NCBI GenBank assembly: GCA_963751275.1
Contig: CAVVTZ010000007.1
Location: forward strand, 916,006-980,005
DNA length: 64,000 nucleotides
Direction of reading: 5' to 3'
Source of the DNA: an uncultured Gemmatimonadaceae bacterium
GTDB lineage: Bacteria; Gemmatimonadota; Gemmatimonadetes; Gemmatimonadales; Gemmatimonadaceae
The notes beneath the pieces are model-generated. The model worked only from the letters and a program-made list of their open reading frames with translations, was not told the DNA's origin and made no database searches. Made by a program: the position numbers and the translations under genes. Numbering within the stretch: the stretch's first letter is position 1; each line of letters starts with the position of its first letter. Of this stretch, positions 1 through 64,000 are shown piece after piece.

Positions 1-1
1 G

Positions 2-532
2 GTCGCCATCGTCGCCGGCTGGGTCATCGGCCGTCTGCACCTGGAAGGCTGGCTCGAGGAGTGGGTGCGTGGCGTTCGCGCCGTGGATGCCGCGGTGCCG
101 ACGGAACAGTTCACCTTCGTCGGCCGACTGAAGGCAGGCCTCTCCTCCATTCGCGAGATCGTCGAAAAGGTCTGGATGTGGATCATCGGCGGGATCGCGG
201 TCGGGGCCTTCATCCACGGCTATGTGCCCGCTGAACTCCTGGCGACGATCATGGGCAAGGGATCATGGTGGTCGGTGCCGGCGGCCGTGCTCGTCGGCAT
301 CCCAATGTATTCCAACGCCGCGGGCATCATCCCGATCGTCGAAGCGCTCCTCGGCAAGGGCGCAGCGCTGGGGACGGTGCTCGCCTTCATGATGTCGGTG
401 ATCGCGCTGTCGCTCCCCGAGATGATCATCCTGCGCAAGGTGCTGAGCGGCAAGCTGATCGCGGTCTTCATCGCGGTGGTCGCCGCCGGCATTCTGGCGG
501 TGGGATTCCTGTTCAACTTCCTGTTCACTTAG
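2..532 (+). CDS. Permease, ArsP/DUF318 family (5' partial)
   Basis: Open from the window edge; hydrophobic; GAFIHGYVP, GIPMYSNAAGIIPI and LAFMMSVIALSLPE motifs; followed by a small thioredoxin-like gene. Confidence 0.85.
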   Translation, partial: VAIVAGWVIGRLHLEGWLEEWVRGVRAVDAAVPTEQFTFVGRLKAGLSSIREIVEKVWMWIIGGIAVGAFIHGYVPAELLATIMGKGSWWSVPAAVLVGIPMYSNAAGIIPIVEALLGKGAALGTVLAFMMSVIALSLPEMIILRKVLSGKLIAVFIAVVAAGILAVGFLFNFLFT

Positions 533-548
533 CGCGAGGCAACGGATC

Positions 549-788
549 ATGAAGGACTTCAAGATCCTTGGACCCGGATGTTCCAATTGCAAGACCACGA
601 CGGCCCTCATCGAGACCGTCGCCCGGGAGAAAGGTGTGGAGATCCGTCTCACCAAAGTGGTGGAGATGGAGGACATCATGTCCTATGGCATCATGTCCAC
701 TCCGGGCGTGGTGCTGGACGAGCGCGTCGTTCACGCGGGCGGTGTACCGAGCCGAGCCAAGATCGAGGGTTGGTTCGCCGGAGCGTGA
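549..788 (+). CDS. Small redox-active disulfide protein (thioredoxin-like)
   Basis: 79 aa; ILGPGCSNC (CxxC) and YGIMSTPGVV. Confidence 0.9.
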   Translation: MKDFKILGPGCSNCKTTTALIETVAREKGVEIRLTKVVEMEDIMSYGIMSTPGVVLDERVVHAGGVPSRAKIEGWFAGA

Positions 789-1123
789 GGTCCGAGGTCG
801 CCCCCCGACCCCGGAACCCATCACCGATCGTCCCGGAACGGGGGCACCCTCAAGTGCGGAATCGCATGCTCACACCTCCGCATCGATATCCGATAGGCTC
901 TTGCAGGGTACTACGAAATCGAAGGCGAAAGAAACTGTACGGCGGCGATCAAGTACTCGCACGCCCATTCAAGTGCAGGTGATGCCGCGCCTCGACCACA
1001 CGGTCCCGGCGGGGCGCTCGTTCGAAGCGCCTTCGCCCTTGGCCACGGCACTCCGCATCGGCTAGCTTCCAAGCCGCTGTTCACCTGCCGAATCATCACT
1101 CGCGAACGTCGGAGCAAGAATCC

Positions 1124-2602
1124 ATGAGCGTCACCCTGCGCCGGATCTCCTCGTTGGTCATCATGAGTGCCGCCTCGATGACTCTCATCGCGGGCTGCAG
1201 CAAGAAGGACGACGCGATCTCCCAGGCCGCGAAGAACGACGCAGCCAAGGGCGTGTCCGCGCCGGGCATCGAGCAGACCAAGGCGATCGCCGAGGAAGGG
1301 TTCGTCTACGGACTGCCGCTCGTCATGAACTACGCGGTGATGTACGAGTTCGCGGTGGACAGCACCTCGAGCCAGTTCAAGGCGCCCTTCAACCAGATCA
1401 ACAACCAGCACCGCGTGGCGACCTACCTCGACTCGGCGGTCATCACGCCGAACAGCGACACGCCGTATTCCATGTTGTGGCTGGATCTGCGCGCGGAGCC
1501 GATGGTGATCACGGTGCCGGCGGTGCCGAAGCCGCGCTACTACTCGGTGCAGTTGATCGACGGGAACACCTACAATGACGGCTACATCGGCAGCCGCACC
1601 ACCGGCACCGAGGCCGGGAGTTATCTCGTCGCCGGTCCCGGCTGGACGGGCAAGACTCCCGCCGGCATCAAGAAGGTGTTCACGTCGACGACTCCCTTCA
1701 TGCTCACGCTCTTCCGCACGCAGCTGTTCGACCCGGCCGACATGCCGAACGTCGAGAAGGTGCAGGCCGGCTATAGCGCGCAGCCGCTGTCGGCGTTCCT
1801 CAAGCAGCCCGCGCCGCCCGCGGCGCCCAAGATCGATTTCCTCCCGGCCACCACGGCCGGGATCAAAGCGAATTTCTACGAGTACCTCTCGTTCGCGCTG
1901 CAGTTCGTTCCGCCCACCGCGCAGGACAGCGGGATCCGCGCGCGGCTCGCGAGCATCGGCGTCGGGCCGGGCAAGACGTTCGAGTTCAAGGACCTGTCGG
2001 TCGAGCACAAAGCCGCGGTGCTGCTCGGCATGAAGGCGGGCGACGACCAGGTGGACAAGTTCCTCGCCAGCGGGAACAAGAACATCAACGGCTGGAACGT
2101 CGGCGCGTTCTTCGGAGACAGCGCGTTCTTCAAGGGCCGCTGGCTCATGCGGGCCGCGGCGGCCAAGGGCGGACTCTACGGGAATGACGCCGAGGAGGCG
2201 ATGTATCCGTACACGCGCACGGATGGGAAGGGTGAAACGTTGGACGGCAGCAAGCACAACTACACGATCACGTTCGCGAAAGGGCAGCTCCCGCCGGTGA
2301 ACGCGTTCTGGTCGGTGACGATGTACGATGGCAAGAGCCAGCTGCTGATCAAGAACCCGCTCGACCGGTATCTGATCAACTCGCCGATGCTGTCCGCCAT
2401 GAAGAAGGGCGCCGACGGCTCGGTCACGCTCTACATCCAGAAGGATTCGCCGGGCAAGTCACTCGAGTCCAACTGGCTGCCCGCGCCGAACGACGTGATC
2501 TACATGGTCCTTCGCCTCTACTGGCCGAAGACCACGGCGCCGTCCATCCTGCCGCCCGGCGACGGAACGTGGAAGCCGCCGGCCATCACAGTGTCGAAAT
2601 AG
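1124..2602 (+). CDS. DUF1254/DUF1214 lipoprotein
   Basis: Lipobox IAGC; TPNSDTPYS, LDLRAEP, PPVNAFWSVTMY, NWLPAP, LRLYWP. Confidence 0.9.
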   Translation: MSVTLRRISSLVIMSAASMTLIAGCSKKDDAISQAAKNDAAKGVSAPGIEQTKAIAEEGFVYGLPLVMNYAVMYEFAVDSTSSQFKAPFNQINNQHRVATYLDSAVITPNSDTPYSMLWLDLRAEPMVITVPAVPKPRYYSVQLIDGNTYNDGYIGSRTTGTEAGSYLVAGPGWTGKTPAGIKKVFTSTTPFMLTLFRTQLFDPADMPNVEKVQAGYSAQPLSAFLKQPAPPAAPKIDFLPATTAGIKANFYEYLSFALQFVPPTAQDSGIRARLASIGVGPGKTFEFKDLSVEHKAAVLLGMKAGDDQVDKFLASGNKNINGWNVGAFFGDSAFFKGRWLMRAAAAKGGLYGNDAEEAMYPYTRTDGKGETLDGSKHNYTITFAKGQLPPVNAFWSVTMYDGKSQLLIKNPLDRYLINSPMLSAMKKGADGSVTLYIQKDSPGKSLESNWLPAPNDVIYMVLRLYWPKTTAPSILPPGDGTWKPPAITVSK

Positions 2603-2687
2603 CGAGGCCCGATCATGCGCAAACTCATTGCACTCGCCGCGCTGGGTGTTTCGCTCGCCCGCGCGTCTCGCCGCGGATGTGATGCGC

Positions 2688-5381
2688 TCACGGCTTGGCC
2701 TTCGCCTTCAGCGCCTGGGTCCAGTTCTCGGTGACGATCAGCTCCACTCCCTCCGCCGCGCCGCCCGTCTCGCGCAGCATCAGGAAGCGGCGGTCATCCG
2801 GCGCCACTGAGTACATCGTCCGGGAACCCGATGCCACGTAGGGCGCCGCATTGAATAGCGCGCGTTGCTGAGCGGCGCTGAACACCGGGCTCGTCACGAC
2901 CGCTGCGGCGACGAACATTCCCTTCCCATTCCTGAAATACAGCTCTCCACCGCTGTGCGACCAGGCGGGCTCGCTCCCGCCGGCAACCGAGACCTGCCAG
3001 CGCGCCTTCGCGGCGTCGGGGAAGGGGCGCACATACACCTCTTTCGCGCCGGTCTCGTTCGAGACGTAGGCGAGCCACCTGCCGTCGGGGGAGACCGCCG
3101 GCGAGGTCTCCCGCGCCGGACTCGCGACGAGCGGCGCGAGCGCGCTATCCCCCTCCTTCACGCCGAAGATATCTCCATTCCCCGGTTCAAGGGTCTGCCG
3201 CCGCGCGACGTACCATTTCCCGGCCGGTGATTCCTCAATCTCGGAAAAGGTCCAGGACGACGGGAAGAGCGGTCGCGCCGCACTCGCGCCATCGGCGCTC
3301 TTCGACATGGGGACGCCGCCCAAGTTGCCGCGATCCGACACGTACAGCACCGCGCGGCCATCCGCGGACCAACTCGGATGCAGGCTCGAAGTGTCGCCGA
3401 GCGTGAGACGGGAGAACGGTCCGCCAGGGATCCGCTTCACCCAAATGTCGGTGTGCGGTGGCTGCTCGAGCTCCACGGCGATCGCCTTGCCGTCGGGAGA
3501 CAGCGCCGCGCCGATGACGTTTCCCTCCGCGCGCCACGTGGAGTCCACCGGTGTGCTCTTGCCCTCGCGGCTCACCCAGTCGATCTCCCGCCCGACGGGC
3601 TTGGCCAGCCGCTGGAAGACGAGGGTGCCCGAATTGGAGAGCGCGATGCCCGACGAATAGATGGCCGTCTCCAGTCCGTCGTAGAGCACGACCGGCGCAC
3701 CGGTGAGCGCGAGCGAGCGTTCGCTGAAGGGGACGGCGAGGAGCTTCCCGTCCGCGGTGACGACGAGGAGGTGGCCGCTCGGGGAGTAGCGCGCGTAAAT
3801 GCCGCGGATCAGTTGACGCGGCTCACCAGCGGGGCGGGGGATCACCACGATCTGCTCATCGCCCGGTCCGCCCCCCTGGTAGCGGATGCGGACGATCACG
3901 CCGCGGCCCCCCGGCAACAGACTCGCGAATTCCACGCCGACCTCACGGCGCGCACTCGAGATCATGTAGAAGCGGTCGATCTTCCCGCCGCCGCTGGGGA
4001 TGCGCGCGAGGCCCGAGTCGGTCTCGAAGTAGATGAAGCCGTCGGTACCCCAGGAGGCGGCCGTGGTCGCGGCACTGTCGGTGAGGATGCGCGGCGCGGT
4101 CCCGTCCAGCGGCACCACTCGGATGCTCCGCCCCTCCTTCACGTACGCGAGCTGCTTTCCGTCGGGCGAGAAGAAGGGCTCCGCCATCCCCTCGGTGCCG
4201 GGGATCGGTTCGGGGCGTGCCCTGTCCCGCTCCTTCACGAAGAGACGGATCGTGCCCTCTCCCTTGCCCACATAGACGATGCGCCCGCCATGCGGGGAGA
4301 TCGCGAGGAGCGACAGGAGCAGGTTCGGTCCTCCGGGCTGGAACGCCGCCTCAGCGGGGAGGGCGAGACTGTACTGCGTGAGCGGCGGCGGCGCACCGCC
4401 GCGCAGCCATCCCCACGCCGCCGCCACGGCGAAGATGATCGTCGCCGCGCCGAGGATCGCGGCGAGCCGGCCGCCGCGCAGGCGTGCGGCCGGCGTGAAG
4501 GAGGGGATCGCCATCGTCGCACCCGCGGGATCGACCGCCGGTGCGCCGATGGCGCGAATGAACGTGTCGGCGCTGTTGAAGCGATCCGCGGGCAGCTTGG
4601 CGAGCGCGCGATGCACCGCCGCGGCGATCTGCGGGGGCACCGTGGGCCGCCGCGATGAGAGCGGCTCGGGCGCTCGCGTCACCACGGCGGCGATCACGGC
4701 TTGCATCGTCGCGCCGGTGTGCGGCGGCGAGCCGGCGATCATTTCATAGACGAGCGTGCCCAGCGAGTAGACATCCGAGCGCGCGTCGAGTTTCCGCTCG
4801 CCCGTCGCCTGTTCCGGGCTCATGTAGTCCGGCGTGCCGACGGACATGCCCGTCCCGGTCATCCGGCCCCGGTCGGCTGAACTCACCGCCAGCGCGATCC
4901 CGAAGTCCGCCACCAGCGCCTGGCCGTCGTGCAGCAGGATGTTCTCAGGCTTGATGTCGCGGTGGATCACGCCGTGCCGGTGCGCGTAATCGAGGGCGGA
5001 ACCGACCTCCGTCGCGATGCGCACGACGTCTTCGATCGGGAGCTGCGTCTCGCGCTGGAGGCGCGTGCGCAGGCTCTCCCCTTCGACGAGCGGCATCACA
5101 TAGTAGAGGAACGAATCCACCTGCCCTGAATCGAAGAGCGGGAGAATGTGCGGGTGCTGCAGCGCGGCGGTGGTCTTGATCTCGGCGAGGAATCGTTCGG
5201 CGCCGATCACGGCCGCGAGCTCAGGCCGCAACACCTTGAGCGCGACCTTCCGGTCGTGGCGAAGGTCATGGGCCACGTACACGGTCGCCATCCCTCCCTC
5301 GCCGAGCACGCCCTCGATGCGGTAGCGGTCGGCGATCGCCGCGGCGAGGCGCGCGGGCGGCGTTTCAGGCGAGTCGGTCAC
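2688..5381 (-). CDS. Hanks-type Ser/Thr kinase with C-terminal TolB-like beta-propeller
   Basis: GEGGMATV, HRDIKPEN, DFG, GTPDYMSPE; hydrophobic segment; repeated SPDG motifs. Confidence 0.95.
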   Translation of the reverse strand: MTDSPETPPARLAAAIADRYRIEGVLGEGGMATVYVAHDLRHDRKVALKVLRPELAAVIGAERFLAEIKTTAALQHPHILPLFDSGQVDSFLYYVMPLVEGESLRTRLQRETQLPIEDVVRIATEVGSALDYAHRHGVIHRDIKPENILLHDGQALVADFGIALAVSSADRGRMTGTGMSVGTPDYMSPEQATGERKLDARSDVYSLGTLVYEMIAGSPPHTGATMQAVIAAVVTRAPEPLSSRRPTVPPQIAAAVHRALAKLPADRFNSADTFIRAIGAPAVDPAGATMAIPSFTPAARLRGGRLAAILGAATIIFAVAAAWGWLRGGAPPPLTQYSLALPAEAAFQPGGPNLLLSLLAISPHGGRIVYVGKGEGTIRLFVKERDRARPEPIPGTEGMAEPFFSPDGKQLAYVKEGRSIRVVPLDGTAPRILTDSAATTAASWGTDGFIYFETDSGLARIPSGGGKIDRFYMISSARREVGVEFASLLPGGRGVIVRIRYQGGGPGDEQIVVIPRPAGEPRQLIRGIYARYSPSGHLLVVTADGKLLAVPFSERSLALTGAPVVLYDGLETAIYSSGIALSNSGTLVFQRLAKPVGREIDWVSREGKSTPVDSTWRAEGNVIGAALSPDGKAIAVELEQPPHTDIWVKRIPGGPFSRLTLGDTSSLHPSWSADGRAVLYVSDRGNLGGVPMSKSADGASAARPLFPSSWTFSEIEESPAGKWYVARRQTLEPGNGDIFGVKEGDSALAPLVASPARETSPAVSPDGRWLAYVSNETGAKEVYVRPFPDAAKARWQVSVAGGSEPAWSHSGGELYFRNGKGMFVAAAVVTSPVFSAAQQRALFNAAPYVASGSRTMYSVAPDDRRFLMLRETGGAAEGVELIVTENWTQALKAKAKP

Positions 5382-5472
5382 GCGGGCAAGTTGCAGGTGA
5401 TGTACGGGAGTAGCAAGCGCCCTGACGCCCGAGGTGGAGCTCCGCGCTGGTACGGTTCAACTCAAAGGCCAC

Positions 5473-5505
5473 GCCCCGCCCGAGCTTCGCGCTCGGGCGG
5501 GGCGT
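5473..5505. terminator. GC-rich stem-loop, probable intrinsic terminator of the M20 peptidase gene
   Basis: gccccgcccgagc-ttcgc-gctcgggcggggc just downstream of the minus-strand stop at 5531. Confidence 0.6.
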
Positions 5506-5530
5506 TGCGTTCGTGTGGCTCCGGCGCCGC

Positions 5531-6970
5531 TCAGTGCTTCTCCGGCTCGATCACGGTCGGCAGCGGATACGCGCTCTGCAGTGCCTTGAGGTAATCCGCG
5601 TACAGTGCCTGCAGCCCGGTGAATTCCTTCGTCACCGTCGCGCGATACTTAGCGTCGGTCGCGAACGCATAGAGAATGCCCGTCATCGCCTGCGCGTCGA
5701 TCACGAACGCGTTGTGGCCGATGTCGTTCAGCGCATCGGTCTCCATCTCGAAGGTGTGATAGCCGCCGCTCGAACTGTAGGCGGTGACGCCGACGCCGGG
5801 GATCTGCGTGGCCACGGTGCCCGTCTCCTCATAGGGAATGGGCGCGCCGGGCTCGGCGTTCACGTGCGTCGCGCCGAGCTGTTTCAGGTAGGTGAACGCG
5901 AGATCGTTCAACGCGGCCACCGAGATGCCGTCGCGCGCGGCCGAGTCTACCTGGATGTGCACCTTCGTTCCCGTCGCGAGCGCGGCGCCGCGCGCGGCGT
6001 CCTCCACCTGGTCGCGGATCTGCTTGAGGTAGACCTCATCCGGGTAGCGGATCCAGATCTCCGCGGCGGTGCGGTCGGGGACGACGTTGGGCGCTTTCCC
6101 TCCCTCGGTGATGATCCCCTGAATGCGGGCCTCGGGGCGGATCGTCTTCCGGATCGCGTCGATGTGATTGAACAGCTCGATGACCGCGGTCAGCGCGTCG
6201 CGGCCGTTCCACGCCGTGAGTTGGTGTGCCGGCGCGCCGTAGAAGGTGAAGTGCAGCACATCGATGTTGAGACAGCAGCTCCCGAATCCTCCCTCGGAAC
6301 GCTGCGTTGCGGTGGAGGAATGCGAGCGCACGATGACGTCGGCATCCTTGAACACTCCCGCGAGGTACATCGTGGTCTTCGCTTCCGGCGCGCCCACCTC
6401 CTCGGCGGGCGTGCCGTACACGATCACCGTGCCCGGCGTCTTCGACTGCGTGAGGAACTCCGCCATCGCTACGGCCACGGCCATCCCCACCGGGCCCTGC
6501 GCGCTGTGCTGGTCGCCGTGGAAGTCGCGCGACGTTCCGCGCAGTGCGTCGTACTCGAGGATCACGCCGAGCTTCGGGCCCGCGGTCCCTTTCGTGTAGC
6601 GCGCGACGAACGCGGTGGGCATTCCGGCCACGCCTTGCTCGACGGCGAATCCGTGAGCAGTCAAGTAATCGGTGAGGATCTTCACGGAGCGTGTCTCGTG
6701 CCAGCCCACTTCGGGATGCTTCGTGATGTCGTCGGCCATCGCGAGGAGTTCCTTGTCCATCAGCTCTTTCGCGCGCGCCATCACGGCGTCGCGGCGCTTA
6801 TCGGGCGCGCTCAGGCGCGAGACCATGGCGGGCAGTTGCAGCGAGGTCTCGAGCTCGCTCATGCGCTTGATCACATCAGCCGCGGCGTTACGCTCGGTGG
6901 GCGTTTCCTGGCCGGCGGCGGTCGCGGCGAGGAGCAAGGTGCAGGCGAGCAACAGGAGTGAACGGCGCAC
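5531..6970 (-). CDS. Secreted M20 family peptidase/amidohydrolase
   Basis: Signal peptide from GTG 6970; HPEVGWHE, EYDAL, GTPAEE, GGKAPNVVPD. Confidence 0.85.
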   Translation of the reverse strand: MRRSLLLLACTLLLAATAAGQETPTERNAAADVIKRMSELETSLQLPAMVSRLSAPDKRRDAVMARAKELMDKELLAMADDITKHPEVGWHETRSVKILTDYLTAHGFAVEQGVAGMPTAFVARYTKGTAGPKLGVILEYDALRGTSRDFHGDQHSAQGPVGMAVAVAMAEFLTQSKTPGTVIVYGTPAEEVGAPEAKTTMYLAGVFKDADVIVRSHSSTATQRSEGGFGSCCLNIDVLHFTFYGAPAHQLTAWNGRDALTAVIELFNHIDAIRKTIRPEARIQGIITEGGKAPNVVPDRTAAEIWIRYPDEVYLKQIRDQVEDAARGAALATGTKVHIQVDSAARDGISVAALNDLAFTYLKQLGATHVNAEPGAPIPYEETGTVATQIPGVGVTAYSSSGGYHTFEMETDALNDIGHNAFVIDAQAMTGILYAFATDAKYRATVTKEFTGLQALYADYLKALQSAYPLPTVIEPEKH

Positions 6971-7059
6971 GAGGTGGTCTCCCGGTGAGTGGGTTGGGAC
7001 GAAAGTATACGGGCGCGAGGCGCCCGCCACCATTTCGCCGCAGGCTGCGTCTCGCGCGC

Positions 7060-7767
7060 CTAGTAATTCCAGAACGCGCTGAGCGCCAGGATGTCGTCGC
7101 TCTTGTCGGGCGCGTTCGTGCCGAACACGTACTGATGCAGGTAGCCGAACTCGATCGTCACCGTCGGGCTGACGGCCACGCCGGGGCCGATGAAGAATCG
7201 GTTACGGTCGGAGCCGGCGGTGGCGCCGTAGTTGGTGCTGTTCAGGTTGTAGAAATATTCGTCGTACAGCACGCCTGACCATCGCGACCCGAGCGGCACG
7301 GACAGCTTGACGAATTCGCGCAGCCGCCAGCCGGTCTCGCTGCCGGTGCTCACGAACCGTTCTTCCAATCGCGTGCGCGACGAGAGCCGGCTGCTGCCGA
7401 CTCGGCTGCTCCAGGTCGCCTGTTCCCAGATGCGACTCTCATACGTGCTGGTGGAGGCATACGGCGGCTCGGTGTTGATATAGGCGTAGCCGAGCCACAC
7501 GGTCCACGCCCCGCTCAGCGAGTAGCCGACGCCGGGACGGATGATCCCCTGCGCGAACGTGCTCGCGTCATCGCCGAAGCGGAGCTGCATGTCGAGCCAG
7601 AGACGCCATGAGCCGCTCGTGTCGTTGAGCGCCGGCGGGAGTTTCCCGTTGACGAAGCCGCCGAGCCAGATGCCGAAGTCCTCGGTCTGCGCGTGGGCGC
7701 GCATGGCGGGCGCGAACAGGAGCACGGCGCAGGCGACGCGGACGAAGCGGCTCCTGGAGCGAGACAT
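7060..7767 (-). CDS. DUF2490-like outer-membrane beta-barrel protein
   Basis: Signal peptide; RPGVGY, ESRIWEQ, RTRLEERF, RNRFFIG, EFGYLHQ. Confidence 0.75.
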   Translation of the reverse strand: MSRSRSRFVRVACAVLLFAPAMRAHAQTEDFGIWLGGFVNGKLPPALNDTSGSWRLWLDMQLRFGDDASTFAQGIIRPGVGYSLSGAWTVWLGYAYINTEPPYASTSTYESRIWEQATWSSRVGSSRLSSRTRLEERFVSTGSETGWRLREFVKLSVPLGSRWSGVLYDEYFYNLNSTNYGATAGSDRNRFFIGPGVAVSPTVTIEFGYLHQYVFGTNAPDKSDDILALSAFWNY

Positions 7768-7770
7768 GCC

Positions 7771-8175
7771 CTAGCGCTTCCTCGCCGTCTTGCCGTTGTG
7801 CGTCACCGCCGCCTTCACGAGCGCCTTGAATGCGCGCGCATCGACCGTTTCTCCTTCGTGGATGTCGATCGCCCTGCGCGTCGCGCCTTCCAAGCTGGAA
7901 TTGAAGAGCTTCTTCGGATCCGGAAGGCTCGCCCCACGCGCGAACGTGAGCTTCAAGGCTTTCTTGTACGCTTCGCCCGTGGTGACGATCCCGTGATGCG
8001 ACCAAACGGGATTGGCCCACTTCCACTCCTCGGTCATTTCGGGATCGGCTTCCAGGATCAGCGCTCGCATGCGGGCCAGCGTCTCGCCGCGCCACCCTTC
8101 GAGCTCACGGATCCGCTGGTCGATGAGCCGGCCGGCTGCTTCTTTGTCTGGAAAAGGATTCGTCTTCATTGGCAT
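7771..8175 (-). CDS. DUF1801 (YdhG-like) protein
   Basis: WRGETLARMR, EEWKW, LFNSSLEG, RRAIDI. Confidence 0.85.
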   Translation of the reverse strand: MPMKTNPFPDKEAAGRLIDQRIRELEGWRGETLARMRALILEADPEMTEEWKWANPVWSHHGIVTTGEAYKKALKLTFARGASLPDPKKLFNSSLEGATRRAIDIHEGETVDARAFKALVKAAVTHNGKTARKR

Positions 8176-8199
8176 TATTGAAGTAGGAAGCGTTCGGAA

Positions 8200-8577
8200 C
8201 TATCGCTGCTGCCCCGACCGCAGGCTCCACAGTCCGCGCACCGAGAGCATGAAGGAGAAGAGCCCGGTCACGCCCTGCGCGAGGATCAGCCAGACCCAGA
8301 AGGCTCCGTGGGTCTTGGCGAGTTCGCTGCCCGGCCCCGTCATGTGGATGGTGGCGGTGCCCGCCCCAAGGATCGAACCGACGAGCATGATGATCAACCC
8401 CGATCGCCGTTCGGGGAGCACCAGCGTTCCGTACAGCCACACAGCCAGGACCGGCACCGTGACGAAGAAGTATGACGCCATCCCGCCCTGGTCGCGGAGG
8501 ATGTCCTCCATCATGTGAAAGGTCATGAGGAGGATCGAGAGCAGCGACGCGATGGTCAACGCCGTGTTTGGTTTCAT
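8200..8577 (-). CDS. Small 4-TM membrane protein
   Basis: Four hydrophobic segments; His in TM1 and TM3. Confidence 0.7.
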   Translation of the reverse strand: MKPNTALTIASLLSILLMTFHMMEDILRDQGGMASYFFVTVPVLAVWLYGTLVLPERRSGLIIMLVGSILGAGTATIHMTGPGSELAKTHGAFWVWLILAQGVTGLFSFMLSVRGLWSLRSGQQR

Positions 8578-8590
8578 TCAATACTCCGCG

Positions 8591-9725
8591 TCAGTACGCG
8601 TAGCCCAGCTTCAGGTAGATGCCGTAGTTGCCCGCGTTGCCGTGCGCGTACTCGAGGTTCGCGATCATCCGCTGCACGGGCTTGATCACGTAGTGGATGC
8701 CGACGCCGAACGCCGGGTAGATCGTGTTCTCGTCCGTCGCGCCGGTCACGCCGCCGCCGTACAAGTACGCCGCGCCCAACGAACGCCGTCGCGCCCCAAC
8801 GCTCCGAGATCTTGAATCGCTCCTCCGCCTCGAGCGACGACATGTACTGCCCGAGGTACTGTCCCTGCTTGTAGCCGCGCAGCAGCACGGACGCCTCGGC
8901 CGAACCCGGCGCGTCGAAGGTCCACCAGTTGTACTGTCGCACGGCGAGCACGTGTCCGCTCCCGTGCTCCCAGTATCCGCGCCCGTCCAGCCGCACGACG
9001 CTGTACGTGCTGTCGCCCGGGAACCAGTCGCCGTACCACACGTTGTTGGCGTTCAGGTACCAGCCGCGCGTGGGCATGTCCTGATTGTCGCGCGAGTCCT
9101 GCATCGCCACGAGCCCAACGCCGGCCGATTTGAACGGGCGAATGCCGAGGCTCTCGAGGACCTCCTGATCCTGGGCGTCGTCGCCGAGCACTTGGTAGTT
9201 CGCGAATGATGTTTGCGCGCCAACGAACCAGTCGCCGGTGAGCCGGTACTCATAGCGCACGAAGATGGCGCGCAGGTTGTCCTGCGTCTGGAGCGGCTGG
9301 CCGGTGCCGAGGTAGTCCTCGTAGTTGTTGTTGATCTGTCCGTACGCGCCGAGCGCGGTGATGCGGTGGTGATCCTCGCCGAATGAGAGGCGCGCGAAGA
9401 GGCCGGCGATCTGCGAATGCGTGGTGGTGTACGTGTACATCGCGCCGATCATCGACGTGCGCGATTTCTCGTCGAACTTCTTCACCCAGGCGCCGAGCGC
9501 GCCGACCGCCGTGCCCAGCTTCGGGTTCGACGAGAGGGTGGGGAGGATGAGCCAGGGGGAGCCCACGGCCTTCACGAGGGAGTCCACGGGCGTCACTTGG
9601 GCGTGCGAACCGGTCGCGAACGCGGCGAGCATCACGGCGCCGCACCAGATCTGCGCGATGCAGCGCCGGCTCGTTGCAGGTCCGCATTCGAATCCGACTC
9701 CACGCCGCACCGCGCCTAGTACCAC
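8591..9725 (-). CDS. BamA/TamA-like outer-membrane barrel protein (frameshift near 8780; start uncertain)
   Basis: LPTLSSNPKLG, DSRDN, LRGY..GQY, EAEERF; C-terminus YLKLGYAY lies in a second frame (8591..8779). Confidence 0.75.
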
Positions 9726-10378
9726 TTGGCGTTGAACTGATGACAGTAGTGGTTCGGGTCAGCGCGCAGCCACTCCTGCTTGGTCATCCAGGAGTACGCC
9801 TCACACTCCTCCTTGAGCTGCTGCTTCTGCTGCTTCACCTCGGTCTTCAACGCCTTCTGCCACTCCTTCGCAAATGCGACGGATGGGAATCGATACACCC
9901 CCTCCCACACGTGCCCATGGGCGAGTAGGTCGAAGGCGGCGGTGAGTTGGGCATCCTGTCCCTTGATGTTCCATTTCAGGCCGCCCTTCGAGATGTCGCC
10001 CGCGTAGCTCCACTGCCACGCGTCGCCCGACTTCACGACCAGCATGCATTGGAATCCGCTGTTCGGCCGCGCGTTGTCGTACTGTCCCGACCAGACCCAA
10101 GAGCCGTTCCGGCTGATGGTCAGCTCCGCCGACCCGCCCCCGTTCTTGAACTCCCAGTGGATGATGATCTGCCCGTTCTTGCCGATCCCGCGCTGGATCC
10201 CCGTGTTCTCCTCGACCGGAGCCTCGACCGTCTGCTCGGTCTGAAGGGCCGGAATGGGCTGGCTGCTATCCGCCGCGTGCTTCTTCTTCCCCCCTCCTTG
10301 CGCACTCAATGGATTCGCCAGCGCGACGACGAGCAGGCAGACGCAGGCGACCGCAATCGGTGAGTTCCGCATCGTCAT
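9716..10378 (-). CDS. Hypothetical secreted protein
   Basis: Signal peptide ending LSA-Q; Trp-rich beta region; C-terminal Cys pair. Confidence 0.6.
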   Translation of the reverse strand: MTMRNSPIAVACVCLLVVALANPLSAQGGGKKKHAADSSQPIPALQTEQTVEAPVEENTGIQRGIGKNGQIIIHWEFKNGGGSAELTISRNGSWVWSGQYDNARPNSGFQCMLVVKSGDAWQWSYAGDISKGGLKWNIKGQDAQLTAAFDLLAHGHVWEGVYRFPSVAFAKEWQKALKTEVKQQKQQLKEECEAYSWMTKQEWLRADPNHYCHQFNAKWY

Positions 10379-10602
10379 GGCTCCCAATGTTAGGGGAAGC
10401 TGCGTTTCCAACATAGGGCGGATGGGGCCGGAGCGCGACAGGGGCATTCGTCGAACAACCGGGAGCCGATTGCCGGGAGCCGATGAGGCATGACAACGCA
10501 TGGCGTCACTACTTGCGACTCAGGATTCTCCCGACGCGGCGAGGGTGTTTACGCGGTATGATTCTAACGGCGCGAAAGCGCTCACTCGTCCAGGAGATCC
10601 TC

Positions 10603-12531
10603 TTGAATCGCATCGCCCGCTGTCTCGATCTGCTCGCGCCCGTTCTCACGGCCGTGATTCTCGCGAACACCGCCGCCGCGCAGGGTGCGCCGGCGGCCGA
10701 CACCACGCGCAAGCCGATCGAGGCGAAGAAGCCCGACTATTCGCCGTACCCCGATCAGAACTTCCCCACTCGCGTCTACTGGGGCGTCGCGCACGTGCAC
10801 ACCGGATTCTCCTTCGACGCTGGCATGTTCGGGATCACGCTCACGCCCGATGATCTCTTCCGCGTCGCCCGCGGCGGCACGGTGGTCATGGACAACGGCC
10901 AGACCTTCAAGATGGACCGGCCGCTGGATTGGGTGTCGGTCACGGATCACGCCGAGTACCTCGGCATCTCCGACCAGATCCGCAACGCCAGCCCCGAGCT
11001 GCTCGAGAACCCGCAGGGGAAGCGGTGGTACGAGATGTCGAAGACGAGCCCGGAAGAAGGGGTGAAGGCCGCGATCGAGGCCGTCGTCTCCATGCAGACG
11101 GGCAAGCCGGTGTTCAAGAGCGACAAGCTCGCCGCCGCGGCGTGGCTGCACGCGACCGCCGCCGCCGAGAAGTGGAACGAGCCGGGCGTCTTCACGGCGC
11201 TGCACGGCTTCGAGTGGACCTCCGCGCCGGGCGCGAACAACCTGCACCGCACGGTGATCTTCCGCGACAACGCGGACCGGGTGAACCAGATCCTTCCATT
11301 CTCGACGTTCGACAGTCCGGATCCGCTGGAGTTGTGGAAGTTCATGGACGGATACGAGAAGAAGACGGGCGGCCAGGTGCTCGCCATTCCGCACAACGGC
11401 AATTTGAGCAACGGCGCAATGTACTCGGCTTCGACGTTCGACGGGAAGCCGATGGACCTGGCATACGCCGAGATGCGTGCGGCGCATGAGCCGCTGTTCG
11501 AGGCGACGCAGATCAAGGGCGACGGCGAGACGACGCCGTATCTCTCGCCCACCAATGAGTTCGCGAACTTCGAGCGCTGGGACGTCAGTTTCGGAAGCAT
11601 GGAGAAGGCGAAGGACAGCGTGCTGAATGGCAATTACGTCCGGTCGGCGTTCCGACTGGGACTGGAACTCGAGAACAAGATCGGCGCCAACCCCTACAAG
11701 TCGGGCCTCATCGGCGGGAACGACGCGCATGTCGGCGTCGTTACGACGCGCGAGGATAATTTCTTTGGGGAGTTCGCCAATGGCCTGCCGTCGCCGGATC
11801 GGTGGAAGGCGCCGCTTGCCATGATCGACAACGATCCGAAAAAGGGACCGCTCGTCTCCGTGTGGAACGAATCCGCGTCGGGACTCGGCGGCGTGTGGGC
11901 GCGCGAGAACACGCGCGAAGCGATCTGGGATGCGCTCAAGCGGAAAGAGGTGTACGCGACCACGGGCGACCGGCCGGTGGTGCGCGTGTTCGCGGGATGG
12001 GACTTCAAGCCGTCGGACAAGAACCGTCCGGATTTCGCGGCGAACGGATACGCGCACGGCGTGCCGATGGGCGGGAATCTCTCGGCGGCGCCCGCGGGGA
12101 AGCGGCCCACGTTCCTGGTGCTCGCGTGGCGTGATCCCGATGGTCCGAACCTCGACCGCATTCAGGTGGTGAAGGGCTGGCTGGGCGCCGACGGCAAGAG
12201 TCACGAGCGCATCTTCGACATCGCCGTGTCCGGCAGCCGCACGATCGGCGCGGATGGGCGCTGCCGCACGCTGGTAGGCAGCACGGTGAACATTGCGGAC
12301 GCGAGCTACACGAACAGCATCGGCGCGCCAGCGCTCTCGGCGTACTGGAAGGATCCCACGTTCGTGGCATCGCAGCGCGCGTTCTACTATGTGCGCGTGA
12401 TCCAGATCCCGTCGCCGCGCTGGACGGCGTACGATCAGAAGCGCTTCGGGATCAAGATGCCGGCGTACGTGCCGATGACCGTCACCGACCGCGCGTACAC
12501 GTCGCCGATCTGGTATTCGCCGGCGAAGTGA
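10603..12531 (+). CDS. DUF3604 domain protein (PHP-like metallohydrolase)
   Basis: HVHTGFSFDA, VTDHAEY, NLHRTVIFRD, IPHNGNLSNG, YYVRVIQIPSPRW; AGGAG precedes TTG at 10603. Confidence 0.9.
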   Translation: MNRIARCLDLLAPVLTAVILANTAAAQGAPAADTTRKPIEAKKPDYSPYPDQNFPTRVYWGVAHVHTGFSFDAGMFGITLTPDDLFRVARGGTVVMDNGQTFKMDRPLDWVSVTDHAEYLGISDQIRNASPELLENPQGKRWYEMSKTSPEEGVKAAIEAVVSMQTGKPVFKSDKLAAAAWLHATAAAEKWNEPGVFTALHGFEWTSAPGANNLHRTVIFRDNADRVNQILPFSTFDSPDPLELWKFMDGYEKKTGGQVLAIPHNGNLSNGAMYSASTFDGKPMDLAYAEMRAAHEPLFEATQIKGDGETTPYLSPTNEFANFERWDVSFGSMEKAKDSVLNGNYVRSAFRLGLELENKIGANPYKSGLIGGNDAHVGVVTTREDNFFGEFANGLPSPDRWKAPLAMIDNDPKKGPLVSVWNESASGLGGVWARENTREAIWDALKRKEVYATTGDRPVVRVFAGWDFKPSDKNRPDFAANGYAHGVPMGGNLSAAPAGKRPTFLVLAWRDPDGPNLDRIQVVKGWLGADGKSHERIFDIAVSGSRTIGADGRCRTLVGSTVNIADASYTNSIGAPALSAYWKDPTFVASQRAFYYVRVIQIPSPRWTAYDQKRFGIKMPAYVPMTVTDRAYTSPIWYSPAK

Positions 12532-13391
12532 TGCGGCTGGCGGATGCAGCGAAGAAGATAGTTCGCGAGCCGCTGGTTCACTTCCTGCTGCTGGGGGCGG
12601 TGATCTTCGCCGTCTTCGGCTGGCGGAGCGGGCAGTTCGACAGCGGCTCCAAGACGATCGTGGTCACGCAGGGCCGGATCGCGAGCCTCGCGAACACCTT
12701 CTCCACGACATTCATGCGCGAACCGAGCCCGCAGGAGCTGGACGGGCTCGTGCGCGACTACGTGCGGGAGGAGGCGGCGGTGCGCGAGGCCACCGCCCTC
12801 GGCCTCGATCGCGACGACCAGATCGTGCGCCGGCGGTTGCGCCAGAAGCTCGACTTCGTGGCGCAGGGATTCACCGCGCCGCCGGAGCCGAGCGACAGCC
12901 AGCTGCAGGCGTATCTCACATCGCACCCGGAACAGTTCGCCACCGAGCGGCGATTCACCTTCCGGCAAGTGTATCTGGATCCATCGCGCCACGGCGCGGA
13001 GACGGCGCGCGACGCGGAGCGCGTGCGCGCCGAGCTGAGGAAGGAGGGCGCCAAGGCCGATCTGCGGCGGATCGGCGACGCGTCCGTGGTCGGCAACGAC
13101 TTCTCGAACGTGTCGTCGCAGGATGTGAAGTTCTCATTCGGCGACGCCTTCGCGACGGAGCTGGCCGGCGTCGCGCCCGGGCAGTGGGAGGGTCCGCTGC
13201 GGTCCACCTTCGGCGCGCACATCGTGTTCGTGTCCGCGCGCACGGAGGCCGGCACGCCGCCGCTCGCGAGGTGCACGACGCGGTGCGCCGCGAGTGGATG
13301 GCCGCGCAGCAGAAGGCGGCATCCGACGAGTTCTACGCGGCGCTCCTGCAACGCTACACCGTGGTGACGATTCGAGGGGACGACGCGGTGA
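12528..13391 (+). CDS. Peptidyl-prolyl isomerase (rotamase) family protein, frameshifted
   Basis: REPLVHFLLLG, LGLDRDDQIVRRRLRQK, WEGPLRSTFGAH; continues in another frame after ~13270. Confidence 0.8.
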
Positions 13392-14376
13392 AGCGCGCGC
13401 TCCTGCTGCTGGCGCTGCTCGCTCGGCGTTCGCGCCGCGCGCGAACGCGCACGAGATCCGGCCCGCGTATCTCGCGCTGCGGCAGACGGGGCCGGACACC
13501 TATGACGTGCTCTGGAAGGTGCCCGGCAACGGTGATCTCCGGCTTGGCATCTACGTGCGCTTGCCGGAAGGCACGACGAACGTGACCGAGCCCACGTGGG
13601 TGCTGGTGGACAACGCCTACGTGGAACGCTGGACAGTGCGGCGCGCGGGCGGGCTTACCGGCGAGACGATCCGCATCGACGGACTGAGTGCGATCGCGGT
13701 GGACGTGCTGGTGCGCGTCGAGCGGCTGGATGGTACCACGCAAGTGGAGCGGCTCACGCCGGCGTCGCCGTCATTCGTGATGCTGGCGAAGCCGGACCGG
13801 GTGCAAGTGGCGCGCAATTACCTCGCGCTCGGCGTCGAGCACATCCTCACGGGCTTCGACCATCTGCTGTTCCTGCTCGGTCTCTTGCTGTTGGTGCGCG
13901 GCCTGGTGCCGCTGCTCAAGACGATCACGGCGTTCACGGTCGCGCACAGCATCACGCTCACGCTCGCCGCATTGGGCGTCGTGCACGTGCCGCCGCCGCC
14001 GGTGGAGGCGACCATCGCACTGAGCATCGTGTTCGTCGGCGCGGAACTGGTGAAGCAGCAGCGCGGCATCGTGAGTTTGGCGCAGCAGTATCCGTGGGTG
14101 GTGGCCGGTGCGTTCGGCTTCCTGCACGGATTGGGATTCGCCGGCGCCCTCGCGCGCATGGGGCTCCCGCAGGGGGACATTCCGCTCGCGCTGTTCATGT
14201 TCAACGTGGGCGTGGAGATCGGCCAGTTGATGTTCGTCGCCGCGTTCCTCGTGCTCGCTCGCGCCGTGCGCCGGGTAGAGATCCGGTGGCCGAGCTGGAC
14301 GCGGCTCGTTCCGGGCTACGCGATCGGGAGCATCGCGGCGTTCTGGATGATCCAGCGGGTGGTAGGAGGATGGTGA
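13388..14376 (+). CDS. HupE/UreJ family membrane protein (frameshift near 5' end)
   Basis: AHEIRPAYL, LGVEHILTGFDHLLF, TAFTVAHSITL, FGFLHGLGFA, FNVGVEIGQ. Confidence 0.88.
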
Positions 14377-14386
14377 CGCGGGGACT

Positions 14387-15376
14387 CTAGCAGTCCGCGC
14401 CGCCGAGTACGCGCGCGAACACGTCGCGGTCCACATTGCCGCCGGAGATCACGATCCCCGCGCGCTTGCCGCGCATTGCGGGCGCTTCAGAAAGGAGTGC
14501 CGCGAGCGGCGCCGCGCCCGCGCCCTCCGCCACGTTGTGCGTGTCGCTGAACAACGCGCGCATGGCGTCGGCCACCTGGGCGTCGCTCACCTCGATCACG
14601 CGCGCGAGCTTGCCGCGCATCGCGGCGAGCGCGTCGGCTACCGGCGTGCGGCAGGCCATGCCGTCGGCGAGCACGGTGGTCACCGGCGCCGATTGCAGCG
14701 TGCCGCTCTCGATCGAGCGCGCGTAGGCGGGCGCCTGCGACGAGACGACGCCCACGATCTCGGTGCGCAGGCCGAGCGCATCGCGCGCCGCGATCATCCC
14801 GCAGATGCCCGACCCAAGTCCGATCGGCACGTACACCACATCGAGCGGCGGCGCACCACGAAGGAATTCGAGCGCGTACGTGCCCACGCCCTGTACCAGC
14901 CACGGGTGAAATGACGGGATACGGTACCATCCGCGTTCGCTGGCGAGCTTCTCCGCATGTTCGAGCGACGCCTGGAAATCATCGCCGCTCTCGATGAGCT
15001 CCACCCCGAGCGCGCGCATCGCGGCGTCCTTCTCCTTGCTGTTGCCGCGCGGGACCACGACGGCCGCCTTGATCCCGAAGCGCGCCGCCGCGAGCCCGAT
15101 CGATTGGCCGTGATTGCCGCGCGTGGCGGTGACCACGCCCGGCACGCTCACGCCGCTCGCGGCGAGCTCGTGGAAGAACACCAGCCCGCCGCGCACCTTG
15201 AACGCGCCCACCGGCGTGTGGTTCTCGTGCTTCACCCACACCTCGGTGCCCACGCGCTGGTCGAGGAGCGGCCAGCGCTGCTGCGGCGTGGCCGCGAGCA
15301 CCTCGTGCACGATGGCGCTCGCGCGCTCCAGCTCGGCGAGCGTGGGGAGGAGTCTCCCCGAGGCGACGCTGGTCAT
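14387..15376 (-). CDS. PLP-dependent threonine/serine dehydratase (no regulatory domain)
   Basis: KHENHTPVGAFKVRG, ATRGNHGQ, PIGLGSG, SGGNVD. Confidence 0.9.
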   Translation of the reverse strand: MTSVASGRLLPTLAELERASAIVHEVLAATPQQRWPLLDQRVGTEVWVKHENHTPVGAFKVRGGLVFFHELAASGVSVPGVVTATRGNHGQSIGLAAARFGIKAAVVVPRGNSKEKDAAMRALGVELIESGDDFQASLEHAEKLASERGWYRIPSFHPWLVQGVGTYALEFLRGAPPLDVVYVPIGLGSGICGMIAARDALGLRTEIVGVVSSQAPAYARSIESGTLQSAPVTTVLADGMACRTPVADALAAMRGKLARVIEVSDAQVADAMRALFSDTHNVAEGAGAAPLAALLSEAPAMRGKRAGIVISGGNVDRDVFARVLGGADC

Positions 15377-15423
15377 GCTTTGGATGTTAGCGATGGGCCA
15401 TGCGCCTTGACAGATTCGCGTCG

Positions 15424-15546
15424 AACCAAACTGCTTTTGACAGGATGACAGGATAGGAGCAGGATTGACAGGATGACAGCCTCGCGCGAGGCTGTCATCC
15501 TGTCAATCCCGCTCCTATCCTGTCATCCTGTCAAAGCAGTTTGGTT
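15424..15546. repeat. Gene-less palindromic element (CAGGAT family, copy A)
   Basis: Arms of 62 and 61 bp, no spacer, one substitution and one extra T; ends AACCAAACTGCTTT(T)GACAGGAT. Confidence 0.97.
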
Positions 15547-15611
15547 TGAACTGTCAGAACTCTAGGGGAACTGGGCTACCCGAAGGGTCCTTTCCATGGG
15601 AGGAGGATGCC

Positions 15612-16367
15612 ATGACCCAACCGAATCTCGACCGCCGCCAGTTCGTGAAATTCGGAACGCTCACCGGCGCGGGTGCGCTGCTGTTCGGATGCCGGCCTTC
15701 GCCGGAGCCGTGCCCCGCGCCGCCGGCCGCCGCGCCGCGCAAAGTCGTGACGCTCACCAAGGAGTGGCAGCAGGCGCTTACGCCGGAGGAGATCGTGGAC
15801 TTGGCGAAGGCGGGCAACCAGCGTTTCGTTAACGATGAACGGCAGGATCGGGATTATCACCATGATGTCTCCGCCACCGCCGCCGGCCAGCATCCCGCGG
15901 CGGTGATCCTCAGTTGCATCGATTCACGCGCGCCCGCTGAGATCATCCTCGATGCCGGGATCGGCGACATGTTCAACGCGCGGATCGCGGGGAACTTCGT
16001 GGACCGCGATCTCGCGGGGAGCATGGAGTTCGCGTGCGCCGTGGCCGGTGCCAAGGTGGTGATGGTCATGGGCCACACGAGCTGCGGTGCGATCAAGGGC
16101 GCCATCGACGGCGCGAAGCTCGGGAACCTCACGGCGCTCCTCGAAAAGCTCACACCGGCCGTGAACGCGGTGAAGAACTTCAATGGCGAGCGCACGGCGA
16201 AGAACCCCGACTTCGTGAACGCCGTCGCCACCGAGAACGTGAAGCTCACCCTCGCCGAGATCCGGAAGATCAGCCCCGTGCTCGCGGGACTCGAGAAGGA
16301 CAAGAAGATCCTGATGGTCGGCGCGATGTACCACGTTGAGACGGGGGCGGTGGAATTCCTCGGCTAG
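15612..16367 (+). CDS. Beta-class carbonic anhydrase with Tat signal
   Basis: AGGAGG RBS; DRRQFVK twin-arginine motif; CIDSR and HTSCG zinc ligands. Confidence 0.93.
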   Translation: MTQPNLDRRQFVKFGTLTGAGALLFGCRPSPEPCPAPPAAAPRKVVTLTKEWQQALTPEEIVDLAKAGNQRFVNDERQDRDYHHDVSATAAGQHPAAVILSCIDSRAPAEIILDAGIGDMFNARIAGNFVDRDLAGSMEFACAVAGAKVVMVMGHTSCGAIKGAIDGAKLGNLTALLEKLTPAVNAVKNFNGERTAKNPDFVNAVATENVKLTLAEIRKISPVLAGLEKDKKILMVGAMYHVETGAVEFLG

Positions 16368-16372
16368 CCAGC

Positions 16373-17200
16373 TTGCCGCGCGGTGATACCGATGGGAGAT
16401 TCGCATCCATGCGCTTCCGGTGCCGGAACAGGGCGATCAGGTGCGGATGCAAGAGCTACCGCGCGGCCGTCGCCGTCGGGGCGCTGGCAGGCGCTGCGTG
16501 GCTCCCGGCGCAGACGCCGGACTCGCAGGCGCCGAAACCGGCCGCGCCGGCATTGATCTACACGCCGGGAACGATCCAGTATCCGCAGGCCATGAAGCCC
16601 TGGTCCCACAAGATGGCGGCGGGCGTGAGCCTCATCTCGATGCCCGCCGCCATCGCACAGTCCGGCAGCACGATCCGCTGGCCGCTGTTCGTCTATGAGT
16701 ACACGCTCGGGTTGCCGGCCCACTTCACGCTCGCCACGAGCTTCTCGACTGAGATCGTCACGAACCACATCGAGGCGATGCCACGCTGGCAGTTCGCCAT
16801 CAGTGACCGGCTGCACGGGGATGTCGGCCTTGGCGTCGCCTATTGGTTCGGCCAGCTGACGGTCAACCGGTTCGATCAGCACATCCACGGATGGATGGCC
16901 TATCCGTATGTCGGGATCGGTTACGACTGGGGCAAGCTCGCGCTCTCCTTCCAGGCGACGGGCACCCACGTCCTGTCGCTCGACACCAAGTCCGGCGACC
17001 TCACCGCGAACTACTCCACGGACTGGTACAGCGGCACGTCGTACCGGTTGATCCTCGAGCAGCCGATGTTCGGCCACACCACGCTCGGGTTCGCGCTGCA
17101 GGCGAGCCGCATCAAGTTCTACTACCCGCAGTGGCCGCTCTTCCCGACGTTCGACCGCTACTTCTGGATCCCCGAAGCACAGTTCTACTTCACGCTATGA
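16373..17200 (+). CDS. Hypothetical outer-membrane beta-barrel-like protein (start uncertain)
   Basis: Alternating aromatic strands; ends QFYFTL; overlaps the next gene start (ATGA). Confidence 0.6.
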   Translation: MPRGDTDGRFASMRFRCRNRAIRCGCKSYRAAVAVGALAGAAWLPAQTPDSQAPKPAAPALIYTPGTIQYPQAMKPWSHKMAAGVSLISMPAAIAQSGSTIRWPLFVYEYTLGLPAHFTLATSFSTEIVTNHIEAMPRWQFAISDRLHGDVGLGVAYWFGQLTVNRFDQHIHGWMAYPYVGIGYDWGKLALSFQATGTHVLSLDTKSGDLTANYSTDWYSGTSYRLILEQPMFGHTTLGFALQASRIKFYYPQWPLFPTFDRYFWIPEAQFYFTL

Positions 17201-18441
17201 TGATCTGGCGCCGAGGGATCACCCTGTTCGCGCTTGGCGCGGCGCTTGCCGCGTGCACGGAGCAGTTCGCCGCGGTCGTGCCGCAGTGGCCCAACGGCGG
17301 GAACCTCGCGGGCACCCGCGCGCTCACCGCGGCCGAGAAGCGCTCGCTCGAGGGCGTGTACGTCGTGACCGAGGCCAACGGCCAATTCGGCGACACGCTC
17401 GTGCTCAAGTGGAACGGCGAGTACCTCAGCGTCTACGCCGGGGTCCGGACGGCGTACATGATCATGCAAGCCGGCGCCACGCTGGACAGCGCCACCGGCG
17501 ACAGCACGATCTTCGTGCAGGGATACTGGGGCTACATCAGCACGGCCGCCACCGGCCTCGCGCAGATGACCACGCCGCTCCACCCGCCCTCCGGCGCCGC
17601 ATTCACGGGCGCGTACGGCAACGGGAGCGGGCCCGCGACGAGCCTCATGGCGTTCCGGTTCCTGCGCCCGATCAGCCCCGCCGTGTTGTCGAAGACGTTC
17701 TACTTGATCAGCCACCACGGCTCCGGCGGCACGCCCGAGCTCTTGCCGCAATCTGAGAACACGGTGGAGATCGCGAAGATCATCGAGCGCTACGGCGCCA
17801 ACGGGATCGAGATCGACACGCGTCCCACCAAGGACAGCATCCCCGTGCTCTTCCACGACGGCTCGATGACGCCGCGTCTCACGCTCAAGGGATCGCTCGA
17901 AGGCCCGGTGGAGAACTACACCTTCGCGCAGCTCGAGCAGTATGTGAGGCTGCTGCACGGCGAGAAGATCCCCTCGCTCGCGGCCTTCCTCGACACGGTG
18001 ATCGTCGCCACGAACCTCGAATTCATCTACGTGGACATGAAATCCACGTCGGTCAACTTCGTCCCTCAGATCGTACAGGTGCAGGAGGCGGCGATCGCCA
18101 AGGCCGCCCTGCTGCACCGGAACGTGCACATCTACATCGCCATCACCACCGACGATCTCTTCAACAAGTTCATCGCCCTGCCCGGGTACCAGGACATCCC
18201 GACGATCTGCGAACTCAGCATCGACCAGCTCGAGCAGGCGAATTCGCAGGTCTGGTCGCCCCAATCGAACCAGCAGATACCGCAGAGCGACATTGACATG
18301 CTGCACGCGCAGGGCAAGCTCGCGATCACGTGGACCGTGGACGTGAGCGATTATCTGCGACAGTTCATCGAGCAGGGGCAGCTCGATGGAGTCCTCACGG
18401 ATTATCTGCCCTTGGCATCGTACTACTACTACAAGCAATAG
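17197..18441 (+). CDS. Glycerophosphodiester phosphodiesterase (GDPD) family lipoprotein
   Basis: Lipobox LAAC; HHG..ENT, GIEIDTRPTKD..VLFHD, WTVD, DGVLTDY. Confidence 0.85.
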   Translation: MMIWRRGITLFALGAALAACTEQFAAVVPQWPNGGNLAGTRALTAAEKRSLEGVYVVTEANGQFGDTLVLKWNGEYLSVYAGVRTAYMIMQAGATLDSATGDSTIFVQGYWGYISTAATGLAQMTTPLHPPSGAAFTGAYGNGSGPATSLMAFRFLRPISPAVLSKTFYLISHHGSGGTPELLPQSENTVEIAKIIERYGANGIEIDTRPTKDSIPVLFHDGSMTPRLTLKGSLEGPVENYTFAQLEQYVRLLHGEKIPSLAAFLDTVIVATNLEFIYVDMKSTSVNFVPQIVQVQEAAIAKAALLHRNVHIYIAITTDDLFNKFIALPGYQDIPTICELSIDQLEQANSQVWSPQSNQQIPQSDIDMLHAQGKLAITWTVDVSDYLRQFIEQGQLDGVLTDYLPLASYYYYKQ

Positions 18442-18442
18442 C

Positions 18443-19019
18443 GTGCGAGCGATCCGGTGGGCGGGAGCGGCGCTGGTGCTGGCCGTGGGCGCGGCGCACA
18501 GCCAGGACGTGCAGGCGAACAACACCACCACGCTCTTCGGCAACCTCGGTTACGAGTACAACGTCTCCGGCTTCACGCTCTCGCCGCCCGGCCTCGACCG
18601 GAGCGGACCCGTCGCGAGCGTGCGGATGATGTGGCATCCGGAATACCTCCTCAGTTTCGGCTGGGAGGCCGGGTACACGCGCCGCTTCTCCGTGAAGCAA
18701 TCCGGCGACTTATCGATCAACAGCACATTCGAGCGCGTACCCGGTGCTCTTCGTCCTCTCGATGTCGCCCCTGCGGCGACTGCTCATCAACGCCGGCGCC
18801 GGGCCGGTGATCTCCACCACGAGCGTCAGGGCGCTCGGCGTCACGGCCACGCAAAGCACCGGACTCCGCGCGGGATTCATGGCGTCGGCGGCCTATCTCT
18901 TCCCGGTCGCGCACCGCTGGGACATGGGCGCCGAATTCCGTTACCTGCGCGCCGAGCAGTACAACGACAATTTGTTGTCGTTGCAGCTCACTATGGCGTA
19001 CCGGCTGAGCGGGAAGTAG
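18443..19019 (+). CDS. Small outer-membrane beta-barrel protein, frameshifted
   Basis: Signal peptide from GTG 18443; C-terminal half in frame 18744..19019. Confidence 0.6.
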
Positions 19020-19142
19020 CCGCCACGCGGCGGCGCGGCTGCAACGCTGCGACAGGGCGCTTCGTAATTATCGGGCGGCGCTGGCGGCGGCCCACCGGGC
19101 GTCGTAGAATCCCGCTCGCCACTCAAAACGAGAGACTGCCTG

Positions 19143-21858
19143 ATGTCCACTCATAGTCCGTTCCGCATTCTCGCTCTTCTGCTGCTCGCTGCGCTCCCGC
19201 TCGCTGCGCAGAAGCCCGCCGCCAAGAAGGCGCCGGCGTCCGCGCCGACGGCCGACTCCACGCCGGACCCCATCTCGAAATTCGCCGAGAGCTTCTCCTA
19301 TCGCGGCATCGGACCCGCCGCGTACTCCGGGCGCGTCACGTCGATCGCCGTGCCCACGAGCACGGAACCGCGCCCCAAAACATTCTACATTGGCGCGGCC
19401 GGCGGCGGCGTCTGGAAAACAGTCAACGGCGGCATCACCTGGCACGCCTCCTCGTCCGGACTCGGCAGCGAGACGATCGGCGATCTCGCCGTCGCCCCCT
19501 CCGACAGCCAGATCCTCTGGGCCGGCACCGGCGAGAAGAACAGCCTGCGCTCGCAGTACTGGGGCGATGGCGTGTACAAGTCGGTGAATGGCGGCAAAGA
19601 GTGGAAGAAGATGGGGCTCGCCGATACCAAGAGCATCGGCCGCGTCATCATCCACCCCACCGGTCCCGACACGGTGTACGTCGCCGCGCTCGGCCATCTC
19701 TGGGGCCCCAACAATGAACGCGGCGTCTACAAGACCACCGACGGCGGCAAGAGCTGGACGCGCGTGCTCTTCGTGGATGACACGACGGGCTTCGTGGATC
19801 TCGCGATGGATCCGAGCGATCCCAACACGCTCTACGCCGCGGCGTGGCACCGGCTGCGCTGGGGCGGCGCGCACATGGAAGGTGTGGGCAAGGGCAGCGG
19901 CATCTACAAGACCACCGACGGCGGCAAGACGTGGATACGGCTCACCGATCCCAAGCTGAACAACGGACTCCCCACGGATCGCATGGGCCGCATCGGCCTC
20001 GCGGTCACGCCGCAGAACCCGAAGCTCGTGTACGCGATGATCGAAGTGGATCGCGGCATCACCAGCGCCACGCAGGGGCGCTTCGGCGGCGTCTTCCGCT
20101 CGAACGACGGCGGCGCTCACTGGACGCAGCTGAACGATCTGCAGGCCGAGCCGCACTACTATTATGATGCGATCTTCGTGGACCCCAACGATTCGCAGCA
20201 CGTGTTCGTGGCCACGAGCCCGCTGCTCGAGAGCAAGGATGGCGGCCACACCTTCGCGCCCGAGTCGTTGTTCAATGTGCACGTGGACAATCACGCGCTC
20301 TGGATCGATCCGCACGATCGCGGTCACCGCATCCTCGGCAACGACGGCGGCGCGTACGTCACGTACGACGCGGGCAAGGCGTGGTGGCACATGCCGCTGC
20401 CCATCGGCCAGTTCTATACCGTGATCGTGGACAGCTCGCTCGCGCCGTACCAGCTGTGCGGCGGGCTGCAGGACAACGGCGTGTGGTGCGGACCGAGCGC
20501 TGTGCGCGACTCGAGCGGCATCTCCGACGCCGATTGGTACCCGGTGAATGGCGGCGACGGGATGTGGGTGCAGGTGCCGCCGAACGATCCGTGGACCGTG
20601 TACTCGGGCTGGCAGTACGGGAACATCTCCAAGCTCGATCTCCGCACGTGGAAGCGCGACGACGTCGTGCCCGCATCCCTCGACGCCGGCGCCGAGAGCG
20701 GGTATGCGTACACCTGGGGCTGGACGACGCCCATCCTCATTTCCACGCACGATTCAGGCACGGTGTATCTCGGCGCCAACCGGCTCTTCCGCCTGAAGCA
20801 GGGCGGCAAGGATTGGGAGGCGCTCGGCCCCGACATGACCAAGACGCCGCGCGAGAAGCCGGCGCCCGAAGTGGGGAACACGAGCTATCACGCCATCTTC
20901 TCGATCGCGGAGAGTCCGAAGAATGCGGCGGTGCTGTGGACCGGCACCGACGACGGCAACATCTGGGTGTCGCGCGACACGGGCAAGACGTGGAGCAACA
21001 CGTCGAGCAAGCTTCCCAAGGGCGTGCCCACCGATTGCTTCGTGCAGTACATCGCCGCGTCGGCGCATGCCGATGGCGCCGCGTGGGTGGCGCTCGATTG
21101 TCATCATCGCGACGACTACCGGCCGCATATCTTGCGCACCACCGACTTCGGGGCGACGTGGACCGAGATGGTGAACGGCCTGCCCGTGGATCGCGGCAGC
21201 ATGATCGTGGTGGAGAGTCCGCGCAACCCGCGCGTGCTGTGGGCGGGCACGTCGGACGGCGTGTACATCACGCTCGACGGCGGGCAGAAGTGGCGGCGCT
21301 TCGGCAAGGACTTCCCGAAGGTGATGGTGGAGGCGATGGCGATCTCGGCGCGCACGCATGAGTTGGTTGTGGGAACGCACGGGCGCGGCATCTACATCGC
21401 CGGCATCGGACCTGCGGAGGAATACACGGATTCACTGCTCGCGTCGCCGGTGCACCTGTTCGACGTGGCGCCGGCGTACCAGTTCCGCTGGCATCACACT
21501 CGGGCGAGCGACGGCAGCGCGCCGTTCATGGCGCCGAACCCGCCGCGCGGCGCCGTGATCCACTACTATATAAAGGAGCCGCAGCCCGAAGGCGTGAAGC
21601 TGGTGATCACGTCGGCCGCGGGCGACACCGTGCGCACGATCACCGGGTCCGGCGTGCCGGGAATGCAGAGCGTCACGTGGGATCTGTCGAGTGCGCGACC
21701 GCGTCCGCGCGGACTGGGCGATCCCACGGACGCGATCGGAGTTGGTGCGCGTGCTGCCGGGTACGTACACCGTGCAGCTCACCCTCGGGAAGACGACGCT
21801 CGAACGCACGATCGTGGTGACCGAGCTGGGGCCGGACAAGTTGGGAAGGATCCGGTAA
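19143..21858 (+). CDS. VPS10/BNR (Asp-box) repeat secreted protein, frameshift near C-terminus
   Basis: RGIGPAAYSGRV, repeated xxDGGKxW boxes, GTHGRG, PNPPRGA; natural end LPGTYTVQL..IR* in shifted frame. Confidence 0.88.
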
Positions 21859-22060
21859 CCGTAGGCGCGCGTTTGGCCGTTGCGCCCCGCCTCAATGCGA
21901 TCGAGGCGGGGCGCGCTGTATTGCGACACTCGCGATTCCACTCCTTACAAGATGTAGGCGAATCCCCCGCAAGCACCGCAGGCGGGTGGGCTATTGTTCG
22001 CCGCCTGCTCTGCATTCGAGCGGCCTGATGCTCACTCTCGAACCTGGTTTGGAGGCGTAT

Positions 22061-22636
22061 ATGTCACTCGACATCAAGAAGCTTGGCCTCACAGCGACGG
22101 CAATGCTGGTCGCGCTCTCCCTCGGTGCGCAGCAGCCCGCAGCGGCGCCAGCCGCTCCGATCGCGGGCGGAGTCGTCGGCGAAGTCACGCAGTGGAAGGG
22201 GGTGGTCCAGTCGGTCGATCTTCAGACGCGGTGGGTCGTGGTCCAAGGCATGCAGGGGACGATCCACGCCTTCAAGGCGCAGAAGGGTGTGAACCTGAAC
22301 AGCGTCAAGGCGGGCGACTCGCTGACGGTGGACTACGTGGAATCGATCGCGGTCTACCTGCGGAAGGCCACTGATCCACCGGTCGCCGGCTCCGCGAATC
22401 TGACCACCGTCAAGCCGAAGGGGCTGCCCGCGGTGACGGACGTGTCAGTGACGGAAGTCCAGGCGAATGTGACCGCGGTGAATCAGGCGAAGCGCTCACT
22501 CACGGTGGTCGGCCCGGGCGCGAAGTCGTACACGTTCACGGTCGATCCGAGCGTCACCGCCTTCTCGCAGGTGAAGGTGGGCGACCAGATCGTGGTCCGC
22601 TACACCGAGTCGATCGCGGTCAAGGTCACGAAGTAA
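22061..22636 (+). CDS. Secreted protein with two internal OB-fold-like repeats
   Basis: GGAGG RBS; signal peptide; VKAGDSLTVDYVESIAV and VKVGDQIVVRYTESIAV. Confidence 0.75.
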   Translation: MSLDIKKLGLTATAMLVALSLGAQQPAAAPAAPIAGGVVGEVTQWKGVVQSVDLQTRWVVVQGMQGTIHAFKAQKGVNLNSVKAGDSLTVDYVESIAVYLRKATDPPVAGSANLTTVKPKGLPAVTDVSVTEVQANVTAVNQAKRSLTVVGPGAKSYTFTVDPSVTAFSQVKVGDQIVVRYTESIAVKVTK

Positions 22637-22723
22637 CGGAGTATCGCTGACGCCGGCGCGCGCCCGGGTGTTCCCGGGTGCGCGCCGGATTCCATTGGTT
22701 GGGGACTAACGGGGGAACTTCGC

Positions 22724-25416
22724 ATGCAGAATTCTCGCACGATGGCGGAAGTGATCCGAGTTGCCGCTGCAACGGTGCTGGCGCTAGCGAGCATCGCGCC
22801 GATCGCCTCCGCCCAGGTCGTCACCGGCACACCGGGAAGCCCAAGCGCTACGACCACGATCAGCGGGAACCAGCTCCCCGCGCCGCCGCAGAAATTCGGC
22901 GGCGTCATCAAGGATGTCGCCAAGGAATCGAAGCCCTGGTGGCCCGAGACGATCGTGCCGGGGAAGGGCGCGCCGAACATCCTGCTCATCATGACCGACG
23001 ACGCGGGCTACGGCGTGGACGGCACGTTCGGCGGCGTCATCCCCACGCCAACGATGGACAAGATCGCGGCGGAAGGACTGCGCTTCACGCAATTCCACTC
23101 CACATCGCTCTGCTCACCGACGCGCGCGGCGCTCATCACCGGGCGCAATCACCACTCGGTGGGTTTCGGCGTGGTCACCGAGATGTCCACGGGGTACCCG
23201 GGCTACAACTCGATCATCGGACCGGAGAACGCGACGGTCGGCCGGATCCTCAAGGACCACGGCTACGCGACCTCCTGGTTCGGCAAGAATCACAACACGC
23301 CGGGCTTCCAGCTGAGCAGCGCCGCCGGTCCCTTCGATCAGTGGCCGAGCGGAATGGGCTTCGACTATTTCTACGGCTTCATGGGCGGCGAAACGGACCA
23401 GTGGCATCCGTATCTCTTCCGGAACCACGATCAGGTCTTCCCGTGGATCGGGCGCCCGGATGGCGAGTACAACCTGATCACCGACATGGCGGATGATGCC
23501 ATTCGCTATCTCAAGGAGCTGAACGCGTCCGCGCCGGACAAGCCGTTCTTCCTCTACTACGTGCCGGGCGCGACGCACGCGCCGCACCACCCCAAGCCGG
23601 AGTGGGTCGCGAAGTTCAAGGGGAAGTTCGACATGGGATTCGAGAAGCTGCGCGACTCGATCTTCGCGAATCAGCAGCGGCTCGGCGTCATCCCGCCGGG
23701 AACGCAGCTCACGCCATGGCCGGCTGATCTCCCGAAGTGGGACACACTGTCCGCATTGCAGAAGCGCCTGTACGCGCGGCAGGCCGAGGTGTTCGCCGGC
23801 TACGGCGCGTACGTGGACAACGAGATCGGCCGCGTGATCCAGGCTGTGGCCGATCTGGGGAAGCTCGATAACACGCTGATCATCTACATCTGCGGCGACA
23901 ACGGCACGAGTCCCGAGGGCGCGGTGCAGGGAACGCCGAACGAGCAGACCACGTTCAACGGCATCCAGCACCTGCCCGATGCGGTGCAGCTGCTCCACTA
24001 CAACGATTGGGGTTCCGAGTACACGTACCCGCACATGTCGGCCGCGTGGGCGTGGGCGTTCGACACGCCGTTCAAGTGGACGAAGCAAGTGGCGTCGCAC
24101 TTCGGCGGCACGCGCCAGGGGATGGTCATCGCGTGGCCCGGTCACATCGCCGACAAGGGCGGCATCCGCACGCAGTTCCATCACGTGATCGATGTGGTGC
24201 CCACGATCCTCGAGGCCAGCGGCATCAAGGCGCCCGAGTACGTGGACGGGATCAAGCAGACGCCGCTCGACGGCGTGAGCATGCTCTACACGCTCGACAA
24301 GGCGAACGCGAACGCGCCGTCGCACCGCACCACGCAGTACTTCGAGATGATCGGCAATCGCGCGATCTATCACGACGGCTGGGTCGCGGCCACCACGCCG
24401 CCCGAGCCGCCTTGGTTGATGGGCTCGGGTCCGAAGCTGCCGGAGGACATCATCGGCGGCTACAAGTGGGAGCTCTACCACATCACCGACGATTACTCGG
24501 AGAACAACGATCTGGCGGCGAAGGAACCGGCGAAGCTCAAGGAGATGGAGGCGCTCTTCTACACCGAGGCGGCCAAGTACCACGTGCTGCCCCTCGACAA
24601 CACGTCGCTCCCGCGCTTCGTGACGCCGCGGCCCAGCGCCGTGGCGGGGCGCACGGAGTTCACGTACTGCCGGCGTGATCACCGGGATCCCCAATGGGAA
24701 CACGCCGAGCATCCTTCTCGAAGGACTTCACGATCACGGCGGACGTGACGTGCCGAGCGGCGGTGGCGAAGGGACGATCGTGACCTACGGCGGCCGTTTC
24801 GGCGGTTACGCGCTCTATCTCAGCCGCACGTTCAACTGGTGGTATCGTGCGAGCTGCTTCCGGCGGATCGGTCTCGTGCTGGCGGTGATCGGGCTGCTCT
24901 TCGTGGCGCTCGGCGCGCAGGCGGCAGTGGGGGAAGTTCGGCATGCGCTTCAGCTATGGCTGGCGATCGCCGGGGCCGGCTGGTGGGTATCGTGCGTGGT
25001 GGTGGAATGCTCGGGATCGGGAGCGGAAAACCGGTGTTCCTGTACAACTTCCTGGACCTGGAACGCGCCCAAGTGGGAGGGACCATCACTCGGCGCCGGC
25101 AAGCACACGATCGTCTTCGACTTCAAGTACGACGGCCCCGGTCTCGCGAAGGGGGGCACGGGCATGCTCAGCGTGGATGGCAAGGAGGTCGCCCGGCAGA
25201 CCATGGAGCACACGATCCCGATCATGATGTCGAACGGCGAGACGCTGGACATCGGGCTCGACACGCGCACTCCGGTGGACGACAACGAGTACCACGTCCC
25301 GTTCGCGTTCACCGGAACGATCGACAAGGTGACGTACAAGCTCGGCCCGGACCAAATGTCGGCCGAGGACAAGAAGACGGTGGCGACGAGTGGTGCGGGA
25401 CGACATCAACAACTAA
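22724..25416 (+). CDS. Arylsulfatase (Cys-type), several frameshifts after 24660
   Basis: PNILLIMTDD, CSPTRAALITG, FGKNH, GDNG; paralog of 37836..40523; ends ..DINN*. Confidence 0.9.
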
Positions 25417-25517
25417 CGGCAACGGCGTGTGTAGTCGTTGACGTGTAGCAACAGCTGACTGCAAAGGCGCGGGTGGTCGTTGCCACACGTCAACGACCAC
25501 ACGCGCCTCTGCCGTTA
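25414..25517. repeat. Intergenic inverted repeat (39-bp arms) between convergent genes
   Basis: 25414-25452 vs reverse complement of 25479-25517, 5 mismatches. Confidence 0.85.
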
Positions 25518-25970
25518 TTCGTGCAGCAACACGATGTCCATGAAGTCGCCGATCATGTTGTAGTACGCCACCGCGGCCCAGGGAACGTAGCGCACCGTGG
25601 GGCGGCCGACGTGGCCGGCGTTGTCGCGCGGAATGCGCCGCAGTACTATCCCGTCCGCGTTGACCGCAATCAGGTCATAGTTCTGTGGCTCCTGATTGAG
25701 TTGCACCTGCTTGTTGAGGCAGCTCGACATGAGCGAACGGGGTGAGTCCCAGTGATTCGTGAAATCGGCGGAGTGGCAGATGGGGGCGTCGCCTTGGGCG
25801 CCTCCGGTCGGCGCGCTCGACGGCGGCGCGGGCGGAGCCGGCGGCGGATGCATGGGCGCGATCGGCGCAACGGCCGGCTTGATGGGCTTCGGTGTCTGCG
25901 CCTGCAGCCCCGATACGAGCGCGGCGGTCACAGCGATCACCAACAGCGACTGGAACGGCTTCCGGATCAT
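25515..25970 (-). CDS. Hypothetical secreted Pro-rich protein
   Basis: GGAG RBS; signal peptide; Pro/Ala linker; two Cys. Confidence 0.65.
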   Translation of the reverse strand: MIRKPFQSLLVIAVTAALVSGLQAQTPKPIKPAVAPIAPMHPPPAPPAPPSSAPTGGAQGDAPICHSADFTNHWDSPRSLMSSCLNKQVQLNQEPQNYDLIAVNADGIVLRRIPRDNAGHVGRPTVRYVPWAAVAYYNMIGDFMDIVLLHE

Positions 25971-26063
25971 GGCTCCTCTCCGTCGGAGGGTGTGCCAGTA
26001 CGGTAGCCGCAATGGCCGCCGCGCGCCATTGGCGCGCGGGCCCGTGGGGGTTAGGATAGGCTG

Positions 26064-26537
26064 GTGACCGCGCCGAACGCGTCCGAACCGGCCAATGCTC
26101 CGCGCACCTACCGCGTCGCGGCAGGGTGGCGCGTGTTCCTCACGCTCGCGGGCCTCGCCTTCTCAATCGGGGGCCTTTTTTGCTCCTGGTTCGCGTGGAA
26201 CACTCATAGCGAGGAGGCCACGTTCTTCTGGCGGATCGTAGCCGCCGTGGGCTCTCTCGTTTGGGGCGTGGGAGTCGGCTTGTACGGCATCGTCGCCGCC
26301 TCGCGCAACCATCTCGTGCTCACCGCCGACCGGATCATCGTCTACCAATTGCTGTACGGCAGGCAGAGCCTGCGGCGGGACGAGATCGCAGGTCGTCGCC
26401 GGAAAATGCACTATACATTACTAGTTCCGACTCGGCCCGGTCTCGATGCGGTCAGGGTCGATTCGGGCTATGCGACCGACTCGGCGTTTGACGCATGGCT
26501 GGCGTCGATCCCGACTCTCGACGCAGCGAATTCCTAG
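26064..26537 (+). CDS. Hypothetical 2-TM membrane protein
   Basis: Two hydrophobic helices followed by a short soluble domain. Confidence 0.6.
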   Translation: MTAPNASEPANAPRTYRVAAGWRVFLTLAGLAFSIGGLFCSWFAWNTHSEEATFFWRIVAAVGSLVWGVGVGLYGIVAASRNHLVLTADRIIVYQLLYGRQSLRRDEIAGRRRKMHYTLLVPTRPGLDAVRVDSGYATDSAFDAWLASIPTLDAANS

Positions 26538-26556
26538 TCTCACACGGAGGTATCCA

Positions 26557-27103
26557 ATGCGCACCACACGAATGCTCGCCCTCGCGCTCCTCGCGTTCCC
26601 CATCATGGCGCCGGCCCGTCGCGCGCCCGCGCGGAGCGATGAACACGCGGAATGTTCTCAAGACCATTTCCGAGATGACCAAGAAGGATTCGGGGCTCAC
26701 CAAGTTCTTCAAGGGCTCGGCGGGCTATGCGGTATTCCCCACGATCGGCAAAGGCGCGATCGGCATCGGCGGCGCGCACGGCGATGGCGAGCTCATCGTC
26801 GGCGGAACGGCGCTCGGCGAGACCTCGATGACGCAGGTGACGATCGGCTTCCAGCTCGGCGGGCAGGCCTACTCCGAGATCATCTTCTTCGAGGACGCGA
26901 AGACGCTCGCCAATTTCCAGAAGGGCGACTTCGAGTTCGCCGCGCAGGTGAGCGCGGTCGCGCTGAAGGCGGGCGCGTCGGCGAACGCCAAGTACGCGAA
27001 CGGCGTCGCCGTGTTCACCATGGCGAAGGGCGGTCTCATGTACGAAGCGAGCGTGGGCGGACAGAAATTCGGGTACAAGCCCTTCAAGCCCGCGGAAAAA
27101 TGA
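26557..27103 (+). CDS. YSC84/SYLF-like lipid-binding protein, frameshifted
   Basis: GGAGG RBS and signal peptide; GYAVFPTIGKGAIGIGGAHGDG, GFQLGGQ, GGLMYEASVGGQKF. Confidence 0.85.
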
Positions 27104-27196
27104 TGCCCGGCGTCGTGGGATGACGCGCGCGGAGAACTGATGCCGTTGTAGTCCATCATGGCCATCATGTTCATCCTGTCCAGTTCTTGGCTTTAC

Positions 27197-27680
27197 AACA
27201 ACTGCTTTGACAGGATGAACATGATGGACATGGTGGGGGCTCCTCGAAATGACCTGCTCACCGAGAGAGTGATCGGGTTGGCAATGAAGGTGCATCGAGC
27301 GCTTGGACCGGGCTTCCTCGAGGCGGTGTATCGAAGGGCACTCCTCATTGAATTGAGAAACGCGGGCATTCCGGCCGAAGCAGAATGCCGGATCTCGGTG
27401 ATGTATGCAGGACTGCCCGTCGGTGAGTACGTCGCTGACATCACGGTGCAGTGCGCTGTAATCGTGGAATTGAAGGCTGTGGTTGCGCTGAGCACGGCGC
27501 ACGAGGTGCAGCTCGTACACTACCTAACCGCCACCGGCCTCGATGTGGGCCTCTTGCTCAACTTTGGCGCCGAGCGCCTGCAATTCAAACGAAAACATCG
27601 ATTGCCACGCGCCGCGACGATCTGAGCCTCACGCCGTTCCATCATGATCATCATGTTCATCATGTCAAGAGCAGTTGGTT
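27197..27680. mobile_element. Putative element: GxxExxY gene between inverted CAGGAT-family arms (copy B)
   Basis: Left arm 27197-27236 and right arm 27639-27680 are imperfect inverted repeats; extra outward arm at 27153-27180. Mobility is inferred. Confidence 0.6.
27215..27625 (+). CDS. GxxExxY protein (PD-(D/E)XK nuclease-like)
   Basis: LGPGFLEAVY, ADI..VELK, QLVHYL, GLLLNFG. Confidence 0.92.
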   Translation: MNMMDMVGAPRNDLLTERVIGLAMKVHRALGPGFLEAVYRRALLIELRNAGIPAEAECRISVMYAGLPVGEYVADITVQCAVIVELKAVVALSTAHEVQLVHYLTATGLDVGLLLNFGAERLQFKRKHRLPRAATI

Positions 27681-27738
27681 TGAACTCAACTGCACGACGA
27701 TGCTCGTCATGGTGCGAGCGGCGCCCACCAGGAGATAG

Positions 27739-30421
27739 ATGGCCGCTCCAATCATGACCGGTGGTCCGGCGGCCACGCGCCCGCGTGCTGCTGCCCCATC
27801 GAGCCAAGCGGACAGCGACGCCCTCCGGCGCATCGCCTGGTGCGATGCCACGGCGGCGCTCACGGCGCTCGACGCCAAGCGCGAGGGGCTGGACGAGGAA
27901 GAGGTCGAGCGCCGCCGCGAGCAGTTCGGCCGCAATGAGGTCGCGCACGAGAAGGCGCCCGCGTGGTACACGCAGCTGCGCCACGCCTTCGCGAATCCGT
28001 TCAACTTCCTGCTCAGCACCCTGGCCATCGCGTCCGGCGTCACCGGCGATCGCGAGGCCGTGGTGGTCATCGGGCTCATGGTGGCGCTGAGCGTCGGCCT
28101 TCGCTTCGCGCAGGAATTCCGCAGCAACAAGTCCGCCGAGGCGCTGCGGAAGCTCGTGAGCACCAGCACGGCGGTGGAGCGCAGTGACGACGAGTTCCAT
28201 CCCGGCAGCACGCCCGCCGCGCGCCGCCGCGAGATCCCGATGTCCGACCTCGTGCCGGGGGACATCGTCTATCTCTCCGCGGGCGACATGGTGCCCGCCG
28301 ACGTGCGCCTGATCGCGGCGAAGGACCTGTTCGTGAGCCAGAGTGCGCTCACCGGCGAGTCGCTTCCGGTGGAGAAGCTCGACCGCAGCGCGGCGCCGGA
28401 GAAGCCGGCGGCGCTCACCGAGATCCCGACCGTCTGCTTCATGGGCACGAGCGTGATCAGCGGCACCGCGACGGCCGTCGTCGCCACGACCGGCGCGCGC
28501 ACCGCGTTCGGCGCGATGGCGAAGGGGCTCGTCGGGCCAGCGCGTCACGACGGCGTTCGACGTGGGCGTGAGCAAGGTGAGCTGGCTCTTCATCCGGTTC
28601 ATCGTGGTGATGGTGCCGATCGTCTTCCTGCTCAACGGGCTGAACAAGCACGATTGGCTGGAGGCGTTCCTGTTCGGGCTCGCGGTGGCGGTGGGGCTCA
28701 CCCCCGAGATGCTGCCGATGATCGTGACGACGAACCTCGCGAAGGGCGCCGTCACGATGGCGAAGCACAAGACGATCGTGAAGCGGCTCAACGCCATCCA
28801 GAACTTCGGCGCGATGGATGTGCTGTGCACCGACAAGACGGGCACGCTCACGCAGGACAAGATCGTGCTCGAGCGGCACATCAACGTCGTGGGCGAGGAG
28901 GACGACGCGGTGCTCGCGCTCGCGTACCTGAACAGCTTCTACCAGACGGGGCTCAAGAATCTCCTGGACGTGGCGGTGCTGGAGCACGGCGAGATCAAGG
29001 CCGAGCTGGCGATCGACAAGTCCTACTCGAAGGTGGATGAGATCCCCTTCGACTTCACGCGCCGCCGGATGTCGGTGGTGGTGGAGCACGAGCATCAGAC
29101 GCAGCGCCTCATCTGCAAGGGCGCGGTGGAGGAGATGCTCCGCATCTGCCGGTCGGCGCACGATGAGGACCGGGTGACGGAGCTGAATGACGAGCGGCGC
29201 GAGGACGCGAAGGAGCTCGTGGATGGAGATGAGCGAGGACGGGTTCCGCGTGGTGGCCGTGGCGTACCGCGACTTCGCGCCGCGCACGGGTCCGTACACC
29301 GTGGCCGACGAGAGCGATCTCGTGCTGGCGGGGTTCATCGGCTTCCTCGATCCGCCCAAGGAGAGCGCCGCGCCGGCGATCAAGGCGCTCGCGCAGCACG
29401 GCGTGAGCGTGAAGATCCTCACCGGCGACAACGACCTCGTCTCGCGCAAGGTCTGCCAGGATGTGGGCCTCGAAGTCGGACACATCGTGCTCGGCAACGA
29501 GATCGACGGGACTCGACGACGAAGCAGCTCGGCGACGTGGCGTCGACAAAGGCACGGTGTTCGCGAAGCTGACGCCCGACGACAAGGTGCGCATCGTGCG
29601 CGCGCTGCGCGCGCGCGGCCACACCGTGGGCTTCATGGGCGATGGCATCAACGACGCCGGCGCGCTGCGCGAGTCCGACGTGGGCATCTCGGTGGATTCC
29701 GCGGTGGACATCGCCAAGGAATCCGCCGACATCATCCTGCTCGAGAAGAGCCTGATGGTGCTGGAGGAGGGCGTGCTCGAGGGGCGGAAGACGTTCGGCA
29801 ACACCATCAAGTACATCAAGATGACGGCGAGCTCGAACTTCGGGAACGTGTTCAGCGTGCTCATCGCGAGCGCGTTCCTGCCGTTCCTGCCGATGCTGCC
29901 GATCCAGCTCCTCACGGTGAATCTGCTCTACGATCTGTCGCAGACGTCCATCCCGTGGGACGACATGGACCCGGAGTATCTGACCGTGCCGCGGAAGTGG
30001 CGCGCCGACGACATCGGCCGGTTCATGATCTTCATCGGGCCGATCAGCTCGATCTTCGACGTGATCACCTTCGGCGTGATGTGGTACGTCTTCGCGCGCC
30101 AACGGCCCGGCCCACCAGTCGCTCTTCCAGTCGGGGTGGTTCATCGAGTCGCTGCTCACGCAGACGCTCATCGTGCACATGATCCGCACGGCGAAGGTGC
30201 CGTTCATCCAGAGCCGCGCGACGTGGCCGGTGCTCACGGTGACGGCGCTGACCATGGTGATGGGCATCGTGCTGCCCTTCACGCCGCTCGGGAAGAACCT
30301 CGGTCTCGAGGCGCTGCCGGCGAGCTATTTCCTCTGGCTCTTCGCGATCCTCTCGGGCTATTCCGCGCTCACGCAGGTGATGAAGGGCTGGTACATCCGG
30401 CGGTTCGGGACGTGGCTGTGA
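27739..30421 (+). CDS. mgtA: Magnesium-translocating P-type ATPase, several frameshifts
   Basis: [37 protein letters not shown] across frames. Confidence 0.92.
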
Positions 30422-30567
30422 GGGTGAACGGGCGTTGGTGCTGTTGAACGGTTCGAACACCGCATGCGGCGCTTGACTTCGCGACGGGTGAATGCTCAAA
30501 CTGGATAGCGTCGTTCGCTGCGGCGCGCAGCGCAGGCCCACTCGTCCGAGCTCAGCTCCGGGGGATC

Positions 30568-32073
30568 ATGCGGCTCTTTTCCATTGCCGGTGCGGTCTTG
30601 ACCGCCGCGTTCATCGCGGCCGGCACGGTATCGGCACCGGCCCAGGTGGCCACGAGAGCACCGGCGGTGCGGACGACGATGGCGCCCGCGCCGGCTGGAT
30701 TGCAGGCCTTCACTACACCATCGGTGTGCGCGCAGCACTCCGACGTGCCGAACTGCACCGGTGCGCTCGAGCACGGGCTCGTGCTCTTCACCTGGACGTG
30801 CGCGAACTGTGACCCGAACTGGCAGGCGCTGTTCGTCGTGAACGGGCAGCCGGGGGCGGTCTCGGATCTCACTCTCGCGCCTTCCAAGCACGCCGCGCTC
30901 AGTGTGCGCGCGAACCAGTTCAAGTCCGCCGATTGCGTGGCGGTGCGGATCTACAACCCGGCGCAGGCGGGGCAGCAGGCGACGAGCAATGCGGTGTGCC
31001 TGGCGCAGGTGATGGCGGCGCACGTCACGGTGGCGCCACCGGCGGCCAACGTGCGCGCGGCGCCCGCCGCCGGCGCCGCGGTCGCGACGGCGAAGGCGCC
31101 GGCGGCCGTGAGCGCCTCGTTCGTTCCCACGCCCAGCGGCATGGGCAGCACGCACGATCCGCACATGTGCGCGTCGCACGGCGGCACCGCGGGCAGTCTC
31201 GCCTGCTCGGCGGCGCTGCCAGCGGGCCAGCTCGCGCTCGTCTGGACCTGCCACGGATGCAAGGTGAGCGGCTACCGTCTGTATCGCGTGGACAACGGCC
31301 AGCACACGCTGCTCCCGGCGAACGGCGCGTACGCCAGCGATGCCACGATCACGCTCGCGCTGCTCGAGCCGCCGGGCGACGGATTCAATGGGAAGTGCTG
31401 GGCGGTGGCGGCGTACAACGGCTCGAATGAATCGACGCTGAGTAACAGCTGGTGCGCCGGCGCCGGGAGCACGATCTCATCGATGACGCTGCAGCCGGGG
31501 CACGCGCTGCACTGGCAGCATTATCGTCCCTCGCGCACCGGAGTGATCGGCCACACGGACAAGCCGATCGATACGTACGACGCGACGATCTACGTGGGCT
31601 ACGCGGATCACTATTGGAACAACGAGTTCGGCGATTCCTACGATGACTACATCCACCGGTCGGGCGTGTACTTCGATCTCTCGCCGCTGGCCGGGAAGAC
31701 CGTGAGCAAAGCGGTGCTGCAATTCAACGCGTTCTCGTCATGGCACGACTACGACAATACGTCGGGGGATGCTCCGAACCTGACGGCGCAGAGCACGGAG
31801 GCGTGCGTCGCCAGGATCTACAAGGCCACGGATCACTGGTGGGAGAACAACGACCTCGCCTCGAAGGTCTCGTACAGTGCGCCCGGGAATTACAACGGGC
31901 CGACGTTCGGCATCGACGTGACCTCCGCGATCGCCGGCTGGCTCAAGAACCCATCGACGAACTTCGGATTCATCCTGGCGGGTTCCGACGAGAATGACAC
32001 GTGGCACGGCAACCGGAACAACGTGTGTCTCACGCAGCTGGAGTCGGTGGCGCTGGTGGTGAGCTACCACTGA
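30568..32073 (+). CDS. Secreted Cys-rich repeat protein
   Basis: Signal peptide; two copies of C..H..C..AL..WTCxxC; aromatic-rich C-terminal beta domain. Confidence 0.7.
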   Translation: MRLFSIAGAVLTAAFIAAGTVSAPAQVATRAPAVRTTMAPAPAGLQAFTTPSVCAQHSDVPNCTGALEHGLVLFTWTCANCDPNWQALFVVNGQPGAVSDLTLAPSKHAALSVRANQFKSADCVAVRIYNPAQAGQQATSNAVCLAQVMAAHVTVAPPAANVRAAPAAGAAVATAKAPAAVSASFVPTPSGMGSTHDPHMCASHGGTAGSLACSAALPAGQLALVWTCHGCKVSGYRLYRVDNGQHTLLPANGAYASDATITLALLEPPGDGFNGKCWAVAAYNGSNESTLSNSWCAGAGSTISSMTLQPGHALHWQHYRPSRTGVIGHTDKPIDTYDATIYVGYADHYWNNEFGDSYDDYIHRSGVYFDLSPLAGKTVSKAVLQFNAFSSWHDYDNTSGDAPNLTAQSTEACVARIYKATDHWWENNDLASKVSYSAPGNYNGPTFGIDVTSAIAGWLKNPSTNFGFILAGSDENDTWHGNRNNVCLTQLESVALVVSYH

Positions 32074-32112
32074 AACTGATAGACGTTGGACGTTAGACGT
32101 TAGAACAGACAG

Positions 32113-32145
32113 GACGCCCCGCTCGAGACACTCGAGCGGGGCGTC
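32113..32145. terminator. Perfect 15-bp stem-loop, probable terminator
   Basis: gacgccccgctcgag-aca-ctcgagcggggcgtc. Confidence 0.7.
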
Positions 32146-32263
32146 GGCGTCACGATCCTGGCATCCGGCCCGGCCCCTCTTGCCAATTCGTTAGACGATT
32201 CTCACATTACTGGCCCGACGCTCGATCCTGCCCGAGAAGTCCCTACACCAAGAAGAGGTAGCT

Positions 32264-33976
32264 ATGAGACTTCGACCACAAACACTCGCCGTCCTCGCTG
32301 CGGGGGCGCTCGCAACGGCGCTCGTTCCATGGTCTTCGCTCGGTGCACAGGCGAAGACGAGCAAGCCGAACATCATGTTCATCATGGGCGATGACATTGG
32401 CTGGATGCAGGTCGGGCTGTACCACGAAGGGTTGGCACTCGGCGAAACGCCGAACATTGACCGCATCGGCCGCGAGGGTGCGAAGTTCACGACCTACTAC
32501 GCGGAGCAGAGTTGCACCTCGGGCCGCAACGCCTTCTTCACGGGCATGCATCCGTTGCGCACCGGAATGATCCCGCCGCAGCTGCCGGGCAGCCCATCGT
32601 ACCTGCGTCCCGGTACGCCGGCGATCGCGAAGTTCCTGCACGACCTGGGCTACACCACCGGTGAGTTCGGCAAGAATCACTTGGGCGACCACACCGCCGC
32701 TTTGCCCACGGCCCACGGCTTCCAGGAATTCTTCGGCTATCTGTACCATTTGGACGCCATGGAGCAGGTCAGCTTCCCCGACATCAACAAGACGCCTCTC
32801 CTGCAGGGCTTCGCGCCACCGTGCAAGAACACGCCGATCAAGGGAATGGCCGATGTCCCCGGCGCAGTGGACCCGATGACCACGACCTGTCTGACGCCGC
32901 CGCGGCCGATGATGCTCTGCACGTCGTCCGATGGCACCGAGGCCAATCAGACGTGCAAGGATGAGGGCCCGCTCACGTTGGAGCGCTCGCGCGGTGTGGA
33001 CGAGGAGATCTCGGCTCACGTGATCGATTTCCTCGATCGCAACGATCCGAAGAAGACCGGCAAACCGTTCTTCGTCTGGTACAATCCCGCGCGCATGCAC
33101 ATCACCACCATGCTGTCGCCGAAATACCTGGCGATGGTCGGCGAGCAGGGCGGCAAGGATTGGGGGATCAACGAGGCCGGCATGAAGCAGATGGACGACA
33201 ACATTGGCCTCGTCATCAAGAAGCTCGAGGAGATGGGCCAGCTCGATAACACGATCCTGGCATTCACAACCGACAATGGCGCCGAGACGCAGACGTTCCC
33301 CGACGGTGGGACCACGCCATTCAAGGGGCAGAAGCTGACCACGTGGGAAGGCGGCATGCGCGTGCCTATGGTGGTGCGGTGGCCCGGGCACATCAAGCCT
33401 GGCACGCTCTTGACCGAGATGTTCGCTTCGCTCGACTGGCTGCCGACTCTCGTCGACATCGCTGGCGGTCCCAAGGGCGACGCATTGAACAAGCAGATCC
33501 AGGCCGGCCAGTATCCGGGCATCGTGAAGACCATGCTCGACGGCGTGGACCAGACCGACTATCTGCTCGGGAAGTCGGATACTTCGATGCGCAACACGTT
33601 CTTCTACTACGCCGACGCGACACCCTCGGCGGTGCGCTTCAAGAATTGGAAGTTCTACTATACGATGGCCGGTTCGACGGGCGCCGCCGCGCTCGATCCG
33701 CCGGTGACGTTCCACTGGACCCAGATCGATAACATTCGGCGCGACCCGTTCGAGCAGGCCGTTGGGGATGGGCAGAAGTCCATTCTCTCGTACGGCGGTG
33801 CGCTCGCGTCACCCACCACGGCGTATCTCTACGACTGGAACCTGCTTCCGGTGGGGCAGCTGCTGTGGCTGAAGGAGCTCGAATCGTATAAGAAGTTCCC
33901 GCCGCTGCAGGCGCCGGAGACGTACAATCTCGATGGCATTCTCAAGGCCATGCAGGACGTACACCAAAGCAACTAG
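32264..33976 (+). CDS. Sulfatase (Cys-type)
   Basis: PNIMFIMGDD, CTSGR, FGKNHLG, TDNG, WEGGMRVP. Confidence 0.92.
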   Translation: MRLRPQTLAVLAAGALATALVPWSSLGAQAKTSKPNIMFIMGDDIGWMQVGLYHEGLALGETPNIDRIGREGAKFTTYYAEQSCTSGRNAFFTGMHPLRTGMIPPQLPGSPSYLRPGTPAIAKFLHDLGYTTGEFGKNHLGDHTAALPTAHGFQEFFGYLYHLDAMEQVSFPDINKTPLLQGFAPPCKNTPIKGMADVPGAVDPMTTTCLTPPRPMMLCTSSDGTEANQTCKDEGPLTLERSRGVDEEISAHVIDFLDRNDPKKTGKPFFVWYNPARMHITTMLSPKYLAMVGEQGGKDWGINEAGMKQMDDNIGLVIKKLEEMGQLDNTILAFTTDNGAETQTFPDGGTTPFKGQKLTTWEGGMRVPMVVRWPGHIKPGTLLTEMFASLDWLPTLVDIAGGPKGDALNKQIQAGQYPGIVKTMLDGVDQTDYLLGKSDTSMRNTFFYYADATPSAVRFKNWKFYYTMAGSTGAAALDPPVTFHWTQIDNIRRDPFEQAVGDGQKSILSYGGALASPTTAYLYDWNLLPVGQLLWLKELESYKKFPPLQAPETYNLDGILKAMQDVHQSN

Positions 33977-34003
33977 CTGGCCGCGTGCGGATCGAGTATC
34001 ACG

Positions 34004-34036
34004 GCGGGCGGTCCCTGCGGGGGCCGCCCGTTTCGC
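34004..34036 (+). terminator. Probable intrinsic terminator
   Basis: gcgggcggtccc-tgcg-ggggccgcccgttt. Confidence 0.6.
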
Positions 34037-34183
34037 CTCATGCAGAGATCGTGGTGCGCACGGAGACGTGCGCACTCTCCCCTCTTGCGCCGAGCGGCGA
34101 ACTTTTCCACTCGTGGTCGTATTCGATCAGCAGGTTGTTGCCCCCCGCAGGATCAGCTACCGCACCTACAACGAGGACAGCGC

Positions 34184-35871
34184 GATGATAAGCTTTGGAT
34201 GGCGAAGGAGCGGCGTCCGCTACGCCGCCGCGACGGCGGCTCTCATGCTTGCCGTGCCGCTGGTGATCCAGGCGCAGGCGTCGGCCAAGAAACCGAATAT
34301 CGTCATGCTGATGACCGACGATACCGGTTGGGGCGACTGGGGCTACATTCGGGCGGCGGCGCCGCGCTCGGCCACCCCACGCCGAACATCGACCGCGTGG
34401 CGAAGGAAGGCACCTACTTCACGAACTGGTATGGCCAGGCGAGCTGCACCGCGGGGCGCGCGTCGTTCATCACGGGCCGCATCCCCATTCGCTCGGCGCT
34501 CTCGATCGTGGTGGCGCCGGGCGATGAGAACGGGTTGCACAAGGAGACGCCCACCATCGCCGAGTTCTTCAAGAAGAACGGCTATCAGACCTACTTCTCG
34601 GGGAAGTGGCACCTGGGTGACAAGCCGGAATTCTATCCCATCGAGCACGGCTTCGATGAGATGCGGAACTTCGCGGCGTATTACCCGGGCGTGTACACGT
34701 ACAGCGATACGTCGCCGCGGATGCACCCGTGGTTCCCGCGGTACAATCCGGAATTCTGGAAGATGTACCAGGACGCGGTGAACCTGCACGAATGGTCGGG
34801 CGTGGCCGGCAAGCCCGCGGTGCAAGGGCGAACTGATCACGTGGGATGCGCTCGGCGGAGTTCGATGTGCGCCAGACGGCCTCGGCCGTCGCGTACATCA
34901 AGGAGCACGCCAAGGACGCGAAGCCGTTCTTCATGGACGTCAACTTCATGAAGATGCACAACCCGAACAACCCGGCCAAGGAATTCGCCGGCAAGACGCA
35001 CCTCGGCAATTACTCGGACGCGATGCTCGAGCTCGATTCCAACATTGGCAAGATCATGGATGCGATCCGCGCCGAGGCGCCGAACACGATCGTGATCATC
35101 ACGGCCGACAACGGGGCGTGGCAGGATGCCTATCCGGACGCCGGCACCGTGCCCTTCCGCGGCGAGAAGGGGACCGCCTTCGAAGGCGGCTGGCGCGTGC
35201 CGGGCATCATGTGGTCGCCCGGGCGGATCCCGGCCGGCCAGCACCTGGATGAGATGATGTCGCACATGGATGTGTGGCCGACGACGGCCGCGATGGTGGG
35301 GCTCAAGCCGCCGCCAACGGGGGAGTGGACCGACAACGCCGGCAAGCCCATCTACTTCGATGGCATCGACAACAGCGCCTACGTCACCGGCAAGGCCATG
35401 CACTCGGCGCGCGATGGGTGGATCTACATCGACGGCGAGAATTTCCTGGGCATGCGCGCCGACATCGGCGGCGATCCCAACGAGCCGTGGCTGCGCATCG
35501 CCTGGAAGTATCTGTATACCGCGAAGGACACGTGGCTCGGCCCCGACCAGAACCTCGGTTCCATTGGCGCGACGTACAACCTGACCATGGATCCCTACGA
35601 GAAGTATTCCATGACGTTCAATGGCGCGGTCGCCTCGCGCATGCCGGGCGAATCGCCGGGCAAGTACGCGGGTGAGGACAACGGGTGGGTGCTCGCGCTC
35701 CTGTATCCCGTGCTGGTGAATTTCGACTTGTCCATCATGAAGTATCCGAACATCCAGCGCGTGCCGGGCGGCGCCTCGAACGATCTCGTGCCGAACCTGA
35801 AGATGCCATCGAATCCGGTGCCATTGCTCGATCCGAAGAAGCCGGTGAAGGCCATTCCAGCGATCGATTGA
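34184..35871 (+). CDS. Sulfatase (Cys-type), two frameshifts
   Basis: KPNIVMLMTDD, CTAGR, GKWHLG, ADNG, FEGGWRVP in three frames. Confidence 0.88.
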
Positions 35872-35892
35872 ACGAAGTCGAGGTGATGTGAA

Positions 35893-35923
35893 GCGGGCGG
35901 TCCGAGAGGGCCGCCCGTTTCGC
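35893..35923 (+). terminator. Probable intrinsic terminator
   Basis: gcgggcggtcc-gaga-gggccgcccgttt; near-copy of 34004-34036. Confidence 0.6.
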
Positions 35924-36010
35924 GTTCGGGATGGGTTCATCGCGCGGGTTTTCGATGTCGATGCCTACGTGGCATTCTGGCATCTTCCCGGCGGAGAGAT
36001 CCATCACGGC

Positions 36011-36536
36011 AACTGAACTGCTTTGACAGGATTATCAGGATGGACGGGATTGACGGGATGACTGCACCCCGAGCGCCGCTAGACGATCCGGTGACGGAGC
36101 GCGTGATCGGGCTCGCAATGAAAGTCCATCGAGTGCTGGGACCCGGATTCCTGGAGTCCGTTTACCGAAGAGCGCTCTTGGTTGAACTGCGAACGGCCGG
36201 CGTCGCGGCCGAAGAGGGCAGGCGGATCAGCGTCGCATACAGCGGCGTCTCAGTGGGCGAGTTCATCGCCGACATCATCGTCGGCGAAAGAGTGGTCGTT
36301 GAGTTGAAAGCCGTCGAAGCGCTCCACAGTGCACACGAATTTCAGATAGTGAACTATCTGACCGCGACGGGCATCGACGTGGGCCTCTTATTCAACTTCG
36401 GCAGTGCGCAGTTGCAGTTCAAACGAAAATATCGCCGTGGCCGAGCGAACCAAGGCGCCCGGGAACGGCGAGAACGACTCGGACCATCATCCTGACAATC
36501 CCGTTCATCCCGTGAATCCTGTCAAAGCAGTTCGTT
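36011..36536. mobile_element. Putative element: GxxExxY gene between inverted CAGGAT-family arms (copy C)
   Basis: Left arm 36011-36061 and right arm 36487-36536 both carry exact AACTGCTTTGACAGGAT. Mobility is inferred. Confidence 0.62.
36040..36495 (+). CDS. GxxExxY protein (PD-(D/E)XK nuclease-like)
   Basis: LGPGFLESVY, ADI..VELK, QIVNYL, GLLFNFG. Confidence 0.92.
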   Translation: MDGIDGMTAPRAPLDDPVTERVIGLAMKVHRVLGPGFLESVYRRALLVELRTAGVAAEEGRRISVAYSGVSVGEFIADIIVGERVVVELKAVEALHSAHEFQIVNYLTATGIDVGLLFNFGSAQLQFKRKYRRGRANQGARERRERLGPSS

Positions 36537-36612
36537 CAGGATGCCAGGATGACCAGGATGCTGAGGCTGCGCACGAGTTCGTGAACGAGCATGTGTGCCT
36601 GCACTCGCAAGT

Positions 36613-37654
36613 CTACGGCGTGAGCTCCGTCATGTGGAGCGTCGCCTTCAGGATCTTCATCACCACCGCCATCCCATTCTCCCCATTGGTGAAGATCACG
36701 ATGCCGCGCTTCGACGCGGGCAGAAGGAGTACGATCGTCTTGATCCCCTCATCCGATCCGGTGTGCATCAGGATCACGGGATCCTCGGCAGGGCCCTTCA
36801 TCACTTCCCAGCCGAGTCCCATCGCTTCGGTGGTGCTGTGCTCGAACCAGACCTGCGGCGTGGTCATGTCGGCGTAGACCGCGGGCGAGAGGCCGGCGCC
36901 GTTCAGCACGTTCGCCGCGAAGCGCGCGTAGTCGCCGATGGTGGTCACGAGCCAGTCGGCGGCGTTCGGGCGTGACATGGGATGCATCGACGTGTACACG
37001 ATCGCACCCGTCGTGTCGTGCCCGTACGCGAACAGCGACGAATCGTGGCGCGGGTCCCAGCCGTACGTGGTGTTCGTCATGCCGAGCGGTGCGAAGAGGA
37101 TCGAGTCGGAAAGCCGCTGGAGCGACTCGCCGAACTTGTGCTCGAGGGCATGACGCAGGTATTCGAAACCTTCGCCCGAATATTTGTACTTGGTGCCGGG
37201 CGGAAAGAGGAAGACGAGCTTCCCCGACGCCGACGCGCCGCGCCAATTCGGGAATCCGGTCTGATGGCTGAGGATGACGCGCGGCGTGAGCTTCGCCGCC
37301 CACGGATCGCCCGCGAGGTCGGGATCCACCCAGTCGGCCGCGAGCGAGCCGTCGAGCTCCAACCGGCCCGCGCTCACGAGGCGCAGCGTCGTCACGGCGA
37401 CCACCGGCTTCGTGAGCGACGCGACGTTCCAAAGGGCACTCGTGTCGAGCGACACGCCCGGCTCGGAGCTCGCCGAAGGTCTCGACCGTCCGGATGCGGC
37501 CGTTCTCGACGATACCGATCGCCACGCCGGGCACGTGACTCTCGCGCATCCAGGCCGGCATGTTGTAATGAAAGGTCAGCGGGATCGACGTCTGCGCCTG
37601 GCCCGCGCTCGACAGGAGCAATGCGAGCGCTACGCCTAATCGTTGCAGCTTCAT
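36613..37654 (-). CDS. Serine hydrolase, beta-lactamase family, frameshifted
   Basis: VPGVAIG, ASLTK (SxxK), LSHQTG, YSGEG, HTG. Confidence 0.85.
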
Positions 37655-37835
37655 GGGCCGGGCCTCCATCGCGGGGGTCGGGGTCGGATACCCTACGGCA
37701 AGGAGCCGCGCGAGTGACAAGCGGCGCACTCGAGGCGGACGGACTGTTACGCGGCCCGCTCTATCCAAGCGGTTAAGAAACGGCTAATGTCTGCCGCCAT
37801 CACGACGGTTCGCCATCCCGAAAGGAGCGTTGCAA

Positions 37836-40523
37836 ATGGAACATGTTCGCGCGTGGATCCCTCGCATCACGATCGGCGCCACGGCGCTCTTCGTCACCGT
37901 TGCCGCCGCCGCCCCGCTCGCGGCGCAGGTCGTCACCGGCACGCTCGGTGCGCCGAGTGCCACGACCACCGTGAAGGGCGACCAGCTCCCCGCGCCGCCG
38001 ATGAAGTTCGGCGGCAAGATCGCCGATGCGGCTTCGGCGAGCACGCCGTGGTGGCCGCCGCGCATCGTGCCGCCGGCGAAGGCGCCGAACATCCTGCTCA
38101 TCATGACGGACGACCAGGGCTACGGCGTCCCCGGCACGTTCGGCGGCGTGATCCCCACGCCGGCGCTCGACCGGATAGCGAAGAACGGGCTGCGCTACAC
38201 GGAATTCCATTCCACCGCGCTCTGCTCGCCCACGCGCGCCGCGCTCATCACCGGGCGCAATCACCATTCCGTGGGCTTCGGCGTCATCGGCGAACTGTCC
38301 ACCGGTTTCCCCGGTTACAACTCCGTGATCGGTCCGGAGAACGCCACCATCGGGCGCATCCTCAAGGACAACGGCTACGCGACCTCGTGGTTCGGCAAGA
38401 ATCACAACACGCCCGGCTTCCAGTATAGCAGCACAGCCGGCCCGTTCGATCAATGGCCGTCGGGGATGGGCTTCCAGTATTTCTACGGCTTCATGGGCGG
38501 CGAGACGGACCAGTGGGAGCCGTATCTCTTCCGCGACCACACGCAGATCTATCCGTGGATCGGGCGCGAAGGCGAGTACAATCTCACCACCGACATGGCG
38601 GACGAGGCGATCAAGTACATGCGCGACCTGAACGCGGCCGCGCCCGACAAGCCCTTCTTCCTCTATTACGTGCCCGGTGGCAGTCACTCGCCGCACCAGC
38701 CCAAGCAGGAATGGATCGACAAGTTCAAGGGCAAGTTCGACATGGGCTTCGAGAAGATGCGCGATTCGATCTTCGCGAATCAGAAGAAGCTCGGCGTGAT
38801 CCCGGCGAACACGATGCTCACGCCGTGGCCGGCGGACCTGCCGCACTGGGATACGCTGTCCGAGGTGCAGAAGAAATTGTTCGAGCGGCAAGCCGAGGTG
38901 TTCGCCGGATACGTGGCGTATACCGACAATGAGATCGGCCGCGTGATCCAGGAGGTGCAGGATCTCGGCAAGCTCGACAACACGATCATCATCTACATCG
39001 ACGGCGACAACGGCACGAGCCCCGAGGGCGCGATCGAGGGCACGTTCAACCAGCTCACGGCGTACAACGGCGTGATCGGCTTCCCGCACGAGGAAGCGGT
39101 GCAGTTCGCGCACATCGACCAGTGGGGCGGCCCGAAGACGTATCCGCACATGTCGGCGGCGTGGGCGTGGGCCTTCGACACGCCCTTCAAGTACACGAAG
39201 CAGGTGGCGTCGCACTTCGGCGGCACGCGCCAAGGGCTCGCGATCTCGTGGCCCGGCCACATCACCGACGTCGGCGGCATCCGCTCGCAGTTCCACCATG
39301 TGATCGACATCGTGCCCACACTGCTCGAGATCACGGGGATACCGGCGCCGACGACGGTCGATGGGATCAAGCAGCGCCCGATCGAGGGGATCAGCATGGC
39401 GTACACCTTCGACAAGGCGAACGCCAACGCGCCCTCGAAGCGCAGCACGCAGTACTTCGAGATGGTCGGCAACCGCGCGATCTACCACGACGGCTGGATC
39501 GCCGCGACGCACCCGCCGCTCCCACCCTGGGCGATGGGCGTGGGCACGATGCCGAACATCATGACCGGCTACAAGTGGGAGCTGTACAACATCGCCGACG
39601 ACTACTCCGAGTACAACGATCTGGCCGACAAGTTTCCGGCGAAGCTCAAGGAGCTGCAGGCGCTCTTCCTCAAGGAGGCCGGCAAGTATCAGGTGTTCCC
39701 GCTCGACAATTCCGGATTCGTGCGGCTGCTCACGGAGCGGCCGAGCGCGATCGCGGGCCGCAATGAATTCACCTACACCGGCGTGAACCTCGGCATTCCG
39801 ATGGGCAGTGCGCCGAGCATCCTGAACAAGGACTACACGATCACCGCGGATGTGACGATCCCGAGCGGAGGGGCGGAGGGCATGCTCGTGACGCTCGGCG
39901 GGCGCTTCGGCGGCTACGCGCTGTACCTGAGCCGCAGCTTCAACTGGTGGTTCCACGAGGCGTTCTTCCGGCGGCTCGCGCTCATCGTTCTCGTCGCCGG
40001 GCTGTTCTTCATGTGGCTGGCGGCGCGCGGGAAGTGGGGGAAGGCCGGCACGTTCTTCGGCAACGCGCTCGCGGTGGCGGGGGGCGGCGGCTGGCTGCTC
40101 ATCGCGATCGTGGGCCTGCTGCATTTGGGGGCGGGGAAGCCGACGTTCGTCTACAACTTCCTGGACCTGCAGCGCACGAAGTGGACCGGGCCGGCGCTCG
40201 GCGCCGGCAAGCACACCGTCACGTTCGACTTCAAGTACGACGGCCCCGGCCCGGCCAAGGGCGGCACCGGCATCCTGAGCGTGGATGGCAAGGAAGTGGA
40301 CCGCAAGACGATGGAGCACACCATCCCGCTGCTGATGGCGATCGATGAGACATTCGACATCGGCGCCGACACGCGCACGGGCGTGGACGATTTCGAGTAC
40401 GCGGTGCCCTTCGCCTTCACCGGCACGATCGACACGCTCAAGATGAAACTCGGCCCGTCGCAGATCTCGATGCCCGAGAAGGCGGCGGCGCAGCGCGCGG
40501 TGCAGGACAAGGTGAACAACTGA
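37836..40523 (+). CDS. Arylsulfatase (Cys-type) with a hydrophobic insert near the C-terminus
   Basis: AAGGAG RBS; CSPTRAALITG; intact ORF. Confidence 0.93.
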   Translation: MEHVRAWIPRITIGATALFVTVAAAAPLAAQVVTGTLGAPSATTTVKGDQLPAPPMKFGGKIADAASASTPWWPPRIVPPAKAPNILLIMTDDQGYGVPGTFGGVIPTPALDRIAKNGLRYTEFHSTALCSPTRAALITGRNHHSVGFGVIGELSTGFPGYNSVIGPENATIGRILKDNGYATSWFGKNHNTPGFQYSSTAGPFDQWPSGMGFQYFYGFMGGETDQWEPYLFRDHTQIYPWIGREGEYNLTTDMADEAIKYMRDLNAAAPDKPFFLYYVPGGSHSPHQPKQEWIDKFKGKFDMGFEKMRDSIFANQKKLGVIPANTMLTPWPADLPHWDTLSEVQKKLFERQAEVFAGYVAYTDNEIGRVIQEVQDLGKLDNTIIIYIDGDNGTSPEGAIEGTFNQLTAYNGVIGFPHEEAVQFAHIDQWGGPKTYPHMSAAWAWAFDTPFKYTKQVASHFGGTRQGLAISWPGHITDVGGIRSQFHHVIDIVPTLLEITGIPAPTTVDGIKQRPIEGISMAYTFDKANANAPSKRSTQYFEMVGNRAIYHDGWIAATHPPLPPWAMGVGTMPNIMTGYKWELYNIADDYSEYNDLADKFPAKLKELQALFLKEAGKYQVFPLDNSGFVRLLTERPSAIAGRNEFTYTGVNLGIPMGSAPSILNKDYTITADVTIPSGGAEGMLVTLGGRFGGYALYLSRSFNWWFHEAFFRRLALIVLVAGLFFMWLAARGKWGKAGTFFGNALAVAGGGGWLLIAIVGLLHLGAGKPTFVYNFLDLQRTKWTGPALGAGKHTVTFDFKYDGPGPAKGGTGILSVDGKEVDRKTMEHTIPLLMAIDETFDIGADTRTGVDDFEYAVPFAFTGTIDTLKMKLGPSQISMPEKAAAQRAVQDKVNN

Positions 40524-40525
40524 AC

Positions 40526-40632
40526 TGCAGGGGCGCGTCTGGCAACTGAGCGTGTAGATAAAGCTGGGGGCCGGCGCGAACGCGCCGGCCCCCATGTCGT
40601 ATCCATACGCTCCGTTGCTAAGCGCGCCTGCT
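40526..40632. terminator. Extended hairpin between convergent genes
   Basis: Inner stem gggggccggcgcg-aa-cgcgccggccccc plus an imperfect outer stem. Confidence 0.6.
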
Positions 40633-40636
40633 TTGT

Positions 40637-41653
40637 CTACTCCCAACCGAATATCTTCTTCCAATCCCGCTTCATCGAGATCACGATCCATCCGGAATTC
40701 ACCGCCTCATCATACAACCCCTGCGTGAACGTTCCGACCTTCGTGTCGGGCAGTCCGGTCGCCGGGCCGTAGGCGTATTCGCGCGAGGCGTCGTCGTGCA
40801 GCACGATCATCGCCAGGCGCAGCCCCGTTCCGCCCTTGGTGTATTCGAGCATCTGCTGATCGCCCGTCGAATTCCCGGCGGCGGCGTAGGGGCGGCGGCC
40901 GATCATCAATTGGATCGCCTCGGGCTTTCCGGCGTCGTTGTCGTTGACGATGATCTTCGGAAGCTTCACCAGGTGCGGCGTGCCGCCGTTCGGGAACACA
41001 TACTTCACCTCGCCGGCGCTGCCGACCACCTGCTCGGGCGGCACGCCGTACGTCGCCTCCGCATACGTGCGCACGAAGTCCTGGCCGCCGCCCGTCACGA
41101 TGTAGGTCTTGTAGCCATTCGCGCGCAGGTACGCCATCAGCTCCTTCATCGGTTGGTACGTCAGATCGGTGAAGTGCTTGTGCCAGCGCGGGTCCTGCGC
41201 CTGCGCGAGCCACGCGGCGACCTGAGAATGGAATTCGTCGATCGTCATGCCGGACAAGGTCGCGCCGGCCAGCTTCTCGAGATCGAGCATCGAGAGCTTC
41301 GAGATCGCCTCCATGTTCCTCGACATCACCGTCTTGTACGGCTCGACGTTCGCGAGCTTCGGGTCCGCCTTCACGAGCGCGGGCACGCGGTCGAAGATGT
41401 ACATCAGCTGCGTATAGGCGGGATGCTCGGTCCAGAGCGTGCCGTCCTGGTCGAAGGTCGCGATGCGCTCCTCGACCGGCACGAAATTGGGTCCGCCGGG
41501 CGTCGTGGTGCCCTGGACGAACGAGACGATCGCCACCTTGGCGCTGCCTTCGTTCCAGGAGGGGAGGGGATCGGACTGCGCGCGCGCGGCGGAGACGGAA
41601 AGTGCGACAGCGACGAGCGCAGCGGCTGGCGAAGGGCAATGGATGATTCGCAT
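40637..41653 (-). CDS. Secreted HAD-family hydrolase (acid phosphatase-like)
   Basis: DPLPSWNEG, FDQDGTLW, IVTGGG, GNSTGD, ISMKRDW; GGAG RBS. Confidence 0.88.
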   Translation of the reverse strand: MRIIHCPSPAAALVAVALSVSAARAQSDPLPSWNEGSAKVAIVSFVQGTTTPGGPNFVPVEERIATFDQDGTLWTEHPAYTQLMYIFDRVPALVKADPKLANVEPYKTVMSRNMEAISKLSMLDLEKLAGATLSGMTIDEFHSQVAAWLAQAQDPRWHKHFTDLTYQPMKELMAYLRANGYKTYIVTGGGQDFVRTYAEATYGVPPEQVVGSAGEVKYVFPNGGTPHLVKLPKIIVNDNDAGKPEAIQLMIGRRPYAAAGNSTGDQQMLEYTKGGTGLRLAMIVLHDDASREYAYGPATGLPDTKVGTFTQGLYDEAVNSGWIVISMKRDWKKIFGWE

Positions 41654-41729
41654 CTTCGTTCTCCATCGAGGGTCGTGAGCCGAATAATCGTGCGCCAGGC
41701 CGGCGCGGCGCCAGGGAATACGAGCTTGA

Positions 41730-42077
41730 GGGGCGTGAGGCGCACCCCCCAACGCCGTGAGACGAAACCCGAACGCCGTGAGGCGCGAGGCGCACCCCGA
41801 ATCCCGTGAGGCGTGAGGCGCACCCCGAATCCCGTGAGGCGTGAGGCGTGCGACGAAAGGACCGTACGGCGTGAGGCGCGACCCGAACTCCGTGAGGCGC
41901 GAGCGCACTCACGGCGTTCGGGGTTACGCCTCACGCCGTATCATCAGTTCGCTGCACGCCTCACGCCTCACGGTGTTTCGGGGTGCGCCTCACGCCGTGC
42001 AGTCAGTTCGCCGCACGCCTCACGCCTCACGGAGTTCGGGTTACGGCGAACGTTGTCAGGGTTTCCACTCACGCCCC
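41730..42077. repeat. Inverted array of CGTGAGG heptamers
   Basis: About 10 CGTGAGG-like units, then about 8 CCTCACG-like units, centre near 41901; includes a 28-bp tandem duplication. Confidence 0.9.
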
Positions 42078-42143
42078 CGCCCCCTCGGGAGTTACATTTG
42101 AGCCGCGACAGTCGCCCCCCATCTCCGTCCCCCGGATCTCGAA

Positions 42144-43835
42144 ATGCCCTCCCGTTCGACCTCCATAGCCGCCTGGACCCTCGCGGCGCTCTTGTCCCTC
42201 GGCGCTCTCGCGCCCGTCTCCGCGCAGGACAAGGACTCGGCGCACGCCAAGCCTGCCCCGGACACCACCCAGCGCTACGGCCAACTTCCCGCGAAGTTCA
42301 CGATCATGGTGGGCGGCTTCCTCCCGGCGATCGCCTCGAAAGTGCAATTCTCCACCGCGCTCCTCGAGGGAAACGGGATCGATCTGGAGAAGCGTCTGGG
42401 GCTGCAGCCGACGACCCAGAACTTCGAGGCGGGGGCGACATTCCGACTGAGCAAGAAGCAGATGCTCACCTTCGACTATTTCCACCTGAACCGCGGCGCG
42501 AACAAGACGATCGAGGACAGCATCATCTTCGGCGGCAACGTCTATCACGCTGGCGCGACGATCAACACGACCACCGCGATGCAATACTACGGCATCCAGT
42601 ACCGCTACTACATCTGGCGCCGCGAGAAGTGGGAGTTCGGCGCGGGGCTCGGGATCGACGCCTTCAGCCTATCGGGGAAGCTCGGCATCAAGGCCACGGT
42701 CGAAGGGCAGTCCGACAGCCTGCAGAAGAGCGGCAGTTTCACCGCGCCGGCGCCGATGATCGGCCTCTACGGCGATTGGGAGCTCGTCCCGAAGCTGTTC
42801 CTGCGCGGCGATCTCCAGATGCTCTACATCAATAACGTGTCCGGATACGGCGGCTCGGTGACGGATGACCGCATCGCCGCCGAGTGGTTCCCCTTCCACA
42901 ACTACGGCTTCGGGCTGTCCTACCATTACGTCGGGCTCACCGCCAACAAGTTCTTCGACAACGGCGCCGAGCTCACCTACAAGTATGCGATCGAAGGGCC
43001 CTCGCTCTATCTGAAGGCGGCCTTCGGTGCGCCGTCGCCGGTAGCGCCGATCGTATCGAACGAGGTCCCGTATCCCGACAGCCTGCCGCGGTACGGAATG
43101 GTCCCGCACCCCTGGCAGTTCGCGATCGGCGGCTACGGGCCGGCGGTCAACTCGGACGCGCAATTCACCAATTCGTCGGGCACCTATCCCGGCATCGATC
43201 TCGAGAAGATCCTCAAGCTGCCGACGACCTCGAAGGACATCGATCTCCATGCGGCGTTCCAGTGGGGCGGGAGGAACATGCTGACGGCGGAGTACTTCAG
43301 CGTGGTGCGCAACGGCGAGAACACGATCGCCGACACGATCCACTTCGGCGACTCCACGTACGCGCCCGGCGTGACGCTGAGCTCCACGGCCAACTTCCAC
43401 TACGTCGGTCTCTCCTACCGCTACTACATCTGGCAGAAGGACTGGTGGCAGCTCGGCGCCGGGATCGGCATCGACTGGGTCGCGAGCGCGATGAGCTTCG
43501 GCATCGCGGGCCCTGAAGGGCATCGGACCTCGGTGAACGGCAGCGGGATCAGCGCGGCGGTGCCGCTGCTCGGCATCTACGCGGACTTCGCGCCCGCCTC
43601 CAACCTCTTCGTTCGCCTGCAAGGCGAACTGTTGCCCTTCAACATCGACAGCTACGCCGGCCACGTCACCGACGACCGGCTGAACCTCGAATGGTTCCCC
43701 TTCAAGAACTACGGCCTCGGACTCGGCTATCACTTCCTGAACGCCGACATCACGAAGACCCTGCGCAATGGCAATGCGGTGTCACTCGATTATCAGCTGA
43801 ACGGGCCGTTCCTGTATCTAACGGCGGCGTTCTGA
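42144..43835 (+). CDS. Outer-membrane protein with two tandem homologous beta-barrel-like domains
   Basis: Signal peptide; both halves share GIDLEK, YRYYIW, GAG.GID, VTDDR, EWFPF.NYG, GP.LYL.AAF. Confidence 0.75.
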   Translation: MPSRSTSIAAWTLAALLSLGALAPVSAQDKDSAHAKPAPDTTQRYGQLPAKFTIMVGGFLPAIASKVQFSTALLEGNGIDLEKRLGLQPTTQNFEAGATFRLSKKQMLTFDYFHLNRGANKTIEDSIIFGGNVYHAGATINTTTAMQYYGIQYRYYIWRREKWEFGAGLGIDAFSLSGKLGIKATVEGQSDSLQKSGSFTAPAPMIGLYGDWELVPKLFLRGDLQMLYINNVSGYGGSVTDDRIAAEWFPFHNYGFGLSYHYVGLTANKFFDNGAELTYKYAIEGPSLYLKAAFGAPSPVAPIVSNEVPYPDSLPRYGMVPHPWQFAIGGYGPAVNSDAQFTNSSGTYPGIDLEKILKLPTTSKDIDLHAAFQWGGRNMLTAEYFSVVRNGENTIADTIHFGDSTYAPGVTLSSTANFHYVGLSYRYYIWQKDWWQLGAGIGIDWVASAMSFGIAGPEGHRTSVNGSGISAAVPLLGIYADFAPASNLFVRLQGELLPFNIDSYAGHVTDDRLNLEWFPFKNYGLGLGYHFLNADITKTLRNGNAVSLDYQLNGPFLYLTAAF

Positions 43836-43867
43836 ACCACAGGCCTAGGCCTAGCGCCTAGGTCTGC

Positions 43868-44194
43868 TCAAGCGAACACCCGCCGCCGGGCCCGGATCTC
43901 CTTCTCGAGCCGGCCGCACATGATGTCGCAGAGGCGGAAGACGTCGGGATCGGCGAGCGTGTAGTACGTGCTGACGCCCTCCTTCCGCCGCTCGACGAAG
44001 CCGAGGCGGAGCAGGAGCTGCAGGTGCTTGGAGAGGTTGGCCTGGCTGAAGCCGGTCACGCGCACGAGGTCCGTGACATTGCGCTCGCCGCCGCGCAGGG
44101 CGCTCAGGATGTGGAGCCTCGTGGGTTCGCCGAGGACGCGGAAGCGGTCGGCGATCAATTCCAGCTGCGCGGGGGACATCGCCCTGGACGTCAT
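43868..44194 (-). CDS. ArsR/SmtB family transcriptional regulator
   Basis: FRVLGEPTRLHIL, SQANLSKHL, RRKEG, C-terminal LCDIMC. Confidence 0.92.
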   Translation of the reverse strand: MTSRAMSPAQLELIADRFRVLGEPTRLHILSALRGGERNVTDLVRVTGFSQANLSKHLQLLLRLGFVERRKEGVSTYYTLADPDVFRLCDIMCGRLEKEIRARRRVFA

Positions 44195-44272
44195 GCGCCC
44201 TCCCTGGGTGACTGTATGGTCATGTAGCAAAGTGTGAGGCGCCGGCGCACCGCACAAGCGGCCGGCCGGCAC

Positions 44273-44305
44273 TTGCATATATGCTTATATGGTTATATAG
44301 TAATA
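44273..44305 (+). promoter_or_regulatory. Sigma70-like promoter with probable ArsR operator
   Basis: TTGCAT(44273)-N17-TATAGT(44296) in an AT-rich patch with repeated TATAT. Confidence 0.7.
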
Positions 44306-44373
44306 CAGTGGATGCGGCAACGGGAGCCCATTCGCGGAACGCCCAACCTCCCGGCCGGAACACGGAGCGCCAC

Positions 44374-44574
44374 ATGCAGATCAACACGGCAGGCTGGGAG
44401 CGCGCCCTGCGCGTCCTCCTCGGCGTCACGCTGCTCATCCTCGGCTGGGGCGGATTCGTCACCGGCACCCTCGGTCTCATCTTCAAGATCGGCGGGTTCG
44501 TTCCCCTGCTCACCGGCGCGGTCGGCGTCTGCCCGCTCTATTCCCTGTTCCATTTCAGCACCAAGCGTGCTTAG
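44374..44574 (+). CDS. DUF2892 (YgaP-like) membrane protein
   Basis: ERALRVLLG, PLLTG..GVCPLY..ST. Confidence 0.88.
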   Translation: MQINTAGWERALRVLLGVTLLILGWGGFVTGTLGLIFKIGGFVPLLTGAVGVCPLYSLFHFSTKRA

Positions 44575-45940
44575 CTCCCGCCGCGCCGTCCGGCGCGCGC
44601 TGCTCGCGATCGGGATCGCTGCGGCCGCCGCGCCGCGCGGCGCCGCGGCGCAGGCGCTCACGCTCGGCGACGCCTTCGAGATCGCCGGGCAGAACGCCTA
44701 TCCCGTGCGCATCGCGCGCGGGCAGAGCGACGCCAGCGCCGGACAGTCCACTGCGGCGCTGCGCGGCATCCTCCCCACCTTCCGCGTGGAGGGAAGTTAC
44801 CTGCGCACCACCGACCCGCTGAACGCCTTCGGCTTCACGCTCAAACAGCGAGCCGTGACGCTGGCGTCGTTCAACCCCGCGTCGCTGAACTATCCCGCCG
44901 CGATCGGCAATGTCGGCACGGGGCTCGTCATGGAGCTCCCGATCTTCAACGCCGACGCGTGGCTCTCCCGGAGCGCGGCGGTCGATGCCCGCTCCGCCGC
45001 CGCGGCCGCCGAGCAGTGGAGCCGGGCGTCCGCGGCCTACGATGTCGCGCGCGCCTACTATGGTGCGGTGCTCGCCACCGAACAGGTGGCGACGCTCGAT
45101 TCCGCGTTCGCCGCCGCGCGCGCGCACGTGAAGCAGGCCGAATCCCTGCTGCGCAACGGCGCGGTCACGCGTTCCGATGCGCTGATCGCGAGCGTGAAGG
45201 CCGGCGACGCCGAGATCGCGCTGATCAGCGCGCGTGCGGACGTGGCGATCGCGCGCGAACGCCTGGCCATGGCGCTCGGTACGCCGCGCGACACGACGTT
45301 CATTCTCCCCGCGGCACTGCCGTCCCTCGAGCGGGTCCGCCTCCTGGCCGAACTCGCCGCGACGGATACGCTCGGCGGGCCGCACCGCGCGGACGTGCAG
45401 GCGGCCGACTACGCGCGTACGGCCGCTGCCGCCGACGTCAGCCGGGCGAAGTCGCTGTACATCCCGACCGTGAATTCCATTGGCCGTCTCGACTGGAACA
45501 CCGCCACCACGCCCTTCGGCGGCACCGACAGCTGGACGGTGGGCCTGATGGTGAGCTGGTCGCCGTTCGCGGGCGCGTCGCAGATCGGCGACGTCCAAAT
45601 GGCACAGGGGCGCAGCCAGGCCGCGTCGGCGGCCGCCGAGGCCGTTTCGGCGCAGGCGCGCATCGAGCTGCAGCAGGCCGACCAGGCACTGATGGTCGCG
45701 CAGGCGCGCCTCGGCATCGCCGAGCGCTCCGTGGCGCAGAGCGTGGAAGCGCACCGCATCGTGAGCCGGAAATACGATGGCGGCATCGCGACCGTGAGCG
45801 AGCTGTTCGACGCCGCCGCGGTGGAGACGCAAGCGCGGCTCGGCGCCGCGAACGCGCGATACCAGGCGATCCTCGCCGCCGCCGGCCGTCTCCACGCGCT
45901 GGGGCTCGCGCTCACGCCGCTCACCGAGCTCGACAAGTGA
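44567..45940 (+). CDS. TolC-family outer-membrane efflux protein
   Basis: Signal peptide; LPIFN, ARAYY, YDGG.AT..EL. Confidence 0.85.
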   Translation: MLSSRRAVRRALLAIGIAAAAAPRGAAAQALTLGDAFEIAGQNAYPVRIARGQSDASAGQSTAALRGILPTFRVEGSYLRTTDPLNAFGFTLKQRAVTLASFNPASLNYPAAIGNVGTGLVMELPIFNADAWLSRSAAVDARSAAAAAEQWSRASAAYDVARAYYGAVLATEQVATLDSAFAAARAHVKQAESLLRNGAVTRSDALIASVKAGDAEIALISARADVAIARERLAMALGTPRDTTFILPAALPSLERVRLLAELAATDTLGGPHRADVQAADYARTAAAADVSRAKSLYIPTVNSIGRLDWNTATTPFGGTDSWTVGLMVSWSPFAGASQIGDVQMAQGRSQAASAAAEAVSAQARIELQQADQALMVAQARLGIAERSVAQSVEAHRIVSRKYDGGIATVSELFDAAAVETQARLGAANARYQAILAAAGRLHALGLALTPLTELDK

Positions 45941-45965
45941 ACCGCACACTCAACCGGACGCTGCC

Positions 45966-47000
45966 ATGATCCGCCTTCGCCATTCGCTCCCCTTGCTCGT
46001 GCTCACGGCCGCCGCGTGCCGGTCCGAAGTACCGGCCGACGCGCACGCTGCGCCGTCGGCCCTGCCGGCCAACGTGACGATCACCGTCCGTGATACGGTG
46101 CTGCCCGTGACTGTCGAGGCGAGCGGGATCGCCGCGCCGGTGCGCGAGGCGACGCTGTCCACCAAGCTGATGGGGAGCATCACCGAGGTGCTGGTGCACG
46201 AGGGGCAGGTGGTGAGCGCCGGTGAGGTGCTCGCGCGGATCGATGCGCGCGACATCGCGGCCAAGGGCGCGCAGGCCGACGCCGGGATCGCGCAGGCGGA
46301 AGCGTCGTACAAGGATGCGCTGGCCCAGACGGAACGCGTCCGCGCGCTGTACGCGGACAGCGCCGCGCCGAAGGCGATGCTCGACGATGCGGAGGCCGGA
46401 TTGGCGCGCGCGGAGGCGGGCGTGCGGGCCGCGCGCGGCGCCGGCGCCGAGGTGCAGGCGGTGCGCGCCTACGCGGACGTGCGCGCGCCATTCAATGGGG
46501 TCATCACCAAGCGTTTCGTCGATCCGGGCGCGTTCGTCGCACCGGGGTCGCCGGTGGTGGCGATCCAGGACGCGTCGCGCCTCCGGATCAGCGCGAGCGT
46601 GGCGCCATCGGAAGTGCGGCACGTGGCGCGCGGCGCGCACCTCTCGGCGAGCGTGGAAGGGCAGGCGGCCATCGCGATCGTCGAGGGCGTCGTGCCCGCG
46701 GCGGGCGGCGCGCTGTACACGGTGAATGCGATCGTCGATAACGCCGCGCTCCGTTTCCAGTCGGGCGGCTCGGCGGTGCTGCTGCTGCCGCAGGGGGAAC
46801 GGCCGATGCTGCTGGTGCCCGTGGCCGCGATCGTGCGGGAGGGCGATCTCACCGGCGTGCGCCTGCGCGCGGCCAATGGGTCGTCGGGGCTGCGATGGCT
46901 GCGGATCGGGCGCGAGTCGGACGGACACGTCGAAGTCCTGTCCGGCCTCCGCGCCGGCGACGTGGTGGTGATCCCGCCCGCGATCTCCGTGGAGCGCTGA
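45966..47000 (+). CDS. RND periplasmic adaptor (MFP)
   Basis: Lipobox AAAC; GSITEVLVHEG, VRAPFNGVI, VEVLSGL. Confidence 0.9.
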   Translation: MIRLRHSLPLLVLTAAACRSEVPADAHAAPSALPANVTITVRDTVLPVTVEASGIAAPVREATLSTKLMGSITEVLVHEGQVVSAGEVLARIDARDIAAKGAQADAGIAQAEASYKDALAQTERVRALYADSAAPKAMLDDAEAGLARAEAGVRAARGAGAEVQAVRAYADVRAPFNGVITKRFVDPGAFVAPGSPVVAIQDASRLRISASVAPSEVRHVARGAHLSASVEGQAAIAIVEGVVPAAGGALYTVNAIVDNAALRFQSGGSAVLLLPQGERPMLLVPVAAIVREGDLTGVRLRAANGSSGLRWLRIGRESDGHVEVLSGLRAGDVVVIPPAISVER

Positions 47001-47002
47001 GC

Positions 47003-50164
<3,162 letters not shown>

Positions 50165-50168
<4 letters not shown>

Positions 50169-50455
50169 AGCTGCTGCTGATCATCTACAGCGGGAGCCGG
50201 CCCGCGCTCGTGCCGGAGTTGCTGGAGCACGAGGGCGTGCACGGCTACACCGAAATGGGCGGTGCGCACGGAGCGGGCAGCACCGGCAAACGGGAGGGAA
50301 CGCGCGCGTGGCCGGGCGAAGCGTCGGTGTTCTTCTCGATGGTGTCCGACGAACACGTCGCCGCGCTCACCGCCACGATCCGCGAGCGCGCCGCGCACGC
50401 CGTTCCCGGCGAGCGGCTGCACGTGGCGCAGATGCCCGTCGAACGATTCTTCTAG
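50165..50455 (+). CDS. PII-like (PG0541-type) transporter-associated protein
   Basis: 96 aa; GYTE..AHGAGSTG..GT.AWPG; ends PVERFF; ATGA overlap with the RND gene. Confidence 0.75.
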
Positions 50456-50464
50456 GAGGCTCCC

Positions 50465-50668
50465 ATGTGCGACCCCAAGATCATCATCCGTTTCGGTTCC
50501 ATCTTCGTGCTCGTCTCACTCGCCCTGGGTTGGTTCGTGAGCCCGTGGTTCTTCCTCTTCACCGCGTTCGTGGGCCTGAACCTCCTGCAGTCCACGTTCA
50601 CGGGCTGGTGCCCGCTGAACTGGATCCTGGGATCGTTCGGGGTGTTGGGGTGCCGGAAGCCGGAGTGA
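50465..50668 (+). CDS. DUF2892 membrane protein
   Basis: FTAFVGLNLLQSTFTGWCP. Confidence 0.88.
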   Translation: MCDPKIIIRFGSIFVLVSLALGWFVSPWFFLFTAFVGLNLLQSTFTGWCPLNWILGSFGVLGCRKPE

Positions 50669-50680
50669 CGACCCGGCGCG

Positions 50681-53310
50681 TCATTCAGCTCGCAGCGTGA
50701 TCCCCGGATCCACGCGCGCGGCTCGCCACGCGGGGAGCCAGCAGGCGAGCGCCGCGACGGCGAGCAGCAGGATGCTCACGCCGAGATAGGTCGCGGGGTC
50801 GAGCGGCGAGACGCCGAAGAGCAATGTCGAGAGGGCGCGGCTCGCGGCCACGGCGCCGGCGAGGCCGATCAGCGCTCCGGCCGCCGCGAGGGTCATCCCC
50901 TGGCGCAAGATGAGATTGCGGATCTCACCGCGTGATGCGCCGAGCGCGGCGCGCACGCCGATCTCGCGCGTGCGCTCGGTCACGCTGCCCGAGAGCACGC
51001 CGTAGATCCCGGCCGCGGCGAGCACCAGCGCGACGATCGCGAACGCGGTGAAGAGGATCATTGCGAACCGGCGCTCGGCGCCGCTCCGCTCGAGCAGCGA
51101 CGACATCGTCGCGACGCGCGCGACCGGCTGGTCCTCGTCCACGGACCGGATCGCCGCGCGGATCGCCGGCGCCATCGACGCCGGATCGCCGCGCGTGCGC
51201 GCGACGATCGACACCGTGCGGTCGGCGAACCACGATTGCTCCGGCGTCATGTACACGGCGTCCGAGCGCGGCGCAGCGAGCGATTGCTGCTTCACGTCGC
51301 CCACGACGCCTACTATGGTATACCACGGCCGGTCGGTGGGCCCGACGTGCACGCGCCGGCCGAGGGGATTTATGCCGGGGAATTTTCGGTGCGCATACGA
51401 CTCGTTGATGAGCACCGCGCCGGGCGCCGATGTCCCGTCGCGCGCGTCGAGCATCCGGCCGCTGCGCAGCGGGATGCCCATCGTCTCCAGATAGCCGGGG
51501 CTCACCGCGTAGCGGTACGCCTGCGCGTCCTCGCCGGGCGCGAGGTCGGCCTCCAGGTGGACGCCGTACACGTCATCGTCGCCGCTGAGCGGCAGCTGGC
51601 TGGTGGAGGCGGCACTCGTCACACCGGGCACCTGGCGCACGGCCTCGAGCATGCGCGCGAACAGCTGGTACGTCGCGCTGTCGCGATCGTACCGGCGGCC
51701 CACGGTCTGCACCTGCATCGAGATCACGTGCGACGGCTCGAAGCCCGGCGGCACGGCGAAGAACCGCTCGAGCGTGCGCAGCATCAGCCCCGACGCCACG
51801 AGCAGCACGAGCGCGAGCGCCACCTCGGCCACCACGAGCGCGCGGCGCATGCGGTGGTGGCCGCCGGCGGTGCGGCGCGAGGCCTGTTGCAGGCCGCTCT
51901 GCACGCCGCTGCGCGCCACGCGCAGCGCCGGCACCAACCCGAAGGCGAAGGCCACAGCAGTGGTGAGCGCGAAGCCGAAGGCGAACACCGGGCCGTCCAT
52001 CGCGATGCGGTCCGCCATCGGGAGTCCGGGCGGACTGAGCGCGATCACGGCGCGCACGCCGCTCTGCGCGAGCAGGAGGCCCAGTGCGCCGCCCAGCGCC
52101 GCGAGGAGCAGGCTCTCGGTGAGCAGCTGGCGCACCAGGCGCGTGCGGCCGGCGCCGAGCGCGGCGCGCATGGCGAATTCTCCACGGCGCTGCACGCCGC
52201 GCGCGAGCAGCAGGTTCATCACGTTCACGCAGGCGATGATGAGCACGAGGAGCGCCGCGCCGAGCACGGCGAAGAGGACGGGGCGCACGCCGCGCGTCAT
52301 CTCGTCCTGCATGGCGCCGACGCCCTGCGCCGGATGGCCGAACGCCTGCGGCTGCTTCAGGACGAGCGATCGCGCGATGCCGTTGAGATCGTCGCGCGCG
52401 AGGGCGACGGTCGTACCGGCCTTGAGCCGGCCGATGGTGTGCAGGTGGTGCCCCCACGCGCTGGGCATTGTCATGTCGTATTGCAGCGGCGTCCAGAGTT
52501 CGGCCCCGGGCGCCGGCGCGTTCACCATGCCGCGCGGCATCACGCCTACCACGGTGTAGGCGCTGTCGTCGAGCGTGATGAGGCGGCCGACGATCGCGGG
52601 ATCGGCGCCGTAGCGCCGGCGCCACAGCGCATCGCTGAGGATCGCGACGGCCGGGCCGTGCAGACGATCATCGGCCTCGGCGAGATCGCGGCCGAGCGCC
52701 GGCGCAATGCCGAGCGCACGGAAGTACGCCGCGCTCACCCTCTGCCCTTCGAGCCGTTCCGGCTCCGCGATGCCGGTGGCGGTGGGCTGCCACGGTTTGT
52801 AGACCGCAATGGCGTCGAAAGTGTGATTGCGCGCGGCGAGCTCGGTGTACGTCGCGAAGGTGCCCATCTGATGTGTGCCGTCGCCGCCGGCGTCCCAGAT
52901 CGTCACCACGCGCTCGGGGTGCGGATACGGCAGCGGCCGGAAGAGGATCGGGATCCACCGCACTGAAGATCGTGGCGGTGGAGCCGACGCCCAGCGCGAG
53001 CGTGAGCACGGTGACCGCGGTGAAGCCGGGGGAGCGCCGCAGCTGGCGCGCGCCGTGGCGCAGATCGGCGAAGAAGGTGGAGACGATGTTCTCCCAGCCG
53101 TACGCGCGCACGTCCTCGCGCATCATCGGTCTCGTTGCCGGCCTCGAGACGCGCGGCGCGGCGCGCGTCCTCCGGCGAGAGGCCGCGCGCGCGAAGATCC
53201 GCGGCGGCGCGTTCCAGATAGTCCGCGACCTCGTCGCCCACGTCGCGGTCGGCGGCGCGGCGCCGCGTGAGCACGCGCAGGCCGCCGGTGAGCTGGCGCC
53301 AGAGCGACAC
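50681..53310 (-). CDS. Duplicated orphan ABC (MacB/FtsX-type) permease, frameshifted
   Basis: [60 protein letters not shown]. Confidence 0.9.
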
Positions 53311-53314
53311 GCGC

Positions 53315-53650
53315 TCAGCCCTCCGTCCTGAGGAGCAAGGCGACCGCCGCGGTGCGGCGCGTCCACTCGGCGGTCTCGTGCTCGAGCTGGCGGCGGCCGG
53401 ACCGCGTGAGGGAGTAGACGCGCGCGCGGCGCGAATTCTCGGTGGTGCGCCACGCGGCGTCGAGCCAGCCGGCGCGCTCGAGCCGCTGCAGGGCGGTGAG
53501 CAGGGAGCCGGGGTTCACCTTGAACACGCCGCGCGAGATCTGCTCGATGCGGCGCGCGATCCCGAACCCGTGCATCGGCTCGAGACTGAGGGTCTTGAGG
53601 ATGAGCAGGTCGAGCGTGCCCTGGATGACGTCGGTGTTCGGCTGGTCCAT
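53315..53650 (-). CDS. PadR family transcriptional regulator
   Basis: [33 protein letters not shown]. Confidence 0.92.
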
Positions 53651-53704
53651 GCGCCGATGATAGCCGGGCTACATCTTGGTTGTCAAGAGGTGACGGTCAA
53701 TATG

Positions 53705-53812
53705 AACGGCCGGGAACCGATGACCGGGAACCGATGAGGCATGACCATGCATGGCATCAACGGCATGTATGGTCATGCCTCATCGGTTCCCGGTCATCGG
53801 TTCCCGGCTGTT
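53705..53812. repeat. Palindrome with 49-bp arms containing tandem CCGGGAACCGATGA
   Basis: 53705-53753 vs reverse complement of 53764-53812, 2 mismatches, 10-nt loop. Confidence 0.95.
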
Positions 53813-53834
53813 GGCAGTGATGCGGCTCGCGGAA

Positions 53835-56283
53835 CTATTGCGCGCGTAAAGCGACGCCCGGTTCGATGCGCGCCGCGCGGATCGCCGGAATCCAGCACGC
53901 GGCGATCCCCACGAGGGCCATGAGCACCGCCACCGCGCCGAGCGTCACGGGATCGTGCGGCGCGACGCCGAAGAGGAGTCCCGTCATGAGACGGGCGAGC
54001 GAGAGCGATCCGGCGACGCCGATCGCGAGGCCGGCGATCACGAGCAGGCCGCCTTCCGAAAGGATCATCCGTTGCACTCTGCCGGAATCGGCGCCCAGGC
54101 TCATCCGGATGCCGATCTCGTTCGTGCGCGCGCTCACCGAGAAGATGAGTACGGCGCCGATGCCGATCGTCGCGAGGACGAGCGCGAGGACGCCGAACGA
54201 TGCCACGAGCACGGCGTTGAGCCGGCGCGGCGCGACGCTCTCATCGCGGATCTGGTCGATCGTCATCACGTGCTCGATCGGCTGGTCGGGCGCGAGGCCG
54301 CGCACGATGCGCGTCGCGGCGGGGCCGACGGCGGCGGCGTCGCCCTTCGCGCGGATCACGAGGCCTCCGGAGGGGAAATCGCTCTGGGCGAACGGGATGA
54401 ACACCACCGGCAGTGCCGCCGCATCGAGCCCGCCATCCTTCGTATTGCCGACCACGCCCACCACGGTGCGCCAGTCGCCGGAAATGCCGACGAACTTGAG
54501 CACGTCGCCCGTCCAGGCGATGCGGCGGCCCACGGCATCCTGCCCGGGGAAGAGCAGGTTCGCGAGCGTCTTGTTGATCACCACCACCATCGGCGACGCG
54601 GGCACGGGGCCGTCGTTCGCCGTGAACTCACGCCCCGCGATGAGCGGAATGCCGGCCGCCTTGAAGTAATCGGGATTCGCGGTGCGGTACTCCGACTGCG
54701 GCGCCGGCTCGCCCGGCGGCACCTCGTGCCCCTCGCCCTTCACGTCGAGCAGGAAGCCCGCCGCGCGCAGCGGCATCGTCGATCCGATCCCGACCTGTGT
54801 GACGCCCGGCAGCGCCGCGAGCTGGCTCTGCATCTGCTCGTAGCGCGCGACCACGGCGCTCTTGTCCTTGTAGTTGAAATCGTGCGGCACTTCCATCGTG
54901 AGCACGTGCCCGGCGTCGAGGCCATTGTCCACGCGCTGCAGCTGCAGCATCGTGCGCGTGAGCAGCCCCGCGCCGGTGAGCAGGATCACGGAGACGGCGA
55001 TCTGCGCGACCACCAGCGACTGTTGCAGCCGCTGGCGCCGCACGCCGCCGCTGGCGCGCTTGCCGCCCTGCGCCAGCGCGGCGCCCAGGCCGTTCTCGCG
55101 CGCGAGCGTGGGCGCGTACGACAACAGCACCGCCACGAACACCGCGAGCAGGAAGGCGAAGCCGAGCACCATGCCGTCCACGCGGATCTCGCCCGCGCGC
55201 GGGCTGTAGCGCTGCGCGAAGCGCGATCAGCATCTGCACGCCGGCGAAGGCGATCACCAGCCCGAGCGCCGCGCCGATCAGCGCCAGCAGGAGATTCTCG
55301 GCCAGCAGCAGCCGGCGCAGCCGCTTCGTGCCGGCGCCGAGCGCCGCGCGCACCACGAGCTCGTGCTCGCGCCGCACGCCGCGCATGAGCGTGAGATTCG
55401 CGACGTTCGCGCAGGCGATCACGAGCACGAACGCGGCCGCGCCCATCAGCAGCCAGAGCGTGAGCCGCGCCTTCTCGCCGAGGATTTCGTGAAACGGGGT
55501 GAGCGTCACTCGATAGTTGGAGGCGGGATCGTACGCCTCGGGATAGTCGGCGTGCACGCGCTTCGTGATGTCGCGCACTTCCGCGCGCGCCTGCTCCACC
55601 GTGGCGCCCGGCGCGAGGCGCGCGATCATCTGCGTCATGCGGTGCGTGCGCCCCTGGATCATGGTGGCGCTCAGGTGATGCTCGCTGTTCACCATGTTCA
55701 TGAGCGCATCGATGCGCACGGGGAAGTACGGCGCGGGCTGCAGCACGCCGACGACCATCACCGGCTTGCCGCCGATGTTCAACGTTCTCCCCGACGATGG
55801 AACTGTCGCCGCCGAAGTGCTGCATCCAGTACGCGTACGTGAACATCACCACCGGCGCCGCGCCGCGGCCGTCATCGCGGCTGTCGAACGGGCGGCCGAG
55901 CACCGGCGCGAGTCCCATCACGGTGAAGTAATTCCCGGTCACGAGGCCGACGTCGAGCTCACCGCATCGTGGTCGCTCTGGAGCGTGAGCGTGAAGGGCG
56001 AGTACTCGGCGATCCCGCCGAGCGTCTTGGAGGCCTCGCGGAAGTCGTTGATCTCGGGCACGGAGAAGGCGACGTCCTCGCGGCCGGGGCCGTCGGCGCT
56101 CTGGCGCAGGTACATCAGGCGGTCGCCGTCGCGGTTGGGCAGCGGGCGCAGCATCACGCCGCGCACCACGCTGAAGATCGCCGTGTTCGCGCCAATGCCG
56201 AGGCCGAGCGTGAGGACGACGGCGAAGGTGAAGCCGCGCGCGTTGAGCAGGCTGCGGGCCGCGAATTTGAGGTCGTTCAGCAT
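53835..56283 (-). CDS. Duplicated orphan ABC permease, frameshifted
   Basis: DLKFAARSL..GIGANTAIFS, IACANVANL, RTNEIGIRMSLGA in successive frames. Confidence 0.88.
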
Positions 56284-56382
56284 TCGTGATACCCAGCGAG
56301 GGGGGAGCGCCGAGGGATGATCCTAAGCAAAATCGCGTTTCGCTCGTGATTGTCAACGGGGCGCATTGGCCGATCGAACCAG

Positions 56383-56511
56383 AACAAACTGCTTTGACAG
56401 GATTACAGGATGAACAGGATTGACAGGATGACTGCCGCGCAACGGATACCGTTGTGCGGCAGTCATCCTGTCAATCCTGTTCATCCTGTAATCCTGTCAA
56501 AGCAGTTTGTT
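56383..56511. repeat. Gene-less palindromic element (CAGGAT family, copy D)
   Basis: 63-bp arms, one mismatch, ATA loop; four ACAGGAT units per arm. Confidence 0.97.
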
Positions 56512-56527
56512 GTTCTTCGATGGCCCC

Positions 56528-59500
56528 TTACGGCTTCGATGCGCTATCGGGCTTCGGCGCCGTCTTGATCATCTCCGTCGGCAATTTGACCGTGTTGCCG
56601 AGGATCTCGAAGAGCCGGCTGCTCACGGCTTGGGCGCCGAGGGGGACGACAACCGGGTGGCTGATCGTGCCGCCCACATGCACGGGGACGGCAAGGATCG
56701 ATCCACCGAAGATGTTGCGCACGATCGGCGTGTGGCTGATCGAGCCAGTTCGCGATCTTCACGGGCGCGACGAGCACGTCGATGTCGAGCGTCCCACGGT
56801 CGAAGTCGACGTTGCCGTGCGCCCCCGCGTCCAGTCCGGACGCGTCGAGCGTCATCGACTTCAGCTCCACGCGCGGGCCGGTGAATGCCATGTCGGCGGT
56901 GAGTGTCTTGTAGGCCATGCCGCCCTGCTTGAAGTCGGCGCTCTGGCCCACGAGCACCTGCGTCACGTTCGCGACCTTCAGCACATTGGCGAACTCGTCG
57001 AACTTGTTGATCCGGCCGTCCTTCGCCATGAGCGTGAAGGTGCCGCGCAGATTGTCGATCGTCGTGCCGGCCGCGCCGCGCGAGCTGAACTTGGCGTTCA
57101 CCGTCACGTTGCCGGTGATGTCCACGCGCTGTTCGCTCAGGCAGGCGATCGCGTGCGCGAGCGGCGCGTTCTTCGCGGTGAGCCCGGCCGTGACATCGAT
57201 CGTGTCGTGCTCGACGCTGAGGCCGCCCGACACCGCGATCCCGCAGAGCGCGGCGTGCGTCAGCGCAAGGTCGATGCGCGGACCGGTGATCGATCCGCTC
57301 GCCTGCAGCGGCGAGAATTCGATGCGCCCGACCTTCAGGAGGCCGATGTCCACGCGCACGCTGCCGCGCGCGGGGATGTCGTACAGTGCCTTGATGAACT
57401 TGGTCTCCTTCTCGGCGTTGGTCGCGGCGGGCGCCGCCTTCGCCGGCGCCGCGGCCGGCGGCGCGGCGCTGTCCGTGTGGTGGATGCGCGCGGGGATGAT
57501 GATCGTGTCGGCGCGCACCGCGGCGTCCACGACGAACTTCTGGTCGCGGAACGCGATCGGACCCGGTCACCGAGCCGCGGCTCGCGCCGCTCGAAAGGTC
57601 GGCGGTGCGCAGGTAGAACACGCTGTCCTTCGCCTCGAGCGCCAGCCGGTCGATCACGAGGGGCGCCTTGATCGCACGCTCCAGGTGGATGCCCGACCCG
57701 GCGAGCGTGCCGGTGGCGTGCGAACTCTCAGGGTGCTTGAGATCGCCTTCGACGTGGATATCGCCATCGAGATAGTCCAGTTCGAGCGGCGAGTTCAGGA
57801 AGATGCGATCCATCGTCGAGCCCGCGAGACGGCCCTTCCAGAGCGCCTTGATCTTCGGGCCATCGATCGAGACGCCGGCGCTGAGATTCGAGGCGTCATC
57901 GTGCAGCGTGAATCTCTCCACCTGCAGCTGGTCGGTGCGGGAGTGCAGATCGAAACCGATCTCGGGACCGCCGGCCACCGCCACCGTGCCGCTCGCGCCG
58001 AGGCCGGCGCTCGTGCGAAGGCTCACCGACGCGTCCTTGATCGTGAGTGCGCCGCGGAGCTTCAGCGCATCGGGCAACTCGGCCTTCGCGTACACCCACG
58101 CGAGCGCATCGAGGCCCACCGTGCCCTTCGCGAAAACGAGCAGCTCGCTCGTGCTGTCGCGATAATCCTCCGTGCCGCCGGCCACCACGAGGTGCGCGTC
58201 GAGCGCGGACGCGGATACGTCGCTCGCGTTCACGCGCTGCTCGGTCACGTGCACCACGCCGCCGTCCACCGTGGCGCGCGGGCCGAAGTGCGGCGCGTCC
58301 ACCACGATGTGCGACGGGAACGCCGACGCGCGGAAGGTGAGCTGGGCCGGCGTCTTCACCGGCAGCGAGAGCGCCGCCACCGAGACCGTGAGCGCGCCGG
58401 TGACGGACCGCACGCTGTCGAGCTGCTTCGCGAGCTTCGGTTGCTGCGATGCCCAGTGGAAGAGCTCCGGGAGCGCGAGATGCACCGAACCGCGCGTCGC
58501 GGTGACCACCATCGGTCCGGTGAGCGCGACCCCGGCGTCGAGGCTGTCGAACGTCGAGTGCCCGATCGTGCCGCGCAGGGCGCGCACCGACAATGCCGCG
58601 GGCGAGTAGCTGCCGCCGCCGTCGATGATGCGGATGGGGAAGGGGATCGCCGCATAGTGCGCGGCCGCGCGCAACTCGGAGAAGTCCACGCGCGGCACGA
58701 TGCGGTTCGTGTTGCCGCCGATCGTCGCGCGCGCGAGCACGGTGCCGCGCACTCCGGTGATGGGGCCGAGCGTGGCGGCGCTGTCCTTGCCGAGCACGCG
58801 GCCGGCGATCGCGAAACCCTGTGCGAGGTCCGCTTCCACCGTGATCGTGCCGCGCATCGGCGGCACCGCCGGATTCAGGTCGATGTCGAAGGTGCCGTCG
58901 CGCGCGGTGGTAGGGCCGACGCTCGCCACGAGCGACGCGGCGTGCAGCTTCCCGCCGGTGAGCGATACGCTCGCGCTCGCGTTGGTGATGGGGAGATCCT
59001 GGAACACGGTGAGCGTGGCATCGATGTTCCTGATCTCGCCCGTGATCGCCATGGTGGGAAGTGCGAAGAGATCGCCGATGCGGACCGCGCGGCTCTCGAG
59101 CTTCGCGTCCGCGAGCGTGCCGCGCGTGACAGTCACCGGCAATCCTTGCAGCGCGGGGATCTCCGGCGCCAATCCCTGAATGACCGTCTGTGCCGTGGGC
59201 AGGTCGACATTCGCGAGTTGCGCCGCCATGGTGAACGCGCCGGCACTATCGCGCACGATCGTGCCGCTCGCGCCGAGGCGCGGCGCATCGAGCGCGAACT
59301 GCTTGAGCGTGAGCGTCACCGCGCCGTGCGCGGTCTGCGCCGCGGCATCGAGTGCGAGGGCAGCCGCGTCGACGCGGGCCTTTCCGAATCGCAACGCGAC
59401 CTTGGGCGCCGATATCGATACCTGCGCCTGTGCGTCGCTGAGCCCGTGCAGGTCCGCGGTGACACTCGCGCTCACGACGGCGTTCGTCACCGGCCAGCCG

Positions 59501-60252
59501 GCGCCGAGTGCGAAGGCGGGCCCGAGTGCCGCGGCGTCGAGCTCGGTGACGTGCACGGCGACGTCGCCGGACAGATCGGCCGGCGAGAGCAGCGCGCGGG
59601 CCGTCACGCGCTTCGCCCAGGGTGTCGTCACGCCGGCCAATGCCATGACGGAGCCGGGGTCCACCGAGATGACGACGTTCACCTTCTCCAGGATCAGCGG
59701 TGGCTGCGATGGCAGGTCTAGTTCCACGTGCCCATCGTCGACATCCGCCTCGAGGCCGGGCATCCGCGATTCGATCGCCGCCAGCGCGGTCCGGAGCTGC
59801 GCGTCGGTGCCCTTGAGCGAGAAGGGCGTCGCGGCCTTCTGCGTGTCCGGCGCGGACTTCGCGATCGTGAGCGTGATCCGCGGCGAGAGCACCCGCAGGC
59901 GCCGCGGCTCCACGCTGCCGTGGAAGAGCGGCAGCAAACGGATGTCGATCTCGGCGGCGCGCGCCGAGAGCTGCACCGTGCCGGGGAGCGCGAACTCGAG
60001 CGTGTCGAGCACCGCGCGCGGCCAGGGGAAGAAGCGCAGCTCGAGCCGGGTGTAGCTCGCGCGCCCGCCGGTGGCCTTTGAGACGAGCCGCGCGACCTGG
60101 GCCTTCACCGCCGCCGTGTCGAGCCAGAGAGGGGCGGTGAGCTGGATCAAGAGCAATAGCATGAGTGGCGCGGCGATGATCGCGCCGATCCCAATGAACC
60201 ATCGCCGTTTGGTCACCAATGAATTATGCACCGGAAGCGGGTCATCGGCCAT
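56528..60252 (-). CDS. AsmA-like family protein, frameshifted
   Basis: N-terminal TM; long beta-rich repeats; C-terminal GNVDF..LDIDVLVAP and VHVGGTISHPVV. Confidence 0.75.
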
Positions 60253-60305
60253 CGTTCGGCGGTCGAAATCCGTTGCCCTCCCCCCGCGGAAACAGTCTCC
60301 ATTCG

Positions 60306-62198
60306 ATGCCCCCCCGCGAGCCCAAGCCCACCCCAACGCACGTCCGCCGGCTCACCACCGCCGGCCGCTGGACGATCTCCTCCATCGCGGCCCTCGCGGC
60401 GATCATCGGGCTCATCGTCAACGCGCGGAACCTGGGTCTCACGCCGTGGCTCAACGTGGGCGGCGTGAGCTTCGCCGACCTCGCGGCACGGCGCATCGTG
60501 CTCTCGCCCGCCACCGACACGCTGCACGCGCTGGGCGACACGGTGCACGTCGCGGCCACCGTCACCGACCAGCACGGCGCGATGATCGCGGGCGCGGGCA
60601 TCGTCTGGACCAGCGAGGACACACTCATCGCGAGGGTGGATTCCTCGGGCGCGGTGGTCGCGCGCGGCGTCGGCACGACGAGTATCGGCGCGGCCGTGCG
60701 CGAACACTTCGCCACCGCGCGCATCACGGTCTTCCAGCTCGTGCGCGCCGTGGCCATCGCGCACGACACGCTGCTGCGGATCCCCGAGGGCACGTCGGTG
60801 ACCCTCGTCGCGCGGCCGCTCGATGCGCGCGGCCGCTTCGTGCCCGGACGGCCCATCAAGTGGACCTCGGGCGACAGCACGGTCGTGTCGATCAACGCGG
60901 CCGGCCTCGCGCAGGCCGTTGGCCCGGGACATGCGACGCTCACCGCGCAGGCCGACGGCTACACGTCCACGATCGCCGCGGATGTCACGCTCACGCCGAC
61001 CTCGGTGGCACTCGTGTCGGGCGCGGGGCAGCGCGCGCCCGCCGGACGGCGCCTCGCGCAGCCGGTGCAGCTGCAGGTGAATTCGCGCGGCGGCCGCCCG
61101 ATGGCGGATGTCGCCGTGACCTTCACCACCGACGGAGAGGGGAGCGCCGATCCCGCGAAGTCGCTGACCGACCGCAACGGCCGCGCGCACGCCGCGTGGA
61201 CGCTCGGCGCGCACGCCGGGCGCCAGCGTCTCGTGATCGCCGCGGCGGGGGTGGACAGCGCCGTCACGGTGATCGCGGAATCGGATCCGGTGCCGGCGAA
61301 TACGCGCATCAAGGCGGCGCGCGAGGTGCCCGCCGGCCGCGCCGGCGCCGCGCTCGCGGAGCCGGTGGGCGTTCGCGTCACCGATTCGACGGGCGCGGCA
61401 GAGGCCGACGTCCCCGTCGCGTGGACCGCGCTCGACGATGGCACGATCGAGGCGCTCGCGGCGCGCACCGATTCCGTGGGCGAGGCGTGGGCGCGCTGGA
61501 CGCTCGGTCCGCGCGCCGGCGCGCAGCACGCGCGCGTGCAGGTCGGGAACGCGCGCGCGGTGCCGGCCTTCACCCTCACGGCCAATGCGCTCGCGGAGAC
61601 GCCCGCCGGTGCGAGCATCGTCTCGGGCGGCGGGCAGCAAGCGCGCGTCGGCGCCGCGCTCAAGCAGCCGGTGGTCGTGCTGCTCAAGGACCACAACGGG
61701 AATCCGGTGGCCGGCGCCGCGATCCACGTGACGGCGCGCGAGGGCAGCGTGAACGACACGATGCCCGTGGCGGACGATCACGGCCGCGTGCACATCCAGT
61801 GGATGCTCGGCACGAAGTCCGGCGACCAGCAGCTCGAGCTCGCCGCCGGCGCGGGGTCGCCGCTCGCCGTGCACGCGAAGGCGCTGCCGCTCGCGCCGGC
61901 GAACGTCGAGATCGCCGCGCTGCCGTCGAGCGGGCCGGCCGCTCACGCATTGCCGAAAGCGGTGGTCGCCACCGTGACCGACGCCTACGGCAACGTCGTG
62001 TCCGACGTGCAGGTGGTGTTCAACGCCACCGGCGGCTCGCCGAACCCATCGCGCGTGATGACCGACGCGAAAGGCCAGGCCGCGACGCACTGGACGCTGG
62101 GGAGCGCGGCGGGGGACGAGACGATCACGGCGGTGGTGAAGGGGACGGGGGTGAGTGCCTCGGGCACCGTGCGCGCGACGAAGCCATCGAAGAAATGA
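60306..62198 (+). CDS. Membrane-anchored protein with multiple bacterial Ig-like domains
   Basis: N-terminal TM; WTS.D..V..G.V repeats; TD..G.A..WTLG repeats. Confidence 0.85.
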   Translation: MPPREPKPTPTHVRRLTTAGRWTISSIAALAAIIGLIVNARNLGLTPWLNVGGVSFADLAARRIVLSPATDTLHALGDTVHVAATVTDQHGAMIAGAGIVWTSEDTLIARVDSSGAVVARGVGTTSIGAAVREHFATARITVFQLVRAVAIAHDTLLRIPEGTSVTLVARPLDARGRFVPGRPIKWTSGDSTVVSINAAGLAQAVGPGHATLTAQADGYTSTIAADVTLTPTSVALVSGAGQRAPAGRRLAQPVQLQVNSRGGRPMADVAVTFTTDGEGSADPAKSLTDRNGRAHAAWTLGAHAGRQRLVIAAAGVDSAVTVIAESDPVPANTRIKAAREVPAGRAGAALAEPVGVRVTDSTGAAEADVPVAWTALDDGTIEALAARTDSVGEAWARWTLGPRAGAQHARVQVGNARAVPAFTLTANALAETPAGASIVSGGGQQARVGAALKQPVVVLLKDHNGNPVAGAAIHVTAREGSVNDTMPVADDHGRVHIQWMLGTKSGDQQLELAAGAGSPLAVHAKALPLAPANVEIAALPSSGPAAHALPKAVVATVTDAYGNVVSDVQVVFNATGGSPNPSRVMTDAKGQAATHWTLGSAAGDETITAVVKGTGVSASGTVRATKPSKK

Positions 62199-62271
62199 AG
62201 GCGGATTGACGACTGAAGGCTGGCGACCGACGCTTGCCACGGCGGCGAGCGCAGGCGTCAGTCATCGATCG

Positions 62272-62799
62272 TCAGTCGATGTCCGCCGTTAGGCTTTCTT
62301 CGGCTTCAAGAACAACGACGCCAGCACGCCCTCGCCCATTCTCGCTGCTCAGCGCGCTGAAGGCGAAGAAGGGGATCAGCAGGATGAAGAAGGAGATCGC
62401 GATCGCCCCGATCTCCTCGATCGGCCGGCCGGCGGGCTTCGGCAGCGACTCCATGAAGGTCTTCCCCTTGTACATGTCGAAGCCGACGTCTTCCAGCACT
62501 TTGCAGAACATCAGCAGGATGGAGAAGGCCGCCGATTGAATGAGCACGGAGATGATGATCGGATGCCCGGGCCGCTCCGCGAAGTGCAACTGCTTGGCGA
62601 TGAGCATGACCTTGCCGATCGCGAGCGAATTGATGAGCGCCCAGCCGTACTCGTTCATGCTGGTGCCGGCCTGCGCGAGGATCACGGTGCGCTGCAGCTC
62701 GCTGGCCGCGAACACGAGGAACAGATAGCCGCACACGAGCCCCAGCTCCTTGAACTCGTTCTCGGCTTTCTGCTTGAGCGTCTTCTTCTCGGCTTCCAT
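62272..62799 (-). CDS. Hypothetical 4-TM membrane protein
   Basis: Four hydrophobic segments; ALINSLAIGKVMLI, IPFFAF. Confidence 0.7.
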   Translation of the reverse strand: MEAEKKTLKQKAENEFKELGLVCGYLFLVFAASELQRTVILAQAGTSMNEYGWALINSLAIGKVMLIAKQLHFAERPGHPIIISVLIQSAAFSILLMFCKVLEDVGFDMYKGKTFMESLPKPAGRPIEEIGAIAISFFILLIPFFAFSALSSENGRGRAGVVVLEAEESLTADID

Positions 62800-62915
62800 C
62801 GGCTGGCTCCGTGCGTGTGTGGATTCGCGTGCGATGGCCAATTATGGTGCGCGTGCGGCAATCGCGTGAGGGGCTCCTCGCGCGGGTCCGGCGGGCGGCG
62901 CACTCCCTCGCAGCG

Positions 62916-63247
62916 GCCGACGCTCAAACCGCTTCGAGCCTCGCGCACACGACGCGCGAGTCTCTCGCTTTTCGCTGAGGCCGCTCTCGGAGCGCGCCGC
63001 CCGCCGGGGATCGCAAACGACAACGGCCCGCCGGCGCGCCCATCTGCCATCGCGCCCATCATGTTGCCAGGCGCGCAAGCCCGTGTTCCCCTCGGGGAGG
63101 GAACGCGCGCGGGAAGCGCCACCCGCGCTACTCGAGGCGTTCGTGATCGACGTCAGGGAGCGGGACGTCGCCAGCGCGGCCGCCTCAGCGAAAAGCGAGA
63201 GACTCGCGCGCAGTTTGCGCGAGGCTCGAAGCGGTTTGAGCGTCGGC
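62916..63247. repeat. 66-bp inverted repeat pair with 200-bp spacer (REP/BIME-like)
   Basis: 62916-62981 vs reverse complement of 63182-63247, 3 mismatches. Confidence 0.92.
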
Positions 63248-63379
63248 GGCCAAGCGGCGGCGTTCCGCGACCGGCCGCGCGATGTCGTCCTACTGACGCG
63301 GCGGCCTTGCGAACCACGGGGATTCGCGGAACTTCTCTCCTCCCAGCACGTTCATCGATCCCTCCGTCCCCAAGCAGCC

Positions 63380-64000
63380 ATGCGTCGTCGCTCCGTATTC
63401 GCCATCGCGCTCGCCCTTCTTCCGCTCGCTGCGCTCGCGCAGACGCCGGCGGCGATCGATACCACCGCCTTCAACGCGCTCTCGTGGCGCGAGATCGGGC
63501 CCTATCGCGGCGGACGCTCGGCGGCCGTCACCGGCTCGGTGGCGCGGCCGAACGAGTACTACATGGGCACGACCGGAGGCGGCGTCTTCAAGACCATCGA
63601 CGGCGGGCTCAACTGGCGGCCCACCAGCGACGCCTTCTTCGGCGGCACGGTCGGCGCGATCGCGGTGAGCGAGACGAATCCGGACATCGTGTACGTCGGC
63701 ACCGGTGAGGGACCGATCCGCGGCAATGTCTCGCACGGCGACGGCGTGTACCGGTCGCACGACGGCGGCAAGACGTGGACCTATATCGGCCTTGCCGAGA
63801 CCCGCCAGATCTCGCGCGTCCGCATCAACCCGAAGAATCCGGACGAGGTGTACGTGGCGGCCGAGGGGCATGTGTGGGCGCCGAATCCGGACCGCGGCGT
63901 GTACCGCACGATCGATGGCGGCAAGAACTGGAAGAAGATCCTCTTCCGGAACGATTCCACCGGCGTGACCGATCTCGCCATGGACCAGCAATACGTGGCG
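63380..64000 (+). CDS. VPS10/BNR repeat secreted protein (3' partial)
   Basis: MRRRSVFAIALALLPLAALAQ, WREIGPYRGGRS, GGVFKTIDGGLNW. Confidence 0.88.
   Translation, partial: MRRRSVFAIALALLPLAALAQTPAAIDTTAFNALSWREIGPYRGGRSAAVTGSVARPNEYYMGTTGGGVFKTIDGGLNWRPTSDAFFGGTVGAIAVSETNPDIVYVGTGEGPIRGNVSHGDGVYRSHDGGKTWTYIGLAETRQISRVRINPKNPDEVYVAAEGHVWAPNPDRGVYRTIDGGKNWKKILFRNDSTGVTDLAMDQQYVA

Follow-up and report, generated by a model that had tools for sequence, protein, structure and literature searches.

Repeat-bracketed loci in the window

The window, a stretch of 64,000 nucleotides from an uncultured Gemmatimonadaceae bacterium (genome G000), contains four loci that share inverted ends, two with a GxxExxY gene and two without any gene (Table 1). 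A first-pass annotation had described these loci, and all four were found where it had placed them, between protein genes and never inside an rRNA gene, with neighbouring genes that are indeed unrelated. The shared 17-mer end is, as described, exact in six of the eight arms (15525, 27200, 36016, 36516, 56387 and 56491), with 0.03 matches expected in shuffles; the inexact versions carry an extra T at 15429 and two changes at 27664-27680. Both gene-less copies are the near-perfect hairpins that had been reported (folding z -21 and -24), the near-perfect stems of the elements measuring 50-60 bp. No Rfam match was obtained within the window.

At two of the loci the arms had been described as enclosing a single GxxExxY gene. 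Both genes are present, but the arms overlap them: in each case the left arm already holds the start codon (27215 for gene 1; 36040 or 36058 for gene 2). The repeat units provide AGGA and ATG at the gene start, and a promoter scan around gene 2 found none. The simple two-arm layout also requires amendment: an additional arm precedes gene 1, and a degenerate one follows gene 2. The outward pair upstream of gene 1 has a core-to-core gap of 28, compared with 35 and 34 in the congeners G005 and G002, respectively.

Table 1. Positions of the genes and repeat arms in the window
Feature	Position	Strand	Remarks
Gene-less inward hairpin, subtype 2	15424..15546	.	gene-2-like CAGGAT units
Extra arm upstream of gene 1	27152..27180	-	outward pair with gene 1 left arm
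Gene 1 left arm, subtype 1	27196..27235	+	CATGAT units; in-frame ATGs inside
GxxExxY gene 1 (PF13366/TIGR04256)	27215..27625	+	catalytic E, D, ExK intact
Gene 1 right arm, subtype 1	27634..27680	-	
Gene 2 left arm, subtype 2	36012..36058	+	start codon(s) inside
GxxExxY gene 2	36040..36495	+	PD-(D/E)XK fold; E39/D78/E88/K90 conserved
Gene 2 right arm, subtype 2	36490..36536	-	
Degenerate outward-facing units past gene 2 right arm	36537..36564	+	gap ~11
Gene-less inward hairpin, subtype 2	56383..56512	.	perfect stem

The GxxExxY proteins

Both ORFs score above the cut-offs of TIGR04256 (133 bits vs 35) and PF13366 (129-130 vs 22), and these are the only domains in the element ORFs, which include no transposase domain. 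The family is very large (3815 relatives in one search) and is listed as 'Unknown' in PMC3424549. The restriction-nuclease fold, together with the E, D and ExK residues, places the GxxExxY proteins among the PD-(D/E)XK nucleases, with a putative nuclease activity; the catalytic residues are kept and dN/dS is ~0.1. The fold is that of small PD-(D/E)XK nucleases such as Hjc resolvase, DUF820/Uma2-like proteins and Cas4 (best Z 8.7, rmsd 3.6 A over 100 residues; Z 6.1 for Hjc), although this likeness does not reveal the substrate. A sequence search of the PDB returned no significant relative, and no relative was found in viral contigs.

A repeat family across the source genome

The four loci are members of a family of 162 arms in 78 clusters across G000. 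The shared inverted ends proposed earlier hold genome-wide, but the earlier description missed the 32 outward (tail-to-tail) pairs that occur beside 37 inward hairpins. Each arm consists of a GACAGGAT core followed by 2-3 more units of 8-9 nt; it is built of tandem direct units and is not individually a short palindromic REP. Two arms may face inward as a gene-less hairpin, face outward as a junction, or bracket a GxxExxY gene. Gene-bearing clusters number 2 of the 78, and the cargo in both is an intact GxxExxY gene under purifying selection. Some 80 hairpin-forming intergenic repeats in the genome have ends like those of both GxxExxY genes.

In the inward doublets the core spacing is 71-121 bp, and the two arms are 97% identical within an element as against 75% between elements. 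Outward-pair gaps cluster near 11, 25 and 35 bp, for which a period of 12-12.5 bp fits better than 10.5; the support that other organisms lend drops to 10 of 12 (p 0.08) once each locus group counts as a single value. Outward pairs are not simply the centres of tandem inward copies, since core gaps in tandem arrays are ~60-85 bp rather than 25-39. The first-pass annotation saw no target-site duplication, and none is present family-wide: the longest direct repeats flanking the 37 inward elements average 4.3, compared with 4.1 in shuffled pairs, a mean reached by 22 of 200 shuffles. A single 19-bp duplication was seen at a tandem insertion in G002.

The arms fall into subtype 1, made of CATGAT units as around gene 1, and subtype 2, made of CAGGAT units as around gene 2. 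Inward copies of subtype 2 look younger, judging by the share of perfect copies (13 of 19 vs 2 of 11, p 0.02).

Coupling of gene and arm type

Gene and arm subtype are coupled and travel together. The predicted enrichment of arms beside GxxExxY genes was borne out by a flank survey, in which inverted arms flank 106 of 132 GxxExxY loci and 0 of 90 control flank pairs; inward and outward labels, which are unreliable for GAAT-type units, were left out of the results. In the protein tree, both window proteins fall in a 39-row clade (99/97) of mostly Verrucomicrobiota and metagenome proteins, which carries ACAG(G/A)AT arms and stands apart from the remaining Gemmatimonadota proteins. Across phyla, arm type tracks the protein tree (22 label changes vs 53 when shuffled), on a query-biased sample of homologues with non-independent kin and with arm labels fixed after the data were seen. 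Among 121 genomes of another class, a close gene occurs in 9 of 13 genomes with at least five arm matches and in 15 of 108 others, an association that holds with two pre-selected genomes removed (p 6e-4); the other 4 of the 13 repeat-rich genomes yielded no close gene.

Within the genus, subtype-1 pattern matches number 74 in G000, 78 in G002, 36 in G004 and 69 in G005; the count is lowest in G004, where gene 1 is missing at the locus, and G002 retains its 78 matches despite a frameshifted gene 1. Subtype-2 matches number 39 in G000 vs 1, 1 and 1 in the congeners, counted with a pattern that was derived from gene-less copies and is inexact on the arms of gene 2 itself. Gene 2 was found in G000 only, with no orthologue in five congeners.

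Gain, loss and overwriting in relatives

The set of copies changes by gain, by loss and by rewriting in place. The family is present in 3 of 5 congeners and in 0 of 35 other relatives, and between genomes that are ~85% alike it is kept at 15 of 31 resolved sites, while at 16 the element is absent in a congener; the sites are thus not fixed, in line with the mobility suggested at first pass. Gene 1, whose orthologue is intact in G005, frameshifted in G002 and missing at the locus in G004, is an old, vertically inherited insertion. At the place of 15424..15546, the flanks are rearranged in G005, where the same end of the PALP gene carries an outward pair of subtype 1; the junction of 56383..56512 has no arm in G005 and contains ~1 kb of unrelated DNA. 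Subtype-2-like copies occupy at least six sites that are subtype 1 in G005. Elements often overwrite a hairpin present at the junction, sometimes with flipped geometry, and of six G005 sites at which the family is lacking in G000, five hold a different palindrome, as against a 16% background (p 6e-4).

One subtype-2 site is common to all four congeners, so gain is not polarised against loss. None of the 11 G002/G004 sites resolved at ~95% identity presents a cleanly empty allele, and G005 is too diverged for insertion ends to be read. Four DNA sequencing runs likewise gave no empty allele at 34200-38600, yielding short contigs only, none of which bridges gene 2. No RNA run appeared among the sequencing runs listed as containing the sequence.

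Comparison with known systems

The closest layout is that of REPIN-RAYT systems, which (PMC3116915; 10.1101/2021.07.10.451892) also comprise many copies of ~100-bp extragenic inverted doublets with a variable spacer, a low-copy enzyme gene with its own group of repeats on either side (one group per gene) and mostly vertical persistence. In contrast to RAYT, an IS200-like Y1 (HUH) tyrosine transposase, the enzyme here is of PD-(D/E)XK type and no PF01797 gene was found in the 83% complete G000; the arms are tandem 8-9-nt units, not the short palindromes of REPs; outward pairs match inward ones in frequency; and the gene and its arms cross phyla.

The picture of an IS with its MITEs, raised at first pass, fits insofar as gene-bearing and gene-less copies have common terminal inverted repeats. 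However, the element ORFs contain no transposase domain, family-wide target-site duplication is lacking, nearly half of the pairs face outward, copies vary in the core and are rewritten in place, hairpins being replaced at the same junction, and non-nuclease genes occur in the same architecture. The reading as integron attC cassettes is not clearly supported: attC cores have the form RYYYAAC...GTTRRRY and go with a linked integron integrase; the element ends are AAC...GTT without the RYYY and RRRY context, and the three tyrosine recombinases found in G000 lie outside the window.

Homing enzymes of the PD-(D/E)XK type exist. Homing endonucleases (10.1101/2024.02.27.582315) resemble the present system in being small nucleases with a proposed cut-and-repair spread and cycles of gain, decay and loss, but here there is no intron or intein and no single conserved target, and many gene-less copies lie at unrelated junctions. 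The intervening sequences of 23S rRNA (S23p) likewise have a long stem whose loop contains a small ORF and, according to PMC4990558, involve the same four-helix family as sister elements of G000 (see below); unlike them, the present elements lie between protein genes and have tandem-unit arms and outward junctions.

Interpretation

The repeats and genes suggest a type of selfish DNA that has yet to be described, and the first-pass idea that GxxExxY binds or cuts the hairpins and spreads them finds partial support. The best explanation, to which we assign about even chances, is a selfish repeat system of REPIN-like layout with its own PD-(D/E)XK nuclease and copying by cut and repair. The GxxExxY protein would bind its own arm type and cut at or near paired arms, and host repair would then copy an arm, with another copy as template or else by fold-back synthesis, which would give the perfect inward palindromes. 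Spread would proceed chiefly by overwriting hairpins at permissive gene junctions, with empty junctions sometimes entered, a mode that has more in common with cut-and-repair homing than with DDE or HUH transposition; the gene would move rarely, with its arms, between phyla too. Against this explanation speak the four-helix-bundle genes described below, the many repeats of G002 beside a frameshifted gene 1, the repeat-rich genomes of the other class that yielded no close gene, and the age and vertical inheritance of gene 1.

A doubtful alternative is that all palindrome families are moved by one common mobiliser, or by host recombination at hairpins, with GxxExxY and four-helix-bundle genes as family-specific passengers or adaptors. 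About a dozen palindrome families exist in G000, families replace each other at the same junction, and repeats remain where the gene is broken, as in G002. Moreover, all six four-helix-bundle genes of G000 lie within inverted arms of other palindrome families, bracketed as the GxxExxY genes are; their products have no nuclease fold and weakly resemble Avd, so the bracketed-gene design needs no nuclease. However, a search of G000 for Y1 transposases (PF01797), IS110 transposases, reverse transcriptases and tyrosine recombinases revealed no candidate enzyme, the only hits being three tyrosine recombinases, none of them in the window; as the assembly is 83% complete, a mobiliser may be unassembled. 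A passenger role also leaves unexplained both the expansion of subtype 2 in the gene-2 genome only and the retained catalytic residues.

It is unlikely that the elements act as mRNA-level intervening sequences, whose stem RNase III would excise from operon transcripts while the protein binds or processes repeat RNA, possibly with spread by an RNA route. The long stems, the 26 of 37 inward copies at most 35 nt from a stop codon, the AGGA and ATG supplied at the gene start and the occurrence of the weakly Avd-like four-helix family in rRNA intervening sequences (PMC4990558) would suit such a role, whereas an RNA stem has no need of 32 outward pairs with quantised loop lengths, 10 of 69 paired clusters lie between divergent genes, and no reverse transcriptase was found in G000. 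Least probable are hairpins that the host selects as terminators or mRNA stabilisers and that ordinary gene conversion keeps alike, with the nuclease genes as unrelated residents with converted flanks: the sites kept between ~85%-alike genomes and the preference of inward copies for convergent junctions (13 of 37 vs 277 of 2436 junctions overall) agree with this, but it is already largely contradicted by the flank survey, with its arm-free controls, and by the protein tree, in which arm type follows the protein and not the host, and the family is confined to congeners among the relatives.

The selfish, nuclease-driven reading can be extended, tentatively and as a possibility rather than an expectation, to a class of mobile DNA that has no relation to the DDE, HUH, serine, tyrosine and DEDD enzymes. 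GxxExxY clades would each read their own tandem-unit duplex arms, pair them in a spacing-dependent manner, cut the paired arms and overwrite junction hairpins, and many palindrome families, some with four-helix-bundle partners, would compete for junctions.

Significance

In the literature covered, which leaves out most subscription journals, no paper ties GxxExxY or PF13366 to repeats; a description may exist elsewhere. The contributions of G000 are the coupling of subtypes, the overwriting and the spacing classes. The orphan GxxExxY family gains a defined candidate substrate, and built-in specificity controls are at hand because a single genome has two paralogues and two arm subtypes. A putative 135-residue nuclease with clade-specific repeat recognition would be a useful tool. 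If GxxExxY proteins mobilise the repeats, a REPIN-like system would have arisen a second time, independently and with a new chemistry, and the proteins would explain a share of the long palindromes found in about one-fifth of the scored intergenic gaps (351 of 1808).

The elements in the window and in the source genome

The inverted ends that the first-pass annotation had reported as shared by four loci of the window are genuine, the exact 17-mer core being present in six of the eight arms (0.03 matches expected by chance). The two gene-less copies do fold as hairpins (z = -21 and -24), and both enclosed ORFs encode GxxExxY/PDDEXK_3 proteins, each beginning within its own left arm. An extra arm 5' of gene 1 and a degenerate arm 3' of gene 2 had been overlooked. 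Downstream of gene 1 lies a P-type ATPase that may be split (27739-29040 and 29187-30182); the match stops at 433 aa, short for the family.

The genome-wide search proposed in that annotation, with sorting of paired arms, recovered 162 arms from the source assembly (3.1 Mb, 83 % complete), forming 78 clusters, of which 37 are inward pairs, 32 are outward (tail-to-tail) pairs and nine have other arrangements. The arms of inward pairs are 97 % identical within an element (17 of 37 pairs are perfect over 36 nt) and 75 % alike between elements, which implies that one arm is copied onto its partner; outward arms are 82 % alike. Gene calls by a codon model built in this analysis place a stop codon no more than 35 nt from 26 of the 37 inward copies. 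As first described, no family-wide target duplication was found among the copies of this genome.

In many inward copies, otherwise perfect hairpins lose complementarity at a T run just outside the core (e.g. window 15429-15445), where three T on one arm face four, or an altered base, on the other; this break is possibly a copy boundary or a cut site. One palindrome on contig C9 runs 30 nt past the core into flank that resembles none of the remaining arms, as fold-back copying of host DNA would produce. Tandem arrays of up to four copies also occur; in that of another genome, G168, stretches of 250-330 bp of a different palindromic repeat lie between the four outward junctions. Two further G168 loci (L242 and L243) carry broken GxxExxY copies duplicated in tandem inside ~700 bp. 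One of three tyrosine recombinase genes of the source genome terminates just before a family hairpin on contig C7 that the congener G005 also has; the adjacency is probably due to chance.

Features of the window, of the source genome (G000; C, contigs) and of fetched loci (L)
Feature	Location	Remark
Gene-less hairpin	window 15424-15546	
GxxExxY gene 1 element	window 27197-27680	
GxxExxY gene 2 element	window 36011-36536	
Gene-less hairpin	window 56383-56511	
Gene 1 upstream extra arm	window 27152-27180	oriented away from partner arm
Further palindrome	window 25424-25507	
Further palindrome	window 40527-40631	
Further palindrome	window 41730-42077	
Further palindrome	window 53705-53812	
Further palindrome	window 62878-63282	
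Third GxxExxY gene	G000:C12:51958-52600	
Extended palindrome	G000:C9:228770-228890	
Recombinase gene and hairpin	G000:C7:590468-591151	
Tandem array	G000:C2:51720-52262	
Tandem array	G000:C6:36697-36948	
Tandem array	G000:C14:58851-59073	
Tandem array	L235:2240-3330	G168
Bracketed PF05635 gene	L244:1130-1507	G000
Bracketed PF05635 gene	L245:1018-1401	G000
Bracketed PF05635 gene	L246	G000
Bracketed PF05635 gene	L247:1013-1435	G000
Bracketed PF05635 gene	L247:3540-4022	G000
Bracketed PF05635 gene	L248:1033-1515	G000

Coupling of gene and arm type

The enrichment of inverted arms beside GxxExxY genes, which had been proposed as a check, was observed at 106 of 132 loci and at none of 90 control flank pairs (157 loci were surveyed, 25 being removed because their flanks were short or their genes incomplete). 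A tree was built from 92 of the surveyed proteins; sampling was query-biased, 22 metagenome rows were picked at random and arm labels were set by hand. In this tree, both window proteins cluster with a G005 protein and an Alcaligenaceae-labelled protein (support 100/98). This group nests in a 39-row clade (99/97) of chiefly Verrucomicrobiota and metagenome proteins, 37 rows of which have ACAG(G/A)AT arms, while the remaining host-phylum proteins fall elsewhere, with other arm units. Only three GxxExxY genes are present in the source genome, the two of the window lying within arms of the 17-mer family; the third lies directly downstream of a different palindrome with 9-nt CGCGGAT units, whose ends likewise start AAC(T/G)GCTT, and its protein clusters with CGCGGAT-arm proteins. 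Gene and arm type are coupled across organisms.

Further arm matches, up to 57 per genome, were found in eight of ten genomes behind the surveyed loci. Among 121 genomes of another class, a close gene is present in 9/13 with at least five arm matches vs 15/108 others, and among 150 further genomes from the host's phylum the gene is present in 3/3 repeat-rich vs 51/147 others (p 0.045, G084 tallied as one count); as kin are not independent, such p values overstate the significance. Several Verrucomicrobiota copies appear to occupy a gyrB-gyrA or nuoE-nuoF interval.

Turnover among congeners

The 17-mer is present in three of five congeners and in none of 35 other relatives. Its arms split into two subtypes, resembling those of gene 1 (subtype 1, CATGAT units) or gene 2 (subtype 2, CAGGAT units), with two classing methods concurring for 121 of 138 arms. 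Gene 1 is syntenic, being intact in G005, frameshifted in G002 and absent along with a 2.2-kb block in G004, and its insertion is old; dN/dS is ~0.09 against the G005 orthologue and 0.14 against its paralogue gene 2, with dS near saturation. Subtype-1 matches number 74 in the source genome, 69 in G005, 78 in G002 and 36 in G004, whereas subtype 2 has 39 in the source genome and one in each of these congeners, the latter three at one common site; no gene 2 orthologue was found in the five congeners, whose assemblies are 63-89 % complete. The contrast fits either gain in the source genome or loss elsewhere. Perfect inward copies are commoner in subtype 2 (13/19 vs 2/11, p 0.02), to which both gene-less window copies belong. 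The genes adjoining elements are reshuffled among congeners (window 14387-15376 and 26495-36495 vs L042-L044); a PALP gene lies next to gene 1 in G002 and G005 and 12 kb off in the source genome, bordered each time by an element on its 5' side.

The suggested comparison of filled and empty sites established that positions are not fixed. Both flanks were resolved in G005 for 31 of 78 clusters, in regions chosen partly for arms and hence biased to shared sites: ten sites have the same geometry, five are flipped between inward and outward, 12 are empty, three hold another palindrome family and one is replaced by other DNA. At least six subtype-2-like copies occupy sites where G005 carries subtype 1 (p 2e-5 vs all junctions; 0.02 vs 600 permissive junctions), and five of six G005 sites lacking the family in the source genome carry another palindrome family there. 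Between G002 and G004 (~95 % alike), 11 of 12 sites were resolved, none cleanly empty: eight are shared and three are filled by other sequence, in one case a complete palindrome from a different family and in two cases weak remnants. Core-to-core gaps differ at two shared sites (10 vs 34, a clean 24-bp indel, and 25 vs 9), and one shared site has an additional outward copy, where 19 bp of the gene end are duplicated. These site comparisons indicate that overwriting in place, at favoured junctions, is one of the main ways in which copies turn over.

Spacing of outward pairs

In G005, the gaps of outward pairs fall at 10-13 (n=6), 23-27 (n=7) and 32-39 (n=10), with none between (one value was hand-corrected for an inner unit), a periodicity equalled in 0.3 % of uniform draws. 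Gaps of 32-39 account for 26 of 32 pairs in the source genome and gaps of 25-28 for five. Of 19 hand-curated gaps no longer than 39 from other organisms, 17 fall in the same windows (p 0.005), or 10 of 12 when one is taken per locus group (p 0.08). These gap classes suggest that a protein bridges two arms on duplex DNA, but the best-fitting period is 12-12.5 bp and the shortest class could derive from deletion through the palindromic outer motif.

Possible mechanism and related systems

Across 83 aligned sequences, E26, D65 and K77 never vary and E75 hardly does (numbering from window 36079). The predicted model (pLDDT 89) matches restriction-nuclease-like folds (the best match has Z 8.7 and, over 100 residues, an rmsd of 3.6 A), making GxxExxY a predicted nuclease. 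The function of PF13366 is given as unknown in PMC3424549, which also lists multiple transfers; GxxExxY is named once beside an RT in the myRT preprint, and neither PMC3733652 nor a preprint on rRNA insertions, in the parts available, covers a GxxExxY-repeat system. No description of such a system was found in openly accessible articles and preprints, supplements aside. The element works like REPIN-RAYT as described in PMC3116915 and 10.1101/2021.07.10.451892, but it differs in enzyme and arm structure and is not a member; it differs from IS/MITE systems in having neither a known transposase nor a family-wide target duplication.

The source genome has about a dozen further long-palindrome families, and a long inverted repeat occupies 351 of 1808 scored intergenic gaps. 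All six of its PF05635 genes (four-helix-bundle identity confirmed for five) are bracketed by inverted arms of these families; a similar ORF at L249 matched no family in domain scoring. PF05635 proteins are not known to have a nuclease fold, so their bracketing counts against an account based on the nuclease alone and points either to a shared mobiliser or to different proteins reaching the same end. A shared mobiliser carrying GxxExxY and four-helix genes as passengers is a possible but doubtful reading, for which no candidate was found in the source genome among Y1, IS110 and reverse-transcriptase families. An RNA-level element akin to intervening sequences is unlikely; the ORF-bearing rRNA intervening sequences (PMC4990558) resemble the present element, which is not in rRNA. 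Host hairpins with incidental nuclease genes are less probable still. The best explanation, held with moderate confidence, is cleavage by the cognate GxxExxY protein followed by host repair: the protein would cut its own arms, and repair of the break would copy the repeats and overwrite those already in place.
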